This document shows positions 1 through 64,000 of a stretch of 64,000 nucleotides of DNA, one piece after another. Source of the DNA: an uncultured Gammaproteobacteria bacterium (lineage in GTDB: Bacteria; Patescibacteriota; Patescibacteriia; Magasanikbacterales; UBA10003). The stretch's first letter is position 1. Each line of letters begins with the position of its first letter. The position numbers and the translations under genes were made by a program. The stretch spans positions 42,475 through 106,474 of the forward strand of contig CAYIOJ010000001.1 in NCBI GenBank assembly GCA_964365025.1, given 5' to 3'. Below the pieces are notes generated by a model. That model was not told the origin of the DNA and did no database searches. It saw nothing but the letters and a program-made list of their open reading frames with translations.

Positions 1-38
1 CGAGCAAGGTTCCCACGCAGTGGGCAACCAATAGCCCC

Positions 39-677
39 GTGCCGGTTGGCTGGATGTGCCAATTCCGGTATTTCCTCAAACTCTACAACATGATCAAGGG
101 TGTCCGGGGAGATTTCGTAGAGTGCGGACTCGGTGAGGGCAACACCTTCGCCATGCTCGCCTACTTCATCGGCAGCGAAGATAACCAGCTGTCGCGGACA
201 CTCTGGGGCTTCGATTCATTCGAGGGTTGGCCAGAGCCCGCCGCTTCGGACGCTTCGCCCCGCAACCCCCAAAAAGGTGAGTGGAAGGTTAATGAAGGAA
301 TGATCAGACAAAGGTTCGAGGAATCAGGGATATACAAAGGATTCCCCGACCTTGACGTCAGGATCACCAAGGGATTTTTCAACGTAACCCTGCCCTACTT
401 CCCGGCGCGCCAAATCGCGTTCCTTCACATCGACGCCGACCTCTATCCAGGATATCACGACGCTCTGATCAACCTGTTCCCAAACGTATCGGTTGGTGGA
501 ATCGTCGCTTTCGACGAATACAAGGAGTTTCCCAACAAACCCGAATACGGGAACGGCCAAATCGAAAAATGGCCCGGCTGCACCAAGGCCGTGGACGAGT
601 ACTTCGAGGGTCGTCCGGAGAAGATCCAATACGACCCCGAGACAAAGAAGTATTTTGTCATGAAGGTTGCTCCGTAA
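39..677 (+). CDS. Class I SAM-dependent O-methyltransferase, TylF/MycF (macrocin O-methyltransferase) family. GTG start at 39, but the frame is open to the window edge, so it may be 5'-truncated.
   Basis: Motifs VECGLGEGNTFAML (SAM-binding GxGxG-like) and LHIDADLYPGYHDAL...GGIVAFDEY are typical of the TylF family. The region is GC-rich, unlike its neighbours. Confidence 0.6.
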   Translation: MPVGWMCQFRYFLKLYNMIKGVRGDFVECGLGEGNTFAMLAYFIGSEDNQLSRTLWGFDSFEGWPEPAASDASPRNPQKGEWKVNEGMIRQRFEESGIYKGFPDLDVRITKGFFNVTLPYFPARQIAFLHIDADLYPGYHDALINLFPNVSVGGIVAFDEYKEFPNKPEYGNGQIEKWPGCTKAVDEYFEGRPEKIQYDPETKKYFVMKVAP

Positions 678-716
678 CCGGGCCACCCCCATCGCCCTAG
701 CCAAGTAACTTTCGCA

Positions 717-747
717 GAGGACGTTCTAACAAAACGTCCTCTTTTTT
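717..747 (+). terminator. Rho-independent terminator: 9-bp perfect stem gaggacgtt/aacgtcctc, 7-nt loop, then a T6 run.
   Basis: Inverted repeat 717-725 / 733-741 followed by tttttt 742-747, directly after the stop of the 39..677 CDS. Confidence 0.6.
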
Positions 748-2416
748 ATTCCTTATACATTCCGGCCGACCATTTTTCAAGCAAAGGTTGGTTGGGGTCA
801 AGCATTAATTCACAGACAATCGGCCCTTGATGTTTCATTACTTTTTCTAACTTATCCAATTCGCTGTCATTGTTTATCCGTTCATAAGCCAATCCCCAGG
901 CCGGAATGAGTTTGCTATAATCCGGCAAGGTTACGCCTGACGACGGATCGGCGGCGGAAACTTTCTGGAAGAATGTTTGATGAGTATTTCTGATTGAGAA
1001 ATATCCGTTGTTGTTAAAAATAAAAATTTTTAGCGGCAACTGATGATGCGCAACTGTTTGCAATTCTTGAATGTTCATCATCAGCGAGCCGTCCCCTTCC
1101 ATACATACTACCGGCGTTTTACCTCCGGCGATGCTGGCGCCAATGGCCATCGGCAAGCCAGAACCCATATGCCCAAGTCCGGCGTTGGTAAGAAATCTCT
1201 TTCCGCGCGCGATTTTTAACACTTGATGAGAAGACAAACTGGCCATACCATTGGCAGTAGCTACATCCATTTTTATCGGCCATTTATTTAATTCATCGAA
1301 AAAATTGAAAACATTAAGATATTTTTTGTCGCAAGGATATTTTTCCGCGTTAATCGGCTCGGTTTTTACTTCCCAACGGTTTAATTTAATGTCTTGTGTA
1401 TAAAGTTCTTCTAAAAATTCTTTCGCGTCGCAATGAATCGGAACATCTATTTTAAGAGTCTCTTTTCTCATTTCATTCTCATCAATATCCACCATTATTT
1501 TCACCGCCTGCGTCGCGAACTTCGCGTAATCCCAAGAAACCTGCGTCAACTGCATGCGCTCTCCCACAATTAACAACACATCACAATTATCAATAACGAT
1601 GTTTGCTGACTTGTTCCCCCACATCCCCTGTCGACCTAAATAATACGGATAATCATAGGTGATAAGATCGTCAGCGGTAAAAATTGGAGTAATTGCGTTA
1701 ATTTGCAATTTCTCCAAAACTTTCCATAAAATTTCCTCGCCTCCGGCCAAACGGATGCCATTACCGGCCATAAGCAAAGGCCTTTTGGCATTTGTGAGAA
1801 ACTGGACCACTTTTTTAATTGTCGCCAAATCTAAATTGGTTGTCTCTCCAATCTCTGACGGGTCAAACGATTTTAAACCATCTGGTTCTATCTCTGTTGC
1901 TTGGACATCCAAAGGGATTTCCACAAAAACCGGACCAGGACGACCGTGTTTAGATAAATAGACTGCTTTTTCCAAATGATAACGAATTTCTTTCTCATTT
2001 TCCACGCTGACCGTGTATTTAGTGATTGGCTTGACAATATCAATAACATTAAGTTCTTGAAAACCGATTGCTCTGACAACCGGAACGTTGTTTTGGCGCG
2101 GCGTGATACTTGCTCGTTTGACTTGCCCGGCAATAACTAACATCGGGATACTATCCAACCACGCGCCGGCAATGCCGGTTACCGCGTTTGTCCCGCCAGG
2201 GCCGGTCGTAATCAAAGCAACCCCTGGTGAATTTTTAATGCGCCCATAACCTTCTGCCGCGATGGCAACCGCCTGTTCGTGATGACAACAATAAGCTTTC
2301 AAGTCTGATTTGCCGAGCGAATCCACCAAATGCATAATGCCGCCGCCGGAAACCAAAAAAACCGAATCCGCTACGTTATTTTTTATGAATTGAAAAACGT
2401 AATCACTTAACTTCAT
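746..2416 (-). CDS. Thiamine-pyrophosphate-dependent enzyme, acetolactate-synthase large-subunit-like (ALS / YerE-like).
   Basis: 556 aa with three-domain ALS-like architecture. It has the N-terminal TPP-Pyr motif GGGIMHLVD and the C-terminal TPP-binding GDGS motif (MEGDGSLMMNIQEL). Confidence 0.6.
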   Translation of the reverse strand: MKLSDYVFQFIKNNVADSVFLVSGGGIMHLVDSLGKSDLKAYCCHHEQAVAIAAEGYGRIKNSPGVALITTGPGGTNAVTGIAGAWLDSIPMLVIAGQVKRASITPRQNNVPVVRAIGFQELNVIDIVKPITKYTVSVENEKEIRYHLEKAVYLSKHGRPGPVFVEIPLDVQATEIEPDGLKSFDPSEIGETTNLDLATIKKVVQFLTNAKRPLLMAGNGIRLAGGEEILWKVLEKLQINAITPIFTADDLITYDYPYYLGRQGMWGNKSANIVIDNCDVLLIVGERMQLTQVSWDYAKFATQAVKIMVDIDENEMRKETLKIDVPIHCDAKEFLEELYTQDIKLNRWEVKTEPINAEKYPCDKKYLNVFNFFDELNKWPIKMDVATANGMASLSSHQVLKIARGKRFLTNAGLGHMGSGLPMAIGASIAGGKTPVVCMEGDGSLMMNIQELQTVAHHQLPLKIFIFNNNGYFSIRNTHQTFFQKVSAADPSSGVTLPDYSKLIPAWGLAYERINNDSELDKLEKVMKHQGPIVCELMLDPNQPLLEKWSAGMYKE

Positions 2417-2426
2417 ATATTTTTAT

Positions 2427-3383
2427 TTAATTATCTTTATACAAGTTTGAGATCCCCATAATTACAATCCCAATAAAGATTATTATTGCCCCGCTGATTC
2501 TAAATGGACGGGTATTTTGTTTAAAGACAATTAACACAAAAAAAATGGACCACAAGGCATCAATTCTTTTTAAAGTTCCTACCACGACAGCTGTTGGTAT
2601 TAAAGTATAAGCCACGCCCTGAAACCCATTGGCTATACCAAAACACAACCCCGCAATAGCCAACAACCAAATCGTTTCTTGTTTCCAGACCAAACTTTTC
2701 TTTTCTGTTAAAACGACTTCCGGTCTAGTCGGTCTTAGCCAGCCGTAAACAGTATAAAATAATCCCCACCCCACTAAAAGGGTAATGCCCGGGGCCAACA
2801 TGCTGTTGGTGTGAAGTATATTTAATTTATCAAAAGGAACTGATATTCCCGCGCTAACACCGGCAATGATCGCGAACACCAACCAATCTTTCCACTCGCG
2901 AATTATACGCTTAATCGGGCCTGTAACGCTGGAATTATTACTTTCTTTATAAAATGCATAAACACCAAATAAAGTGACAAAAATTCCAATAACGCCCGAT
3001 ATGTTTGGCATCTCATTCAACAACAATTTTCCAACAAACAAAGTAATAATTGGACCAAAAACTTGCACTTGCGGACCTACCGCCGGATCTGTTTTTTCCA
3101 GCGCCCCGAACCAACAATAAGCAATAATTATGTTTAAGACTACGGCAATGAAGAAACTGCCAAGAATCTTAATTGAAAAAAATCCCGTCGGAATTCCATA
3201 AAAGACAAAAGACAAAGAAATTAACATTATCCCCGCCACTAAACCAGATACTGCGCGAATAACCGAAGAATTTACTCCTTTATTTAAAATAATTTTTTGA
3301 ATATTCCACCACAACCCCATTAATGCCCCGTAACCGAAAATAACGAAAACAAATCCGAGTAATATTTTGAAAGAAATTGCCAT
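2427..3383 (-). CDS. Polytopic membrane protein, DMT/EamA-like permease (about 10 TM).
   Basis: 318 aa, hydrophobic helices throughout, two-halves organisation typical of EamA transporters. Confidence 0.4.
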   Translation of the reverse strand: MAISFKILLGFVFVIFGYGALMGLWWNIQKIILNKGVNSSVIRAVSGLVAGIMLISLSFVFYGIPTGFFSIKILGSFFIAVVLNIIIAYCWFGALEKTDPAVGPQVQVFGPIITLFVGKLLLNEMPNISGVIGIFVTLFGVYAFYKESNNSSVTGPIKRIIREWKDWLVFAIIAGVSAGISVPFDKLNILHTNSMLAPGITLLVGWGLFYTVYGWLRPTRPEVVLTEKKSLVWKQETIWLLAIAGLCFGIANGFQGVAYTLIPTAVVVGTLKRIDALWSIFFVLIVFKQNTRPFRISGAIIIFIGIVIMGISNLYKDN

Positions 3384-3385
3384 TA

Positions 3386-4309
3386 CTATGAGATTAAAAA
3401 TTCAATGGCTTTATAAACTCGGTCAACGGGCGACGCCTCATTGTCCAACAAAACATACGGTGGTTTTTCCATCTCTGGTTTAATGTCGGCGAACTCGTCT
3501 GAATTGGTAAAACTGTACGGAAAGCTCAAAAGCCCGGCGTCGTTGCCAACCGGCATATCGCCAAAAGTCGCCACCTGATTTGATTCCAATCCTAAAAGTT
3601 TCAAAACAGACTTAATCGCTACCGTTTTACTGTCTTCTTCCAATTTTCTGGTGATATGAACATAAGTATCATCACCGGCGACCGCGCGATAGACCTCGCC
3701 AAGAGCTTGGTTAAGCTTGGCCACGACTGGCGCGTGTAAAGATTTATCTTTGGGTAAAACAAATGTGACTTTGGCCTGCTCGGTAAAAAATTCGCCATCA
3801 TATGGTCGGCAGACATCAATCATTTCCGCTGGAACATAACCATCCCAAGAATCTTGTAGAAATTTTTTAAAGGTCTCCAATCCTTTTTCCGCCAAGTCGG
3901 CCCGGCTGATGCTCAATTTTTTATAAACATCCTGGCCGACTTCGGCCGCTTGCTTAACTTGCGACAATTCAAAACCGTGATTGTAAATCTCCACCAGTTC
4001 ATTCTTTTTTACTTCATAAAGAGTGGTGCCGTTGCCCCCGGCGACAAAGCTGGGCACGGACACATTTTCCCGATTTAACAACTCTTGCAATGGCGGTACA
4101 AGAACTTTAACGGCCGTGGCGGCGCGGGCGGTAATAAAAGCCACGGATTTATCTTTGGCCAAAATCTTTTCCACCAAACCAAACACTTGCGGCTGTTTAT
4201 GCGTGGTGTCGCTTACTGTCCCATCATAATCCAAACCAAACAATTTAATCAACGGCTTGGCCTCTTCCAATTTGACCCGGGCCAATTCCTTGTGTGCTGT
4301 AATATCCAT
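3386..4309 (-). CDS. HAD-superfamily (subfamily IIB-like) hydrolase / sugar-phosphate phosphatase.
   Basis: N-terminal DxDGT motif (GLDYDGTVSD) and C-terminal FGDMPVGNDAGLL (motif IV GDxxND). Confidence 0.55.
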   Translation of the reverse strand: MDITAHKELARVKLEEAKPLIKLFGLDYDGTVSDTTHKQPQVFGLVEKILAKDKSVAFITARAATAVKVLVPPLQELLNRENVSVPSFVAGGNGTTLYEVKKNELVEIYNHGFELSQVKQAAEVGQDVYKKLSISRADLAEKGLETFKKFLQDSWDGYVPAEMIDVCRPYDGEFFTEQAKVTFVLPKDKSLHAPVVAKLNQALGEVYRAVAGDDTYVHITRKLEEDSKTVAIKSVLKLLGLESNQVATFGDMPVGNDAGLLSFPYSFTNSDEFADIKPEMEKPPYVLLDNEASPVDRVYKAIEFLIS

Positions 4310-4318
4310 ATATAAAAA

Positions 4319-5860
4319 TTAAACAATCCAATAAGTTAACACGGTTTTACGATTTTGATTTTTCATTATTTCCGGGTCTTCATAATAAGAGTCGCCCGGA
4401 ATGTGGGTAGTGGAAACTTCTTCAAAAATACATCCGTTTTTGGTGGTAAATGAATGATTAACACCGCGCTCCACCACTACGATATCGCCCGCTTTGCTTT
4501 CCAATAGTTTGCCATCCAAATTAAATGTGACGTCGCCGTACAAAACATTAAACGTCTCTTCTTTCACTTTGTGAAAATGCGCAGGATGTCGCTGGCCAGA
4601 TAAAACTATGATCAACTTTTTACAATATTCCCGATTGATACAGCTGGCGATGCTGGCTCCGATTTCATAAAATCTGTCCAAACCATAATGGTGCGAAAGC
4701 TCAAAATTCCATTTATTGGAAAAAGGGATATTGGCCTGGCGCAGGAGCTTATTGACTTTTTCAACCGCTTCGTAAACTTTTTCCCGAGCGTCCAGTTGGC
4801 TCACATCGGCCGCCAAAATCGGCTCGTTCTTTTTAAAATCCTTCAAGGCGTTCAAAATCATATACTTTGACATTCCATTGGCCAAAACTTGTCCTGCCTG
4901 ATTAGGAAACGCGAAAAAAGTATTTTTTACCTCCACCCGTTCCCCCGCTTTAATATCGCTGACGGCAAAAACCCCCCGTTGGAACTGACGGATATCAGCC
5001 AGCTCTTGCTGGGCAAATTCATGCCGTTGGCCAGCCACCCCGCAATAAATATAAGCCTCCCGCGCCGCTTCCAGCCACTTTCTAATTTGTTCGGGAGTGG
5101 CTGAATAAGCGTTGATTGGATACTTCTCACTTTTTATCGCCACATGCTTTTCAAAAAACCCCGCCCTCTTGGCCACAGCCAATTTAACGGCTTCAAAATT
5201 ATCCGGCGACTCGTGTGTGGAAAATCCAATCACCACCTCAGGGTATCGTTTTTTTAATAAACTTATCTGATTAAGTTGTAGCTGATCTGCCGGCGTGGGA
5301 TATTGCCCCACGCAATGCATGATGGCAAATTTTTTATTCCGGTGCTGAAAAAAACTAACCACCTTGTCAATGTCTTCAATCTTTGCGCCGCCGATAGAAG
5401 CTACAATGGGCTTATCGGTTTGAATAATTTGTTCCAGGAGCGGCCAATCAGTAAATGAACAACTGGCCACTTTAATGATGTCGTAACCGTGCTTGACAAT
5501 ATTTTCCACCGATTTCTCGTCAAACGGAGTACAAATGGTAATAAAACCGAGTTTCTGCGCTTCGTTTTTCAATTTCAACACATCTTCTTCGCTTAATTTT
5601 GTTTCAGAAAAACGTTTAACATATTTTAAATCCATTCGATTTTTGTAATCTGGGTGAATAAAGGTGTCCAAATCTCGATATTGGAATTTAAAAGCAAAAT
5701 TCCAGCCCAAAACGAAAAAATCTTTAACCACTTCGTGAATGTCTCTGATAATTTTTAGCCCGTGCTCCACATCGCCCATGTGATTATTGGCCATTTCAAA
5801 AATAAAAAGCGGGCTGGCGAATTTTTCTTGACATTGATTAAAAATTTGGTCGATTTTCAT
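4319..5860 (-). CDS. NeuB/PseI-family ulosonic (sialic-like) acid synthase fused to a C-terminal cupin domain.
   Basis: N-terminus IFEMANNHMGDVEHGLKII...FKFQ matches the NeuB TIM-barrel signature (AEIGxNHxG...KFQ). A SAF-like segment (VSDIKAGERVE) follows. The C-terminal 120 aa carry a two-His cupin motif (GQRHPAHFHKVKEETFNVLYGD). Confidence 0.6.
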   Translation of the reverse strand: MKIDQIFNQCQEKFASPLFIFEMANNHMGDVEHGLKIIRDIHEVVKDFFVLGWNFAFKFQYRDLDTFIHPDYKNRMDLKYVKRFSETKLSEEDVLKLKNEAQKLGFITICTPFDEKSVENIVKHGYDIIKVASCSFTDWPLLEQIIQTDKPIVASIGGAKIEDIDKVVSFFQHRNKKFAIMHCVGQYPTPADQLQLNQISLLKKRYPEVVIGFSTHESPDNFEAVKLAVAKRAGFFEKHVAIKSEKYPINAYSATPEQIRKWLEAAREAYIYCGVAGQRHEFAQQELADIRQFQRGVFAVSDIKAGERVEVKNTFFAFPNQAGQVLANGMSKYMILNALKDFKKNEPILAADVSQLDAREKVYEAVEKVNKLLRQANIPFSNKWNFELSHHYGLDRFYEIGASIASCINREYCKKLIIVLSGQRHPAHFHKVKEETFNVLYGDVTFNLDGKLLESKAGDIVVVERGVNHSFTTKNGCIFEEVSTTHIPGDSYYEDPEIMKNQNRKTVLTYWIV

Positions 5861-5870
5861 ATTATTGATT

Positions 5871-6812
5871 CTATTGGCTTAAAATGTATTTTGATTCCAT
5901 TTTAATTGTTTCAAAAGAACCAAATTTAGGATGATAACCCAAATTGTTAATTTTACCATACTTTGAATAATAAATGCTTTTTGCTCCTGTTGCGCTCTCA
6001 CTACTCACGGATGTGTCCATTTGAAACATTAAACCGTATTTTCGAACAAAATAATCAACCACTTCTCTTTTCTCCACTGGCCTGGCACTCATAACATCAA
6101 AAGCTCCATTAATATGGCTCGCGGCTAAACACTTCATAACCACAACAAAAAGATCGTCTGGATGAACATAATCACGAATAATATTTTGATTATCAGTGAC
6201 AAAAACTTTCTTTTTCAAGATGCAGGATAATAGTTCGGTAATAAAATACCCATCCGTCAAGTCAATAAACCGACTAAAATAAGAAAAGAGCCTAAGATCC
6301 ACAATGTTCAAATCAGCGAATGCTCTGTGTTTGGCCTCGGCATTGAGCCTGGCAATCGCATAATAGTCTTCTTTATTTATGTGATTAACACTTATACAAT
6401 TTGTCGTATTTTCTCTTGCTGGCGCCGAAAAAACTTTACCATAGACCGCTCCGCTGCTGAAACTTATATAAAGCGTCTTGGGATGGTTGCGACGCAAATA
6501 CGCTATAACCAGATTATCGTATTCTTCGGTTATTGTAAAATATGCCGCATAATCGCCTTTATGTTTGTTAATGGTGCCAATACCAACGCAGTTAATCACC
6601 ACATCGTAATCGCGGTTAGGAAAATCCGCAAATCCATTATAAATAAAACGGTCTTTTCCTTCACACTTGCCAATGGCAACTAAAAAATCGTTTACCTTAT
6701 CGGCCGAGCGCGCATACAAATGCAAACAAAATTCCTCGCTTTGTAAAAAGTTATAAATTAACCCTTTGGCGATATGAGATGTAGCGCCCAAAATGGCGAT
6801 ATTTTTTTTCAT
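5871..6812 (-). CDS. NAD(P)-dependent epimerase/dehydratase/reductase (extended SDR) family protein.
   Basis: N-terminal Rossmann motif IAILGATSHIAKGL; 313 aa. Confidence 0.45.
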   Translation of the reverse strand: MKKNIAILGATSHIAKGLIYNFLQSEEFCLHLYARSADKVNDFLVAIGKCEGKDRFIYNGFADFPNRDYDVVINCVGIGTINKHKGDYAAYFTITEEYDNLVIAYLRRNHPKTLYISFSSGAVYGKVFSAPARENTTNCISVNHINKEDYYAIARLNAEAKHRAFADLNIVDLRLFSYFSRFIDLTDGYFITELLSCILKKKVFVTDNQNIIRDYVHPDDLFVVVMKCLAASHINGAFDVMSARPVEKREVVDYFVRKYGLMFQMDTSVSSESATGAKSIYYSKYGKINNLGYHPKFGSFETIKMESKYILSQ

Positions 6813-8008
6813 CAGTAAAGCGTTATTATCTCGTTATTTAATTTTAAAACCTCTCTGATTTGATGAATAATTTCTTCTTGATAAGAATGCGAAGAAATAA
6901 AAACCGGAACGCCTTCTTTAATCGCTTCTGGCGGTTTCACTTCTAGCCCTTTTATTTTTTTGCCGGCGTATCTTTTATTTGAATCGACAAAAAATAGTAT
7001 CTTGGACAAATCCAAACCGCTGCCTATAAGTCTCTGGGTGTGGGTACCCACGCCCCAAATAATTATTTTATCTTTACCTGACAACTTCTCCTGAATAATT
7101 TGATTAAGAGTTAAATCCATTGCTAAGCATTTTGTGATGTACTCTCTTACACGCGGCTCGCTGATGTCGTCCCGAACTATTTTTAACGTCTCTTCCGCTG
7201 TCTTTTTTGACAAACTGAGAATTTCCGTATCAACAGCGTTATTCAACTTGTGCTCATCCTGTCGAACCGCAATCTCTTCAAATGAAAATCGCGACAATAA
7301 ATTTTTTATGGAATATCGTGAAAAATAATTGATATGCTCCGTGCTGAATTGTTGAAATGGCGCTGAAACGAATAAAGAAAACTTTTCCGCGTTTGGAACG
7401 GCTATAAACAACAAACCATTTTCGTTTAACAATGATCTAATTTTTTGCATTGAATAATCAAAATCAACCAAATGCTCTAAAACCGCGGATAAAATAATCA
7501 AATCAAATTTTTCTATAGAATTAAAATTATAAACTGTATCGGTCGTCACTGTAATATCATATAATTCTTTAGCTGTTTTAGAACACTCCGATGATGGGTC
7601 AATGCCAAAAATGTTTGAATACCCGTTTAATTTAAAAATTGACAGCAAGCTACCCGTTGAACAGCCTATATCTAAAATTTTGGCATTTTTATTTTGCACG
7701 CGTGGCGCTAAAAAATTAAATATTTTCGTAAAATAGTCAACATATTCCTTTGAAACCCGCCCGCCCTGATAACTAAACTCATACTTAGACATGGCGGCGT
7801 AATAACCGTCGAAGTCAGCTTGTAACGGAATCCCGTCCGCAAAAACGAACCCGCATTTATCGCATACGACCACATCGTAACCGTCCATCAAAAAAATAGT
7901 CTTGTCACTAAACTTTTGTCTAAAAAGTAGCACTTTTTCTAAACAAGAACAGATGGGGCAAGCCCGACTCTTATTGCTGAGCATAAAATTTTTTGAGTCT
8001 CTCGACAT
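6812..8008 (-). CDS. NDP-hexose C-methyltransferase-like (TylCIII architecture: Zn-ribbon + class I MTase + C-terminal domain).
   Basis: N-terminal CPICSC...CDKCGF zinc ribbon, SAM motif ILDIGCSTGSLL and a ~120-aa C-terminal extension, 398 aa total. A likely alternative start (MLSNKS, about 7984) reduces the overlap with the upstream gene. Confidence 0.55.
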   Translation of the reverse strand: MSRDSKNFMLSNKSRACPICSCLEKVLLFRQKFSDKTIFLMDGYDVVVCDKCGFVFADGIPLQADFDGYYAAMSKYEFSYQGGRVSKEYVDYFTKIFNFLAPRVQNKNAKILDIGCSTGSLLSIFKLNGYSNIFGIDPSSECSKTAKELYDITVTTDTVYNFNSIEKFDLIILSAVLEHLVDFDYSMQKIRSLLNENGLLFIAVPNAEKFSLFVSAPFQQFSTEHINYFSRYSIKNLLSRFSFEEIAVRQDEHKLNNAVDTEILSLSKKTAEETLKIVRDDISEPRVREYITKCLAMDLTLNQIIQEKLSGKDKIIIWGVGTHTQRLIGSGLDLSKILFFVDSNKRYAGKKIKGLEVKPPEAIKEGVPVFISSHSYQEEIIHQIREVLKLNNEIITLY

Positions 8009-8993
8009 CGTTTTTCAAATCATCTTCCGGAAAAAACCTGTATTTAATGATATTGCATTCCGCGCAAGTCTGACAAACATTTTTAGCGCCATCAAGCATT
8101 TTTTTTCTAAATTCTTGGAATTTCTGTCCGTTCCAAATATCGCGCACCGACTGACTGTTGCAGTCTCCCATAGTTGCCGGATATTCAAAAGAATAGCAAG
8201 GCACGACTTTCCCGTCCGGATTTATCTGCATATGAAAAAATGGCTGGGGACAAACAGGCATGTCAAAAACCGGTAATCCAAATTGTGTCACTTGTGTTTC
8301 TTTATCTTTTAAAACATTTTTATAATCTATTCCCGCGTGAATCGGGACAGTATGCTCAATCGCCATAGTGTCACAAATATCTTCAAATAATTCGTAAAAT
8401 CTTTTTTCATCCTTTTTATCATCTACAGCCGTGTCTACAATTTTAATATAAACATGGGCTTTATTTTTGTTCTGATAAAAATATTTCAAATTGCCAATAA
8501 ATTTATCAAAATCAAGATTGACGCCACAAACTTTTTTATACTTTTCTCGAGTCGTTCCCTGAACGGAAACAACCAACCTAGTGAGTCCGGCCGCCAAAAG
8601 CGCGTCAGAAATTTGTGGAGTGAGAAGAAAAGCGTTTGTTAAAATTTCAATTGTATTGGCTATATTTTTTTTAGCTGTGCACCTAACCATTTCAACTATG
8701 TCTTTGTGTAAAAGAGGCTCGCCGATCCCAACGAAACGAATAACTTTAATTTTATTGGGGAAGGTGGTCATTTCATCCACGCATTTCTTATACAAATTTA
8801 AATCCATCATTACTTTATCTGAAATAAATCCCCGTTTTGCCGTGTCTATGGAAAAAATACAATAACAACACTTAAACACGCAGGCATATACTGGAAAGAT
8901 CTGCACAACAAATGGAGTATTCAATGGAAGAGCGTCTGCGAGCTTGGTCCTCTTCCCTCCCGGGGCTTGACCGCTGATATCTTTAGCCTTCAT
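7971..8993 (-). CDS. Radical SAM enzyme with C-terminal SPASM-like Cys-rich domain.
   Basis: CxxxCxxC motif in VYACVFKCCYCIF. C-terminal cysteines CPQPFF...VVPCYSF...CNSQSVRDIW...CQTCAEC resemble a SPASM domain. Confidence 0.65.
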   Translation of the reverse strand: MKAKDISGQAPGGKRTKLADALPLNTPFVVQIFPVYACVFKCCYCIFSIDTAKRGFISDKVMMDLNLYKKCVDEMTTFPNKIKVIRFVGIGEPLLHKDIVEMVRCTAKKNIANTIEILTNAFLLTPQISDALLAAGLTRLVVSVQGTTREKYKKVCGVNLDFDKFIGNLKYFYQNKNKAHVYIKIVDTAVDDKKDEKRFYELFEDICDTMAIEHTVPIHAGIDYKNVLKDKETQVTQFGLPVFDMPVCPQPFFHMQINPDGKVVPCYSFEYPATMGDCNSQSVRDIWNGQKFQEFRKKMLDGAKNVCQTCAECNIIKYRFFPEDDLKNDVERLKKFYAQQ

Positions 8994-9008
8994 AAAAAAA
9001 TTTTATAA

Positions 9009-10670
9009 TTATTTCAACGAAACCAAAACAAATTGATTAACTAAATTTCTCCAAAATACGGATTCTTTTAAAATTTTTTCGTATTTTATTTTGTATTCAC
9101 GATATTTCTCATCTAAATTCATTGTCAAGCAACATTTGGCTGCAAAATAATAAGCAAACGCGTGGTCATTCTTTACTCTTATTGTGTTTTCAAATCCTTT
9201 CAGCGCCACAGCATAATTTCCTAACTTAAAATCATTGTTCTCTACAAAATTGAGTTCAAGATTCAAAAAATAAGCTTTTTCTTGTATATATTCTGGTGTA
9301 AAATCTTCGGTTTCCACAATTGCCCTCTTAAAATCACAATTAATATAATCACCCTTAATATAATTATTTTTTAGGCAAACATCAAGCATTTCGCTACCAA
9401 CAAGAGGAGTGGCCATACTAATTCTAAACCATGATCCATTGAGAGTTTTTAAAAATGAACGCGCGTCTTCTATATCCTGTTTTGTTTCACCGGGCAATCC
9501 TATAAGTATCGACACATCAGAAACTATTCCCAATTGACGACAATCATCAACTACGCGTTTTACAATTGAAAGATTGAGCGGTTTATGCATAATTTCTTTT
9601 AAAACTCTATTACTGCCTGACTCTACTGACAAAACAAGATTATTTACCCCAATACTTTTAAGAGCCTCGAGCATTTTCCTATCTAAAGCATATAGAGCCA
9701 GCGAATTCGGAAAAAAGGCCGTCAAACGCAAATTTTTTATTATATCAAAAATTTCATAAACTCTTTTTTTGTCAGCCATTAAATGATCATCAAAAAAAAT
9801 CAATGTCTCTGCGCCATATTTATCTTTCAACCGCTTAAAATCCTCTTTGACGCGTTTCATACTATAATAACGCATTTTTCTTCCATGTACAGTGTATGAA
9901 GAACAGAAACTGCAACGATGAGGGCACCCTCTAGAGATCATAACCGACATCCCTTTTCTTTTTCTTTCTTCTTCAAGTGGAAAAAGTGAAAGTATGGGAT
10001 TTATACCGTAATCCTTTATGTTCAGAATATCGTAATCTAAAAACGGTATCTCATCTAGGTCTTGAACAAAATCATGTTCAAAAGATTGTTTATTTTTTAT
10101 TTTCTTATTTGTGATCCAAGATAAATTATTTTCTAAAAAATAAACTTTATCTTCTGCCATCATTAATCCTAAAAACGGTTTTTCTCCCTCACCATAACAA
10201 AGAGCGTCAAAGCAATAACTCTCTTTAAAAATCTGATTAAACATGTTGGTTGGAATTCCTCCTCCAGCTACTATCAAAGCGCTGGGAAATAAGTCACGCA
10301 CAGCCTGTCCTAAATCAATCATATTGTGATACGCCGGCGCAAATAATGTCGATATACCCACTACGGTTGGTTTAAAATCGATCCACTCTTTTTTAGAAAA
10401 AAAATCGTAAAACAATTCTATAAAAGAACCGAAACTAAAATCTACCATCTTATTTAAAACGACATTAAAATCAATAAATTTTATCTCTATTGAATTTATA
10501 TTTTTTTTTAAATAGGAGCTTATGGATAAAATACCTAAAGGCATTTCGGTCACCAAACTGCCGAAACTCCCATTTTTTTTAAACACCACACGCTCATTAA
10601 AATCTGGTTTTACAAAACTTGTATAAGTTATGTACGGTGGTACTATAAACAATAAACGGTCCGTTATCAT
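9009..10670 (-). CDS. Cobalamin (B12)-binding radical SAM enzyme (class B, putative C-methyltransferase).
   Basis: N-terminal B12-binding-like Rossmann region, then MISRGCPHRCSFCSS (Cx3Cx2C); 553 aa. Confidence 0.65.
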   Translation of the reverse strand: MITDRLLFIVPPYITYTSFVKPDFNERVVFKKNGSFGSLVTEMPLGILSISSYLKKNINSIEIKFIDFNVVLNKMVDFSFGSFIELFYDFFSKKEWIDFKPTVVGISTLFAPAYHNMIDLGQAVRDLFPSALIVAGGGIPTNMFNQIFKESYCFDALCYGEGEKPFLGLMMAEDKVYFLENNLSWITNKKIKNKQSFEHDFVQDLDEIPFLDYDILNIKDYGINPILSLFPLEEERKRKGMSVMISRGCPHRCSFCSSYTVHGRKMRYYSMKRVKEDFKRLKDKYGAETLIFFDDHLMADKKRVYEIFDIIKNLRLTAFFPNSLALYALDRKMLEALKSIGVNNLVLSVESGSNRVLKEIMHKPLNLSIVKRVVDDCRQLGIVSDVSILIGLPGETKQDIEDARSFLKTLNGSWFRISMATPLVGSEMLDVCLKNNYIKGDYINCDFKRAIVETEDFTPEYIQEKAYFLNLELNFVENNDFKLGNYAVALKGFENTIRVKNDHAFAYYFAAKCCLTMNLDEKYREYKIKYEKILKESVFWRNLVNQFVLVSLK

Positions 10671-11764
10671 AAAAATAATCTCTGGTCTTTATTAAACGGC
10701 TTTTGTGTTTTATCTTCATCGGTAAAGACTTCCGAGCATGGCACAGGCAATGATTTGCCATATATTCTTCCGGCGACATACTTTTTAATAAAATCCCGAT
10801 CTTCCGCTATCGTGCAGGTGTCAACATATTCGCCGAAATATTTAATACCAAACCCTCTTTTAATTATATCCTTCAATGGCTCCTTTAAAATATTACCAAC
10901 CGATGTATGAATATATGGACAAGGGAGTACATCTCCATATTGCGTTACGGAAAACATCCCTTTGAGCGCGATGCAACCTATATTAAGTCCGTAAGCGGGA
11001 GTCAAATGAGTAAAGACCTTGTACTTTTTTTCCAATTCCTCCATGTAGGTCATGTCTTTTTTATCAACCAGACCTTCATAATTACCTTCCCACGCGCCGA
11101 CTGGTTTGGCATAGCTTACAAACACACCAATTCCTTTATTAGTAAAATATTCTAAATATTTAATAAACTCTTCCGAATACAGTCGCTCTTTCCAAACAAC
11201 AGTCTGCATAAAAATATCCAACCCGACTTTTCCGACCGCGTCAACGGCTCTCATAACCCTTTCATGCGCACCTTTGGCATGTCTAAATTTATCGTGTTCC
11301 TCGGCGTCTAAACTATCTAAACTTACCTGCACACGGTCAATACCAATGCTTTTTAAATGTTTTGCCCGATTTTCATCCAATAACCACCCATTTGAATCGC
11401 AATTTATATAAAATTTTTGCGGATCAATCGCCGCGACCAATTCGTCAAAATCTTTAAAAACCAATGGTTCGCCTCCGGTTATCGTTACGCGCGCCAACCC
11501 CAATTCGTCTGCTTGTCTGAAAAGTTCTTTTACATCAGGAATGGTCATCTGTGGAGCGTCATTTCTACCTTGAAACTTCTTGATTGAGCAGTGTTCGCAG
11601 GCAAAATTGCAGGTATAATTATACTGAAATTGAATAATGGCAATGCTTTCTCCCCTTTTAATTTTCTCGTTAAATTTCATTATTTTCTTGTAAACAAGGG
11701 GTTTTTCTTCTTTGAGTTTGTTCCTATTTTTGATTTCAGCAAATTTCAACGATTCATTTATCAT
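10667..11764 (-). CDS. Radical SAM enzyme (sugar-modifying type; twitch/SPASM-like C-terminus).
   Basis: FQYNYTCNFACEHCS (Cx3Cx2C), GGEPL glycine-rich SAM motif, C-terminal cysteines LPCPYIH...YVDTC. Confidence 0.6.
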   Translation of the reverse strand: MINESLKFAEIKNRNKLKEEKPLVYKKIMKFNEKIKRGESIAIIQFQYNYTCNFACEHCSIKKFQGRNDAPQMTIPDVKELFRQADELGLARVTITGGEPLVFKDFDELVAAIDPQKFYINCDSNGWLLDENRAKHLKSIGIDRVQVSLDSLDAEEHDKFRHAKGAHERVMRAVDAVGKVGLDIFMQTVVWKERLYSEEFIKYLEYFTNKGIGVFVSYAKPVGAWEGNYEGLVDKKDMTYMEELEKKYKVFTHLTPAYGLNIGCIALKGMFSVTQYGDVLPCPYIHTSVGNILKEPLKDIIKRGFGIKYFGEYVDTCTIAEDRDFIKKYVAGRIYGKSLPVPCSEVFTDEDKTQKPFNKDQRLFL

Positions 11765-11792
11765 AACAAGAATCCTCTAAATAAAAATTGTT

Positions 11793-12749
11793 TTAATTTT
11801 TAAAATATTCTTTATACCAAAGATATGTTTCCGCAATTCCATCTTCAAAACTTATTATCGGCACCCAATTTAATTTTTCTTTCGCCTTGGACCAGTCAAG
11901 ATACTGTGCCGGTATTTCATTTTTAGCGATATTCAGGACATTATATTTGATTGTCTGTCCCAAAATTTTTTCTATTCTGTTTATAACATCTATAACGCTA
12001 TAGATGTTCGTACTACCGAAGTTAAAAGCTTCTCCAGCCGCTATTTCTATGTTTTGAGCCAATTTTATACAACCATCAATTATGTCTTTAACATAAACAT
12101 ATTCTCTGACCATTTTTCCATCGCTTCTTACCGCCAGTTCAGCGTCTTTTATTGCCGCTTCTAATGCTCCCGGAATAATTCTGGAAAAATTAAAATCCCT
12201 GGGACCATAAACATTGCTGAATCTCGTTATAACGACTGGCAGGCCATAAGTTGAAAAAAATGCTTGGGCTATCAAATCGGCGGCCGATTTTGATACATCA
12301 TAAGGATGACTGCCTTTCAACGGAAAAAATTCTTTATAAGGCAATTCCTTCGTTCTACCGTATGCCTTATCGGAAGAAATAACAACGACAAATTTTAAAT
12401 CTCCTTTTTGTCTACATGCTTCCAATACATTTACCGTGCCCATGATATTTGTTTCCAGAGTTTCAACGGGATTTTCATAGGCCTTTTCAACAATTGGCTG
12501 CGCGGCTAGATGGAACACGCCATCTATTTTTTCTCTCTCCAAAATTTGAAAAATATTTTTGTCTCTAACATCAGCTTTGTAAAACCTAGCTTTAAGGTTT
12601 ATATTTTCTCTTTTTCCGCTGGATAAATTGTCAATCACAACAACATTGTGGCCCCTTTCTATCAGTTCATCTACTAAATGGGAGCCGATGAAGCCGCCTC
12701 CCCCTGTCACTAAAATATTTTTCGCTTTTAGTCCGTCCATATTTTCCAA
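11793..12749 (-). CDS. NAD-dependent sugar-nucleotide epimerase/dehydratase, plausibly CDP-hexose 4,6-dehydratase or epimerase.
   Basis: VTGGGGFIGSHL Rossmann motif, ISSDKAYG (resembling the SDKxY of CDP-glucose 4,6-dehydratases) and a YDVSK catalytic YxxxK. It lies next to rfbF. Confidence 0.5.
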   Translation of the reverse strand: MENMDGLKAKNILVTGGGGFIGSHLVDELIERGHNVVVIDNLSSGKRENINLKARFYKADVRDKNIFQILEREKIDGVFHLAAQPIVEKAYENPVETLETNIMGTVNVLEACRQKGDLKFVVVISSDKAYGRTKELPYKEFFPLKGSHPYDVSKSAADLIAQAFFSTYGLPVVITRFSNVYGPRDFNFSRIIPGALEAAIKDAELAVRSDGKMVREYVYVKDIIDGCIKLAQNIEIAAGEAFNFGSTNIYSVIDVINRIEKILGQTIKYNVLNIAKNEIPAQYLDWSKAKEKLNWVPIISFEDGIAETYLWYKEYFKN

Positions 12750-13519
12750 AAAGGATCATTTGTCCAATGTTCGTTCATCTCTTCCGCTTCTTTATGAGTA
12801 TCCATGCACTTCCATTTTCCTGGATGGCAATAAACGGAAAGCTGTCCTTTTTCCGCTAAAAGAGGAAACACGGCTTCAATCATGCCGCCCGGCGGTATCA
12901 GATTCAACACATCGCGATTAAAAACCATAAATCCGCCATTGATAAAATCTCTAGATAAATCATCTTTCATGCCCTGAGTTACTTTGTGCTGAAAAAAATC
13001 TTTAACTTTCTTGGCATCATGGTCAATATTTAAAAAACCAAACCGCGAGGCCGGTCGAACTCCCGTGACTGTCGCCAAAGCGTTTTGCGCCCGATGAAAA
13101 TCAACCAACTCTTTTATGTTTATATTACCCACACCATCTCCATAAGTCACCATAAAATCGTCACCGTCAATATATTTTGCTAATCGCCTGACACGTTCTC
13201 CGGTTAAAGTATCCTGGCCGGTTTCGGCAAAAGTAATCTTAAAATTGTCACACTCATCATTATGAAAAAAAATCTCATTAGATTTAGTATGGAGGGTAAA
13301 ATCGTTAATCAAGCCGCGCCAATTTAAAAAGTATTCTTTAATCATGTGACCCTTATAGCCCAAAGCCAAAACGAACTCATTGTAACCATGATGAGCATAT
13401 AATTTCATGATATGCCACAAAATCGGCTTGCTACCGACCAAAACAAGTGGTTTTGGCTTAAACTCGGTTTCCTCTTTCATTCTAGTGCCCACACCGCCGC
13501 AGAGAATGACTACTTTCAT
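12728..13519 (-). CDS. rfbF: Glucose-1-phosphate cytidylyltransferase (CDP-glucose synthase).
   Basis: MKVVILCGGVGTRMKEETEFKPKPLV...GSKPILWHIMK is the characteristic RfbF/DdhA N-terminus. The six-frame ORF runs to 13585, but MKVVILCGG at 13519 is the probable true start. Confidence 0.7.
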   Translation of the reverse strand: MKVVILCGGVGTRMKEETEFKPKPLVLVGSKPILWHIMKLYAHHGYNEFVLALGYKGHMIKEYFLNWRGLINDFTLHTKSNEIFFHNDECDNFKITFAETGQDTLTGERVRRLAKYIDGDDFMVTYGDGVGNINIKELVDFHRAQNALATVTGVRPASRFGFLNIDHDAKKVKDFFQHKVTQGMKDDLSRDFINGGFMVFNRDVLNLIPPGGMIEAVFPLLAEKGQLSVYCHPGKWKCMDTHKEAEEMNEHWTNDPFWKIWTD

Positions 13520-13556
13520 AAGCTCAAATATTAATGTCTTTTGAGATAAAATTGTA

Positions 13557-15350
13557 TCAAAAATCTTTAATTTTGTAAATATCAAAATTCATATCGGAAT
13601 AAACTCGCTTCATCCCAATTTTTTCCGGCTGCGCGCCGCTGTTTATCCGGCGATCTTTAACATAATAAGATACTTTATACTTTGTTAGGTAAGAACCAAT
13701 ATTTGGAACGATTTCCTTTGCGTACTTATCGTATAAATCCGTAAAATATTTTTCACCCTTTAGAGTAATCGGGTCTGTTTTTTCTCCACAATTTGCGCCA
13801 AACAAATTTAGACGGAAAAATTTACACAACACCACTTTGCGATTATAAATCTTAGCCGGATGAATTGCATTTCCTGAGCCCGCATATAATGCAAAATCTT
13901 TTTTAATATCATCTAAACTTAGTTGATTAAAATAGTTAGACACTAAATATCTTTCCTCTATCTCTTGCGATGGCACAAGCTGAAACAAGCCACCACCCAA
14001 GATGTAGTGTTTGGTTAACGTGGGAATATAGGCATTGGTCAACGAATCTGGTTCAGCCCAAACAACAACTGATTTGCTTTCCTCATTTTCTAGCCAACTT
14101 AAGGGTTCGTTCATTTTTTGATTATCAACAATATGTTGCCAAAGTCGCTGTCTGTTAAAAAAAGAATAAAGATAACCCTTGTAGTAAGAAACTAGGCCGA
14201 ACAAATATGTAAGACACAAAACAAAAATGATTATTTTTTTATATGAACAAAAAAGTTTAAATTGTGCCGCGCTATCTTTAATTAAAGACAAAAAAACAAT
14301 AAAAGCAAGCGGCATCCAAACTAAAATAAACCGCACAATGTGCTGGGCTAACTCTAAGTCTTTCCCGGTTATAACGTTGCTTGCGGAAACAATTATAAGC
14401 GAAAAACCGTTAATAACAAAAAAGATCATCAACAATCTATACATTTGATTCTCCCTTATTTTTTTGATCCAACAAAAAACAAAAAAACACAGCAGCATCA
14501 TAAGAACCACCCAACGGCCGGAATAAAATACCTCGGCGGTTGGCAAACGAGTTGAGACAAGACCAATTCTTTGCATGGTGTCCCAATAATATGGGTGGAT
14601 AATCTGTAAATACGTAAATATGAAAAGCGGCAACGAAAAAATAGTTGTCAAGCCCAATATTTTTATCAAACCAACAGTCATTTCTTTTTTCTTTGTTACC
14701 AGCCAAAACAAAAAAGCCAGCCCCAAAGCTGTGACAACAACCTGCCACAAATAAGTGTAAACGTAAAACGAAAGAGTTGATGACAATATCAATAGAACCG
14801 TCCTTTTTTTATTCTTATGGTCTTTTATCCAAAATAAAAATGAAAAAAGAAAAAATAAATAAAATGGAAAAATCGTTTGCATTGAAACCGTGGCCGTCAT
14901 TAAATAAAATACCTGAAAAAAAGTCAGCTCCGCGCCAAAGACACTTAGCCATTTTGACACACCGGCTTGTTGCAAAATACCATAAGCTAGAAAAACAAAT
15001 AACAAGGACCAGAGCATGTCATTGACAATCGTACCCCACTCCAAAAACAATCCCAATAACATCGGAATGGCGGCTAACCAATCGGCAAAAAAGAAAGCGG
15101 GCGGCAATTCATTGTTATATTCTATTAAAAATGGATTGCCAATAAACGGATGGCCGTCTAAAATCTCTCTTATCCGCGGCTCATAATATTTCCAGTCCCC
15201 ATGCACCGCACCGGTTATAGTAGCCGGACCAATCCATTTGAAATCCTTCGCGAAAAAAAGATTTATGACGGGCAAAGAAAGTAAAAAAATGGTTGCGGCC
15301 GCAAGCAATAATAAATGTTTATAACGAAATAAAATTTTTACCAATATCAT
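13557..15350 (-). CDS. Large polytopic membrane protein (>12 TM) with a C-terminal soluble domain; putative GT-C-type glycosyltransferase.
   Basis: 597 aa. The N-terminal 400 aa are almost entirely hydrophobic helices; the C-terminal 170 aa are soluble. It is adjacent to a DPM1-like GT2. Confidence 0.35.
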   Translation of the reverse strand: MILVKILFRYKHLLLLAAATIFLLSLPVINLFFAKDFKWIGPATITGAVHGDWKYYEPRIREILDGHPFIGNPFLIEYNNELPPAFFFADWLAAIPMLLGLFLEWGTIVNDMLWSLLFVFLAYGILQQAGVSKWLSVFGAELTFFQVFYLMTATVSMQTIFPFYLFFLFSFLFWIKDHKNKKRTVLLILSSTLSFYVYTYLWQVVVTALGLAFLFWLVTKKKEMTVGLIKILGLTTIFSLPLFIFTYLQIIHPYYWDTMQRIGLVSTRLPTAEVFYSGRWVVLMMLLCFFVFCWIKKIRENQMYRLLMIFFVINGFSLIIVSASNVITGKDLELAQHIVRFILVWMPLAFIVFLSLIKDSAAQFKLFCSYKKIIIFVLCLTYLFGLVSYYKGYLYSFFNRQRLWQHIVDNQKMNEPLSWLENEESKSVVVWAEPDSLTNAYIPTLTKHYILGGGLFQLVPSQEIEERYLVSNYFNQLSLDDIKKDFALYAGSGNAIHPAKIYNRKVVLCKFFRLNLFGANCGEKTDPITLKGEKYFTDLYDKYAKEIVPNIGSYLTKYKVSYYVKDRRINSGAQPEKIGMKRVYSDMNFDIYKIKDF

Positions 15351-16240
15351 ACTTTTTTTGCGATTATAAACATATTGTCTCTCAAATTGACAGGAAGGCT
15401 GATTCTGCCCAAAAAATTATTTTTAAAAATTTCTGTCAACCAGCGCCAAATAAAAATTTTCTGCCAATTATATAAAGTCTGGATTATATACTGTAGAGTA
15501 AATTTTTTACCAATATGGCAAACTGATAAAATCTCAAATCCGCAACTCTCTAACATTTTTGTCAAATTATTACGATTGAAAACAAATAAGTGCTCCGGCG
15601 GAGTCAATAAATGCCAGTTTTTGCCTAAAATAAGACTAAAAACACTATTAGTATCGGGCGTGTTGATAATTAACAATCCTCCGCTTTTTAATAATTGATG
15701 GGCCGCGGCCAACTCAGCTTTTGGGTCAGAAAGATGCTCAAACACATCTAAATAAGTTAACGCGTCAAAAAAACCAGATTTTGACAAAAGATCCTTGGTC
15801 GTGCCGCAAATTACGTCTAATCCACAATCTCGAGTGTGTTTGGCGGCATAATCCGATATCTCAACGCCGCTGACTTGCCACCCGCGCCGAGAAGCCAGTT
15901 GTAAAAAGCTGCCCAGGGCCGAACCCACATCCAACAATCTGCCTTTGGTGGGTAAAATTTTTTCTACTTTGTCTAAATAAACATTAAAAGTTTTCTTCAT
16001 AGCCGCCTTATCCTTTTCATAATCAACATAACCGTAACCCAGCGCGGCTCCTTTGAAATAATCTTTAGAATAAAGCCCTCCCGTGTTTTTTGGTATTGGC
16101 CAAACAAAAATTAAACCGCATTCCTGGCATCTATATATATTATAGTTATTTTTTTTGGTAAAAAAAATAACTATATCGCTCCGGCAGATAAGGCAAGCTA
16201 TTTCTCCCATATTGTATCGATTTTTTTCTTTATTTTCCAT
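15347..16240 (-). CDS. Class I SAM-dependent methyltransferase with N-terminal zinc ribbon.
   Basis: CLICRS...CQECG followed by LLDVGSALGSFL (motif I). Confidence 0.55.
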   Translation of the reverse strand: MENKEKNRYNMGEIACLICRSDIVIFFTKKNNYNIYRCQECGLIFVWPIPKNTGGLYSKDYFKGAALGYGYVDYEKDKAAMKKTFNVYLDKVEKILPTKGRLLDVGSALGSFLQLASRRGWQVSGVEISDYAAKHTRDCGLDVICGTTKDLLSKSGFFDALTYLDVFEHLSDPKAELAAAHQLLKSGGLLIINTPDTNSVFSLILGKNWHLLTPPEHLFVFNRNNLTKMLESCGFEILSVCHIGKKFTLQYIIQTLYNWQKIFIWRWLTEIFKNNFLGRISLPVNLRDNMFIIAKKV

Positions 16241-16917
16241 GGAGCTAAAATTCCTTCCTTAATAATATGATTGGAAATCTTTGATTCGCCATTCAATCTA
16301 TTTTTAAAAATTATAGGAATTTCTTTAAATTGCGCGCCGGCTTTCCACAATAAATACTTGAGCTCTATCTGAAAGGCGTAGCCAGACATATCCATGCGTG
16401 ATAAATCAATCTTTCGCAAAAAATCGGTTTTAATTAAATTAAACCCCCCGGTACAATCAAAAATCGGCATTTTAGTAATCAGGCGAGAGTACAAATTGCC
16501 GAATTTACTCAAAAAACGACGCCAAGCTTCCCAACCAACAGTGCCTCCGTTCTTCACATAACGCGACCCCACTACTACATCAAATTTTTTTGCCACCTCC
16601 AACAACTCGGGCAAATATTTTGGGTCATGCGAAAAATCCGCATCCATCATGATGACACATTCAACCAAATTGTCTTTTAAAATTAACTGAAAGGCGTCCA
16701 AATATGCCAGGCCAAGTCCTTCTTTGCGCGGTCTTTCAAAAAGAGATAAATTAGGATATTCTGATTGCAAACTTTTCACGACCTCCGAAGTTTTGTCCGG
16801 CGAGTTGTCGTCAACCACCAAAATTTTAATCCCCGGTGCCATTTTAAAAATAGCTGAAATAATACCCCCAATATTATCTCTTTCATTGTAGGTGGGAATA
16901 ATTATCAAATTCTCCAT
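16198..16917 (-). CDS. GT2 glycosyltransferase, DPM1-like polyprenyl-phosphate sugar synthase.
   Basis: IIIPTYNERDNI...VVDDNSPDKT...DADFSHDP is the typical dolichol/undecaprenyl-P mannose/glucose synthase core. Confidence 0.65.
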   Translation of the reverse strand: MENLIIIPTYNERDNIGGIISAIFKMAPGIKILVVDDNSPDKTSEVVKSLQSEYPNLSLFERPRKEGLGLAYLDAFQLILKDNLVECVIMMDADFSHDPKYLPELLEVAKKFDVVVGSRYVKNGGTVGWEAWRRFLSKFGNLYSRLITKMPIFDCTGGFNLIKTDFLRKIDLSRMDMSGYAFQIELKYLLWKAGAQFKEIPIIFKNRLNGESKISNHIIKEGILAPWKIKKKIDTIWEK

Positions 16918-16920
16918 AAT

Positions 16921-18024
16921 TTAAATAAAATTTTTATGCATTGGTTCGTGTCCGGTGGCCGGCGCCAATTTCGCGTCATTATTCTTCAAATCCCAAAGAA
17001 ATTCGTTGACTTTATGCTGTAAGCACAACGTGCCACACATGGTGCGAGCGTCAAACTTTTCTGAAGCGATTAAATTCATCACCTCCCAATATCGTTCACC
17101 TTGCCAAAGTTCTTTAAATGATGTCTCCGCGATATTGCCAATATGATATTTTTTGTATCTTTCATTGAAAAGCATGCCGCAGGGCGCCACTAACCCCGAA
17201 CCAGACATCTGCAAAATAAAAGGCGGACCAAAACATTGCGAGTATTTTCTTTTCCCGCCGCTCATTATCTTTGACCACTTCGCTTTAACCAAATAATCTT
17301 TAGTGGAATAGCTTTCTGCTTTTTTCAGCAGTTCCGTCAATTCAAAATATTTTGAATAATCAACCCCTAAACTCCCCTCCTCATCATCGCTACAATGCTT
17401 AATAACTAAATAATCAACTCCTAATTCTTGGCCTAATTTAGCCAGCGGCATGATTTGATCCTGAAACTGCGGCATCAAAACCATTTGCAATCCAATGGTC
17501 ACTGTTAAATCCTGCTGTTTTTTAATACGCACGGCATTTTTGATATTATCGCAAACTTGATAAAACGCCTGTTCTGGACAACCGTGTATTTCCGCGTATC
17601 TCTTGGGTTTGGCGGCCGAGATATTGAATCGCAAATAAGTCAAAGCCGGCAATATTTTTGCCAAATGAATTTCATTTAATAAATAACCATTGGTACCTAA
17701 AGCCATATCCAAACCATTAGCGCGACCCTGAACGATCGCGTCATATAAATATGGCGAACAAGTGCTTTCTCCGTCACTCACAAAACTAACGGCTTTCACG
17801 CCGATATCGGCGGCATCGTCCAAAAATTTAAACACTACTTCTTTGGTCATTCTTTTTATGTCATTAGCTTGAAGTTGGCCATAACAATAAACACAATGAT
17901 AATTGCAGGCGCGAGTTAGAGCGCAGTCAATAGTAATCGGGGCAATTCGCTCGCCACGCAACCATGCCTCTACGCGATCCTTGTGCCAATTCAATTTGTG
18001 ACCATCAAGAATGATTTCACTCAT
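16921..18024 (-). CDS. Radical SAM enzyme (paralog of 20762..21856).
   Basis: ALTRACNYHCVYCYG (Cx3Cx2C). C-terminal cysteines CGMLF...CGTLCLQHK and the shared C-terminal tail ...NFI match the paralog. Confidence 0.6.
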   Translation of the reverse strand: MSEIILDGHKLNWHKDRVEAWLRGERIAPITIDCALTRACNYHCVYCYGQLQANDIKRMTKEVVFKFLDDAADIGVKAVSFVSDGESTCSPYLYDAIVQGRANGLDMALGTNGYLLNEIHLAKILPALTYLRFNISAAKPKRYAEIHGCPEQAFYQVCDNIKNAVRIKKQQDLTVTIGLQMVLMPQFQDQIMPLAKLGQELGVDYLVIKHCSDDEEGSLGVDYSKYFELTELLKKAESYSTKDYLVKAKWSKIMSGGKRKYSQCFGPPFILQMSGSGLVAPCGMLFNERYKKYHIGNIAETSFKELWQGERYWEVMNLIASEKFDARTMCGTLCLQHKVNEFLWDLKNNDAKLAPATGHEPMHKNFI

Positions 18025-18725
18025 AAAATTTTATGACGAAGATAAATATCCGTGAATAAATCCAAAATTGTCAGTAAAACATAATAAACATTTTTCAATT
18101 TTAAAGCCCGTGATTGGCGTTGGGGCGGCTTAATTATCATTTCAATTTCTTTATAATGATAACCGGCTTTAATCAAACGCACCAAAATCGCCGACATATA
18201 AGCAAAATTGCTGGCAATGGGCGCCTTTTTGAGTAAATCGGTTTTAATTAAAGAGGGGCCGTTAAAATATCTCAAATTTAAGCCGAATAAAAAATTCAAA
18301 AAGTTGGTATAAATCGCGGAAATAAAACGACGAGACCAACTTCTAATTTTTTTATTAACAGTATAAGTAGTGACAATTTCGGCTGAACCTAAGGCCTTAA
18401 AAAGATTTTTAATGGTGCGCGAATCGGTTTCGTCGTCTCCGGGTAACATAACTGCATATTCCCCCCGCGCCATAGCCACGCCTTCACGAAAACAGCCGCC
18501 CAAATTTTGCGGTAGAGCATGATGGATAACTCGAATACGCGAACTAGACGACGCCAAAGCATCGGCGATTTCTCCGGTTTGGTCGGTGCTGCCGTCGTTA
18601 AAAATCAAAATTTCATAATCATTTCTTCCTGATAAGGCAGTCGAGATATTTCTCACGGCGCTGGCAATATTTTTTTCCTCATTCAAGGCCGGAACAATGA
18701 TTGATATATTAATATTCTCTTCCAT
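18021..18725 (-). CDS. GT2 family glycosyltransferase.
   Basis: ISIIVPALNEEKNI...IFNDGSTDQT...GDDETD (DxD-like). Confidence 0.6.
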   Translation of the reverse strand: MEENINISIIVPALNEEKNIASAVRNISTALSGRNDYEILIFNDGSTDQTGEIADALASSSSRIRVIHHALPQNLGGCFREGVAMARGEYAVMLPGDDETDSRTIKNLFKALGSAEIVTTYTVNKKIRSWSRRFISAIYTNFLNFLFGLNLRYFNGPSLIKTDLLKKAPIASNFAYMSAILVRLIKAGYHYKEIEMIIKPPQRQSRALKLKNVYYVLLTILDLFTDIYLRHKIL

Positions 18726-18731
18726 AAAATG

Positions 18732-19775
18732 CTAAAAAGAACCGTCAAATTTCTTAACATATTCTTCCGTTGGTTGAATCTCCTTCATCTGCGTTTGATT
18801 TTTACCAAGCACTTCCCAAACGGCCGAAACAATCTGGCCAGCTTGCGGGTAGAAAAATTCTTCCAATTTGTAGCTGGTGGGAGACGGTGATTCTGCCAAA
18901 CTTATCCGTTTAATCGGCGCTCGTAAATAAGACATGGCCTCCTCGGCCACGGTAGCGGCAATTTCGCTGGCCAGGCCGCACATTAAATGACCAGTATCAG
19001 CCACTACCAAATGACCGGTTTTTGTGACTGATGTCAAAACAGTTTGCTTATCCCACGGCTTTAAAGATCGCAAATCAATAATTTCCGCCTTTATTCCTTT
19101 TTCCGCCAAAATGGCGGCGGCTTTCATTGCTTCCAAAACCATCTGAGATATAGCGACGATAGTAACATCATCGCCTGATCTCATTATTTTGGCCGATCCC
19201 AAAGGAATGGTGTAATACTCTGTCGGAACGTCGCCAATTTCTTTATGCAACCAACGATGTTCTATAAAAATCACCGGACATTTTTCTTTAAAACTAGACA
19301 ACAGTAAGCCTTTCGCGTCATAAGGAGTAACTGGCATGACTACTTTTAATCCGGGTATATGCACAAATAATGATTGCAAACTTTGTGAATGTTGCGGCCC
19401 CTGGCCCCAGCCGCGGCCGATGATCGCCCGTAAAATAATCGGCGCGGACATCCGACCGCCATAAGTATAGCTCCATTTAGCCGCGTGATTAACGATTTGA
19501 TCCATGGCCAAAAGCATAAAATCATCACGCGCATATACCAGCATAGGGTGCATCCCCATCACGGCCGCGCCCAGAACCACGCCAGTTAAAGCATTTTCAG
19601 ACAGCGGCGTATCTTCCACTCTTTTTGAACCAAACTTCAAAAAGGCCTCGCGAGTGGTATTAAAAATACCAGCGGCGTCATCGACTCCCTCGCCTAACAC
19701 AAAAATTTCCGGCTGTCTCTCCATGGCGAGAACAATTGCTTCGCTAACGGCTTGGGCATAGGTAATCTCACGCAT
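18732..19775 (-). CDS. Alpha-ketoacid dehydrogenase / transketolase-like E1 component, beta subunit.
   Basis: N-terminal REAIxxAM-like MREITYAQAVSEAIVLAMERQPEIFVLGEGV. 347 aa with a C-terminal transketolase-C-like region. Confidence 0.65.
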   Translation of the reverse strand: MREITYAQAVSEAIVLAMERQPEIFVLGEGVDDAAGIFNTTREAFLKFGSKRVEDTPLSENALTGVVLGAAVMGMHPMLVYARDDFMLLAMDQIVNHAAKWSYTYGGRMSAPIILRAIIGRGWGQGPQHSQSLQSLFVHIPGLKVVMPVTPYDAKGLLLSSFKEKCPVIFIEHRWLHKEIGDVPTEYYTIPLGSAKIMRSGDDVTIVAISQMVLEAMKAAAILAEKGIKAEIIDLRSLKPWDKQTVLTSVTKTGHLVVADTGHLMCGLASEIAATVAEEAMSYLRAPIKRISLAESPSPTSYKLEEFFYPQAGQIVSAVWEVLGKNQTQMKEIQPTEEYVKKFDGSF

Positions 19776-19777
19776 AT

Positions 19778-20758
19778 CTAAACAGGATAAACAAATTTTA
19801 ATAAATCTTCTTGGCTGGGAAAAGGACTGTTTTTAGCAAAATTAACCGCCCCCTCAATCTCTTCTGACAAATCTTTGGTAATTTTATTCTTTTCGTCCAG
19901 AGAAAGGATTTGTTCACTCAAAAGATAATCCTCAAATGTTCTAACAGGACAATGCTTCATCCAGTCGCTAACTTCGCACGCCGGACGATGGCCATGCTCC
20001 TGGTCGCAATTAGGGCCAACATGCTCGCGCCAACGATAGGTGCGACACTCCAAAAGAGTCGGACCATTGCCAAAACGCGCCCGCGCTATCGCTTCCTGGC
20101 CTGCTTGATACACGGCCAAGACATCATTACCATCTACAGCCTGTCCGGGCATATTAAAGGCGGCGGCATGAGTAAAAATATCCATATTTTTGCGCCGCGC
20201 TTCCAGACGAGACAAAACCGCATAAAAATTATTTTCGCAAACAAAAACTATTGGTAAATTTTTTAAAGACGCGTAATTCAAGCTCTCAAAAAAAACGCCT
20301 TCGTCAGCTCCGCCATCGCCAAAAAAACTTATTGCCACTCTTTTTTCATCGCGTTTCTGGAAAGCTAACGCTGCTCCAGTTGCAATGGGAATAGTGCCGC
20401 CGACAATAGACGAAGCGGCTATAAAACCAGTCTGGGGAGCCGTCAAATGCATTGAACCGCCGATACCTCGGCTGCAACCAGTGACCTTGCCATAAAGTTC
20501 AGCCAGCATTTCTTTAATTGACCCGCCCATAGCCAAATAATGAGCATGACAGCGATGATGGCTGAAGACGGCGTCAGTCGGCCCCAAAAGTTGGCAAATC
20601 CCAGCGGCAATCGCTTCTTCGCCGATCGACAAATGAGTGGGACAACGCATCTCTTGTTCCGGATACAACTCAATAATCTTTTCGCTTACCAAACGGATCT
20701 TCAACATTCTATAATAAAGATCTTTTAAAATTTCCGGCAATACATTTTCAGCTTTCAT
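19778..20758 (-). CDS. TPP-dependent dehydrogenase E1 component, alpha subunit.
   Basis: TPP-binding GDGGADEG...NN motif (FFGDGGADEGVFFESLNYA...VCENN); 326 aa. Confidence 0.65.
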   Translation of the reverse strand: MKAENVLPEILKDLYYRMLKIRLVSEKIIELYPEQEMRCPTHLSIGEEAIAAGICQLLGPTDAVFSHHRCHAHYLAMGGSIKEMLAELYGKVTGCSRGIGGSMHLTAPQTGFIAASSIVGGTIPIATGAALAFQKRDEKRVAISFFGDGGADEGVFFESLNYASLKNLPIVFVCENNFYAVLSRLEARRKNMDIFTHAAAFNMPGQAVDGNDVLAVYQAGQEAIARARFGNGPTLLECRTYRWREHVGPNCDQEHGHRPACEVSDWMKHCPVRTFEDYLLSEQILSLDEKNKITKDLSEEIEGAVNFAKNSPFPSQEDLLKFVYPV

Positions 20759-20761
20759 ATA

Positions 20762-21856
20762 TTAAATAAAATTAACGTGTTCGGGCGGTTGATTTTTGAG
20801 CTGCCACAAAAAGCGATTGACTTCGTCCATCCGGCAATTATTACGGCATTCGGTGATATTAAAATTATCCTTCAACAAAGCCCAATTATTTTTTCTTTTT
20901 TCTCCTTCCCAAATTTCAACAAACGATTGCTGGTTGATGTTGCCGCAGTTGAATCGTTCATCGCTTAAAAAAGCGCTGCAACTGTATAAATCTCCGTTAG
21001 CCATAAGATAGGCCCAGAAAAACGGCGTGGCATGGCAGATTTGGTAAGATTTTTCTTGCGCGTCCCACTTTTTCATGGTGCGATCGCGGAAGATGGCGCT
21101 AAATTTATCATCGGATATTTTTTTTAATTCTTCCGCCAATCCTAAAAATGATTCGTATTTAATGTCTTCATAGCGCTTAGTCAAACTAAAATGATGTTGC
21201 GAGTACGGTTTGACGACAAAATAATCTAAACCAATTTCTTTCAACAGATTAGCTAAAGCTACGACCTCGTGCTTATTTTCTGGCAATAAAATCATCTGCG
21301 CTCCCAGTGTGCAATTAAGGCCTCCGGCCCTTTTGATTTCTACAGCTCTTTTCAAATTTTGAATCACGCGATGGAAATCATCCGATTGAGCGCGGTGGAT
21401 TTGTTGATATGTCTCGGGTGAGCCGGCATTTAAACTAACCTTAATCCAGGTGATTGAAGACAGAGCTTTTTGTAAAAATTTCTCTGAAAGCAGAACGCCA
21501 TTAGTTGTGTAGGAGACATCAATGCCGGAGGACTTCGCGTGATTGGTTAACTCAATAATTTGCGGATGCAACAAGGGTTCGCCTTCTCCGCCAAACATGA
21601 CGCTTTTGACTTTTTTCTCGCCCATTTGCGTCAAAGCGGATGTTAATTTTTCCGTATTTAAAAATACCGGTTTGTAGCCAATATAATCCACGGCGCAAAA
21701 AACACAACGATGATTGCAGGCGCCGGAAGGCGAAATTTCAATATAGATAGGATAAACTTTTTTGGCCTTTTCCCAGTCATCGCCGGCTTGCAGCCATTCA
21801 GCTACGCGCTCCGGATGATAAACTATTTTTTGGTTGTCTATACCGTATTTATCCAT
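20762..21856 (-). CDS. Radical SAM enzyme (paralog of 16921..18024).
   Basis: SPSGACNHRCVFCAV (Cx3Cx2C), GGEGEPLL SAM motif, C-terminal cysteines CSAFLSDERFNCG...CRNNC, ends ...VNFI. Confidence 0.6.
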   Translation of the reverse strand: MDKYGIDNQKIVYHPERVAEWLQAGDDWEKAKKVYPIYIEISPSGACNHRCVFCAVDYIGYKPVFLNTEKLTSALTQMGEKKVKSVMFGGEGEPLLHPQIIELTNHAKSSGIDVSYTTNGVLLSEKFLQKALSSITWIKVSLNAGSPETYQQIHRAQSDDFHRVIQNLKRAVEIKRAGGLNCTLGAQMILLPENKHEVVALANLLKEIGLDYFVVKPYSQHHFSLTKRYEDIKYESFLGLAEELKKISDDKFSAIFRDRTMKKWDAQEKSYQICHATPFFWAYLMANGDLYSCSAFLSDERFNCGNINQQSFVEIWEGEKRKNNWALLKDNFNITECRNNCRMDEVNRFLWQLKNQPPEHVNFI

Positions 21857-21994
21857 AATTTTAAACTTAAACTACCATCATAATTTATCAAAAAATAGTA
21901 ATTATGTCAAAATTCCGCCAAAAAAAAGTGCCCGACGGATTAGTTCTTTTTTTGAGAACATCCGCAAGGCACTGATAAGTTGTTTTATATGGCT

Positions 21995-22690
21995 CTAACT
22001 AAGGTTTTCAATCAGGGCGGGAACATTGATTTCCCGCCAGTCAAAAAAGACGCGACAGGCGCCTGCATCAACAAGAGCGCCGACAGTTGAACCGCGAATG
22101 ACGACTGGCATGCCGACGGCCTTGGAGCCGGCAGCAATAGCGGCCTGCACGCCGCGAGGTGAATCCTCAAAGACGAGCTGTTGGCGCGGATCGATTCCCA
22201 TGATCGAGGCCGTTTTCAGGAAAACATCAGGCGCCGGTTTGAGCCGCTTAACATGCTCACGAAGAATGATGCTGTCCCTTCCGAAATGGTCCAAAAGGCC
22301 AGACCCTTCCAGAAGCCGCCCCGCCTCCTGTTCTGGCGTGAGCGAGCCAATGGAGACGGAGATATTCAAGCCACGGACAGTTTTCAGGAAGCCGAAGAAT
22401 CCTGGCCTAGCAGAAATCGCCGTACCCGCAAGGTTCTCTCTGTAGTAATGCTCCGTGCGTTGACGAATATAATCTGACGATATTGACTTCTGCTGTTCAG
22501 CATTCAACAGATTCCAGATGTCCACGTGGACATCTGGCCCGCCAATGAAACGAGGAAGTCTAACCAAGGCCTCTTCATACGAAAGATCGATTCCGACCTC
22601 CTTTGCTGAAGCAAGGTGCGCGGCATGATGAGCCGCCTCAACATCAACGACAGTACCTTCTAGGTCAAAAGCGATGCCACGAATTAACAT
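21995..22690 (-). CDS. HAD-superfamily hydrolase (beta-phosphoglucomutase-like subfamily IA).
   Basis: IRGIAFDLEGTVVD (DxxGT motif I) and C-terminal FEDSPRGVQAAIAAG (motif III/IV). The region is GC-rich. Confidence 0.55.
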   Translation of the reverse strand: MLIRGIAFDLEGTVVDVEAAHHAAHLASAKEVGIDLSYEEALVRLPRFIGGPDVHVDIWNLLNAEQQKSISSDYIRQRTEHYYRENLAGTAISARPGFFGFLKTVRGLNISVSIGSLTPEQEAGRLLEGSGLLDHFGRDSIILREHVKRLKPAPDVFLKTASIMGIDPRQQLVFEDSPRGVQAAIAAGSKAVGMPVVIRGSTVGALVDAGACRVFFDWREINVPALIENLS

Positions 22691-22694
22691 GGTA

Positions 22695-23579
22695 CTACTC
22701 TCCTTTCTTGAGGGCGAGCCAAAGACTCGACCCTACGATGAGGGTTCCGCCGATCACTACTTGTGTCGTCAGTGGTTCGCGCAGGATCAAAAACGCGTAC
22801 ACGATCGCAAAGACCGGTTCACTCTTCCCAAGAATTGAAACGTGCAGTGAACGCGTCTTGCTGATTCCGTAGTTGTGGATTCCGGAAGCAACGACAGCAA
22901 AGGCCAGGCCGAAACCGATGAGTGGAATGACGTCAGAACTCTGCAACTCTCCCAGTTTCATCCAAGGCGTGACGGCAAGGAGGAGCACGGTGCTCATCGC
23001 ATACCGCCAGAAGTTTACCGCGCTGATCGTAATGCCCCTATCTGGATTGAGAATCGTGCGATAAAGCACGATGAGAAAAGCGTAAAAAAGTCCGGAAATC
23101 ACGCCGAGCGTAATTCCCACTAGATGGGATTTCTCACCACTCGTTCCGAGCTGATTGCTGTAGAGCGCCACAATGCCCGCAAGAGAAACAACGAGCGCCA
23201 CCCATTCATCTTTACGCGTACGCTCACGTAGTAGAAGCGGTGCGAGAATCAAAAGAAAAATCGAAACCGATTGATGTGCTACTGCCGCGTTCGCCACCGA
23301 TGTCATGGTGAACGCGAAAAAGTAACACAAGTCGTTCATGGTTGCTGTTACAGCAAGCGTGGCAAGAAGAATGTAATCGCGTTTCGTAAGGCGGGGCATT
23401 CCCTGGAGGCGGGCAATGATAAAAAAACTTATCATGCCGACCACCTGAAATATGCCCAGAAATGTGAGAGGAGAAATCTGCGGGCAGAGCCGCAAAAAAA
23501 GTGAGTATGACCCAAATATCGCCATAGCAACTAGTACGAGTAGGTCACCGGAAAATGTCCGCTTGGTTTCCATGGCCAA
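22695..23579 (-). CDS. DMT/EamA-family transporter.
   Basis: 294 aa, 10 predicted TM helices in a two-repeat arrangement; GC-rich codon usage. Confidence 0.45.
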   Translation of the reverse strand: MAMETKRTFSGDLLVLVAMAIFGSYSLFLRLCPQISPLTFLGIFQVVGMISFFIIARLQGMPRLTKRDYILLATLAVTATMNDLCYFFAFTMTSVANAAVAHQSVSIFLLILAPLLLRERTRKDEWVALVVSLAGIVALYSNQLGTSGEKSHLVGITLGVISGLFYAFLIVLYRTILNPDRGITISAVNFWRYAMSTVLLLAVTPWMKLGELQSSDVIPLIGFGLAFAVVASGIHNYGISKTRSLHVSILGKSEPVFAIVYAFLILREPLTTQVVIGGTLIVGSSLWLALKKGE

Positions 23580-23648
23580 CTTCCTTTCTAACTAAAATGT
23601 CAAAGAGCCATCGTTACTTTATAGCACAATCATATCTGAACGTCAAGT

Positions 23649-23678
23649 AAAAAAACCGCCTTGAGTTATTCAAAGCGG
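23649..23678 (-). terminator. Rho-independent terminator for the 23698..24459 gene (minus strand).
   Basis: On the minus-strand RNA, CCGCUUUG/CAAGGCGG forms an 8-bp stem (one G-U wobble) with a 7-nt loop, followed by a U7 run (A-run 23649-23655 on the plus strand). Confidence 0.5.
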
Positions 23679-23697
23679 CAGGGACTGTCTTTTGGTT

Positions 23698-24459
23698 TTA
23701 ATGGACCGAAACGCCAAAGTCTCCAAATCTGGCTCGGGCAACCAAGTAGAGAGACAGCGGCGTGACCGGACCATACTTGTCCCTCTCACAAAACATGACC
23801 TGGATAACATTGTTAGGAGTAAGTTGGAAGGGCAAAACCTCGCCTTCCCACTTGTCTTCGGCCTTCTCCCAACTGACCTTGAGTTCACCAATGGTTTCCT
23901 TAAGGGAAACCATGACGACCAGTGTATGGTGGTACTTGGCCGCTGGCGGGCTAACTTGGACCAACCCAAGCACCTTGAGCTGGGAGAATCCTACAGTTAC
24001 CCCAAACTCTTCCAGCATTTCTTGGACGATGTGGTGGAAAAAACGAGGATGAGGGGGCGTACAGCCCGGCACCCTAATTCCGCCTCCGACAGTGGCGGCA
24101 ATGGAGGCCACTGGCGCCTGCAAAGCCACAAAGCCATCAGAAGTGATTGGTATCATAGCCACGCCCAACCAACCCAGCACCATCCCTTGCTTGTAGTCAG
24201 ATGACACAACATCAAGAAGCAATCTTGCGCCATCATCAGAAAATTGGAAACCATCCAATCTCACGGTCGCGCCTGCAAAAGCCTTGGGATTCTTTGCGAG
24301 GACATCTTGCCAAGACGCCTCAATCCTGGCTTGCTGATTAGGGTCAATGAGAGTTGCTCCCCCTTTTTCAGTAAAGACGACATCATCTATCGAAAACGAT
24401 CTGTCAACAAGTATCTGCACCAGCGGATCACTGAACCGCAGCGTCGTTTCAGCATACAC
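23698..24459 (-). CDS. Hypothetical protein with a degenerate Nudix-like box (Nudix-fold candidate).
   Basis: 253 aa, GC-rich. The segment GGGIRVPGCTPPHPRFFHHIVQEMLEEFGV matches the second half of the Nudix box (REUxEExGU as QEMLEEFGV) but lacks the first conserved Glu. Confidence 0.25.
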   Translation of the reverse strand: MYAETTLRFSDPLVQILVDRSFSIDDVVFTEKGGATLIDPNQQARIEASWQDVLAKNPKAFAGATVRLDGFQFSDDGARLLLDVVSSDYKQGMVLGWLGVAMIPITSDGFVALQAPVASIAATVGGGIRVPGCTPPHPRFFHHIVQEMLEEFGVTVGFSQLKVLGLVQVSPPAAKYHHTLVVMVSLKETIGELKVSWEKAEDKWEGEVLPFQLTPNNVIQVMFCERDKYGPVTPLSLYLVARARFGDFGVSVH

Positions 24460-24469
24460 GGGACACCTC

Positions 24470-25093
24470 CTAATTGATCACTTGTGAAAACATGCCAAGC
24501 CCGAACTCTTTATAGCTAACGAAATCATGCCTGGCAATGTCTCTAGCCACGCCGGTCAGGAAAAAGCCGGGTTTGTCAATATTTTCGGCCCACTTTTGCA
24601 GATGTGCTTCCACTTGCTCGCATCTGGTCCAACCCTTATTCCCAGCCGTGACCACGAGATGCACTGGCGCTCTATAACGCCAGAGTTTGTCAGCGTCACG
24701 CACCAAGGCATCTTCCATAGCGTAAAAGCCCTGACGAGTGTCGTGCTGAGCGATAATGGTAAGAATGGCGCCGATACAGGCCGGGCTGTAATTGACCGAA
24801 CACAGAATCTTTAGCGCCAAATCCAGAGCATAGATTTGATGCTCCAAGCGCGCCGTATACTCCGCCTCTTTACTCGGCGGATTGTAGGCGATGAGGAGCT
24901 TGTCGGCCGGCATCATGCTCCAACCAATATCGTGGAACATAATGGCCGGAACCACAATTCGCGCCTTGGCCGAAGGGATTCGCGCCAAAAGCCGCAGGGC
25001 ATAACCAGTAGCAATGGCCGCGTGTCCCGTGTCGTTGCGCTTGTCTTGATACGGCAGAGCCAATTTCCAGATTTGTGCGAATTTTGTTTTCAC
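24470..25093 (-). CDS. HD-domain metal-dependent phosphohydrolase.
   Basis: GHAAIATGYALRL ... IMFHDIGW ... RDADKL gives the H...HD...D pattern; 207 aa. Confidence 0.55.
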   Translation of the reverse strand: MKTKFAQIWKLALPYQDKRNDTGHAAIATGYALRLLARIPSAKARIVVPAIMFHDIGWSMMPADKLLIAYNPPSKEAEYTARLEHQIYALDLALKILCSVNYSPACIGAILTIIAQHDTRQGFYAMEDALVRDADKLWRYRAPVHLVVTAGNKGWTRCEQVEAHLQKWAENIDKPGFFLTGVARDIARHDFVSYKEFGLGMFSQVIN

Positions 25094-25155
25094 TTACGCC
25101 TCCTGTGCGTTGAATTGATAAGGTGCAATGCTAAAATTAAGCCTACTAAAAATAC

Positions 25156-25181
25156 AAAAAAAGTCAAGACGCGGCTTGACT
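25156..25181 (-). terminator. Rho-independent terminator ending the minus-strand heptose / radical SAM operon.
   Basis: 7-bp stem agtcaag/cttgact with loop acgcgg. On the minus-strand RNA it is followed by U7 (plus-strand A-run 25156-25162), 34 nt downstream of the 25215 stop. Confidence 0.55.
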
Positions 25182-25214
25182 ATGCGCTATCCACCCTATG
25201 GTGAATAAAGCACT

Positions 25215-26648
25215 TTATTTATCTTCTGTGCTAGAAAAAATATTTTTGGACTTGAACAATTTAGGGAAGAAAGTCTGCAAACCGAAATAAATATCCAAAA
25301 ACAAAGTTTTATTTTTAAGAGACAACCACACTCTTCTTAAAAGATAACGCGGATTAAAATAAAAATTTTGATAATACTTTTCTAATATCTCATGTGACAA
25401 GTTGGGATGATTGTAAATATCACCGGCCTGATGAAGGTTGTAAAGACGCCAGTCGCGACTCTTAATCAACCCCTGACTCTCACATTGAGAGTACAACTCC
25501 GTGCCTGGGAAAGGAACGGTGATGGTAACTTTGGCATAATCCGGTACCAAATCCAAGGCCAGTTTAGTGGTCTTCTTCAAACTTTCTTCGGAATCAGCCG
25601 GCAAACCAAACATGAAAAAGCCAATACTTTCCAGTCCCGCCTTTCTGACCAGCTTCATAGCGGCATAACTATCTTCAACTTTAATATTTTTGCAAATGGA
25701 ATCCAGACTGGCCTGATCACCGGATTCAAATCCAATTGATACTTGATATAGCCCCGCCCGCTTGGCTAAATTGAGAAACTCCAAATCCATTGAATCAACT
25801 CGCAATCCGGCCGACAGTGTCCATGGAAATTTCAAATTTCTTTGAATTATCAGTTCACAAATTTTTTTCGCCCTCGCCATATCTGTAGTGAACATATCAT
25901 CAAGAATACGGATCTCCCTTATGCCGCAATTTAACATATATTCAATTTCATCTACCGCCAACTCAACCGAACGGGCGCGAAAACGCCGGCCAAAAATATT
26001 TTTGTTACAAAAAGTACAGCCAAAAACGCAGCCGCGACTGCTCATATAATTACACATCGGACTCAAACGATTTAAAACGCGCGGACATTTATATCTTTTT
26101 AGGTCAAACAAATCCAACGCTGGGAATGGCAGCCAATTCAAATCGTTAGTCGGAAAACGCGGCGGGGTGTTTAAAATTTGTCCTTCTTCTTTATAATAAA
26201 TACCGGCAACTTCTTTTAATGGCTTTTCTTTTAAAATATCAACCAGTGTCAGTTCACCCTCGCCATAAATTAAAATTTCAAAATGAGAATCTCGCAATGT
26301 TTCAACGGGTAGTGCGGTGGCATGTGGTCCGCCAATAATCAATTTTGTTCTATTGCCCAAGTGATCTTTAATAATTTTACTTAAAGTGACGGCTTCAAAA
26401 AAAAGCGGGGTGGTGGCGGTTAAGCCAATAAATCGCGGATTATATTCGTCCAATTTTTTGTGCAAAAGCCGATATGGATTAAGCTCAATGCCTAAATCAA
26501 TAATTTTAACCTTAAATCTTTCTTTACGCGCCGCCGCGGCGAGATAAGCAAAAGACAACAAAGGATAATTTTGCGTCGCGGCATTAATCCTGGTGCCGGA
26601 ATAGGAAGAAAAAGCCGATGGTAAGTTGATCAATAATAAATCCACCAT
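25215..26648 (-). CDS. Cobalamin-binding radical SAM enzyme (class B).
   Basis: N-terminal B12-binding-like domain, then MSSRGCVFGCTFCNK (Cx3Cx2C); 477 aa. Confidence 0.65.
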   Translation of the reverse strand: MVDLLLINLPSAFSSYSGTRINAATQNYPLLSFAYLAAAARKERFKVKIIDLGIELNPYRLLHKKLDEYNPRFIGLTATTPLFFEAVTLSKIIKDHLGNRTKLIIGGPHATALPVETLRDSHFEILIYGEGELTLVDILKEKPLKEVAGIYYKEEGQILNTPPRFPTNDLNWLPFPALDLFDLKRYKCPRVLNRLSPMCNYMSSRGCVFGCTFCNKNIFGRRFRARSVELAVDEIEYMLNCGIREIRILDDMFTTDMARAKKICELIIQRNLKFPWTLSAGLRVDSMDLEFLNLAKRAGLYQVSIGFESGDQASLDSICKNIKVEDSYAAMKLVRKAGLESIGFFMFGLPADSEESLKKTTKLALDLVPDYAKVTITVPFPGTELYSQCESQGLIKSRDWRLYNLHQAGDIYNHPNLSHEILEKYYQNFYFNPRYLLRRVWLSLKNKTLFLDIYFGLQTFFPKLFKSKNIFSSTEDK

Positions 26649-26650
26649 AT

Positions 26651-27286
26651 TTAATCAGTTCTAATTTCACCTTCTATTTTATCAACTGCGGCTGAAAAAA
26701 CATCCACAGCCGCATATTTATTATTAGTCAGTGATAAAACCTTAACCTTTTCAAATTCATTAATATATTTTTCGTCTTTTATAATAATTCCACAACCGCC
26801 GGCATTAACGCCCATTGCAGCATCATCAAAACGATTGCCAATGGCAAAAATACGATGTTGCGTGTAATCAATACCAAGCTCCTTGGCTGCTTTATCTAAC
26901 ATCCCTATGCTGGGCTTACGCAAAGACGTGGCGTCCTTGACCACCCAAGGCGTGTTTAAATCTAGGCCTTGTTTAGAGGCCCAATCAAAATCAACAAAAG
27001 GGCAAATTTGCCAATTATCAATAATAGCGCCAGCGGCGCGCAATAATTTATCAATTTCCTTGTTAATATCCAAAATCGTTTCTAAACTAAAATAGCCGCG
27101 AGCCACTCCAAACTGATTGCTCGCGACTATGACTTTGGCGAAAAGATTTAACCTTTTAATTCCCTCAACCACCCCGTCTAACAATCGCAATTGTTTGTGC
27201 CAATCCGGGTCGCGGCCAAACCAGCCGGGATCAAAATTAATCGTGCCGTCGCGATCCAAAATCACCAAAATTTTGTTCCGCAACAT
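26651..27286 (-). CDS. gmhB: HAD-IIIA hydrolase, D-glycero-D-manno-heptose 1,7-bisphosphate phosphatase-like.
   Basis: ILVILDRDGTIN (the GmhB DRDGT motif) and the GNRFDD motif IV. Confidence 0.55.
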   Translation of the reverse strand: MLRNKILVILDRDGTINFDPGWFGRDPDWHKQLRLLDGVVEGIKRLNLFAKVIVASNQFGVARGYFSLETILDINKEIDKLLRAAGAIIDNWQICPFVDFDWASKQGLDLNTPWVVKDATSLRKPSIGMLDKAAKELGIDYTQHRIFAIGNRFDDAAMGVNAGGCGIIIKDEKYINEFEKVKVLSLTNNKYAAVDVFSAAVDKIEGEIRTD

Positions 27287-27294
27287 AGATAAAT

Positions 27295-27924
27295 TTAAAC
27301 AAGATTATTAAGCGGGCCGCCGCCATTTCTTTCATTGGTGGTGATAAATTGATTTCTATAAAAAACAATCTGCTCCAAAATGCAATCGCAAATAAGCAAA
27401 TGAGTGGATTCAACTTTATTAAAATGCTTGCTCGCCACGTGAAAATTAAGATTACCGACTTTGCGCAAACGATTGGTCGGTTCAAAACCGGAAAAAGTAA
27501 TAATATGACAACCGCAACGACGCGCTTCTTCTGTTGCCAAGACAATATTTTCGGAATTTCCTGACGAACTTATGGCCACTAAAACATCACCGGCATCGGC
27601 AAACATATTGATTGGTCTAGCGAAGACATGGCTGTAACCAAAATCATTACTAACGCAAGTCAAAAGCGCGTCGTCGCTAAAACTAACGCCTCTAACTTTT
27701 CCGGTAAACCAAAAATCCAAGGCCTTGTGATTAGCCACCGCGGCGCTGCCGCCATTGCCGATAAAAATCACCTTTTTCCCTTTGGAATTGGAAGAAATTA
27801 TTAAATCGGTGGCCTCGCGAATACCCAGACGAAAATCCATGGTTTGGCTGTTCAAGTCAGTAACTTGAGTGCCTAAAAATAAATCATGAATGTTCTGTAT
27901 GTAATTATGCACTAATTCATCCAT
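27295..27924 (-). CDS. gmhA: SIS-domain sedoheptulose-7-phosphate isomerase.
   Basis: KVIFIGNGGSAAVANH is the characteristic GmhA GNGGSAA motif. 209 aa, SIS-domain length. Confidence 0.7.
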   Translation of the reverse strand: MDELVHNYIQNIHDLFLGTQVTDLNSQTMDFRLGIREATDLIISSNSKGKKVIFIGNGGSAAVANHKALDFWFTGKVRGVSFSDDALLTCVSNDFGYSHVFARPINMFADAGDVLVAISSSGNSENIVLATEEARRCGCHIITFSGFEPTNRLRKVGNLNFHVASKHFNKVESTHLLICDCILEQIVFYRNQFITTNERNGGGPLNNLV

Positions 27925-27936
27925 ACTAGATAAAAA

Positions 27937-29472
27937 TTATTTTAACAAAGCGCCGATCGATTTTAAAAATATTGAAGCGTCAATTGCCGATTTGTTGCCA
28001 ACTATCTGCACTTTAAAAGCGCCGGCCAAATTACCGATAAAACCAACTAAATCCATGGGGAACCCGGCGGCTACGCAAGGCGAAGTAACGGCTAGAAAAG
28101 CATCACCGGCGCCAATACGATCTACCACTTTATTTGATAGCACCGGCGCGTAAGAAAATCCTTCACGGGCGCAATAAGACATCGAACCGCGGTGACCCAA
28201 GGTAACAATCGCCTTTTCCGTTTGCGATTTGGCCACCACTTCTTTAATTAAATCTTCGACCGGCGAAAATTTTTGATGAGTCGCCAATCTAAGCTCCTGC
28301 ACATCAAGGCAGATATAATCGGCGCGCGGATATTTGGTAATTAAATTGAATCCATAATTAGCGCTGTTAGTTTGAGTGTTAACTGCCAAAAATTTGGCTT
28401 TTTGACATATTAAGTCAATTAAATCCTGATCAAGGAAACCGTGCGCATAATCCAATACTATCACTAAATCATATTCAGGAACAGCGTTGGACAAATAATT
28501 TTTAATCTGGTCGCGCACCGCCGGTGGCAAACTGCTATCGTCAAAATAATAAATTTCAAATAATTTATTCAAAAAGGCCGCATCCACAAATCGCCGCTTA
28601 ACAATACTGCATGTATCGTCGCGGTAAAAAAATTTAGTACCGATGTTTGGCTTCAAACTTCTGGCGATAAAATCGATTTTAGAATCCTTGCTGCCAAGAC
28701 AAGTAACCAAATGAACATCGTCGCAAAAACCGGCCAAATGATTAACTAGAGCCAAAGCGCCACCGGCGTAAGCCTCTTCATTGAGGTATTTCATCACCAC
28801 CAAATTCTCTTTGCCGGCTTTGCCCAAGGGCGAACAAAAATGATATTCATCAATCACCGCTTCGCCAACCACCAAAACTTTCATTTTTTTCAATTGCTGG
28901 AATCTTTGTTTAATTTCGTCAATGGAATACTTTTCTTTTATTTTCTGTAAAAAAACGCGCACCGGTTCCGGATATATATTAAAATGGCTGTTAAGCAAAT
29001 TGGAAGAACTGAAAGTAATTTCTTCGGTAAAATAAATTTCTCCGCCGACTGATTTTATTGCTTCATTTTCTTTGTATAAGCCCCTGGTCGGATCATTGAG
29101 ACCAACGCGATATTCGCGGTCTTTGACGTAAAAATTCGGTTTTAATTTCTTGATGGCCTCTACCGCGTTGGGCCACTGATTTATAGCGATGTAATCCACA
29201 CAGGCCAAAGAAGCAATGGTCTCGGCGCGCAAATCCGCGGTAAAAACCGGGCGTCCCGGTCCTTTATTCACATATTGATCCTGGGTGATAGTCACCACCA
29301 AAACATCAGCTGCTTTTTTAGCCGCTTCCAAATGCTTAATATGTCCCAAATGCATTAAATCAAAAACACCGTGGCAATGGGCAACGGTTTTGCCTTCGGC
29401 CTTTAAATTCTGGATAACTTCCGCCAGCTCATCCAAAGTTTTAATCTTGCTGTTGACCATAATGAGTAACAT
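27937..29472 (-). CDS. hldE: Bifunctional heptose-phosphate kinase / heptose-1-phosphate nucleotidyltransferase (HldE/RfaE-like) with inverted domain order (nucleotidyltransferase N-terminal, pfkB kinase C-terminal).
   Basis: N-terminal AHCHGVFDLMHLGHIKHL (HxGH cytidylyltransferase-like, as RfaE domain II). C-terminal pfkB signature DRIGAGDAF and ribokinase-like fold (as RfaE domain I). Confidence 0.6.
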   Translation of the reverse strand: MLLIMVNSKIKTLDELAEVIQNLKAEGKTVAHCHGVFDLMHLGHIKHLEAAKKAADVLVVTITQDQYVNKGPGRPVFTADLRAETIASLACVDYIAINQWPNAVEAIKKLKPNFYVKDREYRVGLNDPTRGLYKENEAIKSVGGEIYFTEEITFSSSNLLNSHFNIYPEPVRVFLQKIKEKYSIDEIKQRFQQLKKMKVLVVGEAVIDEYHFCSPLGKAGKENLVVMKYLNEEAYAGGALALVNHLAGFCDDVHLVTCLGSKDSKIDFIARSLKPNIGTKFFYRDDTCSIVKRRFVDAAFLNKLFEIYYFDDSSLPPAVRDQIKNYLSNAVPEYDLVIVLDYAHGFLDQDLIDLICQKAKFLAVNTQTNSANYGFNLITKYPRADYICLDVQELRLATHQKFSPVEDLIKEVVAKSQTEKAIVTLGHRGSMSYCAREGFSYAPVLSNKVVDRIGAGDAFLAVTSPCVAAGFPMDLVGFIGNLAGAFKVQIVGNKSAIDASIFLKSIGALLK

Positions 29473-29519
29473 CTACGAATAAACTGATATTAGCAAATTC
29501 ACCTCTGCCGGTCAAGAGG

Positions 29520-32072
29520 CTATTTGGAGTTAAAGAATAGTCTTATCAAAGATAAATAGCTTTGTTGCCACAAGCTGGGATAATAAAATTCAATCTCGTT
29601 TTTACCCGGAGGAACTAAAACCGCCTGATAAACATAATTAGCGGAATATAATGGCGCCGGTTGGCCATTTACCTTTGCCCGCCAAAACGGCTCTTTGGTC
29701 TCGCTAAAAACCAACCAACGATAATTCTTAGTATCTGTACCCAATTTTAGATAACCATTGGCATATTCTTTCATATCAATTTTATCTTTCTCGTAAAACT
29801 TGCTGACCGAACTTAGAGCCAAATCACTATAGCTGGAAGCCTCAATTAATGTCAACTTCTGAAAATCATCAATTTTTTTAAATTCTTCAAAAACCGCTTC
29901 GTCACCCTTGGCTTCGGTCAACTTTACTTCTTTGGCAAAATACCATCTTGGTTGAAAAAATGGATTTTCATAAACATATATGGGCACTCGATTGTCCAGC
30001 GTCCAACTGGTAAAAATTGGCTGGCCGCGTTGGGGTAATTCAAAAAGCGATGTGACATATTTAACATTTAACATGCCTAAAAATTTCCAACTGGAAGTGG
30101 TGGAAAATTCATTTAAGAATTCGGAAAAAGGCATGTCCTGAAGTTTAATATCCTTAAACTCCGGTTGGCGCCGCGCCAAAGTTCGGACTTTGGGCCAACG
30201 TCCCCAGACCAACGGCTCGCCATTAAAAACCGCGTCAAAATCATACATAATGGTACGATTATGCGAGACCAACTCTCTTCTAAACCAATGTTGATTTTGA
30301 AAATCCTGGAAATTAATATCCCGATATTTGTCTGCCAATTCGGCAAAATATTGGTCTGGCGTATAGACAAATAAACGATATGGCGTTAAATTTGATTGTC
30401 CCGAATACAGCGGCAATTTGGTGGAAGAATAATCATTTATAGAATGTAAAAATTTGGCGGTTTCCGGCAATTCGGTAAAATAACGCTTCTCCGGACCGGT
30501 CACCTTGCCGCTCCATGGCAAAACCAAACCAAGAATAATCATTATTAAAACTGCCGTTTGTAACTTCTGCTGGCGTGTTTTAAACCAGGGAAAACAACCG
30601 AGGGTTAATACCACCGCCGACACAATCCACAAAATCAACATCAATAATACTTTGTCGTTTTTAAAAGAAAGCTCATCAACAAGCGAGCCAGCCATTTGAG
30701 AAACAATAAACTTATAATAATCCGGCGACCGTGGCAAAGAATGAGTGGCGGCCGCGCTATAACGCCCGCTACCGTATTGAATCAACCGTGTCTTTACTTC
30801 TATGTTATAGACAGTCAAAAAGACAGTCACTCCCAAAAACAAAGCCAAAAAGAACCACATTGGAACAAGAAAAAAAATACTTCGCCGACTTTGCCAAAAT
30901 TTCTTTAAAGCGTCAACACCAAACCCAGCCAACAAGGCCAAAGCAAAAACAGTTATAAACGACCATTTAAATTGCCACCGAAATTTTTCCATCAGCGGCA
31001 GTTTATGAACCAGCCAATAAACCGGCGAATTTGTAATGCTCACCAAAAGTGTAAACAAACCCAAACCGCCAAAGAATTTCGCGTAAGGACTTTTTAAGCC
31101 ACCAAAAAATATAGCAACCAATATCAAAAGCAAAGACATGACGCCGACAAACAAATCATAACTAACGCCCATTTGTATTGGTAAAAGCTGGCCATAAAAA
31201 ACCTCAATATGCGGATTGAACATTTGGATCAAATGAGCCAGGCCTGTCCCATAATTATTGTCGCCCACATCTAACGAGCCGGTTCGTGTAGACAAACTGA
31301 TAAAATAAAAAACCGGCAACAGCCAAGGCAATAAGACTAAAAAAGCGGAAAAAAAAGCTAAACCAACGGTAAAAATTTTTAAAGCAACTTCTTTCCATTT
31401 GAGCCGATGCGCAAAACAAAGGAAAATAAAAAAGAAACTTAAACAAAATAAAAAATAGATTGGTAACTCCGGCGAGCCGCCAATAAAGGAATACGCTGTC
31501 AATAAAAATAAAATGAAATACCATTTTTTTTGACCATTAAAAATCTTTAAAAGAGATAAAAAAAGCAACGGTATAACCGGGTAAAGTGTGGCCCAAACGG
31601 TTAATTCCGTGTATTTTACGACAATCCCGCTAAAACAGAAAGTCAGAGCGGAAACCAAAGAAGCTGAGCGAGACATCTGTAAGTTTCTTGCTAACCAATA
31701 AATTGAGGCCCCGCCCAAAAACAACAAAATAATATTCAGCCAGTGAAAAGCTAAAAAAACCGGCAAATATTTAAAAACCAACAAAAAAATAGGATTTAAA
31801 AAACCATTCCCGGTTAAAGTGCTGGGATAGCCGGAATCAAATTGCGCCCACCAATTGGGCAATATGCCCAAATTAGCAATAAAATATTTTATACCGTAAG
31901 AAAAAAATAATTGAATATGCCCAACTCCGTCGCCTCGAAAAGATACTTGACCAATCAAAATCGGCCAGTACACAAAGGCGAGGCTAATCAACAACAAAAT
32001 CAAAGCTAAAACAGTTCTAAACCATTCCAACCTAAACGCTTTTCCTAAAAATTTGGTGACAAAAGGCAACAT
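29520..32072 (-). CDS. Very large polytopic membrane protein (850 aa), YfhO-like / GT-C-type putative glycosyltransferase.
   Basis: About 13 N-terminal TM helices, an internal TM cluster and a ~350-aa C-terminal extracytoplasmic domain. Architecture and size are typical of the YfhO family. Confidence 0.35.
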   Translation of the reverse strand: MLPFVTKFLGKAFRLEWFRTVLALILLLISLAFVYWPILIGQVSFRGDGVGHIQLFFSYGIKYFIANLGILPNWWAQFDSGYPSTLTGNGFLNPIFLLVFKYLPVFLAFHWLNIILLFLGGASIYWLARNLQMSRSASLVSALTFCFSGIVVKYTELTVWATLYPVIPLLFLSLLKIFNGQKKWYFILFLLTAYSFIGGSPELPIYFLFCLSFFFIFLCFAHRLKWKEVALKIFTVGLAFFSAFLVLLPWLLPVFYFISLSTRTGSLDVGDNNYGTGLAHLIQMFNPHIEVFYGQLLPIQMGVSYDLFVGVMSLLLILVAIFFGGLKSPYAKFFGGLGLFTLLVSITNSPVYWLVHKLPLMEKFRWQFKWSFITVFALALLAGFGVDALKKFWQSRRSIFFLVPMWFFLALFLGVTVFLTVYNIEVKTRLIQYGSGRYSAAATHSLPRSPDYYKFIVSQMAGSLVDELSFKNDKVLLMLILWIVSAVVLTLGCFPWFKTRQQKLQTAVLIMIILGLVLPWSGKVTGPEKRYFTELPETAKFLHSINDYSSTKLPLYSGQSNLTPYRLFVYTPDQYFAELADKYRDINFQDFQNQHWFRRELVSHNRTIMYDFDAVFNGEPLVWGRWPKVRTLARRQPEFKDIKLQDMPFSEFLNEFSTTSSWKFLGMLNVKYVTSLFELPQRGQPIFTSWTLDNRVPIYVYENPFFQPRWYFAKEVKLTEAKGDEAVFEEFKKIDDFQKLTLIEASSYSDLALSSVSKFYEKDKIDMKEYANGYLKLGTDTKNYRWLVFSETKEPFWRAKVNGQPAPLYSANYVYQAVLVPPGKNEIEFYYPSLWQQSYLSLIRLFFNSK

Positions 32073-32084
32073 AACAATGTTTAA

Positions 32085-33068
32085 TTAAGATAAATTTTTA
32101 AACCACTCATTAGTGGCCTCGGCAATCGTCGCCGGCGTCCAAACCGGCGCCTGTTGCCAATAATCAATATCATCCAACAAAATCTTGATTCCCTCCTCCA
32201 AACTTACCTGTGGCTTCCAGCCAAGCATTTTTATAATTTTGTTGATATCGGCGTGCGTGCAATCCGGTTCACCTGGACGTTTGGGAATATGAACGACTTC
32301 ACCGACTAGCAAATTAACAATTTCGTTAATGCTGCGAGGATGGCCGGTGCCAACATTAAATGCTTCACCGGTTATATCTGATTCCGCGGCCTTAATAAAG
32401 GCCTTGGCCACATCGGTGACAAAGGTAAAATCGCGGGCCTGACTGCCGTCGCCCACCACTGTAAAAGGATGCCCGTGTATTTTTTGTGCCAAAAAAACAC
32501 CAAAGACAGCGCCGTAAGTGCCGGAAGTTCGTGAACGCGGTCCGTAAACATTAAAAAGACGCATGGCCACTAATGGCATTTTATAAACCTTTGACCAGTG
32601 TAACGCACTCTGCTCGCCCAGCCATTTAGTCAAAGCGTAAGGATATTGCGGCCGAATTTCTGCCGTTTCCGCTGTCGGATAATAATCCGGAATGCCATAA
32701 CAAGAAGACGAAGCGGTGTAAATGAAACGTTTGACATTAGCCAAACGAGAGGCCTCCAAAACCATGGCTGTGCCATTGACATTGGAATCAAAATATTTTA
32801 TAGGCTCAGTAATTGATGGAACAATATCAGCCAAAGCGGCCAAGTGAAATACCCAATCAATGCCTTCAAAATACTGCTTAATTTTTTCTAAATTAGTTAT
32901 ATCAATTTGAACCAATCTTAAATCGTTATTGCCTCTAAGATGGGTCAAATTTTCCTGGCGGCCTGTAGAAAAATTATCCAAAACTATTACTGAATGGCCG
33001 TCAGCTAGGAGTTGGGTAACTAGATGGCTGCCAATAAAACCGGCACCACCTGTAACCAAAGTTCTCAT
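32085..33068 (-). CDS. NAD-dependent nucleotide-sugar epimerase/dehydratase (GalE/WbpP/HldD-like).
   Basis: [36 protein letters not shown]; 327 aa. Confidence 0.55.
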   Translation of the reverse strand: MRTLVTGGAGFIGSHLVTQLLADGHSVIVLDNFSTGRQENLTHLRGNNDLRLVQIDITNLEKIKQYFEGIDWVFHLAALADIVPSITEPIKYFDSNVNGTAMVLEASRLANVKRFIYTASSSCYGIPDYYPTAETAEIRPQYPYALTKWLGEQSALHWSKVYKMPLVAMRLFNVYGPRSRTSGTYGAVFGVFLAQKIHGHPFTVVGDGSQARDFTFVTDVAKAFIKAAESDITGEAFNVGTGHPRSINEIVNLLVGEVVHIPKRPGEPDCTHADINKIIKMLGWKPQVSLEEGIKILLDDIDYWQQAPVWTPATIAEATNEWFKNLS

Positions 33069-34168
33069 ATAATAAAATCTTTAATTTTTTTAACTCGGCT
33101 ATTCCAACTGTAATCAGCAGAAGCCGTCTGACTGTTTTTTGCTATTTTATCAGCTAACTCTTTATTTTTCAATACCACCTCAATGCCACGGGCTAAATCA
33201 GCCGGATCGTCCGGCCGAACCAAGACGGCATTTTGCTCATTTAAAATTTCTCTAATTGACGGTAAATCCGAGGCGACAATGGGAACGCCGGAGGCCATAT
33301 ATTCAAATAATTTCATCGGCGAAGTGTAATGACTGGAAATTTTTTCCGCGGCGCTGTTGGGCAAAACTAGAACATCAGCGGCTTTAAGCCAATAAGGAAT
33401 TTCGGCGTGAGGACGATGGCCGATGATCTGGATATTAGATATTGAATATTGGGTATCGGCTCTAAACGACTTTAAATCTTCTTTTGTTCCGCCGACAAAC
33501 ACAAATGAAATATCTTGAAAATTACGCGCTGCTTGAAGCAAGATGCGCACTCCTTTCCATTTATAAAGATGTCCGGTATAAAGAACAATATTTTTATTAA
33601 GCGGCAAACTAAACTTTTTGCGACAATATTCTTTGGTTTCTTTGATATCAAATTTTTTTACATCTACACCATCAGCCGCCACAGATATCCGATTTTCCAA
33701 CAAATTTGCCTCTTTGACTAATCTGGCTTTTAAAAATGAAGTTAGAACAATAATTTTTTGTGCTTTTCGATATATAAAACCATACAATCGGTCCGGTAAA
33801 GAATGAACCTCGACAATGGCCTTGCTAAAAAACAAAAACGCGGCAATTTCGCGAGTATATAAAATATCATAATGCCTGAACCAAAGATAAAATTTGGCCG
33901 CTAATAAAAATGTTATTGATTCAATCCAAAAACCAAAAATACCAAATTTTAAAAAAATCAAATCTAAGCATGGTAATCTTTTAATTTTAAATACTGGCGC
34001 AATGCCATAATATCCAAACGGATCGTCTTTAATATAATTCAACCGCCGCGGCACCACCAGTTCAACTTCTAGTCCGCTTTTACTAAAGGCCTGACACATT
34101 TCCATTATCTGTAAACCATGGGCCTTTTCGGTGGGCAGACGAACATTGGCAATATAAACCATTTTCAT
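33065..34168 (-). CDS. GT4 family (GT-B, retaining) glycosyltransferase.
   Basis: C-terminal EX7E-like motif SPMKLFEYMASGVPIVASD. Confidence 0.6.
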   Translation of the reverse strand: MKMVYIANVRLPTEKAHGLQIMEMCQAFSKSGLEVELVVPRRLNYIKDDPFGYYGIAPVFKIKRLPCLDLIFLKFGIFGFWIESITFLLAAKFYLWFRHYDILYTREIAAFLFFSKAIVEVHSLPDRLYGFIYRKAQKIIVLTSFLKARLVKEANLLENRISVAADGVDVKKFDIKETKEYCRKKFSLPLNKNIVLYTGHLYKWKGVRILLQAARNFQDISFVFVGGTKEDLKSFRADTQYSISNIQIIGHRPHAEIPYWLKAADVLVLPNSAAEKISSHYTSPMKLFEYMASGVPIVASDLPSIREILNEQNAVLVRPDDPADLARGIEVVLKNKELADKIAKNSQTASADYSWNSRVKKIKDFII

Positions 34169-34830
34169 AATTTAGTCGCGACAAAAAATAAACCAAGAGC
34201 AAATTTTTCTTTTAACAAAGTAGGACGGACTCTAAATAAAAAATTGTCTAAAAAATATGCCAGTGGACACAAAAACATTTTTATGACACGGGGCAACGCC
34301 AACTCTAGCTGTGAAAAGGCCGAAATAAAAGGACCTTTTCCCAAAATTCTGATTTGTGGACAATTTAATCCATTTTCTATAAAAATTTTCTTAAGTGCCT
34401 CACTAGTATATCTGAAATAATCGTGTGGATCCGGATGATAACCCACCAAAAAAGGAACAGCGCCAAAAATTTTGCCATCCTTTTTAAGCGTCCGAACAAC
34501 CTCTTGAAGCAAATGATTATAATTGTAAATATGTTCGAGCAAATTAAACATCAACGCTTGATCAATACTCTGTGATTCATAAGGCAACGAATCTTTTTCA
34601 AAATCAAACGCAACGCTACTATTGGCGTGAGAAACGGAACATAAATCTAAAAAATCAATTTTAACCGAATCGGTCTTATTAAAAAATCGGTGATAACTTG
34701 CCTTATTGCTCCCACTGCCTAAATCTAAAACACGGCCATGGAGTTGAAGTTTTCCGCAAGCCTCATTCATCATTGTTCTATAAACATCTTTTCCACACCA
34801 CGCTTCTCGCCAATAAATAAAAAAATTCAT
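34165..34830 (-). CDS. Class I SAM-dependent methyltransferase.
   Basis: VLDLGSGSNKASY motif I; 221 aa Methyltransf_11-like. Confidence 0.5.
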   Translation of the reverse strand: MNFFIYWREAWCGKDVYRTMMNEACGKLQLHGRVLDLGSGSNKASYHRFFNKTDSVKIDFLDLCSVSHANSSVAFDFEKDSLPYESQSIDQALMFNLLEHIYNYNHLLQEVVRTLKKDGKIFGAVPFLVGYHPDPHDYFRYTSEALKKIFIENGLNCPQIRILGKGPFISAFSQLELALPRVIKMFLCPLAYFLDNFLFRVRPTLLKEKFALGLFFVATKL

Positions 34831-34834
34831 AAAA

Positions 34835-36694
34835 TTACTTAATAAATTTTTTATACCACAATCGCCACATCACCACTGCCCAAATTATATTCAAATTATA
34901 TTCGCTTCCATCCAGATGGCGATCCCATATTTGTTTTAATCCAATCGAATTTAAGAATAGGTCTCTTTGGTCAATAGAAAATAAAATTTCCTCAACAGGT
35001 TTTCTTAAGCCCCCGCGCAACCATTTAGCCATGGGTGTAAACCAACCACGTTTTTTCTGATTAAGCACATGGGGTGGCAAATATGGCCTTATCGCTTCAC
35101 GCCAAATGGCTTTACCTTGAAAGTCGCCGGGTTTATTCTTTAAAATATTTATTTTCCAACTGGTAGGGATTTTGGTGGACAATTCAACCAAACGATAATC
35201 CAAAATTGGTACCCGTTCCTCAAGTCCGTAAGCCATAGTCATCTTGTCCGTTCGCAAAAGAGATTCATCTACCAGCCAACTCTGGCGGTCAAGATTCATA
35301 AATTGTTTTTCAAAATCATCCGTCGGTCGCATCCCGTTAAAATATCTTTCATTAATATGCTGTAAAGCTAAATCCGGCTTGTAAACACCTTCATTTAAAA
35401 CTCGCTTTAAAAGACCATTTTTCTGGGCGAGAAAAGCCACCACTCTTTCCGCGCCTGGAGACAAATTTAATTTTTCTATCAATCCACCCTTACTCGCCGC
35501 TCCCAGTCCACACTTAACCAGATATTGCAACGCGGCCGGCATCTTCTGAAAAATAGAGGTAATATAACTATAATAATACCGCGGATAACCGCCGAACAAC
35601 TCATCTCCCCCATCGCCGCCCAAAACCACCGCCACCTTTTCTTTAGCCACTTTAGAAAGCAAAAAAATCGCCGCCGCGGTGGGGTTAAAATTGGGTTCAT
35701 CAAGATGCCAGACAATTTTTTCTAAATTATTTTTTATGTCATCCGTACCAATTGACAACTCGTGATGCTCGGTAGAATAAAATTCAGCCGTTTCCCTAGC
35801 CAGCAGAAAATCGGCATTAAATTTTTCCGGGTCTTGGCTGTCTTTAAATCCGACTGAAAAGGTCTTCACCTTGCCCTGATGGAACTCACTTACTGCCCCC
35901 AAGACAGCCGTGGAATCAAGCCCACCACTCAAATAAACTCCCACCGGCCGATCAGAAACTAGTTGCCGTTGCACGCTGTTTCTAAATAAATCTTTGATCT
36001 GAAATTTAGTGTCATCAAACGAAGTCAAATTGGAAAAATCACTCACTTCCCAATACTTTTTAATATCTAATTCGTTATTTTTACGTAAAACAGCGTAGCT
36101 GGCGGCCGGAATTTTTTTAATTGCAACAAACGGTGTGCGTGGCTCGGGAATATAAAGCAACTGAAAATATAAATTAAAAGAGTCCTCGTCCACTTCTCGC
36201 GAAACATTATGAGCTAAAATTCCTTTTATTTCCGAAGAAAAAATGAAACGACTACCATCATAATAATAATATAACGGCTTAATACCCATCCGATCTCTGG
36301 CTAAAAACAACTCTTGGTTGCGCGTGTCCCAAATGGCAAACGCAAAAATACCATTAAACTTTTTGACACACTCTTTACCATGCTCTAAATATGAATAAAG
36401 CATAACTTCCGTATCGCTCTCTGATTGAAATTTATATTTTTTTTCTAATTCTTTTTTTAACTCCTTAAAATTATAAATTTCTCCGTTAAAAACTATGGCA
36501 ACTTGCCTCTTGATGTCCCACATTGGCTGGCTGGCTCTAGGCGACAAATCGATGATTGAAAGACGATTGTGACCCAAAGAAATATTTTCACCCAACCAAA
36601 AATCAGTCTCATCCGGACCACGATGTCGCGTCAGCTGGTTCATCTTTACAATCAATTCCTGGTTTTTAAAATTAAATCCATTAATACCGCACAT
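34835..36694 (-). CDS. asnB: Asparagine synthase (glutamine-hydrolysing)-family amidotransferase; in this context a likely sugar/uronic-acid amidotransferase.
   Basis: N-terminal MCGINGF (Ntn Cys2), SGGLDS PP-loop (YLSGGLDST); 619 aa. Confidence 0.65.
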   Translation of the reverse strand: MCGINGFNFKNQELIVKMNQLTRHRGPDETDFWLGENISLGHNRLSIIDLSPRASQPMWDIKRQVAIVFNGEIYNFKELKKELEKKYKFQSESDTEVMLYSYLEHGKECVKKFNGIFAFAIWDTRNQELFLARDRMGIKPLYYYYDGSRFIFSSEIKGILAHNVSREVDEDSFNLYFQLLYIPEPRTPFVAIKKIPAASYAVLRKNNELDIKKYWEVSDFSNLTSFDDTKFQIKDLFRNSVQRQLVSDRPVGVYLSGGLDSTAVLGAVSEFHQGKVKTFSVGFKDSQDPEKFNADFLLARETAEFYSTEHHELSIGTDDIKNNLEKIVWHLDEPNFNPTAAAIFLLSKVAKEKVAVVLGGDGGDELFGGYPRYYYSYITSIFQKMPAALQYLVKCGLGAASKGGLIEKLNLSPGAERVVAFLAQKNGLLKRVLNEGVYKPDLALQHINERYFNGMRPTDDFEKQFMNLDRQSWLVDESLLRTDKMTMAYGLEERVPILDYRLVELSTKIPTSWKINILKNKPGDFQGKAIWREAIRPYLPPHVLNQKKRGWFTPMAKWLRGGLRKPVEEILFSIDQRDLFLNSIGLKQIWDRHLDGSEYNLNIIWAVVMWRLWYKKFIK

Positions 36695-36696
36695 AA

Positions 36697-38043
36697 TTAC
36701 AAAAACAAACTTAATCGCTCTTTAATCAACGGTAAAAAATAAGCCGCATCAAACAATGAAACAACCAGTAAAACAATGGCCACTATCTGTAAATATTTTT
36801 TAACCGTTTTCCTATCATCCAAAAGTCTACTTAAAAAATATCCGCCAAAAATAGCCAAAAAAGGATATATTTGAAAACGATAGCGTGATTGTACAACGGT
36901 CAAAAGCAGAGGGAGTGGCGCCAGCAAGGCAAAAACAATAAAATAATTGAACAAGACTTTTCGCTCTCGCGAAAGAGCAAATAACCCGCTATACCCGCTT
37001 ATAAAAAATACCGCACCCCAACCGAGCGAAGAGAGGACAAACACTAATTGCTTGATTCCGCTCTGATAAAACCAAAAACCCATTGGTCTAATCAAACTAA
37101 AAAATCTTATAATTCTCAAAAAAAATAGTTTAATGAAAACCAAAGGATAATTAAGCGCAAAAAATAAAAATTCTTGCGTCGCTCTTTCCTTAATTCCATT
37201 GAAACCTTGAAGCCTGACATATTCATCAAAAGGATTGAAACCGCCTGCAATCTGTCCGCCCCGGGCAACCAAAGTATTACCAATCCATAAATTAAAAGAG
37301 CCGGTTAAGGTCGTTAGAATAAATTGATGATAAACTAAATAGTTACGGATAGACCATGGAGTGAGAATGGCGATAAACGCGAACAAAAAGACGCTACCGT
37401 TTCGTATTTCTTTTTTAAAGACATAAAAAAATAAAATCGGCAGTAAAAACAAAATAACAGTCGGACGAGTCAAAACAGCCAAACCAGCAATCGCCCCTAA
37501 GAGCGCGCTTTGGTTAACCGATCTATTTTTAGAATTATAAATTCTAACAAAAACAAAAATAACAAGAGTAATAAAAAATAAATACAATGTTTCAGTCATA
37601 AGCATGGCGGAAATTTCAATCAAATCCGGGTGCAAACCAAAAAGCATGGCCGCCAAAAGTCCCGCTTTCTCATTTTCAAAAATTTTCCGCGCGATCAAAA
37701 ACAACAGCCAGGCAGTTAAAGCGTGCAATAAGGCCTGAATTACCCACACTGCTTCGTGGTGGTAACCAAAAATCTTATAAATGCCGGCTAAAAAAAATTC
37801 ATACGCCGGGCCAGCCCGCACAATGGCTGTGTCAGATTCATAACTGTTATTCCTATTTTCCCGATAACCAAATCCATCGGCTAAATTTATCGCGATCTGA
37901 TCGTAAGCCCTCGTATCAACTACTGGCCTAATGCGGTGGATAAAAGAATAAATTAGTGGAATCAAAAACGACAGAAGTATTGTCGCCACCAACACCCAAC
38001 GCAATGAAAAAATGTTTTTATTTCTTAAATTACACCAATCCAC
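36697..38043 (-). CDS. GT-C fold membrane glycosyltransferase (ArnT/PMT, GT39/GT83-like).
   Basis: 448 aa, about 11 TM, hydrophilic loop after TM1 with acidic residues; immediately downstream of a DPM1-like GT2. Confidence 0.4.
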   Translation of the reverse strand: MDWCNLRNKNIFSLRWVLVATILLSFLIPLIYSFIHRIRPVVDTRAYDQIAINLADGFGYRENRNNSYESDTAIVRAGPAYEFFLAGIYKIFGYHHEAVWVIQALLHALTAWLLFLIARKIFENEKAGLLAAMLFGLHPDLIEISAMLMTETLYLFFITLVIFVFVRIYNSKNRSVNQSALLGAIAGLAVLTRPTVILFLLPILFFYVFKKEIRNGSVFLFAFIAILTPWSIRNYLVYHQFILTTLTGSFNLWIGNTLVARGGQIAGGFNPFDEYVRLQGFNGIKERATQEFLFFALNYPLVFIKLFFLRIIRFFSLIRPMGFWFYQSGIKQLVFVLSSLGWGAVFFISGYSGLFALSRERKVLFNYFIVFALLAPLPLLLTVVQSRYRFQIYPFLAIFGGYFLSRLLDDRKTVKKYLQIVAIVLLVVSLFDAAYFLPLIKERLSLFL

Positions 38044-38051
38044 ACTCTAAA

Positions 38052-38777
38052 TTAATCTAATAAATTAAACTTGATAATAGACCAGATGGCGCAAAAAGCG
38101 TCTCTGGCGCCTATTTTTTTACCCTCGGCGTAAGTTCGACCGTAATAAGAAATACCAACCTCATAGAGCCGCAACTTTTGTTGAGCGATGCGAGCTGTTA
38201 TCTCCGGCTCAATATTAAAACGATTGGCGCGCAGATACGGTAAAATTTTCTGCAAAGCTTCACGAGTAAATGCTTTATATCCTGTCTCCATATCCGTCAG
38301 GTTCAAATTAGTTAACATGTTAGAAAAAAAGGTCAAAAATTTATTAGCCACAGAATGCCAAAAAAACAAAACACGATGCGGACGGTCTCCCATAAATCTT
38401 GATCCATATACCACGTCAGCTTTTCCATCAAATAAGGGCTCCAACAACAGTGAATATTCTTTTGGATCATATTCTAAATCAGCGTCCTGCATGATAATAA
38501 AATCACCAGTGGCTAAAGAAAAACCTCGGCGCAAAGCCGCTCCCTTGCCAATGTTTTTATCCTGATAAACTATCTTATATTTATCACCCAGAATTTTTAA
38601 AATTTCACGGGTTCCATCTACAGAAAAATCGTCAACAATTATTATTTCTTTTTCTATTGATTCCAAATTCACCGATTCTACTTTTGAAATAATATTAAGA
38701 ATGGTGTTTTTCTCGTTGTAAACAGGGATTATGATTGATAATTTGGACATAAAATTATTCTTTCTTGGCCAAAACAT
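38052..38777 (-). CDS. GT2 glycosyltransferase, DPM1-like polyprenyl-phosphate sugar synthase.
   Basis: [14 protein letters not shown]...[11 protein letters not shown]...QDADLEYDP. Confidence 0.65.
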
Positions 38778-39534
38778 AGATCATTTCTCGTCTTCTTGAA
38801 AAAGGAATAGAGAGCGTGCTGCAAAGTTGGGCGAAAAAATTTTTCCTTTGAAAAAATCGGCCGAGACTAAAAAAAACATTCCTGGTATTTTTCTGAAGAA
38901 CCGCAAAAAAAGACCATTCCAGTATTTTTACAACTTCATCTAATGTAAATTCCCGGCGATGACCTTTGAAATTTGAACCGCTCTCAAAAAAATCCTTAAC
39001 ATCCCAATTAGGGCTTCGGCCCAAAAGAAAAAAACGAAGACATCTTAATAAATTAGCTAGATTGGGAGTAGTTACCAAAAAAAATCCATCTTTTTTTAAA
39101 ACCCGCCGAACCTCCAAAAACAAATCCTTGGGCGAATCAGGCAGGTGTTCAATCGTCGCATCCGAGACAACCACATCAAAAGTCTCGTCTGGAAACGGCA
39201 ATGGCTCATTGACAATATCGCTTTTGATGATTTTAATTTTGCCCTCTTGCCAAATTGATTCCAATTTTTTAAAATCCGAAATCGTATAAAAATTTTGTTT
39301 TTCATCCTGAAAAATAAATTTATCAACACCAACCGCGTCTGCCTCAAGAATACCCAGTGCGCCAACCAAAATGCCAATGCCGCTTCCCACATCTAAAATC
39401 TTTTTGCCTTTTATGGCGCCAAGTGAAGAGAGCAAATTTAAAGAAATCAAAAATCTCTTAAAGTCAATCTTATATTGAAATGAAAGATGGCCAAATAATC
39501 GGTAAATTTTTTCCAGAGCTATTTTGGCATCCAT
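38755..39534 (-). CDS. Class I SAM-dependent methyltransferase.
   Basis: [15 protein letters not shown] motif I; [12 protein letters not shown]. Confidence 0.5.
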
Positions 39535-39536
39535 AT

Positions 39537-40601
39537 TTATGGTGTCTTAAAATAATCTAAAATTTTGCCCACGACATTCTCTAAATTATGATTCTTCTTT
39601 ACAAATTCAATGCCTCTCTCGTTGTGGAGTATTATACCGGAATTATAAATTTTTTCAATTGTTTTAGCCAATTCTTGACAATCTCCTTCGGGAAAAGTAT
39701 AAACCAAGCCTTCTTTGGCCAAATCGACAAAAGCTTCGCTTGAAGTTATGACCATGCGACCCGAGGCCAAGGCTTCCAAAACCACCTTATCAACACTACC
39801 CGTGCGGCTAGTATGGATAAGAATATGATGGTTCAGATAAATGTTGGACATTTGTTCTGGTGGATACGAGTGAAAAGAAAATCCTGCCTCTGTTATTTCT
39901 CGTCCCATTTTAAGCAATTTGTCACGATATTGTTCGTCTCTCGGATCCGCAATATCTCCAGCAAAATGATATATTATGGTTTTAAGACCCACTATCTTTT
40001 TGCTTTGCAATTCTGCTACCGCTCGTATAACTGTTTCCCAATCCTTAGATGGAGTGACACGACCAACACTCAACAAAAATAGGGTGTCCCTGTGTTTTAA
40101 TACTTGGTGTTCATCAAGATTATTATAATTAAGTGAAGCTCTAGGAATTCCGTGTCCCGTTATTTCAACTTTCTTGCTCGACAGTCTAAAACTTTCTTTG
40201 GAGGCGGTAAAAATTTTATCCACTATTTTTTCGGCTAATTTCAACTGCCAACTGACGGCCTTATGTGTATACCAAAGGGCTATCTTTTTATGCCACAATT
40301 TCCACAATAAACCACCCAATAAAACATACTCTTTATTCATGTGCACAAAAACTCCGTCGTAATTATTTTTATATTTGAAAATATACTTATAAAAATTCCA
40401 AAGATATTTTATCCTGGACGCGTCCCTTTCTTTACCCAATGAAATAACCTTGACATTGGGCGGCAGACAATATTCGCCTTTCTGCAAACAAACAACAACA
40501 ACTGATTCGTAGTGTTTGGCAAATTCTTCAATCCAGCGATGAAAAAAACCCAAATTATTATCATTTATATCCACCTTCTGTGTTAATATTAGTAATCTCA
40601 T
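39537..40601 (-). CDS. GT4 family glycosyltransferase (start probably MRLLILTQ at 40601; the ORF extends to 40664).
   Basis: GT-B architecture; ...TSRTGSVDKVVLEALASGRMVITS matches the EX7E region. Confidence 0.5.
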   Translation of the reverse strand: MRLLILTQKVDINDNNLGFFHRWIEEFAKHYESVVVVCLQKGEYCLPPNVKVISLGKERDASRIKYLWNFYKYIFKYKNNYDGVFVHMNKEYVLLGGLLWKLWHKKIALWYTHKAVSWQLKLAEKIVDKIFTASKESFRLSSKKVEITGHGIPRASLNYNNLDEHQVLKHRDTLFLLSVGRVTPSKDWETVIRAVAELQSKKIVGLKTIIYHFAGDIADPRDEQYRDKLLKMGREITEAGFSFHSYPPEQMSNIYLNHHILIHTSRTGSVDKVVLEALASGRMVITSSEAFVDLAKEGLVYTFPEGDCQELAKTIEKIYNSGIILHNERGIEFVKKNHNLENVVGKILDYFKTP

Positions 40602-41416
40602 ACAAGGGTTGCCTCCAATCCTTTGACAAATGGAGTTGCCACAACATTCAGCAATTTTTGCCAATCATCACTTTTATAAACTTCATCGCTTAACAAAGTT
40701 TTAATTTGCCACAATGTCAGTGGGAAGAACGGCAAAAAAGAAATTACCCGAATCAAACCGGAAAAAAATACAGGAGCATTGATTTTCCAAAATTTATAAC
40801 CAAAATTCTTTAAATAGTTTAAAATTGTCTCAAAACTAATAATTTCTAGCCCAGCCATATTTATAATCTGATTTGCTGACGAATCAATGCAGGCGCTGAT
40901 TGCCATGACCAAATCTTCAATAAAAATCGGCTGTAAACGAAAATTTAAAACCGGCATTATCAGTGCAATTCTGGCCAATTTAAGCAAAAACCAGACATTT
41001 TTATTGTCGCCCGGGCCATAAACCATGCTGGGGCGCAAAATGATATAAGGCAGGCCGGAACCCAAAATATTTTTTTCCGCCGCTCTTTTAGAATCAATAT
41101 AGGGGTCATTTAGTTTTGATAAAACCCTGATACTGGACAAAAAAATTAAACGCCGAACATCCAACCGCCGTCCCATTTCAATGATATTATTGGTCCCGTC
41201 AACATTAACTCTTTCAATAAATTTTTTATTTTTATGGCCAATGATAGCCGCCAAATGGATCAGGGCGTCTATTTTTTCATCACTACAAAAACTCTGTGTA
41301 TCTTCTTTTTTAGAAACATCGCCAGTAAATAAAACAACTTCATTCCCATTCTTTTTAAGTTGTTCGACAAGATACGAACCGATAAACCCTGTCCCGCCTG
41401 TAATTAAAATGGCCAT
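40598..41416 (-). CDS. Short NAD-dependent epimerase/dehydratase family protein.
   Basis: MAILITGGTGFIGSYLVEQL; 272 aa. Confidence 0.5.
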   Translation of the reverse strand: MAILITGGTGFIGSYLVEQLKKNGNEVVLFTGDVSKKEDTQSFCSDEKIDALIHLAAIIGHKNKKFIERVNVDGTNNIIEMGRRLDVRRLIFLSSIRVLSKLNDPYIDSKRAAEKNILGSGLPYIILRPSMVYGPGDNKNVWFLLKLARIALIMPVLNFRLQPIFIEDLVMAISACIDSSANQIINMAGLEIISFETILNYLKNFGYKFWKINAPVFFSGLIRVISFLPFFPLTLWQIKTLLSDEVYKSDDWQKLLNVVATPFVKGLEATLV

Positions 41417-42759
41417 AAAAAATTTTCAAAAAAATATTTGGGCATGTGCCTTGCTAGATAGGCAGGGCGGAAATAATAAGACACAAATGCCCATTCTTTT
41501 AGTCTTAACAACTCTTCTGTTTTTAAATTTTTGTGTTTAAAAATTGGGGTATATTCATCATATTCTTCCCAATTTCGATTAAAAATCATTTTTTCTTTTT
41601 CCAACTTTTCAAAAAATCTAGTGCCGGGATAAGGCGTGACTATTGCAAATTGAGCCACTAATGTATTCAATCTCTTGGCATATCTGATTGTCTCTAAAAT
41701 TGATTCTTTTGTGTCGCCTTCCAAACCGATTAAATAAAACGCCGCCACTGTTATTCCCAGTTTATGGCAATAAGCCACCATTTCATCCTGATAAGCCTCT
41801 ACAACCGGTAAACGTTGAGACTTTTTTAAAATCTCGGGATTAGACGATTCAATTCCCACATTGATATTTCTCAATCCCGCCCGATACATCAAATTCAGTA
41901 AATCCTTATCAACTTTGTCAAGTCTGGTTTCGCACGACCAAATTATTTTTAAATTTTCCAATATCAATCTTTCAGCGAATTCTCGCGTTCTTTGCTTGCT
42001 ACAAGTAAAAAGCGGGTCCCTAAAATCAATCGCCATAACGCCATAATTATTTTTCAACTCTTTTATTTCTTTTATTATGTTGTCTATCGTTCTTAAACGC
42101 AATCTGGCGCCGGCCAGGAGCGGATAAGCGCAATAATATGAGCAGGTATGCGGACAGCCGCGAGATGCCAACATTACCGTAACCGGTTTTTTGTTTAACG
42201 CCGGCGAATAAGAATATTTTTTTAAAGAAAACGAACTCCAATCCGGAAACGGTAAATAATCCAAATTTTCAACTTGGCCCGCCTCAAAAATTCCGCTGGG
42301 CAATTCCTTTTGATTAACAATTTTTATGGCCGCCGCTTCGGCCTCACCCCTTATCACAAAATCGGCGTCATTAATAAAAAAATCCGGCAAGGCCGAGGCG
42401 AAAGTTCCATAAACTCCCACCTTGAGGCCTCTGCTTTTTATAATCCTCGCCACTTCACATTCGTGAAAACAATCAACAATAGAAGACGGGACCAGCGCCA
42501 AATCTGCAGTAATTGTTTTAATTTCCAATCCACGCCCCACCTCTACGCGTTCAACTTCCCAGCCGGCTTGTTTGAAAATAGCGACGAGATAAGCCGATGT
42601 AATTTCCGGCAAAACAACGCTCTTCTTTTTAACATATTCAAAAATTCTAGCCCGCCAAGAATTACCGATCCATGTGCCCGTGCCCATACCGCCGGCCAAA
42701 TCTTTATTAATGCACTTCTTGCTATTCCGCGCTTGAATTTCAAATAATGCAACTTTCAT
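41404..42759 (-). CDS. B12-binding radical SAM-like enzyme with a non-canonical Cx3Cx3C cluster motif.
   Basis: MLASRGCPHTCSYYCAYP; DNA checked at 42130-42165. Overall similarity to the other three B12-binding radical SAM proteins (N-terminal B12 domain, same size class). Confidence 0.5.
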   Translation of the reverse strand: MKVALFEIQARNSKKCINKDLAGGMGTGTWIGNSWRARIFEYVKKKSVVLPEITSAYLVAIFKQAGWEVERVEVGRGLEIKTITADLALVPSSIVDCFHECEVARIIKSRGLKVGVYGTFASALPDFFINDADFVIRGEAEAAAIKIVNQKELPSGIFEAGQVENLDYLPFPDWSSFSLKKYSYSPALNKKPVTVMLASRGCPHTCSYYCAYPLLAGARLRLRTIDNIIKEIKELKNNYGVMAIDFRDPLFTCSKQRTREFAERLILENLKIIWSCETRLDKVDKDLLNLMYRAGLRNINVGIESSNPEILKKSQRLPVVEAYQDEMVAYCHKLGITVAAFYLIGLEGDTKESILETIRYAKRLNTLVAQFAIVTPYPGTRFFEKLEKEKMIFNRNWEEYDEYTPIFKHKNLKTEELLRLKEWAFVSYYFRPAYLARHMPKYFFENFLWPF

Positions 42760-43736
42760 ATTTTCAACATTGCCTCAACAAACTTATCTTTATCACCCAC
42801 CGGCACAATCGTAACTTTCGAACCTGGTTTTAATTCATAATTGGCCACACCCACGTCGGTCATAATGACCGGCATGCCAACCGCGGCCGCTTCCATGGCC
42901 ACCAAACCATATCCTTCGCTCAGGCTGGGGAACAAAACACAATCAGCGGTTTTTAAATAACCATATGGATCCTCTGTCCAATTCTGTAATTTTATATTGT
43001 CATCTAAATTATTACTTATCACTTGACTCCTAATTTTTTGTTCTTCTTCACCCCGACCAACTATTAATAATAGATAATTTTTCTGTTTTATAACTTTTTT
43101 AAAAATTTCTATTAACCATGGAATATTTTTTACAGGGTCAAGCCTGCCTAAAATCAAAAATATCTTTGCATAGCCTGGATATTTACTGCGCAAATCTATT
43201 TCGAAAACAAGAGAAAGATGTCTAATCAGCTCCGGATCATTTTGTATTGATCTAACTATTATTTTACTCTCTGCAACACTCAGACTTAATAAACTTTGTT
43301 TTATTCTTTCTCCCGCCACTCTGATTTTATCCGCATGTCTCAAAATAAATTTAGCCATGCATAATTTAAACCATTGATTCTTATAATAACCGCCAAAAAA
43401 ATCACCGTGTACCTGCACTTCTAATTTAATTTTAAATTTACGCTTCAGACACCAACCAACCAAACCTGTAAAAAAGGGATCCTGTGTGGTAATTTCCTCA
43501 ATATTTTTTTCTTTAATTAACTTTTTCCCAATTTTCTTTAAACGACAAAATTGCTGTAATTTATTTCCCCCTGTTGATTGTATGTGAACAGTGGAACTTA
43601 AATCAAAGACCTCCCCTTCTCTGCTTGGAATAATAATAAATAATTCATCTTCTTTCCCATACTCAATCATGCGTCTAGTAACAATGGAATCTTTATTTAA
43701 AATATTTTCGTCCAGACTGATCATTAAAATCCTCAT
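42756..43736 (-). CDS. GT4 family glycosyltransferase.
   Basis: FPSLSEGYGLVAMEAAAVGMPVIMTDVG (EX7E motif). Confidence 0.6.
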   Translation of the reverse strand: MRILMISLDENILNKDSIVTRRMIEYGKEDELFIIIPSREGEVFDLSSTVHIQSTGGNKLQQFCRLKKIGKKLIKEKNIEEITTQDPFFTGLVGWCLKRKFKIKLEVQVHGDFFGGYYKNQWFKLCMAKFILRHADKIRVAGERIKQSLLSLSVAESKIIVRSIQNDPELIRHLSLVFEIDLRSKYPGYAKIFLILGRLDPVKNIPWLIEIFKKVIKQKNYLLLIVGRGEEEQKIRSQVISNNLDDNIKLQNWTEDPYGYLKTADCVLFPSLSEGYGLVAMEAAAVGMPVIMTDVGVANYELKPGSKVTIVPVGDKDKFVEAMLKI

Positions 43737-43739
43737 AAA

Positions 43740-45185
43740 CTACTTTGTTACAAACTTTTTTGCTAATTTAAACTCCACCGGCCACCAAAAAAATTTCAAC
43801 TTCCATCGCAATTTACAAATTAAAATAAATCCTAATTTCAAAATTCTACTGGCACTGACCGAGGAACCCAGCGCGCTCTTGACGCTATGCGCGCCAAAAC
43901 GCACATAGGCCTCCATTGATTCAACAAAATTTTTATCTTTTACCCAAGGAAAATTTTTCACCGCTAAATAGCTCAATTGATTTTGTGCCAGATGCGCCCA
44001 TTCATCTAACGTGCGCGGCGCTTGCCAACCAGCAACCAGACACTCTTCATACAAAGTGGAACCTGGATAAGGACGAAAAGCTTGCGGCCCAATAATTTGC
44101 ACTTTTTCGCTTAATTTAGCCAATTTATCAATTAAATCAAGGGTCATCATCATATCATTTTTTTCCTCTCCTGGCAAGCCAATCATAAATGAATATTGGG
44201 GAATTATATCATATCGCCAGCACATCTTAGCCGAATTGATAATTTGCTCCGGAGTGATGTGTTTTTTAATTTTTTCCAAAATTCGCAAACTGCCTGATTC
44301 TGCTCCAAAAGATAATAAATAACAACCCGACCGCCGCAACCGCTCCATTAATTCATCGTCAATCATTCCCGGCCGAATATAATCTGCCCTAACTGTTGTC
44401 TCCCACGGTATAATTAAATTTCGCTCAATCATGCCACTGACTATTTCACGCGCGCGATTAATGTCAACAAAAAAATTTTCATCCCAAAAACGCAACTTTT
44501 TATCTTTAAAATATGCCTTGCTCTTAATAATTTCCAAATCACACAAAACTTGTTCGGCCGTTCTCATTCTCCAACTATTTTTTAAAATGGCATTAATACA
44601 AAAAGTGCAAAAATGCGGACAGCCGCGCGAAGTTAACGATGGTATCAAACGCAAATTCCGCAAAATTTCAGGCGCCACCAAATCCCAATTAAACAAAGGC
44701 ATTTGGGCCGGATCATGCAATGCTCGCGGAGAATTAATAATAATTTGCCCGTCTTTTTTATAAGCAATGCCTTTGACATCTTGCCACTGCCGACCTTGAG
44801 CAATTTCCAACATGGTTATTTCCCCTTCCCCAAAACAAACCGCGTCTACCAAATCGTGCTTGGCTGTCTGATGAATAAAAAATGTTGGATGCGACCCGCC
44901 CCAAACAATTTTACAAAACGGCTTCAGCTGTCGGATTTGTTTAGCAATTTCAATTGCTTGTGGCAGCTGCATTGTCATCACGGACAATCCGGCGCACTCA
45001 CAATCAACAATTTCGCGTTGAAGCATCTCCAAATAATTTTTCTGCCTGACGCAATCAATCAATTTAACAGAAATGCCCTGACTGTCTAAAAAAGAAGCAA
45101 TACTTAGCAAGCCGACAGAAACAGAACTGTCATAATTTTCCTTGACGATATTAAATTGCGGATTGATAAGCAAAATTTTAGCCAT
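43740..45185 (-). CDS. Cobalamin-binding radical SAM enzyme (class B).
   Basis: N-terminal B12-binding-like domain; LTSRGCPHFCTFCIN (Cx3Cx2C); 481 aa. Confidence 0.65.
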   Translation of the reverse strand: MAKILLINPQFNIVKENYDSSVSVGLLSIASFLDSQGISVKLIDCVRQKNYLEMLQREIVDCECAGLSVMTMQLPQAIEIAKQIRQLKPFCKIVWGGSHPTFFIHQTAKHDLVDAVCFGEGEITMLEIAQGRQWQDVKGIAYKKDGQIIINSPRALHDPAQMPLFNWDLVAPEILRNLRLIPSLTSRGCPHFCTFCINAILKNSWRMRTAEQVLCDLEIIKSKAYFKDKKLRFWDENFFVDINRAREIVSGMIERNLIIPWETTVRADYIRPGMIDDELMERLRRSGCYLLSFGAESGSLRILEKIKKHITPEQIINSAKMCWRYDIIPQYSFMIGLPGEEKNDMMMTLDLIDKLAKLSEKVQIIGPQAFRPYPGSTLYEECLVAGWQAPRTLDEWAHLAQNQLSYLAVKNFPWVKDKNFVESMEAYVRFGAHSVKSALGSSVSASRILKLGFILICKLRWKLKFFWWPVEFKLAKKFVTK

Positions 45186-46329
45186 GCTGATTAACTTCTT
45201 TTAAGAAATTGACTGTTTGTTCAATCACATCGCTCCACACGAATTTTCTTAAACCCTGACGACAAGCGTCTTGAAAAAGAATACTCTGCCAATAAGAATC
45301 AGACAAAATATTTTTAATAGCCGCCTTAATTTGTTCACGATTATTATATTCCACCAGCAAACCATTTTTTCCGTTTTCAATCACTTCCGGATTGCCGCCG
45401 CAATTACTTGCAATAATCGGCTTGCCCAAACTTAAAACTTCCAAAATCACGTGGGACAAACCTTCATACTGCGAATTAAGAATAAAAACATCGGCTGTTT
45501 GATAGTATTCAAAAATTTTATCCAGAGGCGCGCGGCCGATAAAAAACACTTCATGTTTCAGCTTATATCCGTCTCTTATGGCCTCCAGACGCCGTCTATC
45601 CGATCCGTCGCCGATAATCAATAATTTCAAAGACGGAAATTCCTGACGCAAGCCGCTTAACACATCTATAAGTCCGTCAAAACCTTTCCAAGGCGCTAAG
45701 CGGCCGGCAGTCACAATTAATTTATCATCATTGGCTATTCCTAATTTCTCTCGCGTTGCCATTTCATCAGCAATTCGCTCCGGTAAAAAATCAACCGCGT
45801 TGTAAATCACTTGAAGTTTTGCCAAATCAACACCGATACGCACCGCTAAATCCTTCATAAAATTACTTACCGCCACAACCTTATCCGCTCCGCGCAAGAT
45901 TTTTGTTCTTAAATTTTTCAGCAGAAAAATTTTGGGACCATAACTGCCATCTTGAAAAGATAAAATATCATCTTTAGTAATACCCGCGTTGGCGGCTATT
46001 TCCCAAGCGCTGTCGCCGGCAAAACGCACTGCTAATTTTTTATTTAAAAACACTTTGCCAACGAGCCAAGACAAAAAACCGGCTGTATAAAGATCAAAAG
46101 TATAAATAATATCGGCCTGACCGGCTAGATTAAATAAATTCCACAGAAACAAAAATTTATTTGATACTTTAACGACACGATAACTTCTAATCTTTCTATC
46201 ATTCTGACCAAAAGCCAAAACAGTGATTTCAATGCCCTGCGTTTGTAAATCTGCAGCCAACTGTTCAATTATTCTCGCCGGTCCGCCGATATCCGGCGGA
46301 AAAATCCCTGAAGTAATCAATACTTTCAT
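45178..46329 (-). CDS. GT4 family glycosyltransferase (start probably MKVLITSG at 46329; the ORF extends to 46395).
   Basis: NSQYEGLSHVILEVLSLGKPIIASNCGG (EX7E). Confidence 0.6.
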   Translation of the reverse strand: MKVLITSGIFPPDIGGPARIIEQLAADLQTQGIEITVLAFGQNDRKIRSYRVVKVSNKFLFLWNLFNLAGQADIIYTFDLYTAGFLSWLVGKVFLNKKLAVRFAGDSAWEIAANAGITKDDILSFQDGSYGPKIFLLKNLRTKILRGADKVVAVSNFMKDLAVRIGVDLAKLQVIYNAVDFLPERIADEMATREKLGIANDDKLIVTAGRLAPWKGFDGLIDVLSGLRQEFPSLKLLIIGDGSDRRRLEAIRDGYKLKHEVFFIGRAPLDKIFEYYQTADVFILNSQYEGLSHVILEVLSLGKPIIASNCGGNPEVIENGKNGLLVEYNNREQIKAAIKNILSDSYWQSILFQDACRQGLRKFVWSDVIEQTVNFLKEVNQHG

Positions 46330-47252
46330 AATAAAATAATCAACACCATTACTAGCCACACTAACAAGGTGATTTGCAGAGGCCGATCGCGCCACAAATC
46401 ATCAGCTGGGCCGTCGTCGCTCGTACTTTTTTTATCAAAAATATACAAATAACGAAACAAACCATACAAAACCACTGGTACTGTCAGAATCAGCCATTGA
46501 CTCTGCCAAGTATTAAAAGTGTATAAAGTATAAGTAATTAAAATCGCGGGCAGTACCACCGTATTCATCTGATTGAGCATGCCCAAAGAGTAATCAACCA
46601 GCACGCCGCGGGCCATAGAACCGACTGAAACCAATTCGCTTTTTCTTTTGCCGATGGCTAAAAACAAAGTCAGAAAAAAAGTGCATAGAATTAACCAGGG
46701 AGAAAAAAACACTCCGATTACTATCGCGCCGGCAATAACTCGCAAAACAAAACCCAAAGCAATGCAAATGATATCAATCATAACCGCGCGCTTCAACCAA
46801 AAACTATAAATCAAATTAAGAACAACATAACCAGCTACTATCCAGAAAAAAATTAAACCCAGTTTCCAGCTTATCAATAAAGCCGCGGCTATCAATAAAA
46901 TTCCCCCAATGGCAGCGGTCAAACGAGAAATTTTTGCTGATGCAACAGGTCGATTTTTTTTTGATGGATGCTCTTGATCATTTTTAAAATCAACAACATC
47001 ATTAATCAGATAAACGCCGCTCGAAGCCAAGCAAAATAAAATAAAAGCGAACAAACTCAATCGTATGGCCGGCCAATCAGTAAATTTCTTGGCAAAAATC
47101 AACGCGGCAAAAATAAAAAAATTTTTAATCCAGTGGCGGGGGCGCAAAGAAATAAATAAGTATTTCAAAAACATAGTTATTCGTGGCGCGCAAATATCTT
47201 TTTTTTGCTGCGGACTGTCGCCGCGACTGCAAAAAAGAAATTTGCGCGCCAC
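46326..47252 (-). CDS. UbiA-family prenyltransferase, decaprenyl-phosphate phosphoribosyltransferase-like (polyprenyl-P pentose synthase).
   Basis: LINDVVDFKNDQEHPSKKNRPVAS (the NDxxDxxxD motif of UbiA) and about 8 TM. The start is uncertain (GTG 47252 or ATG 47174). Confidence 0.55.
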   Translation of the reverse strand: MARKFLFCSRGDSPQQKKDICAPRITMFLKYLFISLRPRHWIKNFFIFAALIFAKKFTDWPAIRLSLFAFILFCLASSGVYLINDVVDFKNDQEHPSKKNRPVASAKISRLTAAIGGILLIAAALLISWKLGLIFFWIVAGYVVLNLIYSFWLKRAVMIDIICIALGFVLRVIAGAIVIGVFFSPWLILCTFFLTLFLAIGKRKSELVSVGSMARGVLVDYSLGMLNQMNTVVLPAILITYTLYTFNTWQSQWLILTVPVVLYGLFRYLYIFDKKSTSDDGPADDLWRDRPLQITLLVWLVMVLIILL

Positions 47253-47257
47253 TTTAC

Positions 47258-48211
47258 TCAGCTTATTTTGTAATTTGAAGTACTAAAATAATTAATCGTT
47301 TCCGGCAAGCCATCTTCTAATTTCACTTTGGGCGACCAGTTCAATATCTTTTTAGCCAAACTGATATCCGGCTTTCTTTGGCGAGGATCATCTTCCGGCA
47401 GTTTTTCATAAACAATTTTTGATTTTGAATTAGTCAGTTTAATAATTTTTCCCGCCAACTCCTTAATTGTAAATTCATTGGGATTGCCTAAATTCACCGG
47501 GCCAATAAAATTTACCGGACTAGCCATTAATTTAATTAACCCATCAATCATATCTGACACATAACAAAAACTGCGCGTCTGGTTGCCTCGGCCATAAATT
47601 GTCAACGACCGACCGAACAACGCCTGCACAATAAAATTGCTCACCACTCGGCCGTCATCGCGCGCCATTTTCGGCCCGTAAGTGTTAAAAATACGCGCCA
47701 CTTTTATCTCCAACCCCCACTGGCGATGATAATCAAACATTAAGGTTTCGGCCACGCGTTTGCCTTCATCATAACAAGCGCGCGGGCCAATCGAGTTGAC
47801 ATTGCCGCGATAAGATTCTTTTTGCGGATGCTCCAAAGGATCGCCGTAAACTTCGGAAGTGGAGGCCTGCAAAATCCTAGCTCGATGCTTTTTAGCGCAA
47901 CCCAATACATTGATCATGCCAATGGTATTGGCTTTGATGGTGCGAATGGCATTCATTTGATAATGAATCGGCGAAGCCGGACAAGCTAAATTATAAATTT
48001 GATCAATTTTTTCTTTAATAAAAAAAGGCTCAATGATATCGTGCTGGATAAATTTGAAATTCGCATTTTTTAAAAGATGTTGGATATTTTTTTTAGAACC
48101 GGTAAATAGATTATCCAAACAAATCATTTTGTGTCCCCGCTCTAAAAGCCGCTCACAAAGATGAGAACCGATAAATCCGGCTCCGCCTGTCACTATAATC
48201 ATTTTTTGCAT
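47258..48211 (-). CDS. uxs: UDP-glucuronate decarboxylase (UDP-xylose synthase).
   Basis: [43 protein letters not shown] and [10 protein letters not shown] are typical of UXS/ArnA-decarboxylase-type SDRs. Confidence 0.65.
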
Positions 48212-48273
48212 ATTTCTTGCTTAAAAAAGCTTTTTTTAGTATACTCAATTTAGCTCAAAAAGTCAAACGCGAT

Positions 48274-49392
48274 ATGACTGAAAATAAACAAAAGATACTC
48301 TATATTGTCACTCAAGCCGAATGGGGCGGGGCGCAAAAGTATGTTTTTGATTTGGCAACGAATTTGACAGATGAATTTGATGTAACTGTAGCTGCGGGCG
48401 CGGACGGCTCTTCGCGTGAATTACTAGACAAACTTGTCGGCGCTGGAATCAAAAACTTTACTTTCAAACACCTTAAACGCGATATTAATTTGTGGCGCGA
48501 TATTTTGGCAATTTTTGAAATCGCCAAATTTTTGAGGCAAAATCATTTTGACATTATTCACTTGAATAGCACTAAGGCCGGAGTAATTGGAACAATGGCG
48601 GCGCGTCTAAACAAGCGCCGACCAAAAATTATCTACACCGCGCACGGCTGGGCATATTTGGAGCCACTCCCCTTTTACAAACGCTGGCTGTATTTGATAA
48701 TGGAAAAAATTGCCGCACGATTGCGCGATTACACAATTATTTTGTCTGAAAAAGAAAAACAAATCGCGCTCCAGAACGGCACGGCCAAGTCAAAGGCCGT
48801 TTCGGTTATCCCCAATGGCATAAATTTTAATAATTTACATTTTTTCGCCAAAGAAGAATCTAGACAAAAATTAAATCTGGACCAAAATAAAATAATCATC
48901 GGCGCGATCGCTAATCTTTATAAAACCAAAGGATTAGAGTATCTGATGAAAGCAGTGGCAGAATTAAAAGCGCAATTAATAATTATAGGCGAAGGGCCTG
49001 AAAGAAAAAGTCTTGAAGAAAAAATTAAGCAAAAAAACATAACCGACCAAGTGGTTTTAGCCGGGCACCTGCCGGAAGCGGCAAAATTTATCCCGGCCTT
49101 TGATATTTTTGTTCTGTCTTCAATCAAAGAAGGATTCCCCCACACTCTACTGGAGGCGATGGCCGCGGGCTTGCCAATTGTCGCCACCGCGGTTGGAGCA
49201 ATTCCTGAAATTTTAGAAAACCAAAAAACCGGCTTGATTGTGCCGCCGGCTAATACTCAAGCTCTGGCAGGAGCAATCACCTCCCTTATAAAAAATCCTG
49301 AATTCGCTCAACAGTTGGGCATGAATGCTAAAGAGGCAATTAAAAAGTTTGGTTTGGTAACTACGATTGAAAAAACAAAAATGATCTATTAA
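48274..49392 (+). CDS. GT4 family glycosyltransferase (start taken at MTENKQKILYIV; the ORF opens at 48217).
   Basis: WGGAQKY N-terminus, SSIKEGFPHTLLEAMAAGLPIVATAVG (EX7E). This is the only plus-strand gene in the glycan locus. Confidence 0.6.
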   Translation: MTENKQKILYIVTQAEWGGAQKYVFDLATNLTDEFDVTVAAGADGSSRELLDKLVGAGIKNFTFKHLKRDINLWRDILAIFEIAKFLRQNHFDIIHLNSTKAGVIGTMAARLNKRRPKIIYTAHGWAYLEPLPFYKRWLYLIMEKIAARLRDYTIILSEKEKQIALQNGTAKSKAVSVIPNGINFNNLHFFAKEESRQKLNLDQNKIIIGAIANLYKTKGLEYLMKAVAELKAQLIIIGEGPERKSLEEKIKQKNITDQVVLAGHLPEAAKFIPAFDIFVLSSIKEGFPHTLLEAMAAGLPIVATAVGAIPEILENQKTGLIVPPANTQALAGAITSLIKNPEFAQQLGMNAKEAIKKFGLVTTIEKTKMIY

Positions 49393-49453
49393 AAAATCAG
49401 TCCAAGGCCTCCTCCCTGAAGTTTGCCTTCGACCGATTTTTTTATTGTTCTCT

Positions 49454-49840
49454 TTACGGCCGCGCTTCCACCAATATCATGCGTCTTTTTAAATCATCAA
49501 CATCTTTATAAACCGCGCCAATATCTTCCGTCTCCGTATTAAAATTATTTTTTACTTCTTCTCTTAAATCTTTAATATCTTTTCTAACCTCACTTATTTC
49601 ACTTCTTATTTCGCTTCTAACTGAAGAAAACTCGGCGTCCATTTTATTCTCTAATTGTTTAAAATCATCTTTGGTGGCAATTTTAAATGTTTCCAAATCA
49701 TCTTTGGTGGCAAATGCTTTCAAATCCTCTTTGGTCGCCATTCTTTCTTCTATATTTTGAAAACCACTTGACACGGCAATGGCCAAATCTTCAATATTCT
49801 GCTTCAATGTTTGAAATTCTTGTTTTATTTCTTGATCCAT
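49454..49840 (-). CDS. Small coiled-coil protein with an in-frame TKDDL-type tandem repeat; hypothetical.
   Basis: 128 aa, strongly charged heptad-like sequence. DNA repeat aaatcatctttggtggcaa x3 (49661..49750). Confidence 0.4.
   Translation of the reverse strand: MDQEIKQEFQTLKQNIEDLAIAVSSGFQNIEERMATKEDLKAFATKDDLETFKIATKDDFKQLENKMDAEFSSVRSEIRSEISEVRKDIKDLREEVKNNFNTETEDIGAVYKDVDDLKRRMILVEARP
49661..49750 (-). repeat. Imperfect in-frame tandem repeat (periods 33 and 27 nt) inside the small coiled-coil gene.
   Basis: aaatcatctttggtggcaa at 49662 and 49695; a diverged copy aaatcctctttggtcgcca at 49722. Confidence 0.5.
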
Positions 49841-49911
49841 ATTTTTTTATTACAATGTTGCGTATATTTTAACACAAAGTTATCCCCAAGGCAAATTGAC
49901 CAAAAAAATCG

Positions 49912-52128
49912 TCATTTCAACCACTTCTTCGCTTTTTTCAACGCGTCAACATCATACAGGGCGGCGCGGTCAGCCATCTCCCGCGCTTTTGACTTATCAT
50001 CCAACCGAGAATAAATTTCCGACAAAACTAAAAGTATGGCGGAATTTTTTTGGTCGGCCAACAAAGCTCGCTCATATAAATCCCGCGCCATTTCCCAATC
50101 GCCGCTTTGGCTCGCCATTTGCGCGGCATAAAACAATTCCTGCTGATTAGTAAAACTTCTACCCTTAGTCAGAGCCAATTTCAAATTTTGGCTCGCGTTG
50201 ACAAAATCGTTTTGATCTCCATAAATCAAAGCCATATACCAATAAGTATCCGCAATATTAGAATTTTCGCTCACCAATTGCTCTAAAATTTTCAACGCTC
50301 CGGCATAATCGCGCTGCACGGCCTTAATACGCACCAAATAATACGCCAATTGTTGCCGTTTGGGACTTAATTCCCGCGCGCTATTAAATATATCCTCGGC
50401 CTGGCCGGAATTATTTTTAATGCCATAAAATTGTCCCAATAAAATGTATGATTGCAATTCAAAAGGATGCTCTTGAATATTTTTTTTCAATTCTTCAATG
50501 ATAAAATCCGCGCTTTGTTGATAAATATCCGATTTTAAGGCCTCCGGACTTTGCGCGTAGGAAATTATCACACGAGCAAAATCATTGCGCATATCCACTA
50601 GATGATATGGATTAATTAATAATGATTGCTTCATTTTTTCAAAACCAGCGACAAAATTGGTCTGCATAGTTTTTTGCGTTTCCAAATCCTGATTATTGGC
50701 GCGCGCCGGCTGAACATTAAAATGATAAATAGAAAATAATGTTATCGCGGCAATGATACAAGCCGGGACGAGAGGTAATTTATTAATTTTTGACGCCTTT
50801 AACAAAGCGGGGCGAGATGACGCGCCAGTGAGCGCCCTCTCTGCAAAAGATTCCTCGGCTTGAGGCCTCGGAATGACATAATCAACAAACGCCAGCATCA
50901 GAAAAAAAATCAAATACGAACTCAAATGGTCAAACACGAAAAAATTCTGCACTCCGTAAGCAATGAAAAAAATTGACACAAAAACCAAAGTATCCAAATC
51001 AATTTTCTTTTTATAAAACCCGGCACCAATCTGCCAAAACACCGCGGCAAAAATCGCCAGATATCCAGCCAGCCCGAGAATCCCGCTGGTGGAAAGATAA
51101 TCTAGAAAAATATTATGACTTCTATCAAACCATGTTTCATAATATCCATGCTCCAATGACTTTGGATTGTAATACTTGTTGAAAGCGTAATAAAAATTTT
51201 CCACGCCCCAGCCAAACACCGGCTTTTCTTTCCAAGCCGCCAAAGCGATTTTCCAGGCGATCAAACGCGTTGCCCCGGTGCCTGATTCAAAAGAAACATT
51301 GGCCACTTGCCCGACAGCTGGAATTTTTTGAACAAACGACGATTGGCGAAAAGCAAAAATCAATACGCCAAAAACAATCATTAATCCGACCAAACTCAAA
51401 CCAAGCGCGCGCCATTTTTTTGTCTTAGTAAAAAAACTATACAAAGCAATCGCGATAAATCCGCCGATTACCAACCCGATAAAAGGCCCGCGTTTACCGT
51501 TGTACATCATAATGGCCAGGCCGAGAATGCCGGCCGACGCGGCAAAAATCCGCCAAATTTTCTTTTCTTCCTTTCTAAACAAATACCAGGCGATGAAAAT
51601 ATGAAATAAAACAAAATTGGCAATATAAATTTGATTGCCCAATGTCCCGCCGCCGCCGATTTTCATAATGGAATTATCCGGTAAAAGAAAATTAAAACCG
51701 GTAACGCCGACAATAATGCTGACGAGAAGCGACCAACGAAACAGCACGCGCCATTCGAGCCACGAACGAAAAATATTGGCGACAATCACAAAATAAATTC
51801 CAAAATGAATCAAGGTGAACCAGCCGCTCATCCGTTCATAATTACCCCACATACTGCGCTGAAAATCCACGCCAAAAATTGTAGAGAGAAAAAGAATAAA
51901 GAAAAATACGCCTAAAATAATAAATAAAGGCGTTTTTTTAGGCCGATAATTTTCATCAATTAAACACAAAACTAAATACAGGCCAAACGCCAATTCCACT
52001 AGAATCCTGAAATAAATCGCTTTGGGGAAAACAAAAGGAAAAATAAACGAATCGCCCATGAAAATCAGAGGCGTGATAAAAGTAGCGTAGATTAAAAATT
52101 TAATGGCCCAAATGAGTTTGGTGGACAT
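49912..52128 (-). CDS. O-antigen ligase / Wzy_C-family polytopic membrane protein fused to C-terminal TPR repeats (PglL/WaaL-like candidate oligosaccharyltransferase).
   Basis: 738 aa: about 12 N-terminal TM helices with a large periplasmic loop (NGKRGPFIGLVIGG...), then a TM, then a ~300-aa C-terminal TPR region (ADTYWYMALIYGDQNDFVNASQNLKLAL...). Confidence 0.5.
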   Translation of the reverse strand: MSTKLIWAIKFLIYATFITPLIFMGDSFIFPFVFPKAIYFRILVELAFGLYLVLCLIDENYRPKKTPLFIILGVFFFILFLSTIFGVDFQRSMWGNYERMSGWFTLIHFGIYFVIVANIFRSWLEWRVLFRWSLLVSIIVGVTGFNFLLPDNSIMKIGGGGTLGNQIYIANFVLFHIFIAWYLFRKEEKKIWRIFAASAGILGLAIMMYNGKRGPFIGLVIGGFIAIALYSFFTKTKKWRALGLSLVGLMIVFGVLIFAFRQSSFVQKIPAVGQVANVSFESGTGATRLIAWKIALAAWKEKPVFGWGVENFYYAFNKYYNPKSLEHGYYETWFDRSHNIFLDYLSTSGILGLAGYLAIFAAVFWQIGAGFYKKKIDLDTLVFVSIFFIAYGVQNFFVFDHLSSYLIFFLMLAFVDYVIPRPQAEESFAERALTGASSRPALLKASKINKLPLVPACIIAAITLFSIYHFNVQPARANNQDLETQKTMQTNFVAGFEKMKQSLLINPYHLVDMRNDFARVIISYAQSPEALKSDIYQQSADFIIEELKKNIQEHPFELQSYILLGQFYGIKNNSGQAEDIFNSARELSPKRQQLAYYLVRIKAVQRDYAGALKILEQLVSENSNIADTYWYMALIYGDQNDFVNASQNLKLALTKGRSFTNQQELFYAAQMASQSGDWEMARDLYERALLADQKNSAILLVLSEIYSRLDDKSKAREMADRAALYDVDALKKAKKWLK

Positions 52129-52140
52129 AAAAGTTCCATT

Positions 52141-52169
52141 ATTATATCACCATTCCTGCCCATTGACAA
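52141..52169 (-). promoter_or_regulatory. Sigma70-type promoter for the 49912..52128 gene: -35 TTGTCA (52164-52169), 17-nt spacer, perfect -10 TATAAT (52141-52146), near-leaderless.
   Basis: Reverse complement reads ttgtca-N17-tataat-aatggaactttt-ATG. Confidence 0.5.
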
Positions 52170-52191
52170 ATTCGCTTATTTATGCTATTAT
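52163..52191 (+). promoter_or_regulatory. Sigma70-type promoter for the Cys-repeat lipoprotein gene: -35 TTGACA (52163-52168), 17-nt spacer, -10 TATTAT (52186-52191); about 85-nt leader with AAGGAG RBS.
   Basis: ttgacaaattcgcttatttatgctattat. The RBS aaaaggagaacggctATG lies at 52263-52280. Confidence 0.5.
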
Positions 52192-52280
52192 TTTTAGAAA
52201 GGAGGGACAACCAAGGAGGTAGTTCCTTTTCAATTCAATAATGGCAAAAAACACTGAAAACAGATAAAAGGAGAACGGCT

Positions 52281-55200
52281 ATGAAGTGCTTGCTGATACT
52301 GATGGCGCTGGTATTCGTGGTGATGACGGGGTGCTTTGACTATACCCCGCCGCCGAACAATGTGAGCGATACAACTGGCGATGTGTCGGCTAATGCTGAT
52401 TCGGATTCGCTGGATGTCAAAGGCGGCGGCTCCGGCGACGAGATGCCATTCAATCCGCCTCTGCCTGACGACACCAAGCCACTTTTGGTTGATACCGATG
52501 TGGCGTTGATTGATGGAGACGGCGACACTGTCGTGTCCGATAAAAGAGATGTCAAAAACTCGCTGGAAACAGACAGGACTGGTGAAACAACTAATCCGGT
52601 GGACACAACTGACAGCGCGGACGCGAAGGATGCTCTTGACATAGAGACAGCGGTTGTGCCACCTTGCGTGACCAATCCCTTGCTCTGCGCGGACGCACCA
52701 TCGACTCCGGACACGAAAATTGACAATGATGTCCCCACTACTACCGCCGAACCCCAAGCCGACGCCCCTGACACGCAAGACGCGCCAGATGCCGAGGCCG
52801 ACTCTGCTCTGCTCTGCCTTCCGAACTGCGCTGGCAAGCAGTGTGGTGACAACGGTTGCGGCGAGTCGTGCGGCGAGTGCCTGAATGGCTACGCGTGCAA
52901 CGCGGACTTTGTCTGCGAGTGCGTGGTGGGCTGTCAGATTCCGGCCGAGCCGACTGTTGATGCGGCAAATGCTGATGCCGACGCGACCACGACAGTCGAC
53001 GCCCATGCAGATATACTGCCCGGCGCGGATGCGACAGTGGAAACACCGTCAGGCGAAATAAAGTCGCCAATTGACGTGCCTGTAAACGCGGAACCTTCCG
53101 TAGACGCTAATGTCGCGGAGATTGCTGCGGCAGATGGCACGACTATCGCCGATGACACTAGTCCTGACGCCGGGCCAGACATCTTTGTCCAGCCCTGTGT
53201 GGCCAAGCCGAACATCTGCGACGACGGCAATGTCTGCACGGACGACTGGTGCGACATGGCCGATGGCTGTCTCCATATTAACAATACCGCGCCTTGCGAC
53301 GACGGCGACCAGTGCACCGAGAACGACGCTTGTCAAAACAGCATTTGCGCGCCGGGCCAGCCGTTGGTCTGCAATGACAGCAACGCTTGCACCGATGACT
53401 ACTGTCAGAATGGCGTTGGCTGTGTCTACGAATGGGTGTGTGAGTGCGCGTCTGATGCCGAGTGCAATGATTTGAACCCGTGTACCGACGACATCTGCGC
53501 AACGGGTTTCTGCGAGTATGCACTCAACTCTATCGTCTGCGACGACGGTAATGCCTGCACCAGCGTGGACATCTGCGTGTCCGGAGAATGCCTGGGGGTC
53601 GCATCGCTCAACTGCAATGACAACAACGAGTGCACTCTGGACGCCTGCGATCCGCAGAGCGGCTGCCACAACGAGCCGCAAACAGGAATGGCCTGCAATG
53701 ACGGCAATGCCTGCACCACCACAGACATCTGTGAAAAGGATGTTTGCGCTGGCGAGGCCACTGTCTGCGACGACCAAAATCCCTGCACAGACGACTCGTG
53801 CGATGAGCAGAGCGGTTGCGTGTTCACTCTCAACAACAGCAATCCTTGCGAAGACGGGAGCTTGTGCACAACAGACGATTTCTGCGACGCGGGCAAGTGC
53901 CAAGGCGGCCAAACGCTGAAGTGCAATGATGGCAATATCTGCACGGATGATGTCTGTCAACCGACACAAGGATGTGTCTATCTTGCCAATCAGGTGGGGT
54001 GCGACGACGGCAACGGCTGCACTATCGGTGATATCTGCGCGGATTCGGCCTGCGTCAGCGGGACGAATATCTGCGAATGCGCCACAGATGAAGATTGTGC
54101 CGTGGCTGAGGACAACAACCTCTGCAATGGCACGCTTGTCTGCGACACTAGCAAGATGCCATTCCAATGCGTCGTGAACCCTGACACCATCATCACCTGC
54201 CCCACTGCCTCTGACACCGTCTGTTTCAAAAACATTTGCCAGCCAACGAGCAGCGGCAAGTGCGAGATGGAAGCGGTGAATGAGGGAGGAGGGTGCGATG
54301 ATGGCAATGCCTGCGCCACAGGCGATGCCTGCTCCAAGGGTGTCTGCGCGGGAGCGAGCATCAAGTGCGATGACAGTAATGTCTGCACTGACGACTCCTG
54401 CGACCCGACCAGCGGATGTGTGTACACTCCCAACAACGCCGAATGCGCGGATGATGGCAATGAATGCACGACTGACATTTGTCAAAGCGGAAAATGCGCC
54501 CACCCGCCAACAACGGACGGCGCGGATTGCGATGACGGAACAGTGTGTACAATAGTTGACATCTGCCAAAGCGGCCAGTGCATAGGCATGGCTCCTCTGG
54601 ACTGCGATGACAATGACCAGTGCACGCTGGATATCTGTCACAAAGCGCTGGGATGCCAGCACAGCAAAATGGCCCTGAACGGCCAGATCTGCGACAACGG
54701 CGATGCCTGCACCACCGGCGACACTTGCCAGGACGGCGCGTGCCAAGCCGGAACGCAAACCTGCGAGTGCTACATCACGACTGACTGCGTCGGAATGGAA
54801 GACGGCAATTTCTGCAACGGAACGCTCGTCTGCAACACGGTTGTCATTCCGCACCAATGCGTCGTGAACCCCAATACCATCATCACCTGCCCAACCGCTT
54901 CAGACACCACCTGCTCTAAAAACACCTGCCAGCTAGCAAGCGGCAAGTGTGAGATGAAGGCGATGAATGAGGGGGTGGCCTGCGATGACGGGAATCCGTG
55001 TACCGAAACCGACATTTGCCAAAACGGCCAATGCAATGGCACGCCCAAACCCACCGGCACGGTCATCTTCCAAGATGACTTCAACGACGGTAACATTGAC
55101 GGATGGACAGTGAAAACATGGAACTCCTGTCCTAACTGCTCAATGTGTCCCTGCGACCTTCCCACAATCGTGGTTACCGACGAGACGCCGTTTTGGGTGA

Positions 55201-55535
55201 AAATGTCGCCTTTGGCCGGTAGCGGGCATGTGTTGTTCACAACACCCGCCACTTTACTGCCAAAAGGAGGTACAATCAACTTCCTCTTTGCCGGCGTCAA
55301 CTGTGCCGGCACTGGTAGCAACTGCGAAGTGCGCACTAGCAACGGAACCTTTCTTGGAAATGTCACCAGTTACAATTACTGCGCCACCCAACCGCCAAGC
55401 TGCCCAACAAAATTCAATATCATTGAGGATGAAAAAAACAGCCAAGTGGTGTTGGATTGTACCGGAGTATCCAACGGATCTTACAATGCTTGCGGCGCCA
55501 CTTACCTTGATGACTTTTCTATCACCTGCCCATAA
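52281..55535 (+). CDS. Secreted lipoprotein: acidic low-complexity N-terminal region, about 24 tandem cysteine-rich CxDxNxCTxDxC repeats (Dictyostelium CTDC-like), C-terminal beta-sandwich/lectin-like domain.
   Basis: MKCLLILMALVFVVMTGC (lipobox). Repeats such as CDDGNVCTDDWCD, CNDSNACTDDYCQ and CDDQNPCTDDSCD run from about aa 300-905, with two ~90-aa super-repeat copies (CVVNPDTIITCPTASDT...). C-terminus FQDDFNDGNIDGWT. Strongly GC-rich relative to its neighbours. Confidence 0.6.
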   Translation: MKCLLILMALVFVVMTGCFDYTPPPNNVSDTTGDVSANADSDSLDVKGGGSGDEMPFNPPLPDDTKPLLVDTDVALIDGDGDTVVSDKRDVKNSLETDRTGETTNPVDTTDSADAKDALDIETAVVPPCVTNPLLCADAPSTPDTKIDNDVPTTTAEPQADAPDTQDAPDAEADSALLCLPNCAGKQCGDNGCGESCGECLNGYACNADFVCECVVGCQIPAEPTVDAANADADATTTVDAHADILPGADATVETPSGEIKSPIDVPVNAEPSVDANVAEIAAADGTTIADDTSPDAGPDIFVQPCVAKPNICDDGNVCTDDWCDMADGCLHINNTAPCDDGDQCTENDACQNSICAPGQPLVCNDSNACTDDYCQNGVGCVYEWVCECASDAECNDLNPCTDDICATGFCEYALNSIVCDDGNACTSVDICVSGECLGVASLNCNDNNECTLDACDPQSGCHNEPQTGMACNDGNACTTTDICEKDVCAGEATVCDDQNPCTDDSCDEQSGCVFTLNNSNPCEDGSLCTTDDFCDAGKCQGGQTLKCNDGNICTDDVCQPTQGCVYLANQVGCDDGNGCTIGDICADSACVSGTNICECATDEDCAVAEDNNLCNGTLVCDTSKMPFQCVVNPDTIITCPTASDTVCFKNICQPTSSGKCEMEAVNEGGGCDDGNACATGDACSKGVCAGASIKCDDSNVCTDDSCDPTSGCVYTPNNAECADDGNECTTDICQSGKCAHPPTTDGADCDDGTVCTIVDICQSGQCIGMAPLDCDDNDQCTLDICHKALGCQHSKMALNGQICDNGDACTTGDTCQDGACQAGTQTCECYITTDCVGMEDGNFCNGTLVCNTVVIPHQCVVNPNTIITCPTASDTTCSKNTCQLASGKCEMKAMNEGVACDDGNPCTETDICQNGQCNGTPKPTGTVIFQDDFNDGNIDGWTVKTWNSCPNCSMCPCDLPTIVVTDETPFWVKMSPLAGSGHVLFTTPATLLPKGGTINFLFAGVNCAGTGSNCEVRTSNGTFLGNVTSYNYCATQPPSCPTKFNIIEDEKNSQVVLDCTGVSNGSYNACGATYLDDFSITCP
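53180..55020 (+). repeat. Tandem array of ~72-nt (24-aa) cysteine-rich coding repeats within the lipoprotein gene, including a diverged ~250-nt super-repeat (about 54060-54310 vs 54760-55000).
   Basis: Recurrent tgcgacgacggcaa(t/c)gcctgcacc... units; gtcgtgaaccctgacaccatcatcacctgcccc at 54170 matches gtcgtgaaccccaataccatcatcacctgccca at 54860. Confidence 0.55.
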
Positions 55536-55550
55536 TAACACAACCCAACC

Positions 55551-55590
55551 AAAAAGCACGCCTCTCAGCGTGCTTCTTTTTTTATTTTTT
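55551..55590. terminator. Bidirectional intrinsic terminator between the convergent genes 52281..55535(+) and 55582..56262(-).
   Basis: 8-bp stem aagcacgc/gcgtgctt (55554-61 / 55568-75), loop ctctca, A-run upstream and T-run (tttttttatttttt) downstream. Confidence 0.6.
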
Positions 55591-56262
55591 AATTGCTTGT
55601 TCTAATTCTTGAATAACATCTTTAAATCCCTGATTATTGGGAAAAGTCTGACTTAAGAGTTTATAGTCATCCAAGGCCAAAGCAAAATCGTTGATTCTTC
55701 TCAAATATGCCGCTCGGCCGGCAATTAAGGGAATCGGCGCCACCATTTTTTTTGTGCCATCCTCAAATACCTTCAATATCTCGTCTTTTGGTTTATTCAT
55801 TTTATAACTGTACAAATCAACTAAATATAAATAACCACTTTCATCCGCCGACGATATTTCCATGGCCTTGCGATAATAAAGTTCGGCCTTAGTAAATTCT
55901 CCAACGCGTTCAGCCAATTTACCGCCATTTAAATAAAATAGGATATTTTTCCGGCCGAATTTGGCAATGCCCATCTCGTACGCTTCCAATGATTTTTTGA
56001 AAAACAGCTCCCCGCCGCCTAATTCGCCAATACTTTTCCAATAAAATCCAAGATCAAAATACAACGAAACTTTTTCCGGCTCATTTTTTATATCCGCTTT
56101 TGTCTTTTGAACCTTTTCAAAAAGCGCGGCTAATTCCGGTTTATTTTTAATCTGATTAAATAATCTCTTATCGCCATTGCCCAATAAACCCTGTTGCCAC
56201 AATCCCGCGATTACTAAACCTGCCAAAATCACTAAACCGCCGATGAACAACTTTTTTTTCAT
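55582..56262 (-). CDS. Membrane-anchored (N-terminal TM) TPR-like repeat protein; hypothetical.
   Basis: MKKKLFIGGLVILAGLVIAGLW signal/anchor; helical repeat content (LYFDLGFYWKSIGE..., AELYYRKAMEIS). Confidence 0.4.
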   Translation of the reverse strand: MKKKLFIGGLVILAGLVIAGLWQQGLLGNGDKRLFNQIKNKPELAALFEKVQKTKADIKNEPEKVSLYFDLGFYWKSIGELGGGELFFKKSLEAYEMGIAKFGRKNILFYLNGGKLAERVGEFTKAELYYRKAMEISSADESGYLYLVDLYSYKMNKPKDEILKVFEDGTKKMVAPIPLIAGRAAYLRRINDFALALDDYKLLSQTFPNNQGFKDVIQELEQAIKK

Positions 56263-56278
56263 AATATATTTTTTAAAA

Positions 56279-58591
56279 TTAATTCTTATCTAATTTATAA
56301 TCTTTAATAAATTTATCCACTTCCGGTTTAATCTGCGGAGCCAAAGAAATAATTTGATTGGCTGTTTCCCAGGCCTGTTTTTTATCGCCATTCAAAGCAT
56401 AAGCAGTGGCTAATTTAATATACCAATTGATATTTTCTGGTTCGGAGTTGACCAACTTTTCGTATTCTTCAATCAATTTTGGATAATTCTTGGCCAAACC
56501 ATACAAATCCAAAATATATTGTTTCTGATTCTGGTTTAAATCATAACCTAATTCCTGGAATTTTTCAATCTCGACCAGCCCCTCTTGCAATTGACCGGCC
56601 GCCACATAAGTCAACCCCAAAAACCAATGACTCAAAGCAACTTCCGGCGCCAACTCCACTGCCTGTTTTTGTACTTTCACCGCTTGATCAAAATTTTTCT
56701 CTAAAAGATAAAGACGGCCCAATAAAAATAAAATCTCTTGCTTTTGAGGGGAAATAATCTGCGCCGACAACAAATTCTTTTCTGCCATTTTATAATATTT
56801 GCTGTCAATCTGCTCTCCTAAAACCATATATACTTGACCGGCCCAAGCGTGGAAAGACAGGTTTTGAGGATTTTTAACAGCTGATTTTTCTAAAACTTCG
56901 GCAATCATCAGAGCAATTTTTTCAATTTCTTTGTTGTTAGTCACGGCATTGGCCTTATTAAATTGAGTAAATTGTTCGGCTAAAAAAATAGCGTCTTCCG
57001 CGACAAAAGGATTGGCAATGGTTAAAACTTTTGTGGCATGCGTAGACCAATCCGCTAGATTGCCGCTTAATTCAGCTTGCCGCATGTGATAAGAAGACCG
57101 CAATGGCAGATAAAAAGCGCGATAAAATAAAAAAATAAAAAACAACAAAAGCCCAAATTTAAATATAATAGCGCGCGTGGATGAGCCAACGGGCGCGTCC
57201 ACTTGACTGGTAATTTTTGAGCGGCGCGCGGCGGAAATATACGCCAACAACATAATCCACAAAATTAAACTGTTTGAGGTTTCAAATAAAAACAAATCAA
57301 ATGCCAAATAAGCGGCGAGAGTCGAAATTAAAGCAATTTTCGCGCTGTTTGGTAATACAGATGAAATATTTTCCCGCCATAATAAATAATAAAAAGCAAA
57401 AAATAAAATAGCGAGGTAGCTGATGAACCCGACTGCGCCGGCGGAATCGACTATTTCCAAAAGCCAATTGTGCGGCTTGTCCCAAACCGTCTCGGTAAAA
57501 CCATATTGTAATAATTTTGGATTAAAATATTTATCAAAAATTAAATTAAAATTACCCATTCCCCAACCCAACAACGGCCTCTCTTTAAACCCAGCCCAAG
57601 CCATCTGCCAAACCAGCAACCGCGTTTCGCTGGTACCAGAGATATAACCAACTGGATTAAATAAATTGGCTAAGTGAGGAGCGCGAAATTGAATAAATCT
57701 TTGTTGGGAAATAAAAAACAGAACAAAAAATAAAATTATAAATGACAGAAATGAAGTGGCAATGATTATTTTTTGTTTTTTGGATTGCAAAATAAAAAAA
57801 GCGACTATGAGGCCGACAAAAACGCCAAAAATTAATCCAACTAAAGCGCCTCGATTACCACTTTGCCAAATAACAAATAAAAACAGCGCGGCCGAGGCCA
57901 AATAAAGCCAACGCCATTTATTTCTATAAATTAAAAACAAATAAACAGCCAAGCCCATTGCTAAAAGTAAATAGCCGGCTAAAAAAGCGCGATTGCCAAT
58001 AATACCGCCGCCGGCAATGCTCTGCCAGTTCACCGGGAGAATTTCTGGCCAAAGAGCGGACAAGGAGACGAGGGCGGCTGTCAAGATGGCGAAGAAAAAA
58101 AAAGTATGAGATTGTTTCGTCGCTCCGCCGGTGGCGGAGCTCCTCGCAATGACATTATGAGAATAAAAAAAACTAACCAGTAAAAAATAAAAAGCGCCAA
58201 AATGCAGCCAGGTAAAAACCCCATTGGCGCGCGCTTGATTACCCCAAAAGCTATTGGACGGATTAACGCCGATAAAGGAAGTGATGATGAGAGCGGCAAG
58301 AAAAATAAGAATTGACCAATCAAGTTTATTGAGCCGACATGTTTTAGATCCCTCGACTTCGCTTCGCTTCCTGCCTGCCGGCAGGCAGGGCGCTCGGGAT
58401 GACAAATAATTATACAGCCACAAAACCACCAAAAACTCCACAACAATCTGAAAAATTATCGTTTTGCCAAAATGCCAAGGAAAAAAGGTAAACGGCGTAA
58501 ATAAGAGCGGCAAAAATACAATAAAGTACAATCCGTATTTTAAAAATGTGTCAAATTTTGTAGAAAACATAATCAATAATAACCTTATCAA
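56279..58591 (-). CDS. O-antigen ligase / Wzy_C-family membrane protein fused to C-terminal TPR repeats (paralog of 49912..52128).
   Basis: 770 aa with the same architecture: about 12 TM helices, a periplasmic loop, and a C-terminal TPR region (AEVALSHWFLGLTYVAAGQLQEGL...). Confidence 0.5.
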   Translation of the reverse strand: MIRLLLIMFSTKFDTFLKYGLYFIVFLPLLFTPFTFFPWHFGKTIIFQIVVEFLVVLWLYNYLSSRAPCLPAGRKRSEVEGSKTCRLNKLDWSILIFLAALIITSFIGVNPSNSFWGNQARANGVFTWLHFGAFYFLLVSFFYSHNVIARSSATGGATKQSHTFFFFAILTAALVSLSALWPEILPVNWQSIAGGGIIGNRAFLAGYLLLAMGLAVYLFLIYRNKWRWLYLASAALFLFVIWQSGNRGALVGLIFGVFVGLIVAFFILQSKKQKIIIATSFLSFIILFFVLFFISQQRFIQFRAPHLANLFNPVGYISGTSETRLLVWQMAWAGFKERPLLGWGMGNFNLIFDKYFNPKLLQYGFTETVWDKPHNWLLEIVDSAGAVGFISYLAILFFAFYYLLWRENISSVLPNSAKIALISTLAAYLAFDLFLFETSNSLILWIMLLAYISAARRSKITSQVDAPVGSSTRAIIFKFGLLLFFIFLFYRAFYLPLRSSYHMRQAELSGNLADWSTHATKVLTIANPFVAEDAIFLAEQFTQFNKANAVTNNKEIEKIALMIAEVLEKSAVKNPQNLSFHAWAGQVYMVLGEQIDSKYYKMAEKNLLSAQIISPQKQEILFLLGRLYLLEKNFDQAVKVQKQAVELAPEVALSHWFLGLTYVAAGQLQEGLVEIEKFQELGYDLNQNQKQYILDLYGLAKNYPKLIEEYEKLVNSEPENINWYIKLATAYALNGDKKQAWETANQIISLAPQIKPEVDKFIKDYKLDKN
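58370..58389. repeat. Perfect 20-bp GC-rich palindrome cctgcctgccggcaggcagg embedded in a ~50-bp GC-rich patch inside the AT-rich coding sequence.
   Basis: Seen directly at 58370-58389. Flanked by the direct repeat cgcttcgcttc. It encodes ...LPAGRKRSEVEG... in the N-terminal loop of 56279..58591. Confidence 0.6.
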
Positions 58592-58607
58592 AAATCAGCT
58601 ATAAAAT

Positions 58608-58642
58608 CAACAACCCCTCGTTTTTAGTACGAGGGGTTGTTG
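58608..58642 (-). terminator. Strong hairpin (14-bp perfect stem caacaacccctcgt/acgaggggttgttg, 7-nt loop) downstream of the giant surface-protein gene; probable terminator.
   Basis: Inverted repeat 58608-58621 / 58629-58642, 36 nt after the stop at 58678 on the minus strand. Flanked by A/T-rich runs. Confidence 0.5.
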
Positions 58643-58677
58643 GGTGATAGTTTTACGCTACTATCAAACAGAGTTCA

Positions 58678-61600
58678 TTAATAGGTGAAGGTCTTCCAGA
58701 CGAGCGGCAGGTCTTGGCTCATAGAAGTTATGCCACCGGCTGCAGCAATGCCATCAGTCCAACCTATGTCAGCTGAACCCATACGGATAGACAAGGTCTT
58801 GGTTGAAGCTGAATCGGTAGTGTCCAGAGTGACATAGAAGGTCTTGGAAGCGCCGGAAGCTATTTCAACATCAGTCATACCGCCGTCATTAAAGGCAGTA
58901 TTACCAAAAGTTTGCTTCTGACCCTCAGTTGCCGTATTCACGAAGTTGGAAGTTCCCAAAGCAGTGGTGCTTAAACTATCCTTGTATAGATTAATAGCGC
59001 GAGGGGTAATGAGACCGGCCACCTGTGAAATTGTAGTGGACATATCAAAGTTCACATAATTCACAGTGGCAGTGTAGGCGCCGCTATTAGCCAGGTTGGT
59101 AACAACAAACTTAGCCACGGTCTGCGCTGAAGACGGAGATGATGCGCCAGACGGAGTATCAGTTGCCCAAGCAGTTGTCAGTTTGGCGCGATACAAGGTG
59201 GTCGTAGCCGCAAAGGCATTACCACCGGTAGTGGCGCCGGCAGCGGCATAAATATTAGCCGTTCCGCTTTGTGAGACTGTAGCGGTGATAGATTGTCCGG
59301 AAGATGCGCCAGTAGCGGTTATCGGGCTGTTAATGGTAGCTGGAGTGCCATAGTAATCGGCCAATATACCCACTTCAACAGTTTGACCGGTTGTAGACAA
59401 ACCAAGTGATTCATAAGTGGTCGCATCAGCTTTTACCACTAAAACTTTAGACACGCCTTTGGCAATATTCAAGCTTAAACCGGAGAAAATTGCGTGCTCA
59501 TAGGTAGTAGTGGCAGTAGTTGAATCGGAGTTGAAAGAAGCCACGGCTGAACCAATAATAGTATTGGTTTCATTATCATAGAGTCGGATATTATACCAAG
59601 TACCGGTAGTGGCGGCGGTTACCAATTTAGAACTAACCACTAACTGGGAGATATTGATGGCTTCAGTTGAGCTAGCCGCAATCTTGAATCTGGCAATGGT
59701 CTGATCCACCGAACCAAGCAAATAATTGTTAGCTACCGGAGTGTCAGAATCTGTTGTTATCATAAAAGCGCCAGCAGAAGAAACATAATTCTGTTGCAGA
59801 GCAACATCAGCTGCGCTGGCCAAGCTGGCAGAGGTGCCAGTGTCATAACCAGTGGCAGTGATTGAATCAATTTCAATTAACACATCGGCCGTGGTTAAAG
59901 CAGTTTTCAGATCAGCAAAGACATCAACCACATACTGCGCGCCGGCATTAATTTTAACAGCCGGAGAAACATTGAAGGAATAAGTGTTAAGAGTGGTACA
60001 AGTGCCGGAAGGATTGGCATAAGTTGTGCCCAATTGCACTCCAGCGCTATTCTTCAAAGTTAAATTCTGCAAGTGGTCGCCAATACAATTGGTGGTGTCA
60101 TTGTCAGCTAAAACAATCTGTGACACATTGACCGCTTCGCCAGAACCGGCGGTAATCACTAATGAAGCAACCTTCATTTGTGACGCGTTAACCGGGCCGG
60201 TTGGCGTGCCAGATGATCCATTACCAAATGAAGCATTCTTGCCGGCAGTCACCGTGCCGGTCTTTACAGCCAAGGCATTGGCATTTTGAGCCACCGTGCT
60301 GATAGAAGACAAGGAAACCGTGCCTTGAGCGTTAGAAGAACCAAGCACCAAACCGGTAGTATAGGTTTCTACGCCAGTGATTTCGCTATCTGTGGTATCA
60401 GCCACTATCTTAACTGCGGCAGTTTTGCCAGCTTTAATAATAAAGCTGCTGCCAAAAGTGCCCCATCCGGTATCAGCTACGCCAGCGGTCTCTAACAAAG
60501 CAATGGTAGTGCCGACCTGGGAGCCATCAACCAGCAAACGAACATTGACCAATTCATCACCGGCGGAAGTACAAGTACCGGTACAAGTTGAAGACACGCT
60601 CAAACTGGAAACCTTAACATCTTCGCCATTGGCTTTCCAGTTGAATTTAGCCAAAGTAACACTGGTGGCTCCATCCGGGATATTGCCGGTTGGGGAATCA
60701 GTGGCTAAGGTTTGAGTCAAAGTGCCGGTATTGATGGCATAATTGACAGCCGTACCAGAGGTATTTGGCTCAATAACCGAGAAACTTTCAGAACTGGCTG
60801 ACGAAAGTGTCTTGATAAACACATTGTAGCCCTTATCGTATTGCAAGATATCAGAATTGTTCTGAATAGTGGCGCGGAAATTGCGATTGGTGCCGCCAAC
60901 CACATCAGTCTTCAAGCTAAGAATCTTAGTCTGACCTTTAGTCACCAAATAAGGACTGGCTGACAAATCAAAAGTAATGGTTTTATCAGCAGCCATTTCA
61001 GCAACTGCGGAACCGATATTGCTAACGCCGTCAGACAAGATAAAATTCTTCAAATCGCCAACATTGAGAGAACCAACTAAAGTAAAGACAACCTTTCTCA
61101 CCTCCACATCCTGATTGGTATTGGCCGCTTGCACTCTCCAAATCTCAAAGCCATTTGTTCCAGGATCAACTGTGCCTGCGGCTGAAGGGCTTGAGCTGGT
61201 CCAAACCAATTTAGCCAGATCAGTTATTTCAGCGGTGGTGAAAGTACTGCCAACCAAGGGGAAAGTACCGGAAACTGTTCCGCTCGCCAATACTACATCA
61301 CTGGAAGCATTGACCGAGAAAGTAAGAGTTTTGCCAGAATTTACATCCACTTCTTTAAGGTCAAGTTTGACGGTTATTACCTTGGAAGTACCTTTGCTAA
61401 CAGTGAAAAGACCGGCGCTGTTGGAAAAAGTTATCACATTAGAAGCAATTGCCGGATTGCTGATCAATCTGGTTTCACCGTCAAAAAGATACATGTTGCT
61501 GATATCAGTGTCAGCCGAAACACCACCTCTTTTAACTTTAATATCAGTTACTTTCGCATCACCATCAGCAGCCGCGGTGAATGACAACTTTAACACCGGG

Positions 61601-62454
61601 ATCAAGGCCTGCGCGCCGCCGCCAGTAGAATCATCAGACACAATCGTAGTTGCTACCGGCTGATCGCTGGCCAAACTCACAGTCAAACCAGAACCGGAAG
61701 TTGTGGTGGTTGTGCCGCCAGTGCCTGTTCCTACTGCCGCTCCTGTGCCAGCCACTGTTTTCAAAGTAGCGTCAGCAGCCAGGTCAGCGCCGGCAGTGTA
61801 TCCATCCAAATTGGCAGCTAACACCGCGTATTTGGTCTGGAAACCATTGGCAGCCAACACATCAGCAGACACTTTTTGTTTGCTGTTGGCGGCATTGACA
61901 TAGAAATAATCAGAGCCGACCTTCACCAACGCGCCAACCGGATAGGAGGCGGTGTTGACAGAAGAGCCAACTTTATAGACATAAGGGAAAATGCTTGGGT
62001 CAACATCATGAACTTTTTTGGCCCAATCATTGCCAAACAATGATTTGGCAATCGCTTCTGTTTCAATCCAGCGGATGCTTCCACCGGGTTCAACAGCGTA
62101 TACTTTTGGATCGGTCTGAATCTTCACCAATTGGGTGCCGGCTTTGTAAGCCACAGTGCCGCCAATGGTGATATTGCCCATTTGGGCGTCTGGAATTTTC
62201 TTCACCACGGTCCAATCTTTGTACCAGGAAAAGAAAACTTTATCGGTTGGGAAAGTATAGCGTTTGCCATCAGCGGAATAGTAAAACACATTCTTGGTGG
62301 AAGTGCCCTGAATCACATCGCCGGCAACCAAAGCCACATCGGCCTTGACAACCAACGGCGCGACCAAAGCGGCAAAACCAATTGACCAAAGAATTGTGGT
62401 GAACACTACACTCACAGTCAACGCTTTCTTTCCGATTTTTAATACATCGGTCAT
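58678..62454 (-). CDS. Giant secreted Thr/Ser/Gly/Ala/Val-rich surface protein (1258 aa), adhesin / S-layer-like.
   Basis: N-terminal signal/anchor LTVSVVFTTILWSIGFAALVAPLVVKA. Beta-rich low-complexity composition (TGTGAAVGTGTGGTTTTTSGSGLTVS...), no catalytic motifs. Higher GC than the locus average. Confidence 0.5.
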   Translation of the reverse strand: MTDVLKIGKKALTVSVVFTTILWSIGFAALVAPLVVKADVALVAGDVIQGTSTKNVFYYSADGKRYTFPTDKVFFSWYKDWTVVKKIPDAQMGNITIGGTVAYKAGTQLVKIQTDPKVYAVEPGGSIRWIETEAIAKSLFGNDWAKKVHDVDPSIFPYVYKVGSSVNTASYPVGALVKVGSDYFYVNAANSKQKVSADVLAANGFQTKYAVLAANLDGYTAGADLAADATLKTVAGTGAAVGTGTGGTTTTTSGSGLTVSLASDQPVATTIVSDDSTGGGAQALIPVLKLSFTAAADGDAKVTDIKVKRGGVSADTDISNMYLFDGETRLISNPAIASNVITFSNSAGLFTVSKGTSKVITVKLDLKEVDVNSGKTLTFSVNASSDVVLASGTVSGTFPLVGSTFTTAEITDLAKLVWTSSSPSAAGTVDPGTNGFEIWRVQAANTNQDVEVRKVVFTLVGSLNVGDLKNFILSDGVSNIGSAVAEMAADKTITFDLSASPYLVTKGQTKILSLKTDVVGGTNRNFRATIQNNSDILQYDKGYNVFIKTLSSASSESFSVIEPNTSGTAVNYAINTGTLTQTLATDSPTGNIPDGATSVTLAKFNWKANGEDVKVSSLSVSSTCTGTCTSAGDELVNVRLLVDGSQVGTTIALLETAGVADTGWGTFGSSFIIKAGKTAAVKIVADTTDSEITGVETYTTGLVLGSSNAQGTVSLSSISTVAQNANALAVKTGTVTAGKNASFGNGSSGTPTGPVNASQMKVASLVITAGSGEAVNVSQIVLADNDTTNCIGDHLQNLTLKNSAGVQLGTTYANPSGTCTTLNTYSFNVSPAVKINAGAQYVVDVFADLKTALTTADVLIEIDSITATGYDTGTSASLASAADVALQQNYVSSAGAFMITTDSDTPVANNYLLGSVDQTIARFKIAASSTEAINISQLVVSSKLVTAATTGTWYNIRLYDNETNTIIGSAVASFNSDSTTATTTYEHAIFSGLSLNIAKGVSKVLVVKADATTYESLGLSTTGQTVEVGILADYYGTPATINSPITATGASSGQSITATVSQSGTANIYAAAGATTGGNAFAATTTLYRAKLTTAWATDTPSGASSPSSAQTVAKFVVTNLANSGAYTATVNYVNFDMSTTISQVAGLITPRAINLYKDSLSTTALGTSNFVNTATEGQKQTFGNTAFNDGGMTDVEIASGASKTFYVTLDTTDSASTKTLSIRMGSADIGWTDGIAAAGGITSMSQDLPLVWKTFTY

Positions 62455-62710
62455 AAAATAATTAATTCTTGCGAATCGTGGTGATTAAGAAGTGGATCCC
62501 GAATCAAGTTCGGGATGACACTGCCGTGTCACTTTAGACCCGCTATTTAATTTTTAAGCAGTTCCCCTCTGGTTTCCCAGAGTCGACCTTTGGTCTCCTG
62601 CCACTCGCCCCCTCCGGCAAGGATTTTTTTTAATTAAGGACAGTCCCTCCGAAAGCCCTAAAGTTGAAATTGTTCTAATGAGTAACATTAACAATTCCAG
62701 CTTTAAAGCT
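62455..62710 (-). promoter_or_regulatory. 256-bp GC-rich, highly structured intergenic leader upstream of the giant surface-protein gene (promoter plus 5' UTR; candidate cis-regulatory RNA).
   Basis: At least three stem-loops in the minus-sense RNA. AUCCCGAA/UUCGGGAU is an 8-bp stem at 62496-62516. GUGACAC/GUGUCAC lies at about 62520-62540. CUCUGG-GAAA-CCAGAG is a GNRA hairpin at about 62560-62578. There is also a GC-rich tract ccggagggggcgagtggcagg. Confidence 0.35.
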
Positions 62711-63994
62711 CTATTTGATGGAACTCGTGACGCCGCTGGTCGGCTTAACTGCCGGTACAGTCAAAATACTTTCAATATTATTACTTTCGCCAGAACTCGT
62801 CGCGCTCGCGCCAATCTTCGCGTCAACAGTTGGCAAAGTGCTGGTGACAATCTCTTGCATCGGGGCTTTCAAAATCACCGCGGCATCGGCTTTTACTTCC
62901 GCCACCTGCGTCAAGGCGGTACCTTCCCTTAATTTATCCATGGCGCCATTAAAATTATCTTTAGCCAATTCATCTTTAGCTTGATTCAAGGCTTCTTTAG
63001 CCACTCCCGCGCTTTCTTTGGCCGGCGCCATTAAAGTAGCGGCATCTTGCTGTTCTTTTTTAGTTGTCGGTACGCCTGATGGCGTTGAAGTAACAATAGT
63101 GTTGATTTGTATTTCCACTTGGTTGACTTTCACTTCCAAGGCCTTTAATTTGCTGTCTACAGCGTTTTTAACTTCTTGCGCCGGCATTGTCGCTCCATCG
63201 GCTTGATGTTTTTCCACCATCACCTCTACAGCTTTCACGCCGGTTTCCACTGTGGTGGCTGTAGCTTGCTTAACCTGCTCTTGCACAGACAAAGCGCCTG
63301 TTAAAGGAGTTGGTTCTGTTTTCACATCAACTTTCAAATCCTCTTTGGTTTGCTCCAATGATTTTTGAATTTCAGTTGTTTTTTGCTCCACGACTTTTGC
63401 CACCTCCACGGCCTGATTGGCGGAAACGCTGGACGGTTGAGGCGCGTTATTTTTCATCGCGTCCAAATTACCTTTCACTTGTTCCAGATCCTTTTTCAAA
63501 TGCGTCACCGCTTCTTCCACTTTTATTTTCTTATCTTTTTTGGACAAATTGCTTTTAACGATTTTTTTCACTTCTTCAGCTCGTCGGCCGGCAAATTCAG
63601 CGCGCAATTTTGTTTCCTGCGGTTTGGAGGCTAAAGTCGTTTGCACATTTTCAGTGGCTAATTTTACAGAATACATGGCGTCTCCGGGCAAGCTATCATA
63701 TGACGCGCTCACGGTCGTCACCCAACCACCAGTCACTAAACTAATGACCAAAATCATCACTGCCATCGGCTTAATTACATAGGATACTGCTTGGCGCGGC
63801 ATAAACACATTCATGAAATTCCAGACCTGCGCAAAATGCCAAGAGGGCGCTGCGGTTTTGGCCGGCGCTAAAGTATTTTTGATTTGCATGAGTAAAACCT
63901 CGCGATTGCCTTTCAGCCAGTCAGCGCGAGGAGACCCCACACCTTGCAAGGTATGAAGTGATTTGATTTGATTTTTGAGTTCGCTATTAAACAT
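62711..63994 (-). CDS. Membrane-anchored coiled-coil protein (N-terminal cytoplasmic segment, one TM, long extracytoplasmic coiled coil); hypothetical.
   Basis: TM AVSYVIKPMAVMILVISLVTGGWVTTV, then an Ala/Lys/Glu/Val-rich heptad sequence (KKDLEQVKGNLDAMKNNA...). Its start codon lies 6 nt from the window end. Confidence 0.4.
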   Translation of the reverse strand: MFNSELKNQIKSLHTLQGVGSPRADWLKGNREVLLMQIKNTLAPAKTAAPSWHFAQVWNFMNVFMPRQAVSYVIKPMAVMILVISLVTGGWVTTVSASYDSLPGDAMYSVKLATENVQTTLASKPQETKLRAEFAGRRAEEVKKIVKSNLSKKDKKIKVEEAVTHLKKDLEQVKGNLDAMKNNAPQPSSVSANQAVEVAKVVEQKTTEIQKSLEQTKEDLKVDVKTEPTPLTGALSVQEQVKQATATTVETGVKAVEVMVEKHQADGATMPAQEVKNAVDSKLKALEVKVNQVEIQINTIVTSTPSGVPTTKKEQQDAATLMAPAKESAGVAKEALNQAKDELAKDNFNGAMDKLREGTALTQVAEVKADAAVILKAPMQEIVTSTLPTVDAKIGASATSSGESNNIESILTVPAVKPTSGVTSSIK

Positions 63995-64000
63995 TTTGAT

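Follow-up and report, generated by a model that had tools for sequence, protein, structure and literature searches.

The closest characterised analogues of the enzymes described here, AprD4/AprD3, GenK/GenD1 and AviB1/B2, all come from antibiotic pathways. AprD4 binds no cobalamin and has a reductase partner, AprD3, and HpnJ modifies a glycolipid at its glucosamine ring. YerE-type and AviB1/B2-type enzymes carry out carbon branching of keto-sugars.

We analysed a 64,000-nucleotide stretch of DNA (the window) from a tiny, uncultivated Patescibacteria (CPR) bacterium. Proteins encoded in the window are exact matches to NCBI proteins named 'Patescibacteria group bacterium', and a neighbouring protein falls in a cluster with Magasanikbacteria. 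Judging from its sequence, the window probably holds the central part of an island for making a cell-surface glycan. This island is a mosaic of conserved cassettes for tailoring sugars, at least four in number (C1 to C4), each of which carries one or more radical SAM (rSAM) enzymes and appears to move horizontally.

Eight radical SAM genes in one island

Between 746 and 48211 (~48 kb) lie 43 co-directional, tightly packed minus-strand genes (99.5% coding, only four gaps longer than 40 nt); all genes below are on this strand unless stated. The conserved unit extends past the left edge set by the first-pass annotation (6812) down to 746, and the 4-nt overlaps that it reported are real, with in-frame ATG codons at 40601 and 46329 and an overlap at 42756-42759. 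The island is probably transcribed as a few units, and a promoter-like site (48266-48238, consensus match only) lies near the first operon gene. NDP-sugar pathway genes and four SAM methyltransferases (MT1 to MT4) are present, as had been proposed. Instead of nine GT2/GT4 glycosyltransferases, we count seven inside the range (three GT2 and four GT4) and a divergent GT4 at 48217-49392, and only two of the three suggested GT-C/YfhO-like proteins, YfhO and PMT_2, are backed by Pfam.

All eight putative rSAM proteins match Pfam Radical_SAM above the gathering score. The four taken to be SPASM/twitch-like also pass the SPASM threshold, namely S1 (7971-8993), S2 (10667-11764), S3 (16921-18024) and S4 (20762-21856). 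Four B12-binding enzymes had been claimed, and the domain is above the Pfam threshold in B1 (9009-10670), B2 (25215-26648) and B4 (43740-45185), whereas B3 (41404-42759) has no Pfam B12-binding match and is AprD4-like, with a CX3CX3C motif. HpnJ, the top NCBIfam match of B2, B3 and B4 (below cutoff in all three), is hopanoid-associated, and 'rSAM_ladder_B12' is the NCBIfam label of a lipid-biosynthesis B12/rSAM family.

None of the eight reaches the NCBIfam cutoff of a housekeeping or other curated family, every match being far below. In favour of housekeeping enzymes (MoaA, MiaB, RlmN, QueE and the like) or of chance clustering stand weak MoaA and MiaB/RimO matches, but all are well below cutoff, the neighbourhoods are kept across phyla and the Poisson probability of 8 rSAM genes among 43 is ~2 × 10−8 to 6 × 10−5, assuming that 1-3% of all genes in the genome encode rSAM proteins (our own, unmeasured estimate). 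On these scores, neighbourhoods and probabilities we reject a chance or housekeeping origin, which is next to impossible.

The assignment to a glycan locus is upheld by synteny, with rSAM orthologs in glycan contexts wherever we looked. Each cassette turns up again, beside the same genes, in glycan loci of Omnitrophota, Elusimicrobia, Planctomycetes, Verrucomicrobia, Kiritimatiellota, Chloroflexi, other CPR bacteria and DPANN archaea, at rSAM identities of ~45-86%. The concentration of rSAM genes, which had been called unusual, is not confined to this genome and results from adding up cassettes that each occur widely; related loci are similarly dense, and such a density characterises a class of loci that is widespread and apparently undescribed. 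The substrates proposed below are guesses because, apart from UbiA and AsnB, none of the proteins tested passes an NCBIfam equivalog cutoff; we likewise infer what reactions seven of the eight rSAM enzymes catalyse, the order of steps, their lipid-linked timing and the acceptor.

A putative CDP-hexose cassette

C1 (746-13585) begins at its low-coordinate end with a 556-aa thiamine-diphosphate enzyme of acetolactate-synthase (ALS)/YerE-like type (746-2416; Pfam TPP_enzyme N/M/C), on which ALS models score far under cutoff. Pfam then places an EamA transporter (2427-3383), a HAD hydrolase (3386-4309) and a NeuB-like PEP-aldolase that carries a fused cupin domain (4319-5860; NeuB and Cupin_2), for which NeuB/PseI models are below cutoff and the closest PDB entry is 3g8r (E = 4 × 10−112). 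The SDR-like protein that follows (5871-6812) matches Pfam Epimerase in part, and a search of it for the N-terminal glycine motif GxxGxxG found none. MT1 (6812-8008; Pfam Methyltransf_23) resembles the sugar 3-C-methyltransferase TcaB9 weakly and in register (E ~6 × 10−5 to 9 × 10−5).

Three rSAM enzymes come next: S1, with a CVFKCCYC motif and C-terminal cysteines; B1, whose top NCBIfam match is a putative P-methyltransferase family and whose homologs number more than 3000 (the best 60-76% identical, in bacteria and archaea), a TPR-like C-terminus being seen in homologs; and the twitch-like S2 (which also matches Pfam Fer4_12), with a best PDB match to MoaA of only 67 bits. The cassette closes with an NDP-hexose 4,6-dehydratase-like SDR (11793-12749; 189-193 bits on the NCBIfam CDP-/dTDP-glucose 4,6-dehydratase models, below cutoff) and a glucose-1-phosphate cytidylyltransferase-like enzyme (12728-13585; 273 bits against an NCBIfam cutoff of 300).

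A Kiritimatiellota bacterium has C1 in the same gene order, and a Nanoarchaeota archaeon shares most of the genes; S1 orthologs in these two are 67-70% identical. Orthologs of the thiamine enzyme (40-53% identical), the NeuB-cupin protein (55-57%) and B1 share the cassette at the same two loci, and identities are 51-59% for MT1, 66-69% for C1-associated B1 and 75-76% for S2. The pathway would start from a CDP-hexose made by the cytidylyltransferase-like and 4,6-dehydratase-like enzymes and tailored by two SPASM/twitch rSAMs, a B12-rSAM, the methyltransferase and the SDR, and it would combine the NeuB-cupin aldolase with the YerE-like enzyme. We infer a product of yersiniose/caryophyllose type, a deoxy sugar whose carbon chain is branched or extended. 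C1 contains no recognisable 3-dehydrase, and a search for a CMP-activating enzyme for a NeuB product found none.

A cassette with an orphan E1 pair

Between C1 and C2 lie a 597-aa membrane protein, MT2 and a small GT2a (13557-16917; the latter two by Pfam). The membrane protein (13557-15350), the third of the suggested GT-C transferases, matches no Pfam or NCBIfam family and has ~10 hydrophobic transmembrane-like segments by hydropathy; it is possibly a GT-C. GT2a weakly resembles AglJ and Dol-P-hexose transferases.

C2 (16921-33068) opens with the twitch-like S3, in 4-nt overlap with the small GT2b (18021-18725; 234 aa, Pfam GT2), followed by orphan thiamine-dependent E1beta (18732-19775) and E1alpha (19778-20758) proteins, both from Pfam, on which PDH-E1 models fall just under cutoff; the window contains no E2 or E3 gene. 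S4 is a twitch-like paralog of S3 (29% identical over the full length). A higher-GC insert (21995-25093; GC 0.51 versus ~0.40 nearby), bounded by the three largest gaps, then splits the cassette; Pfam finds HAD and EamA proteins in it, beside two unknown proteins, of which one bears HD-like motifs, and terminator-like hairpins lie at 25181-25162 and 23679-23655 (consensus match only). Beyond it stand B2, a GmhB-like phosphatase, a SIS isomerase and a nucleotidyltransferase-kinase fusion (26651-29472; Pfam, with NCBIfam GmhB, GmhA and HldE all far under cutoff), a YfhO GT-C (29520-32072; Pfam YfhO) and SDR_c (32085-33068).

Orthologs of C2 genes co-localise in Brocadiales, Planctomycetes, Verrucomicrobiia, Omnitrophota, Elusimicrobia, Oligoflexia and Dehalococcoidia. 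One Omnitrophota and one Elusimicrobia locus share SDR_c (66-67% identical) and the proteins of 26651-29472 (39-54%). S3, with 242 representative clusters at E ≤ 1 × 10−30, has orthologs (58-72%) that adjoin a GT2b ortholog in three loci, including the Elusimicrobia one, stand one gene away in a fourth and also occur in the Omnitrophota locus; GT2b orthologs inside the cassette are 30-42% identical. The E1 pair recurs in four loci (49-56%), with S4 orthologs (48-51%) directly upstream of E1alpha in two. B2 has 553 homologs at E ≤ 1 × 10−10, of which the best 120 show 47-92% identity and CX3CX2C without exception; homologs co-localised with C2 genes are 51-63% identical.

The isomerase, fusion protein, phosphatase and SDR may yield a nucleotide-activated heptose-like sugar, to which the E1 pair would add a two-carbon unit and which one B12-rSAM and two twitch rSAMs would tailor; the small GT2 would load it onto polyprenyl phosphate and YfhO transfer it outside the membrane.

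S1 to S4 might instead be peptide or protein maturases (RiPP-like, or for protein cofactors) that sit in a glycan locus by coincidence: many of their NCBIfam matches are tungsten-enzyme maturase, PqqE and sactipeptide families, and GT4d of C4 matches TIGR04157, a glycosyltransferase family named for rSAM association in the Bacteroidetes (CFB) group. All such S1-S4 matches are, however, far below cutoff, the orthologs are co-conserved across phyla with nucleotide-sugar and glycosyltransferase genes, and the auxiliary cysteines number only four in each of S2, S3 and S4, a pattern like that of the sugar/cyclitol enzyme BtrN. The few gaps contain only 21-25-aa TTG-start ORFs, and the peptide-linked (RiPP) product once considered has no precursor ORF here. 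We regard maturases as very improbable and favour sugar tailoring.

An AprD4-type enzyme in C3

GT4a, MT3 and an AsnB-type amidotransferase (33065-36694; Pfam; 468 bits on TIGR01536 against a cutoff of 267) precede C3 (~36697-42759), in which a PMT_2 GT-C, a small GT2c, MT4 and GT4b (36697-40664; Pfam) are joined by a 272-aa SDR with GGTGFIG and YIDSK motifs (40598-41416), a candidate ketoreductase partner, and by B3.

By sequence and model, B3 is an AprD4-type enzyme. Its motif is CX3CX3C, not CX3CX2C, and is kept in 95 of 121 homologs; its best PDB match is AprD4 (6fd2, E = 2.8 × 10−31), with the motifs aligned; and its AF2 model (pLDDT 94) has a TM-score of 0.82 to 6fd2. On the NCBIfam AprD4 model it scores only 129 bits against a cutoff of 500. 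A GT2c-type GT2 and a PMT GT-C occur near B3 orthologs, and GT2c (best matches AglJ, PpgS and ArnC, all below cutoff) has orthologs (44-48% identical) next to B3-like genes in five loci. The SDR lies immediately downstream of the B3 ortholog in seven of nine contexts and is missing after B3 in the closest relative locus and in one of those five. B3 would dehydrate a vicinal diol of a sugar to a ketone that the adjacent SDR reduces, a net deoxygenation whose probable substrate is a polyprenyl-phosphate-linked sugar that GT2c makes and the PMT-type GT-C transfers.

C4 and the possible acceptor

C4 (42756-48211) comprises GT4c (42756-43736), B4 and GT4d (45178-46395), both transferases by Pfam, followed by a UbiA-family polyprenyl-phosphate phosphoribosyltransferase (NCBIfam NF008977, 236.6 bits against a cutoff of 234) and SDR_e, the first operon gene (46326-48211). 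In most of 43 metagenome loci of at least 10 kb the order GT4d, B4, GT4c is held, with B4 66-86% identical; 13 of the 43 have an SDR_e ortholog (at least 35% identity). B4 would act on the growing oligosaccharide between two GT4 steps; the phosphoribosyltransferase gene lies beside this set.

The B12-type enzymes could alternatively modify a lipid, either the polyprenyl carrier or a membrane lipid, as the higher NCBIfam matches of B2, B3 and B4 (HpnJ, the hopanoid methylase HpnR and 'rSAM_ladder_B12') might suggest. Against this, the scores reach at most one third of the cutoffs, the target of HpnJ is itself a sugar ring, two GT4 genes flank B4 in most loci, nucleotide-sugar genes surround B1 and B2, and the window has no lipid-synthesis genes. 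A lipid target is improbable, and we retain sugars as the substrates.

Next door, beyond the divergent GT4 (plus strand; Pfam), are two Wzy_C (O-antigen ligase/polymerase-like) and TPR membrane proteins (49912-52128 and 56279-58591; Pfam) and a 1258-aa protein (58678-62454) with an N-terminal hydrophobic segment, rich in Thr (13.7%), Ala (11.9%) and Ser (10.4%) and with no Pfam match, which is a candidate surface glycoprotein acceptor. The glycan may pass, via the Wzy_C-TPR proteins, either into a polymer at the cell surface or onto a protein rich in Ser/Thr; protein O-glycosylation is a possible destination.

A secreted oligosaccharide or aminoglycoside-like secondary metabolite would fit the antibiotic origin of the closest analogues, and two EamA transporters could export it. 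It is nonetheless unlikely given three small GT2 and two or three GT-C proteins, users of polyprenyl-phosphate sugars outside the membrane, a polyprenyl-phosphate phosphoribosyltransferase above cutoff, and the Wzy_C-TPR and large surface proteins alongside; we saw no gene for a cyclitol synthase, for regulation or for resistance, and elsewhere the same cassettes adjoin STT3, PMT, YfhO and Wzy_C genes. A cell-envelope glycan remains our preferred product.

Comparison with known sugar chemistry

The first-pass annotation envisaged a glycan with multiple radical C-methylations. A C-branched or otherwise unusual sugar is plausible, and C-branching gains independent support from the YerE/ALS-like thiamine enzyme and the orphan E1alpha/beta pair. 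C-methylation by the B12-type rSAMs is unproven because the nearest named relatives of B1, B2 and B4 include HpnJ (the top match of two of them), BchE and AprD4, none of which is a methylase. The spread of the cassettes through many uncultivated anaerobic bacteria and archaea suggests an unstudied oxygen-free chemistry for unusual cell-surface sugars.

The nucleotidyltransferase-kinase fusion of C2 has the reverse domain order of HldE. In C3, B3 shares with AprD4 the rare CX3CX3C motif and is usually followed by an SDR, much as AprD4 is partnered by the reductase AprD3, but whereas the known substrate of AprD4 is an aminoglycoside pseudodisaccharide, that proposed for B3 is a lipid-linked sugar.

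A minus-strand glycan locus with eight radical SAM enzymes

The minus strand between positions 746 and 48211 carries 43 ORFs at a coding density of 99.5%, with only four gaps longer than 40 nt. All eight ORFs that a first-pass annotation had read as radical SAM enzymes (rSAMs) score above the Pfam Radical_SAM (PF04055) gathering threshold. Four of these minus-strand genes match both Radical_SAM and SPASM, namely S1 (7971-8993), S2 (10667-11764), S3 (16921-18024) and S4 (20762-21856), and three match Radical_SAM and a B12-binding domain, namely B1 (9009-10670), B2 (25215-26648) and B4 (43740-45185). The eighth, B3 (41404-42759), matches Radical_SAM alone, so that three of the four class B enzymes originally proposed retain that assignment and B3 does not. 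Against a background that is assumed, not measured, at 1-3%, eight rSAMs among 43 genes have a Poisson P of about 2e-8 to 6e-5.

Around them, Pfam identifies three small GT2 and four GT4 glycosyltransferases, plus a divergent GT4 at 48217-49392, so an initial count of nine GT2/GT4 genes was slightly too high. Two GT-C membrane glycosyltransferases (YfhO and PMT_2) were found by Pfam, and a 597-aa protein with roughly ten transmembrane-like segments and no family match is a possible third. The locus further encodes four SAM methyltransferases, five SDRs, two thiamine-dependent systems, a NeuB-cupin fusion, an SIS isomerase, a nucleotidyltransferase-kinase fusion, HAD phosphatases, two EamA transporters, an AsnB-type amidotransferase and a UbiA-family protein. 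Functions across the locus are predicted from family, motif, fold and neighbourhood.

The 4-nt start/stop overlaps reported earlier are present in the sequence. Transcription as one or a few polycistronic units is compatible with promoter-like sites 5' of 48211, 29472 and 21856 and terminator-like hairpins after 25215 and 23698, all of them pattern matches from consensus scans. The operon's first gene, which starts at 48211 on the minus strand, and the divergent GT4, with a TTG start at 48217 on the plus strand, are separated by 5 nt; thus one or both of these starts are misplaced, or promoters lie within coding sequence. The promoter-like site near this first gene is at 48266-48238. At the other end, a TylF-like O-methyltransferase (39-677, plus strand) converges on the end of the operon.

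The radical SAM enzymes fall outside curated families

Seven of the eight rSAMs carry the cluster motif CX3CX2C, and B3 carries CX3CX3C. S1-S4 score 25-62 bits on SPASM (PF13186; cutoff 21.5), and their C termini share CX(17-18)C with GX4C followed by two to four more cysteines, giving four auxiliary cysteines in S2 and S3, five in S4 and six in S1. In this count of four or five, the twitch enzymes S2, S3 and S4 resemble sugar and cyclitol oxidoreductases such as BtrN. On the B12-binding model PF02310 (cutoff 32.1 bits), B1, B2 and B4 score 39, 52.1 and 58.5 bits; by this domain architecture they are assigned to the cobalamin-dependent (class B) rSAMs.

Not one of the eight reaches any curated NCBIfam cutoff, the best scores being about one third of the thresholds or less. 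Below cutoff, the best match of S1, S3 and S4 is a tungsten-enzyme maturase family and those of S2 are heme b synthase and MoaA. HpnJ is the top match of B2, B3 and B4 (144-191 bits versus 578), with BchE also among their matches (at most 174 bits versus 481; second for B2), and B1 is closest to a putative P-methyltransferase family (Sden_1168; 140 bits versus 575), followed by HpnJ. A housekeeping role (MoaA, MiaB/RimO, HemN, NrdG, QueE and others) was therefore rejected, every equivalog cutoff having been missed: among the eight rSAMs, the best MoaA score is 100 bits versus 284, and MiaB/RimO scores are at most 41 bits versus cutoffs of at least 251. This agrees with the initial view of these enzymes as non-housekeeping. 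A role in RiPP maturation was likewise rejected, as the only gaps in the locus hold no plausible precursor-peptide ORF. A PDB sequence search with S3 returned no match, and searches with S2, B1 and B2 returned distant matches without power to discriminate function, AprD4 being the best solved structure for both B1 and B2.

Methylation is the commonest class B reaction, and the first-pass annotation had proposed a glycan with multiple radical C-methylations. This is possible but unsupported: the top named families of B2 and B4 (HpnJ for both, then BchE for B2) are non-methylases, and methylation by B1, B2 and B4 is not established because their nearest named relatives include HpnJ, BchE and AprD4. 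The tight linkage of the small glycosyltransferase GT2b with S3, and of the two GT4 enzymes GT4d and GT4c with B4, suggests that the substrates of some rSAMs are oligosaccharides or intermediates bound to lipid.

An AprD4-like enzyme and its candidate short-chain reductase

The motif of B3 reads CPHTCSYYC. Among solved structures AprD4 (6fd2; E value 2.8e-31) is the closest to B3, and the alignment places GCPHTCSYYC of B3 over GCPYPCRFYC of AprD4. CX3CX3C is kept in 95 of 121 close B3 homologues, and the canonical CX3CX2C is found in all 120 B2-family members among the matches listed. An AlphaFold model of B3 built from 48 homologues (pLDDT 94.2) superposes on 6fd2 in Foldseek over its full length with a TM-score of 0.82/0.82, the next best structures reaching 0.58-0.63, and Pfam finds no PF02310 B12-binding match in B3 at E < 0.01. 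AprD4 is a radical SAM 1,2-diol dehydratase that, together with the NADPH reductase AprD3, deoxygenates C3' of paromamine; it does not bind cobalamin and, according to a 2017 review, is the sole known rSAM dehydratase. On the AprD4 family model NF033070, B3 scores 129.4 bits versus a cutoff of 500, and on these comparisons we class it as a relative, not an equivalog, of AprD4.

B3 and an overlapping 272-aa SDR (40598-41416), with intact GxxGxxG and YxxxK motifs, form the core of cassette C3. The SDR lies immediately downstream of the B3 orthologue in seven of nine contexts (the window, Giovannonibacteria, an Aenigmarchaeota archaeon, Chloroflexi and three others) and is absent from the remaining two loci, L037 and L119. 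Five contexts have a small GT2 beside the B3 orthologue that is 44-48% identical to GT2c of the window, whose nearest named families are AglJ, PpgS and ArnC, and three have a PMT-type GT-C. Judged by motif, fold and neighbourhood, B3 and the SDR would work together, as dehydratase and reductase, to deoxygenate a sugar that may be bound to polyprenyl phosphate at that stage.

Two cassettes with candidate carbon-branching enzymes

Cassette C1 (746-13585) extends past the left boundary drawn in the first-pass annotation, and the sugar-modifying region may continue past the left end of the window. In transcription order, C1 encodes a G1P-cytidylyltransferase-like enzyme (273 bits versus a cutoff of 300), a 4,6-dehydratase-like SDR, S2, B1, S1, the methyltransferase MT1, an SDR, the NeuB-cupin fusion, a HAD protein, an EamA transporter and an ALS/YerE-like thiamine enzyme. 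A Kiritimatiellota contig (L036) has C1 in the same order, with identities to the window of 75% for S2, 66% for B1, 67% for S1, 51% for MT1, 55% for NeuB-cupin, 40% for the thiamine enzyme and 44% for the nucleotidyltransferase. Most of C1 also occurs in a Nanoarchaeota archaeon (L035; S2 76%, S1 70%, B1 69%, MT1 59%, NeuB-cupin 57% and thiamine enzyme 53%). Identities of 66-76% between the three C1 rSAMs of a CPR bacterium, a DPANN archaeon and a Kiritimatiellota bacterium are well above those expected from vertical descent and imply recent cross-domain transfer of the cassette. A B1 orthologue also occurs in candidate Nitrospirota such as 'Ca. Magnetomonas plexicatena'.

YerE-type thiamine enzymes decorate CDP-4-keto-3,6-dideoxyglucose with acyl branches; an aldolase supplies the alpha-keto acids for this step, and a reductase acts after it. 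The NeuB-cupin protein (4319-5860), a NeuB-family domain fused to a cupin, is a candidate maker of the keto acid for such branching in C1. With 132 bits versus 400 and 131 versus 340 on the NeuB and PseI equivalogs, its NeuB domain represents a different branch of the family, far from true NeuB and PseI; its closest PDB entry, the structural-genomics structure 3g8r, is very near (E value 4e-112). MT1 weakly resembles the sugar 3-C-methyltransferase TcaB9.

Cassette C2 (16921-33068) comprises S3, GT2b, an E1beta/E1alpha pair, S4, B2, a GmhB-like phosphatase, an SIS protein, the nucleotidyltransferase-kinase, YfhO and an SDR (SDR_c). Subsets of these genes co-occur in Brocadiales, Planctomycetes, Verrucomicrobiia, Omnitrophota, Elusimicrobia, Oligoflexia and Dehalococcoidia, with orthologue identities of 58-72% for S3, 48-51% for S4, 51-63% for B2, 49-56% for E1alpha/beta, 66-67% for SDR_c and 51-54% for the kinase fusion. 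The heptose-type genes probably resemble the ADP-heptose pathway in function and score below the cutoffs of its families (GmhA 94 bits versus 209, HldE 126 versus 521, GmhB 85 versus 178). The bifunctional enzyme (27937-29472) has the nucleotidyltransferase first and the PfkB kinase second, the reverse of HldE, an order that recurs in two related loci (L003 and L005). The E1alpha/beta-like proteins AviB1/B2 install C4 acetyl branches. Carbon branching thus has independent support, by analogy, from the YerE-type parts in C1 and from the E1alpha/beta pair in C2.

C2 is split by an insert (21995-25093) with a GC content of 0.51 compared to about 0.40, bounded by the three largest gaps and terminator-like hairpins. 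It encodes a HAD hydrolase, an EamA transporter and two proteins without a family match, one of which has HD-like motifs. Annotation of the NCBI MAG copy breaks the HAD gene into two pieces (136 and 91 aa).

Related loci share cassettes and a high radical SAM density

To place the locus in context, homologues of B1, B2 and B3 were searched and their contigs collected, species-representative genomes (a set that lacks the window's own genome) were scanned with a B2 profile and metagenomes with B4, and every window protein was compared with each related locus, for a sample of about 120 loci. Orthologues of the locus rSAMs were encountered in no non-glycan setting among the loci examined, consistent with the glycan context first assigned to them. 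Across 43 related loci of at least 15 kb, rSAM density has a median of 1.1 and a maximum of 2.7 per 10 kb, compared to 1.9 over 41 kb in the window, a comparison biased by the loci having been picked via rSAM genes themselves; a high density is thus a property of a class of loci.

Cassette C4 (42756-48211) contains an SDR (SDR_e), the UbiA protein, GT4d, B4 and GT4c. In about 35 of 43 metagenome loci of at least 10 kb the order GT4d, B4, GT4c is kept, with B4 66-86% identical, and across the 43 the position after GT4c is often occupied by another rSAM. GT4d (45178-46395) scores 109 bits versus a cutoff of 400 on TIGR04157, a family of glycosyltransferases whose name reflects their association with radical SAM genes in Bacteroidetes (CFB), a similarity that hints at an older, little-studied pairing of the two enzyme types. 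In an Aenigmarchaeota locus (L033), a carbamoyltransferase gene beside rSAMs (5770-8484) contains an apparent intein with a LAGLIDADG endonuclease domain, from faint Pfam matches.

Host and destination of the glycan

Window proteins are identical to proteins of an NCBI 'Patescibacteria group bacterium' (MAG GCA_038078055.1), with exact matches in a 107-kb ENA contig as well, and a DUF5667 protein (62711-63994) shares a cluster, at 90% or more, with proteins of Candidatus Magasanikbacteria; on these matches and protein names, the host is assigned to the CPR bacteria. CPR bacteria generally have a single membrane and are not known to make LPS. The UbiA protein, of Rv3806c type, passes the polyprenyl-phosphate phosphoribosyltransferase model NF008977 by a narrow margin (236.6 bits versus 234). 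Two paralogous membrane proteins (49912-52128 and 56279-58591) combine Wzy_C, an O-antigen ligase/polymerase-like domain, with C-terminal TPRs, and if the host is single-membraned and without LPS they may be polymerases or protein O-oligosaccharyltransferases. A 1258-aa protein (58678-62454) that is 36% Thr/Ala/Ser, with an N-terminal hydrophobic segment and no Pfam match, is a candidate surface or S-layer-type glycoprotein beside the glycan locus. Together, the small GT2s, the GT-Cs, UbiA, the Wzy_C-TPR proteins and the Thr/Ala/Ser-rich protein point to a glycan assembled on polyprenyl carriers and moved outside the membrane onto a polymer or surface protein.

Between these genes, GC rises to 0.54 at 52-56 kb because of a repeat-protein gene (52281-55535, plus strand). 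Its 1084-aa product is rich in Asp, Cys (11%) and Thr, has a lipoprotein-like N terminus (…MTGC) and contains Cys repeats of the Dicty_CTDC type, seven in all; the numerous antisense ORFs that overlap in this stretch are probably artefactual. An rRNA origin of this GC-rich segment was rejected, given the repeat-protein gene and the Rfam and tRNA scans of the window, which found nothing.

Discussion

The glycan island is of a known kind, and the radical SAM tailoring cassettes, known from antibiotics, are apparently undescribed for envelope glycans. To our knowledge, radical SAM sugar tailoring is known almost solely from antibiotic pathways of cultured actinomycetes. A literature search of incomplete coverage found no link between radical SAM and envelope-glycan loci, whether in CPR, DPANN or other bacteria, and the listed papers from 2019 onward in which AprD4 is mentioned concern aminoglycosides, other natural products, rSAM reviews or unrelated subjects, with none on envelope glycans. 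Here, antibiotic-type rSAM chemistry, including an AprD4-type dehydratase, appears to be built into envelope-glycan assembly.

Our tentative reading, which we hold to be somewhat short of probable, is that a set of mobile rSAM cassettes, common to CPR bacteria, DPANN archaea and numerous other anaerobes not in culture, serves to tailor cell-surface sugars without oxygen. Its reactions would include deoxygenation by radical chemistry, the branching or lengthening of carbon chains and perhaps also methylation or the rearrangement of rings, in part maybe with the sugar attached to polyprenyl phosphate; the resulting monosaccharides would be of types absent from characterised glycans, and the window would stack four cassettes into one glycan. 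The hosts have very small genomes and live attached to other cells, so that their surface is the interface with the host; CPR bacteria are described in outline as generally ultrasmall cells with reduced genomes, the cultivated ones growing attached to host cells. The identity that the C1 rSAMs of this CPR bacterium share with those of a Nanoarchaeota archaeon indicates that transfer is frequent and selection strong. The cassettes offer defined, testable sets of enzymes for novel sugar chemistry, namely a two-gene deoxygenation pair, a triplet of GT4, B12-rSAM and GT4, and an 11-gene branched-sugar cassette, and the presence of B12-rSAMs in such reduced cells raises the question of their cobalamin source.

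Comparison with known systems

As in polyprenyl-phosphate-sugar systems (GtrB/CsbB or ArnC with YfhO, ArnT or PMT; mycobacterial UbiA-DPA with GT-C arabinosyltransferases), the window has three small GT2s and two or three GT-C-type proteins and, as in the mycobacterial case, a UbiA protein above the phosphoribosyltransferase cutoff. Its GT2s, however, lack C-terminal membrane helices at a length of about 235-240 aa, it has no DprE1/E2-type epimerase, and rSAM tailoring genes are interleaved.

C1 is likened by scheme to the YerE/ErwE/MMAR_2332 branched-sugar pathways of LPS/LOS (yersiniose, erwiniose, caryophyllose), with which it shares CDP-glucose-type activation, a 4,6-dehydratase, an ALS-like thiamine enzyme, what could be an aldolase-type alpha-keto-acid maker, and a reductase. 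It differs in that a PEP-dependent NeuB-cupin fusion takes the place of the pyruvate aldolase, and in having three extra rSAMs and no E1/E3-type 3-dehydrase. Like AviB1/AviB2 and Pau11/Pau12 (C4 acetyl branch), to which it is likened by description, the E1alpha/beta pair of C2 has no E2/E3 partner and sits inside a sugar pathway, but it goes together with a heptose-like pathway and with rSAMs of the twitch and B12 types.

B1, B2 and B4 share the B12-binding and rSAM architecture of GenK/GenD1 and other cobalamin-rSAM C-methylases. GenK and GenD1 act on gentamicin pseudo-oligosaccharide intermediates, and the position of B4 between two GT4s suggests action on a growing oligosaccharide. The likeness is one of architecture and context, whereas the nearest named relatives of B1, B2 and B4 include non-methylases. 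HpnJ, an enzyme of hopanoid synthesis that contracts the ring of a lipid-linked glucosamine, is likewise of class B type, works on a sugar on lipid and is the top family for B2-B4, but their scores fall far below its cutoff and no hopanoid genes are present.

The closest parallel to B3 is AprD4/AprD3, with which it shares the rare CX3CX3C motif, the full-length fold and the absence of any detectable B12 domain; likened by position, the short SDR usually directly 3' of B3 mirrors the dehydratase-reductase pair. Identity is only about 20-35%, in line with the missed equivalog cutoff, and whereas AprD4 belongs to an actinomycete aminoglycoside cluster, B3 lies in CPR and DPANN envelope-glycan loci beside a small GT2 and a GT-C.

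Follow-up and report, generated by a model that had tools for sequence, protein, structure and literature searches.

A conserved radical SAM-linked gene cassette predicted to make a CDP-activated acyl-branched deoxyhexose

The window, the 64-kb stretch of DNA analyzed here, carries a conserved minus-strand cassette whose gene content points, on balance, to a CDP-activated acyl-branched deoxyhexose of the yersiniose/erwiniose/caryophyllose class. An earlier note had described part of it as a CDP-hexose sub-cluster, and every ORF named there is present on the minus strand at the coordinates given below. Comparison with 77 related loci, drawn from over 15 phyla, shows that the functional unit is wider, spanning 746-13519. 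The earlier gene list missed a NeuB-cupin protein, a phosphatase, and a YerE-like ThDP enzyme (746-5860) that define the pathway. The listed genes represent the upstream two-thirds of the conserved cassette, with its other parts at 746-5860 and just left of the window. Neighboring genes abut or overlap at 6812/6812, 10667-10670, and 12728-12749, and therefore form one operon. Its probable end is a hairpin with a 10-bp stem (716-742, no strand assigned), a consensus match only from a terminator-like scan, that lies between the ThDP-enzyme gene and a convergent TylF-like gene.

Across unrelated phyla, dozens of loci repeat this core set with an identical or similar gene order (50-83% identity). 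In these loci, the gene for the B12-binding radical SAM enzyme is accompanied by genes for a SPASM/twitch radical SAM enzyme, the NeuB-cupin, the phosphatase, and the ThDP enzyme. Of the 37 loci counted as complete, those that extend 8 kb or more beyond the B12-domain radical SAM gene in both directions, 34 contain at least one of the ThDP enzyme, rfbH, and NeuB-cupin. Other partners are a NUDIX hydrolase related to GDP-mannose mannosyl hydrolase (25 loci), a dehydratase (19), and a true TylCIII-type methyltransferase (18). Many cassettes end in a GtrB-like GT2 (c12) and a GtrA (c20); c12 and the NUDIX hydrolase are also found just left of the window.

The CDP-hexose starting module described in the earlier note is in place, with RfbF and an SDR bearing the Asp-Lys dyad of 4,6-dehydratases. 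Judged by its family and structural matches, RfbF (12728-13519, minus strand; 263 aa from an ATG at 13519) is a true rfbF/ddhA-type glucose-1-phosphate cytidylyltransferase. TIGR02623 is its top family (273.2 bits, cutoff 300.25), with every other family far behind, and its best PDB match, over the full length, is the Salmonella glucose-1-phosphate cytidylyltransferase 1tzf (E 1.9e-62; next match 1e-16), which upholds the earlier identification. The adjoining extended SDR (11793-12749, minus strand) contains SSDKAYG and PYDVSK motifs, comprising the Asp-Lys dyad and YxxxK, and is probably a variant subtype of CDP-glucose 4,6-dehydratase. Its scores against TIGR01181 (192.6) and TIGR02622 (189) are both under cutoff, and its best PDB match is 4zrm, annotated as an "epimerase". 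In relatives, rfbF is also found beside rfbH, and five loci (L016, L019, L021, L024, and L074) have the same SDR subtype placed between these two genes.

The earlier note considered E1 and E3 absent. This holds for the 64-kb window, where neither gene was found, but not for the genome: rfbH (E1) sits 5.7-7.0 kb to the left of the window's first base (window-relative -6982 to -5677), on the same strand as the cassette. The sister contig that bears it overlaps the window across 11,334 bp with 1 mismatch, and the sole interruption is a 10-N scaffold gap. The rfbH family (c4) scores 725 bits against NF011936 (cutoff 423). Two opposite-strand genes separate rfbH from the rest of the cassette in this genome. 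Because rfbH accompanies the same radical SAM genes in 26 of the 37 complete loci, the two are partners, not alternatives, and the earlier idea that radical SAM enzymes replace E1/E3 is not sustained. A motif search revealed no E3/DdhD-like reductase in any related locus.

The NeuB-cupin protein (4319-5860, minus strand) fuses a NeuB-like PEP-condensing TIM barrel (Pfam NeuB, 147 bits) to a lyxose-isomerase-like metal cupin (Cupin_2; Lyx_isomer matches weakly). It falls far under the NeuB and PseI equivalog cutoffs, and among PDB structures 3g8r matches it best, with 378 bits against about 83 for true sialic acid synthases. NeuB-type chemistry yields 4-hydroxy-2-keto acids, the class taken by ErwE and MMAR_2332, and the NeuB-cupin appears to make such a donor in the role of an aldolase. 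The gene is present in 23 of the 37 complete loci and, in one case, is fused to a c10 SDR (P0136). Among 54 sources with the ThDP enzyme (53 loci and the window), 36 have only the NeuB-cupin, 7 only an HpcH/HpaI aldolase, 11 neither, and none both. The aldolase takes the place of the NeuB-cupin in loci that retain rfbH and the ThDP enzyme, which fits a donor-supply role. Next to the NeuB-cupin gene in the window is a Cof-type HAD-IIB phosphatase (3386-4309, minus strand; Pfam Hydrolase_3, NCBIfam HAD-IIB), and in most loci a HAD phosphatase (c8, c30, or c22) stands alongside the keto-acid-forming enzyme, whether NeuB-cupin or aldolase.

The last operon gene encodes a three-domain, YerE-like ThDP-dependent carboligase (746-2416, minus strand; TPP_enzyme_N/M/C), found in 31 of the 37 complete loci. 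Its nearest solved relative is 8rph (368.6 bits, E 6e-109, full length), which outscores the best acetolactate synthase (247.9) by about 120 bits. This structure is JanthE, a YerE-like ThDP enzyme from Janthinobacterium sp. HH01 (PMC12188165), whose ThDP motif is an unusual CDG in place of the canonical GDG seen in the window protein.

The acyl-branched sugar clusters unified by Steitz et al. 2022 are those for yersiniose (DdhA-D with YerE/YerF), erwiniose (ErwE/F/I/J), caryophyllose (MMAR_2331-2333), and gastriose (MyGE) (PMC9306805). The published scheme calls for exactly the following: ddh genes, a gamma-hydroxy-alpha-keto-acid aldolase, a YerE-like enzyme, a reductase and, in some cases, a SAM methyltransferase (PMC9306805; PMC12247030), which supports the NeuB-cupin as keto-acid supplier. 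The cassette shares with them a CDP-glucose cytidylyltransferase, a CDP-glucose 4,6-dehydratase, RfbH/E1, a YerE-like ThDP enzyme, a candidate 4-hydroxy-2-keto-acid maker, SDR reductases, and a SAM-dependent methyltransferase. The keto-acid source differs, with a class II pyruvate aldolase in the known clusters and, as proposed here, a PEP-dependent NeuB-cupin with phosphatase in the cassette. The cassette also differs in that no E3/DdhD was found and in its tight linkage to a pair or trio of radical SAM enzymes, one of them B12-binding. Its hosts are mostly uncultivated anaerobes, Patescibacteria included.

From this scheme we infer an order of steps. RfbF would supply CDP-glucose, the Asp-Lys SDR would dehydrate it to CDP-4-keto-6-deoxyglucose, and RfbH would remove the 3-OH. 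The NeuB-cupin, with the HAD phosphatase, would condense PEP and an aldose to a 4-hydroxy-2-keto acid, which the YerE-like enzyme would decarboxylate and attach at C4, the ketone position of the CDP-sugar, leaving a tertiary alcohol that bears a long side chain. SDRs would then reduce the side-chain ketone, and the TylCIII-like methyltransferase and three radical SAM enzymes would tailor ring or side chain by C-methylation and/or diol dehydration or epimerization. Finally, the GtrB-like GT2 would transfer the product to polyprenyl phosphate for glycosylation outside the cytoplasmic membrane. The unusual branched deoxy CDP-sugar of the earlier note probably stands as the product, but not its route through radical SAM replacement of E1/E3; the radical SAM enzymes would instead be new tailoring steps in the acyl-branched scheme. 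Several points count against this assignment: the "epimerase" annotation of the SDR's nearest solved relative and its missed CDP-dehydratase cutoff, the lack of an E3/DdhD match in the motif search of the loci, and the opposite-strand genes beside rfbH. In addition, the conserved NUDIX hydrolase could release the sugar from CDP.

All three radical SAM enzymes listed earlier are present, although the whole window contains eight such genes. rSAM_A (10667-11764, minus strand; Pfam Radical_SAM and SPASM) has a SPASM/twitch-like C-terminus, and among solved structures MoaA (E 1e-17) and BlsE (7e-11) come closest to it. This obligate partner of the B12-domain enzyme occurs in 29 of the 37 complete loci and keeps 59-83% identity from phylum to phylum. 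The B12-domain enzyme itself (9009-10670, minus strand) has a class B fold with a helical/TPR-like C-terminal tail and is a methylase or else a dehydratase of the AprD4 type, between which the fold does not discriminate. It is 15-20% identical to AprD4 and to the class B cobalamin methylases MgmA, CysS, TsrM, and TokK, scores far under cutoff against all family models, and differs in its extra C-terminal helical repeat domain. rSAM_C (7971-8993, minus strand; Pfam Radical_SAM and SPASM) best matches the auxiliary-cluster domain of BtrN (E 2e-12). It occurs in 16 of the 37 complete loci, each time followed by MT398 and/or SDR2/c10, and together with the next two genes, MT398 and SDR2, it is an accessory module.

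MT398 (6812-8008, minus strand; 398 aa) is a divergent three-domain C-methyltransferase of the TylCIII/TcaB9 type. Like TylCIII, TcaB9, and KijD1, which are NDP-hexose 3-C-methyltransferases, it has a CxxC...CxxC Cys4 ribbon, a class I SAM-dependent methyltransferase domain carrying a conserved E-H pair, and a Rossmann-like C-terminal domain (~130 aa), here predicted to be of the NDP-sugar-binding type. The earlier TylCIII-like assignment holds, but only at the profile level: hhalign aligns MT398 with c6, a paralogue family of these cassettes bearing PF08421 and PF08484 (99.9% probability, E 9e-35, 335 columns), and a profile match to TylC3 4rv9 (E 1e-11) spans EH...Y and extends over the C-terminal domain with its WG.G...D...G...P segment. 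In Pfam, MT398 has diverged beyond detection by PF08421 and PF08484, even at E<=10, and it is only ~23-25% identical to c6, the bona fide TylCIII-type paralogue. SDR2 (5871-6812, minus strand; Pfam Epimerase, 51 bits) is an atypical extended SDR that comes after rSAM_C/MT398 in 11 loci. It has a distant relative in the c13 SDR, which comes after the ThDP enzyme in other loci, and is a candidate ketoreductase with a YerF-like or AprD3-like role.

An AprD3-like SDR2 would also suit the pathway originally proposed, in which DesII- or AprD4-like radical SAM deoxygenation of the ring, in place of E1/E3, combines with C-methylation to give a branched deoxy CDP-sugar. Apramycin AprD4/AprD3, a radical SAM 1,2-diol dehydratase with its reductase, resembles the cassette in its sugar-like substrate and nearby SDR, and the window lacks E1 and E3 matches, as the related loci lack an E3-like ORF in the motif search. 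Nevertheless, the nearby rfbH and its company with the radical SAM pair make this pathway very unlikely. The three radical SAM proteins all stay under the AprD4 and DesII family cutoffs (scores of 79 against 500 and 39 against 450); three cobalamin-dependent methylases lie within 2 Z-units of AprD4 in structural comparison, and an invariant SxL...GG motif suggests cobalamin binding. The NUDIX hydrolase better fits chain extension, whereby it would hydrolyze a finished CDP-deoxyhexose, NeuB-cupin would join PEP to the freed sugar to form a deoxy-nonulosonic acid, and ThDP-dependent decarboxylation would leave a higher 2-deoxy-aldose for radical SAM tailoring. NeuB-family enzymes usually act on free or phosphorylated aldoses, and the cassette includes a phosphatase. 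This route is nonetheless unlikely, as the cassette lacks a CMP-ulosonic-acid synthetase and a kinase for product reactivation, the GtrB-like GT2 requires a nucleotide-activated donor, the ThDP enzyme is nearest to YerE-class carboligases, and the aldolase substitution favors donor supply.

The acyl-branched reading also has to be set against a mere juxtaposition of unrelated sugar-modifying modules with no shared pathway. The window forms a single, very large surface-glycan locus, over 48 kb long, in which no fewer than three starting modules for nucleotide sugars and many glycosyltransferases stand beside the radical SAM genes. An EamA-family membrane transporter (2427-3383, minus strand; Pfam EamA), a candidate flippase or exporter, has no homologue among the 77 related loci, where a 597-aa membrane protein and the GT2s adjoining the cassette likewise show no conservation with it. 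Set against this, the recurrence of the core set across unrelated phyla makes chance juxtaposition highly improbable.

A single surface-glycan locus, nearly all of it on the minus strand, fills the window, whose contig, from the Hainich H51 groundwater metagenome, NCBI labels as a Patescibacteria MAG. Scans against Rfam and for tRNAs come back empty for rRNA, tRNA and all other Rfam families. Every ORF named in the earlier note is present where it had been placed, and the genes belong to one operon because the ORFs abut or overlap. A hairpin with a 10-bp stem and a T-run (716-742), located between the convergent genes for a thiamine diphosphate (ThDP) enzyme (746-2416, minus strand) and a TylF-like protein (39-677, plus strand), is probably a bidirectional terminator at the operon end.

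Comparison of the window by tblastn and de novo ORF clustering with 77 genomic loci around homologues of its B12-domain radical SAM enzyme shows a functional unit larger than the gene set first noted. Partners were counted in the 37 loci that extend 8 kb or more to each side of that enzyme's gene: 31 encode a ThDP enzyme like that at 746-2416, 29 the SPASM/twitch radical SAM enzyme rSAM_A, 26 RfbH, 25 a NUDIX hydrolase, and 23 a protein like that at 4319-5860 (NeuB-cupin). A dehydratase is found in 19/37, a bona fide TylCIII-type methyltransferase in 18/37, and rfbF and a second SPASM enzyme (rSAM_C) in 16/37 each; at least one of the ThDP enzyme, rfbH and NeuB-cupin is present in 34. The typical gene order is rfbF, dehydratase, rfbH, NeuB-cupin, HAD, ThDP enzyme, SDR, NUDIX, C-methyltransferase, B12 radical SAM, rSAM_A, GtrB-like GT2 and GtrA (e.g., L071, L047, L012). 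A cultivable carrier, Holophaga foetida DSM 6591 (L057), holds part of the cassette. The genes beside the noted cluster for a 597-amino-acid membrane protein, GT2s, an E1 alpha/beta pair and EamA proteins are not conserved with it across the 77 loci.

RfbF (12728-13519) is a glucose-1-phosphate cytidylyltransferase by its full-length match to TIGR02623 (model 1-255; 273.2 bits, under the cutoff of 300.25; next family 75 bits) and by its best solved relative, the Salmonella enzyme 1tzf (E 1.9e-62; next match 1e-16). The earlier identification as RfbF/DdhA holds, given this nearest, CDP-forming characterized relative, the distant runner-up family, and linkage to CDP-specific genes in related loci, where the rfbF-SDR-rfbH adjacency recurs. 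The neighboring SDR (11793-12749) is ambiguous on scores alone: it reaches 189 bits against the CDP-glucose 4,6-dehydratase model TIGR02622 (cutoff 278.45) and 192.6 bits against the dTDP-glucose 4,6-dehydratase model, also under cutoff, and in the PDB it lies closest to a protein annotated as UDP-glucose 4-epimerase. The SDKxY and YxxxK motifs first read in it are both present, as SSDKAYG and PYDVSK, and are kept throughout this SDR subtype, SSDKAYG containing the catalytic Asp-Lys pair; classical members of its cluster carry T(S/T)DKCYE and PYSxSK. An Asp-Lys dyad is typical of CDP-glucose 4,6-dehydratase. The SSDKAYG subtype lies immediately upstream of rfbH in five other genomes (L016, L019, L021, L024, L074) and directly between rfbF and rfbH in L016 and L019, a slot taken in other loci by classical T(S/T)DKCYE dehydratases. 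Because of the dyad and this position, the SDR is taken as a probable CDP-glucose 4,6-dehydratase, and the epimerase suggested by the top PDB match is the less likely reading.

The earlier note described E1 (DdhC, the rfbH product) and the E3 reductase DdhD as absent. For E1, this is true of the window, in which RfbH has no tblastn match and Pfam finds no DegT-family gene, but not of the locus. L086, a sister contig with a single mismatch across its 11,334-bp overlap with the window, extends 9.25 kb further left, where it carries rfbH on the same strand (17012-18317, window-relative -6982 to -5677), interrupted only by ten N. The encoded protein is 72% identical to a Patescibacteria RfbH, and the family representative scores 725 bits against NF011936 (cutoff 423). 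This corrects a tempting inference: absence from a sequence window need not mean that a gene is absent from the locus. For E3, a motif search gives weak negative evidence: a regex for plant-type Fe-S and FNR signatures finds no candidate in the window, L086 or the 77 loci. That RfbH is common while this search reveals no DdhD/E3-like reductase suggests that a general electron carrier reduces E1 in these anaerobes. The same stretch of L086 (12304-18317, window-relative -6982 to -969) also holds, on the same strand, genes for the NUDIX protein of the cassette, a GtrB-like GT2 that is 62% identical to the GtrB-like cluster c12 of the related loci, a fourth B12-domain radical SAM protein, and a small methyltransferase. 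Two opposite-strand genes, encoding a TylF-like methyltransferase and a 247-amino-acid ORF, part this group from the ThDP-enzyme gene.

Pfam assigns the three radical SAM proteins of the noted cluster to a SPASM/twitch type (rSAM_A, 10667-11764), a B12-binding-domain type (the B12-domain enzyme, 9009-10670), and a full SPASM type (rSAM_C, 7971-8993). None approaches the cutoff for DesII or AprD4, the enzymes they had been likened to. rSAM_C scores 38.7 bits against DesII (TIGR04426, cutoff 450), DesII is not among the best 25 families for rSAM_A in a family-model search, and the B12-domain enzyme scores 79.3 bits against AprD4 (NF033070, cutoff 500), a model outscored by those for P-methyltransferase and HpnJ. 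Because the SxL and GGG motifs of the B12-domain enzyme are invariant and spaced as in B12-binding domains, its sequence mildly favors a cobalamin methylase. It is also possible that a polyhydroxylated side chain undergoes AprD4-like diol dehydration and is then reduced by an SDR; if true, this would save part of the original idea, at another site.

The B12-domain enzyme has at least 1,792 homologues (60–76% identical), whose hosts are labelled Patescibacteria, Nanoarchaeota, Omnitrophota, Nitrospirota, Kiritimatiellota, Desulfobacterota and others; like NeuB-cupin, it keeps about 60% identity across phyla. The tight linkage of radical SAM enzymes to the cassette is a new element. In Ca. Magnetomonas plexicatena (L085, CP049016.1), a homologue with 63% identity (P0082) has no rSAM_A, NeuB-cupin, ThDP enzyme or rfbH within 10 kb, and the locus keeps an SDR and, with a weak precomputed PF08484 match, a methyltransferase like that at 6812-8008. 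The linkage, though strong, is thus not universal.

The ThDP enzyme is a three-domain, decarboxylase-type protein and a predicted carboligase that is much closer to a characterized YerE-like enzyme than to any acetolactate synthase (ALS). It scores 368.6 bits against JanthE (PDB 8rph), a characterized YerE-like carboligase (PMC12188165), versus 247.9 bits against the best ALS, and falls far under the cutoff of ALS equivalog models. Genes of the kinds that define a YerE-like cluster, namely ddh genes, a keto-acid-forming enzyme and a reductase (PMC9306805), are all present in the cassette.

The NeuB-cupin protein (4319-5860) was rejected as a sialic or pseudaminic acid synthase: it is far under cutoff for both NeuB (TIGR03569, 131.8 bits, cutoff 399.65) and PseI (TIGR03586, 130.8 bits, cutoff 340.25), and in place of a C-terminal SAF domain it has a cupin that carries HFHxxKxEE. 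Its NeuB part is nearest to an uncharacterized 'SpsE' structure, 3g8r (378 bits), with true sialic acid synthases at 83 bits. NeuB-type enzymes condense PEP with an aldehyde to give a 4-hydroxy-2-keto acid. The cupin resembles D-lyxose/mannose isomerases through the HFHxxKxEE motif, which hints that this part may isomerize a ketose to the aldose acceptor. None of the 54 carriers of the ThDP enzyme (53 loci and the window) combines NeuB-cupin with an HpcH/HpaI aldolase (0/54); 36 have only NeuB-cupin, seven only the aldolase, and 11 neither. NeuB-cupin has at least 7,934 homologues, and the best 120 include none from cultured Chromobacterium or Janthinobacterium, only metagenomic relatives. In P0136, an 863-amino-acid Patescibacteria protein from a 963-kb contig, a c10-type SDR (65% identical to the c10 protein of L025) is fused to NeuB-cupin (74% identical to the window protein), and this natural fusion functionally links the c10-type SDR to the NeuB-cupin step.

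The protein at 6812-8008, MT398, has no PF08421 or PF08484 match in Pfam even at E<=10. Its invariant cysteines (C17, C20, C49, C52) align with the ribbon of the c6 family, a PF08421/PF08484-bearing paralogous family from the same cassettes, to which the MT398 family aligns by hhalign over 335 columns (residues 15-389; 99.9%, E 9e-35). The MT398 profile also aligns with TylC3 (4rv9) through a conserved E-H pair and the C-terminal domain (TylC3 residues 311-393). The lack of such a match is formally a refuting condition that the earlier note set; it is not taken as a refutation here because profile-profile and PDB-profile comparisons indicate both domains, and at the profile level MT398 reads as a divergent TylCIII-type enzyme. 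Together with rSAM_C and a second SDR (SDR2, 5871-6812), it makes up an accessory sub-module found in about 40% of loci. PF08484 is the NDP-sugar-binding C-terminal domain of C-methyltransferases. The N-terminal domain of another radical SAM protein, c15, matches PF08484 and looks as if built to bind a nucleotide sugar; c15 is present in L033, L040, L052, L053, L058, L062, L074, L077 and L079, always paired with the GT2-like protein c18.

The pathway class to which these parts point is already known. Steitz et al. (PMC9306805) showed that the long-branched sugars erwiniose, caryophyllose and gastriose form in three steps: an aldolase first supplies a gamma-hydroxy-alpha-keto acid, which a YerE-like enzyme then decarboxylates and joins to CDP-4-keto-3,6-dideoxy-D-glucose, and a reductase, sometimes followed by a SAM methyltransferase, acts on the branch. 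The cassette has all parts of this scheme but the aldolase, in whose place it has NeuB-cupin and a phosphatase; these would stand in for it, with a product in the 4-hydroxy-2-keto-acid class. Because of the YerE-like ThDP enzyme, the matching parts, and the mutual exclusion of NeuB-cupin and aldolase, we propose that the cassette makes a CDP-linked, C4-acyl-branched deoxyhexose. Polyprenyl phosphate would receive this sugar, which the locus's GT-C-type and Wzy_C-type proteins would then use outside the membrane. Family assignment and synteny are what is shown here; the rest is what we infer from them.

Replacement of E1 and E3 by the radical SAM enzymes, as first envisaged, is contradicted by rfbH on L086 and by its co-occurrence in related loci, which the earlier note proposed to check for a missing ddhC and where it is found in 26/37. 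A route in which the NUDIX enzyme releases the sugar and NeuB extends the chain is possible; it has no reactivating enzyme and leaves the aldolase substitution unexplained. Chance co-location of the cassette genes is excluded by synteny across phyla. A wider reading is put forward tentatively, as possible rather than probable: an undescribed family of long-branched CDP-deoxyhexoses that horizontal transfer would have carried into more than 15 phyla, mostly into anaerobes that have not been cultivated, Patescibacteria and Nanoarchaeota-labelled MAGs among them, with a side chain that a PEP-dependent NeuB-cupin synthase would supply to a YerE-like carboligase, that a dedicated radical SAM pair (one cobalamin-type) would rewrite, and with an E1 lacking a dedicated E3.

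Acyl-branched sugars are rare and immunologically important on bacterial surfaces. To our knowledge, only a handful of their pathways are understood, all from aerobes with pyruvate aldolases. If the reading is true, it would be the first assignment of radical SAM chemistry to acyl-branched sugar biosynthesis, and the wide distribution of the cassette suggests that anaerobes of groundwater and sediment, tiny-celled Patescibacteria among them, commonly carry a surface sugar whose chemistry is undescribed. Among the enzymes on offer would be one that uses PEP to provide chiral keto acids to ThDP carboligases, which are of biocatalytic interest for tertiary alcohols, and predicted radical SAM enzymes acting on nucleotide sugars. 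A search for radical SAM with CDP-glucose, branched-chain sugar, NeuB or nucleotide sugar found nothing relevant, and the literature searched, from which the in-silico survey of YerE-like clusters by Krug et al. 2024 was absent, holds no description of the NeuB-cupin supply arm, the missing E3 or the obligatory radical SAM pair.

Elsewhere in the locus, a pyruvate-dehydrogenase-type E1 alpha/beta pair (315 and 314 bits; 18732-20758, minus strand), with no E2 or E3 partner, lies between two paralogous radical SAM/SPASM genes (16921-18024, 20762-21856) and GT2 genes. The 'alphaKADH2' class attaches C2 branches to deoxy-keto sugars (PMC12247030). The pair resembles this class and, if it belongs there, would give the locus a second system for branching sugars. 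Genes for a GmhA-like SIS protein and an HldE-like kinase/nucleotidyltransferase (25215-29472, minus strand) adjoin another B12-domain radical SAM gene; they are of ADP-heptose type, which is unexpected in a genome labelled Patescibacteria. Members of this group are expected to be without LPS. Two Wzy_C (O-antigen-ligase-like) proteins with TPR tails (49912-52128 and 56279-58591, minus strand) flank a GC-rich island (51-54% GC versus about 38%) that carries a 1,084-amino-acid ORF with Dictyostelium-type Cys-rich repeats (52281-55535, plus strand).

Follow-up and report, generated by a model that had tools for sequence, protein, structure and literature searches.

An E2-less pyruvate dehydrogenase-type E1 pair in a bacterial glycan locus as a candidate sugar-branching carboligase

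Three classes of ThDP enzyme, E1-type, split transketolase and YerE-like, are known or proposed to attach carbon branches to keto sugars (PMC12247030). The E1-type enzymes have been reported from actinomycete antibiotic clusters, with approximately 120 sugar-branching clusters described, and one alone has been assayed in vitro, KbDH-alpha/beta of the kibdelomycin pathway, which is active with pyruvate and keto-sugar analogues; the branch ketones of the E1-type pathway are subsequently transaminated (PMC12247030). For AviB1/AviB2 (avilamycin) and Plm8/Plm9 (paulomycin, also named Pau11/Pau12) the evidence for a branching role is genetic. The split transketolases of miharamycin and amipurimycin biosynthesis are proposed keto-sugar branchers, while YerE and the YerE-like lyases serve the formation of yersiniose, erwiniose and caryophyllose in surface polysaccharides, YerE being a single-chain flavoprotein of the decarboxylase superfamily with CDP-3,6-dideoxy-4-keto-glucose as its known acceptor.

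The E1 alpha/beta pair described here comes from a 64,000-nucleotide stretch of bacterial DNA, termed the window. As judged from gene context and published descriptions, it resembles AviB1/AviB2, Plm8/Plm9, the aldgamycin pair (AlmDI/DII) and KbDH in having separate alpha and beta genes, no E2 or E3 and a place among sugar-nucleotide tailoring genes and glycosyltransferases, and, by analogy with the transfer of a pyruvate-derived C2 unit to a keto sugar by those enzymes, the same chemistry is proposed for it. The transaminated branch of kibdelomycin also has a parallel in the aminotransferases found beside the E1 pair in many relatives. The settings differ, since the AviB1/B2-type enzymes belong to secondary-metabolite clusters and act on dTDP-deoxyhexoses, whereas the relatives of the window pair lie in cell-envelope glycan loci of many phyla, together with heptose-type activation genes, a DesII-like radical SAM gene and a GT2 that resembles polyprenyl-phosphate glycosyltransferases and is often fused to E1 beta. 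With YerE the pair would have in common the reaction type and the surface-polysaccharide setting, although its predicted architecture is that of an alpha2beta2 E1. A further comparison is with the Arn pathway, in which ArnA and ArnB modify a UDP-sugar via a 4-keto intermediate before ArnC, ArnE/F and ArnT act. The locus contains Arn-like parts, namely a GT2 with an ArnC-like model, EamA transporters and GT-C enzymes (YfhO, PMT_2), and it may follow the same logic of modifying a sugar, loading it on a lipid, flipping it and transferring it, with putative flippase and final-transferase roles; the GT2 lacks the C-terminal TM helices of ArnC, and the sugar and its modification differ.

The E1 pair and its gene neighborhood

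Both E1 genes lie intact on the minus strand exactly where the original prediction had placed them, and they are flanked, as it had claimed, by a radical SAM gene (rSAM1, upstream) and a GT2 gene (GT2a, downstream; Table 1). The pair is part of a co-directional glycan gene array, and from the radical SAM gene through E1 alpha and E1 beta to the GT2 region neighboring genes are separated by 2-6 nt or overlap by 4 nt. Together, the two subunits have the Pfam domains of the heterotetrameric 2-oxoacid dehydrogenase E1 fold (alphaKADH2 superfamily). The ThDP motif of E1 alpha is complete (G147-D148-G149...N176-N177), and also retained are His42 and His246 of alpha, the latter aligning with His263 of the human alpha subunit, and Glu60 and His129 of beta, the latter aligning with His128 of the Geobacillus stearothermophilus beta subunit. 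Glu60 is presumably the cofactor-activating residue, and the histidines of both subunits are taken to be catalytic. Although the catalytic residues are complete, neither subunit reaches a curated NCBIfam score for PDH equivalogs, with E1 alpha at 315 bits against TIGR03182 (cut-off 394), and E1 beta at 314 against NF006667 (cut-off 321); the score against NF008854 is 299 (cut-off 454).

Table 1. Genes of the window discussed in the text, in order of position.
Feature	Coordinates	Strand	Evidence
ALS/YerE-like ThDP enzyme, second carboligase candidate	746..2416	-	TPP_enzyme_N, M, C domains
CDP-glucose 4,6-dehydratase-type SDR	11793-12749	-	motif SSDKAYG
Glucose-1-P cytidylyltransferase-like	12728-13585	-	TIGR02623 273 bits (cut-off 300)
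Second GT2, AglJ / dolichyl-P-hexose transferase-like	16198..16917	-	Pfam, NCBIfam
Radical SAM/SPASM rSAM2, rSAM1 paralogue	16921..18024	-	Pfam
GT2a, polyprenyl-phosphate glycosyltransferase-like, without TM helices	18021..18725	-	Pfam Glycos_transf_2
E1 beta (PYR + C-terminal domain), ~30-aa C-terminal extension	18732..19775	-	Pfam Transket_pyr 3.6e-25, Transketolase_C 2.5e-36; 347 aa
E1 alpha (ThDP/PP domain), E2-less clade	19778..20758	-	Pfam E1_dh 1.3e-71; 326 aa
Radical SAM/SPASM rSAM1, candidate keto-sugar acceptor generator	20762..21856	-	Pfam Radical_SAM + SPASM
EamA-family transporter, candidate flippase	22695..23579	-	Pfam EamA 1.2e-33
GmhB-like HAD phosphatase	26651..27286	-	NCBIfam PRK08942 85 bits, below cut-off
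GmhA-like SIS isomerase	27295..27924	-	Pfam SIS_2; NCBIfam gmhA 94 bits, below cut-off
HldE-like nucleotidyltransferase + PfkB kinase, swapped domain order	27937..29472	-	CTP_transf_like residues 34-144, PfkB 198-493
YfhO-family GT-C, candidate final transferase from lipid-linked sugar	29520..32072	-	Pfam YfhO
SDR Epi32, epimerase/oxidoreductase type	32085..33068	-	motifs ASSSCYG, YxxxK

The best solved relatives of rSAM1 are DesII, BlsE and viperins, and its homologues are located directly upstream of E1 alpha in loci of Patescibacteria, Brocadiaceae, Omnitrophota and Elusimicrobia. DesII and BlsE are enzymes that act on nucleotide sugars. The paralogue rSAM2, for which no solved relative was found at E<=1e-3, follows GT2a in seven related loci and is present in Azospirillum too. 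GT2a itself gave an AF2 model of high confidence (pLDDT 94.9), whose top 19 Foldseek matches in the PDB are ArnC, GtrB and DPMS (TM 0.64-0.80 over approximately 222-242 alignment columns). Because GT2a has 234 aa and the matched chains have 296-355 aa, it is without their C-terminal TM segment, and by its predicted fold it resembles a polyprenyl-phosphate glycosyltransferase from which the TM helices are absent. At least 12 distinct proteins consist of an E1 beta fused to a GT2a-type GT2 (41-61% identity, full-length); a search for GT2a homologues gave no new names and no further fusions.

The window also has a putative heptose-type activation set. The HldE-like protein has as its best NCBIfam matches rfaE domains I and II, both below cut-off, and as the GmhA-, HldE- and GmhB-like proteins are all below their curated cut-offs, the sugar may not be heptose. 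In the majority of related loci, an Epi32 homologue (336-632 bits) adjoins the HldE-like gene, and the YfhO-type GT-C is conserved in five loci. A NeuB-cupin gene is also present in the same locus as the E1 pair. The second ThDP gene, which the original prediction had described as ALS/YerE-like, is real, with three TPP_enzyme domains and a score of 347 against the NCBIfam AHAS model (cut-off 538), and it is tentatively likened to YerE on the basis of these domains, the sub-cut-off score and the CDP-hexose genes in the locus. In one related locus, the ALS-like gene is directly adjacent to CDP-glucose-type genes, and it occurs together with the E1 pair in nine clade loci beyond the window. A scan for promoters and terminators returned only weak, non-significant sites, and Rfam had no matches in the window, so rRNA does not account for the GC-rich stretch at 52-56 kb.

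Phylogeny and the search for E2 and E3

No E2 or E3 was found either within the window, as originally predicted, or just outside it. Scanned window ORFs of at least 100 aa have no lipoyl, 2-oxoacid_dh or Pyr_redox Pfam matches, and phmmer searches with Escherichia coli AceF and Lpd against six-frame ORFs of at least 40 aa (E<=10) gave zero matches in the window and its flanks, which extended 10 kb past the left window end and approximately 3.3 kb past the right end, while the same queries readily pick up E2 and E3 beside canonical E1 operons. Nor does the pair cluster with catabolic E1s. In a neighbor-joining tree of concatenated alpha and beta sequences from 38 clade and 33 non-clade loci, it belongs to a separate E2-less clade that is recovered in 100/100 bootstraps and excludes all 28 of the closest E2-linked operons. 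E2 or E3 is encoded within 10 kb in none of the 38 clade loci (0/43 including plasmid additions), as compared with an E2 nearby in 28/33 of the non-clade loci, mostly directly after E1 beta. Support remained at 100/100 after the addition of the Azospirillum, S. magneticus and two Streptomyces plasmid pairs. Judged by sequence, the pair is hence a member of a distinct E2-less E1 lineage, apart from the catabolic E1s, that extends through Patescibacteria, Brocadiaceae, Omnitrophota, Elusimicrobia, cyanobacteria, Azospirillum and others.

The pair is 38-47% identical to the E1s of pyruvate, acetoin and branched-chain dehydrogenases, with which it has in common the fold, the ThDP motif, the catalytic Glu and the two catalytic His. 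It differs from them, in addition to its clade and the lack of nearby E2/E3, in the loops by both catalytic His and in the end of E1 beta. Clade-specific residues, which in alpha are P40, Y74, R188, G248, P249 and D252, adjoin the catalytic His in alpha and in beta. The C-terminal end of E1 beta helps to bind the peripheral-subunit-binding domain of E2, and it has an extension of 25-44 aa, or is fused to a GT2, in 29 of the 38 clade members, versus 6-10 aa in all 28 E2-linked E1 betas. The proteins listed by searches with the pair include none named AviB- or Plm-like. Searches of plasmids by tblastn found the Streptomyces clade members, in an NRPS/PKS context rather than in sugar clusters, while a match in Embleya was rejected as a clade relative, being an ordinary E2-linked operon.

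Proposed pathway and competing explanations

Nearly all loci of the E2-less clade are glycan loci, in which the pair has as neighbors sugar-nucleotide genes, DegT aminotransferases, GT2s and radical SAMs of the DesII/BlsE type. Of the 38 loci, 26 have a set for heptose-type nucleotide activation no more than 10 kb away, with an HldE-like gene in 19 and a GHMP kinase-type gene in seven. These are two unrelated kinds of activation gene. Among the 37 clade loci other than that of the window, an HldE-like gene co-occurs with the pair in 18, and in 12 the same 10-kb range is devoid of heptose-activation genes. The two Streptomyces members, which adjoin NRPS/PKS genes and not sugar genes, mean that clade membership alone cannot fix the acceptor. 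Viewed from the other side, 25 of the 29 HldE-like loci with enough flank (86%) contain a ThDP enzyme, which may be an E1 pair, a split transketolase or an ALS-like enzyme, the split transketolase being the commonest. The split pairs hold the E1 position, being found directly behind rSAM1, adjoining GT2a or alongside the DegT pair. The occupancy of this slot by ALS-like enzymes is less clear; in two loci the gene lies between the two radical SAM genes, as the E1 pair of the window does, but without being immediately adjacent. These three ThDP classes match those reviewed for the C-branching of keto sugars, which supports the branching reading. The cassette transketolases (211 bits against a biochemically active split transketolase) look like the ordinary housekeeping type, in contrast to the putative branching role of those of miharamycin and amipurimycin, and they may simply supply sedoheptulose-7-P. 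Strict alternation of E1 and transketolase was rejected, since both occur in 3/29 loci and their exclusion is marginal (Fisher one-sided p = 0.046, two-sided p = 0.06).

It is proposed, with a confidence that is about evenly balanced and by analogy with the E1-type branching enzymes, that the pair could be a lipoyl-E2/E3-independent alpha2beta2 ThDP carboligase that places a C2 branch on a keto sugar before the product is loaded onto a lipid carrier. The branching part of the original prediction has gained support from the E2-less clade, the glycan context and the GT2 fusion, with the chemistry argued by analogy; the acceptor is more likely to come from a heptose-type nucleotide sugar than to be a classical dTDP-deoxyhexose. 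The route is drawn from gene content, conservation and fold, with the reactions themselves suggested. The GmhA-like isomerase, HldE-like kinase/nucleotidyltransferase and GmhB-like phosphatase would provide a nucleotide-activated heptose-type sugar, on which a keto group would be made by an SDR and/or the DesII/BlsE-like rSAM1. E1 alpha/beta would then decarboxylate pyruvate to hydroxyethyl-ThDP and attach this two-carbon unit at the carbonyl of the sugar. The resulting higher sugar, with a C-acetyl or 1-hydroxyethyl branch, would be transferred by the adjacent GT2a to polyprenyl phosphate. An EamA-type transporter would flip the product for attachment to a surface polymer or protein by a GT-C (YfhO or PMT_2), and further radical SAM, B12-radical SAM and methyltransferase steps might decorate it. 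The candidates for forming the keto sugar near the pair are rSAM1, directly upstream, and SDRs of the epimerase/oxidoreductase type. The motifs of both conserved cassette SDRs, ASSSCYG and YASSSSVYG, are of this type and argue against their being keto-forming 4,6-dehydratases. The DegT pairs that adjoin the E1 pair in several related loci fit the later transamination of branch ketones in E1-type pathways (PMC12247030).

The abundance of ThDP enzymes in the HldE-like loci, mostly split transketolases, and the score of the cassette transketolase against the active enzyme are also what would be expected if the E1 pair acted at the start of the pathway, as a transketolase- or DXS-like synthase that transfers two carbons to an aldose phosphate. 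The sedoheptulose-7-P or octulose-8-P so formed would be activated by the GmhA-, HldE- and GmhB-like enzymes, a logic also found in the lincosamide octose route (LmbR/N/P/K/O). The sub-cut-off scores of these enzymes and the swapped HldE-like domains are compatible with a non-canonical sugar, and the clade-specific Arg and His near the active site could bind phosphate. Such an early role nevertheless appears unlikely, given that the fusion of E1 beta to a GT ties the pair to the last cytoplasmic step and not the first, that in three loci (L027, L029, L087) the pair is accompanied by DegT, Bac_transf and methyltransferase genes alone, an isomerase/kinase set being absent within 10 kb, that a pyruvate donor would yield a 1-deoxy-ketose, which an aldose-ketose isomerase could presumably not use, and that the documented role of E1-type enzymes is keto-sugar branching.

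The same three loci, where the pair lies between DegT and Bac_transf, would fit a role that involves no branching at all, namely the decarboxylation of a sugar-borne 2-oxo acid (for example, an ulosonic acid from the NeuB-cupin enzyme) or the supply of an activated C2 or acyl unit, which would serve to N- or O-acylate an amino sugar or be passed to a carrier, as happens in E1-E2-ACP systems. In bacillosamine-type loci, an N-acyltransferase is expected at that position between DegT and Bac_transf. Many loci have DegT aminotransferases next to the pair, the window locus has its NeuB-cupin gene, the Streptomyces members lie beside condensation-domain and ACP genes, and a more distant relative in Desulfotalea is part of an E1-E2-ACP-lipoate ligase operon. 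However, the oxidation of hydroxyethyl-ThDP to acetyl-ThDP requires lipoamide, FAD or Fe-S as the oxidant, and the genes beside the pair encode no such component, most clade loci are without NeuB-cupin, and the DegT neighbors are already explained by branch-ketone transamination in known E1-type pathways, which makes both variants distinctly unlikely. It is scarcely credible that the pair is the E1 of a catabolic pyruvate, acetoin or branched-chain 2-oxoacid dehydrogenase with its E2/E3 elsewhere in the genome, a reading that draws on PDH E1 alpha/beta models as the best family matches, on relatives annotated as PDH or acetoin E1, on the full set of catalytic residues and on an E2/E3 search that covered the window and flanks of a 107-kb contig, with approximately 43 kb of it and the rest of the genome outside, but that was rejected on the clade separation, the genomic context, including the 2-6 nt gaps within a co-directional glycan array, and the sub-threshold family scores, with the extended or GT2-fused E1 beta C-terminus also against it.

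Returning to the sugar-branching reading, a broader form of it is offered tentatively, at rather less than even confidence. In Patescibacteria, anammox bacteria, Omnitrophota, cyanobacteria, Azospirillum and others, the cell envelope might carry the products of a widespread and unrecognized route to C2-branched or C2-extended heptose-derived sugars of the nine-carbon class. In such a route, a polyprenyl-phosphate glycosyltransferase would be joined by docking or fusion to an E2-free PDH-type E1 carboligase, a DesII-like radical SAM enzyme would produce the acceptor keto sugar without oxygen, and the ThDP module would be interchangeable in evolution among E1, split-transketolase and YerE-like types. 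The anammox S-layer glycan literature reports heptose chains with no link to E1-pair genes, and searches of the literature on heptose together with E1 and radical SAM, and on glycosylation in Patescibacteria, found nothing relevant.

The distinct E2-less E1 lineage appears to be a standard part of cell-surface glycan pathways in many mostly uncultivated phyla, where it goes together with the activation of heptose-type sugars, radical SAM chemistry and the loading of lipid carriers. Should the branching reading hold, CPR and anammox bacteria are predicted to bear new branched higher sugars on their surfaces, the enzymes would be new tertiary-alcohol-forming ThDP carboligases that include a natural ThDP enzyme-glycosyltransferase fusion, and a correction would be due to the routine labelling of these genes as pyruvate dehydrogenase E1, by which the metabolism reconstructed from reduced genomes is distorted. 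Pairs of this kind also occur in cultured organisms, namely Azospirillum oryzae KACC 14407, Solidesulfovibrio magneticus RS-1, Polynucleobacter sp. IMCC30228 and Microcoleus species, and the branching reading is therefore open to experiment.

The E1 pair within the glycan locus

The window is a single long glycan locus, with genes nearly all on the minus strand, in which a radical SAM/SPASM gene is followed by E1 alpha, E1 beta, a GT2 gene, a second radical SAM/SPASM gene and a second GT2 gene, spaced by 2–6 nt gaps or a 4-nt overlap in the radical SAM-E1-GT2 block. The position of the E1 pair between a GT2 and a radical SAM gene is as given in the original prediction, the coordinates of which are exact, and both ORFs are intact with strong Pfam matches (see table). 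Both subunits miss the curated pyruvate dehydrogenase cut-offs (alpha 315 vs. 394, beta 314 vs. 321), and an identical E1 alpha is recorded on a 107-kb contig of a Patescibacteria MAG from Hainich groundwater.

The window had also been said to lack the E2 and E3 partners, and this is borne out. Lipoyl, 2-oxoacid_dh and pyridine-nucleotide-disulfide-oxidoreductase domains were absent from the ∼50 window ORFs scanned, and phmmer searches with Escherichia coli AceF and Lpd gave zero matches, even at E ≤ 10, among six-frame ORFs of ≥40 aa in the window, the 10 kb past its left end (further glycan genes) and the ∼3.3 kb past its right end (a sigma factor gene and others). This result is meaningful because the same queries recover E2, and often E3, beside canonical E1 operons.

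A promoter-like site in the 138-nt gap before the radical SAM-E1 block, together with two terminator-like hairpins, hints at a separate sub-operon for this block, in a scan that overall barely exceeds shuffled expectation. The region of this sub-operon includes a gene for a 597-aa protein without a Pfam or NCBIfam match, which related Patescibacteria loci share, one of them (L004) in two copies. The nearby HAD phosphatase gene has a 231-aa product in both the window and L002, and the 136-aa fragment called in L001, another assembly of the same population, is possibly a frameshift or strain variant.

Features of the window and of related loci (coordinates count within each stretch)
Feature	Coordinates	Strand	Details
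E1 alpha	19778-20758	minus	326 aa, intact; Pfam E1_dh 1.3e-71
E1 beta	18732-19775	minus	347 aa, intact; Pfam Transket_pyr 3.6e-25, Transketolase_C 2.5e-36
First radical SAM/SPASM	20762-21856		
First GT2	18021-18725		
Second radical SAM/SPASM	16921-18024		
Second GT2	16198-16917		
Other radical SAM genes	7971-8993, 9009-10670, 10667-11764, 25215-26648, 41404-42759, 43740-45185		
Promoter-like site	21882-21910	minus	TTGACA, 17 nt, TAAATT, upstream TG
Terminator-like hairpins	23655-23679, 25162-25181	minus	
597-aa protein	13557-15350	minus	
HAD phosphatase	21995-22690	minus	
ALS-like ThDP gene	746-2416		
NeuB-cupin fusion	4319-5860	minus	
HldE-like protein	27937-29472	minus	Nucleotidyltransferase N-terminal, PfkB kinase C-terminal
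SDR	32085-33068		
UbiA-family prenyltransferase and two Wzy_C/O-antigen-ligase-like proteins	46326-47252, 49912-52128, 56279-58591	minus	Upstream part of locus
1084-aa ORF	52281-55535	plus	Cys-rich Dicty_CTDC repeats (2.4e-30)
L001, HAD phosphatase fragment	8069-8479		
L004, duplicated 597-aa protein	15032-18725		
L008, NeuB-cupin fusion	17542-19053		
L175, Streptomyces griseofuscus pSGRIFU1	12004-17534		E1 pair
L176, Azospirillum oryzae KACC 14407 plasmid NZ_CP054615	4732-16498		SDR, SDR, PfkB, SIS, SDR, E1 alpha, E1 beta, DegT, DegT, hypothetical, radical SAM
L177, Solidesulfovibrio magneticus RS-1 pDMC1	5100-17993		GHMP kinase, E1 alpha, E1 beta, Fcl-like, DegT, SDR, nucleotidyltransferase, PMT-like GT
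Split transketolase pairs	e.g. L153 6557-8352, L117 6548-8297, L111 14615-16383		

The E2-less clade and its active site

Loci were sampled from the best 80 genomic relatives of E1 alpha in species-representative genomes and from metagenomic neighbours, and all their six-frame ORFs were scored against the window proteins, AceF and Lpd. They split cleanly into those nearest to the window, which have glycan genes and no E2/E3, and those less similar to it, in most of which an E2 gene accompanies the E1 pair, as a rule immediately behind E1 beta. In a neighbor-joining tree of concatenated alpha and beta subunits from 71 loci, based on simple corrected distances, the window and the other 37 E2-less loci form one clade (bootstraps 100/100) and none of the 28 E2-linked loci falls inside it. 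The E1 pair is thereby separated from the catabolic E1s, as the sugar-branching proposal had implied. The clade spans Patescibacteria, Brocadiaceae, Omnitrophota, Elusimicrobia, Rokubacteria, Acidobacteria, Chlamydiia, Legionellaceae, cyanobacteria (Microcoleus), Polynucleobacter and others.

Plasmid-borne pairs from A. oryzae, S. magneticus RS-1 and two Streptomyces strains also belong to the clade (100/100). The first two are cultured, sequenced bacteria with complete plasmid cassettes (the A. oryzae E1 genes are HUE56_RS00825 and HUE56_RS00820), and these carriers are usable for genetics. The Streptomyces pairs, on S. griseofuscus pSGRIFU1 and S. albogriseolus pSALBX2 (L179), adjoin genes for a 1103-aa NRPS condensation-domain protein, an ACP, a PPTase, a thioesterase and a ketosynthase rather than sugar genes, and hence the acceptor used by the clade is not always a sugar.

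The ThDP and catalytic residues are kept in both the clade and the E2-linked E1s, and clade-specific residues lie beside them, with structural roles assigned from the literature. In the alpha subunit these are P40 (aligned with human alpha Phe61), R188 and G248-P249-D252, the last directly after the catalytic His246, while the beta subunit has R83 (three positions ahead of the ThDP-stacking Phe), W123-Q125-G126 (directly before the catalytic His129), R174 and Y309. We infer that an acceptor other than lipoamide, probably an anionic one, is used.

Activation genes and the probable link to a lipid carrier

A recurrent cassette in Patescibacteria, Brocadiaceae, Omnitrophota and Elusimicrobia consists of genes for an SDR, an HldE-like protein, a GmhA-like SIS and a GmhB-like HAD protein, followed by radical SAM, E1 alpha, E1 beta, GT2 and radical SAM genes. 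A second variant (HldE-like, SIS or HAD, SDR, E1 alpha, E1 beta, DegT, DegT) occurs in Microcoleus, Legionellaceae and Azospirillum, and in a basal subclade an unrelated GHMP-kinase/nucleotidyltransferase route replaces the HldE-like set. Counting the window, 26 of the 38 clade loci have an activation set of either kind within 10 kb of the E1 pair; those without one are mostly contigs that end early or DegT/Bac_transf/methyltransferase loci. The activation enzymes match heptose models best, and "heptose" is only a best guess because all scores fall below cut-off. In the Omnitrophota locus L008, a GT9 heptosyltransferase-family gene immediately precedes the radical SAM gene. The domain order of the HldE-like protein is swapped relative to E. 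coli HldE, and its family is nearly always paired with a specific SDR, a homologue of the one encoded at 32085-33068. The radical SAM protein whose gene immediately precedes E1 alpha most resembles DesII and BlsE, both of which act on nucleotide-linked sugars; DesII yields a 3-keto sugar.

E1 beta is also linked to the GT2. In L005 the two form one uninterrupted ORF of 580 aa, and a database search returned no fewer than 12 different fusion proteins (540–613 aa), with a full-length identity to the query of 41–61% and both domains conserved, one of them annotated as Patescibacteria. The C-terminus of E1 beta, a region that in Geobacillus E1 helps to bind the peripheral-subunit-binding domain of E2 (placed at the two-fold axis of PDH E1), bears a 25–44 aa extension or a GT2 fusion in 29 of 38 clade members; all 28 E2-linked E1 betas end ≤6–10 residues from the reference point. 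The predicted model of the adjoining GT2 (pLDDT 94.9) has ArnC, GtrB and DPMS as its top 19 structural matches (TM 0.64–0.80, ∼222–242 alignment columns), although it is missing the transmembrane helices of those enzymes. EamA transporters and YfhO and PMT_2 GT-C proteins are encoded as well, which gives the locus candidate components for lipid loading, flipping and transfer to the outside. In its upstream part lie genes for a prenyltransferase of the UbiA family and for two proteins resembling Wzy_C/O-antigen ligases, which carry TPR repeats at the C-terminus.

Proposed sugar branching and its alternatives

C-branching of keto sugars is known or proposed for three classes of ThDP enzyme: YerE-like enzymes, which act on LPS sugars, E1-type enzymes and split transketolases (PMC12247030). 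The E1-type "alphaKADH2" enzymes serve aldgamycin, kosinostatin, avilamycin, paulomycin and kibdelomycin. Given pyruvate, KbDH-alpha/beta is active in vitro on the keto-sugar analogues dihydro-2H-pyran-3(4H)-one and 2-methyl-tetrahydro-4H-pyran-4-one, and the ketone of the branch can go on to reduction, methylation, oxidation or transamination; the split transketolases of miharamycin and amipurimycin are branching enzymes by proposal only (PMC12247030). The genetic evidence for AviB1/B2 and Plm8/9 has been summarised (PMC4753412, PMC4802897).

The same three classes occur across these cassettes. Among 80 metagenomic loci fetched from the HldE-like protein, 29 extend ≥8 kb downstream, and 25 of these encode a Pfam-checked ThDP enzyme (E1 pair 8, split transketolase 12, both 3, ALS-like 2), the mutual exclusion of E1 and transketolase being marginal (one-sided p = 0.046, two-sided p = 0.06). 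The slot after the first radical SAM gene holds either E1 alpha/beta (window, L113, L121) or a split transketolase (L107, L114, L117), and that beside the DegT pair an E1 pair (L009, L011, L022, L073, Azospirillum) or a transketolase (L112, L130, L141), while in L111 a GT2 adjoins the transketolase. L102 and L119 have an ALS-like gene downstream of the radical SAM gene, a less exact match because a 0.5–1.2 kb gap separates them. The split transketolase pairs, present in 15 of the 29 cassettes, may provide precursor or be alternative sugar-branching enzymes.

Very probably the E1 pair tailors glycans independently of E2 and is not a catabolic E1. Based on the clade, the gene context and the GT2 fusions, the best-supported reading, held with moderate confidence, is the predicted sugar branching in a refined form, a lipoyl-independent ThDP carboligase. 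A keto sugar, whose identity and keto-forming step we infer, would arise from a nucleotide-activated heptose-type precursor, the E1 pair would add a pyruvate-derived two-carbon unit, and the product would pass to the adjoining or fused polyprenyl-phosphate GT-like enzyme. E1-type branching itself is known; here it would take place in cell-envelope glycan loci of many phyla, with new partners in the heptose-type activation genes, the radical SAM enzymes and the fused lipid-carrier GT.

An early transketolase/DXS-like step, with the E1 pair making a ketose phosphate for the isomerase and kinase, is unlikely, since the E1 beta-GT2 fusions and the clade loci lacking activation genes argue against it; the abundance of ordinary-looking split transketolases speaks for it. 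Slightly less probable still is another acyl or decarboxylation role, hinted at by the DegT-flanked loci and the Streptomyces members in NRPS context. That the pair is a catabolic E1 served by E2/E3 encoded elsewhere in the genome is highly improbable.

The second carboligase candidate predicted in this locus, the ALS-like ThDP gene, is real, and the proposal of two such candidates stands. In L008 its homologue lies directly after glucose-1-phosphate cytidylyltransferase-type and CDP-glucose 4,6-dehydratase-type genes, with a NeuB-cupin fusion next in line. The window has these genes too, more widely spaced, and the neighbourhood is consistent with a YerE-like branch of its own on a CDP-hexose. 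The fusion, a NeuB-family synthase with a C-terminal cupin, is conserved in this Omnitrophota locus.

The eight radical SAM genes of the locus (four SPASM-type, three with B12-binding domains, one with the radical SAM domain only) and at least five SAM methyltransferases suggest a heavily C- and O-modified glycan. The 1084-aa ORF, among the very few plus-strand genes of the window, has a GC content of ∼0.54 compared with ∼0.38 around it, and the minus-strand ORFs overlapping it look spurious and probably result from its composition.
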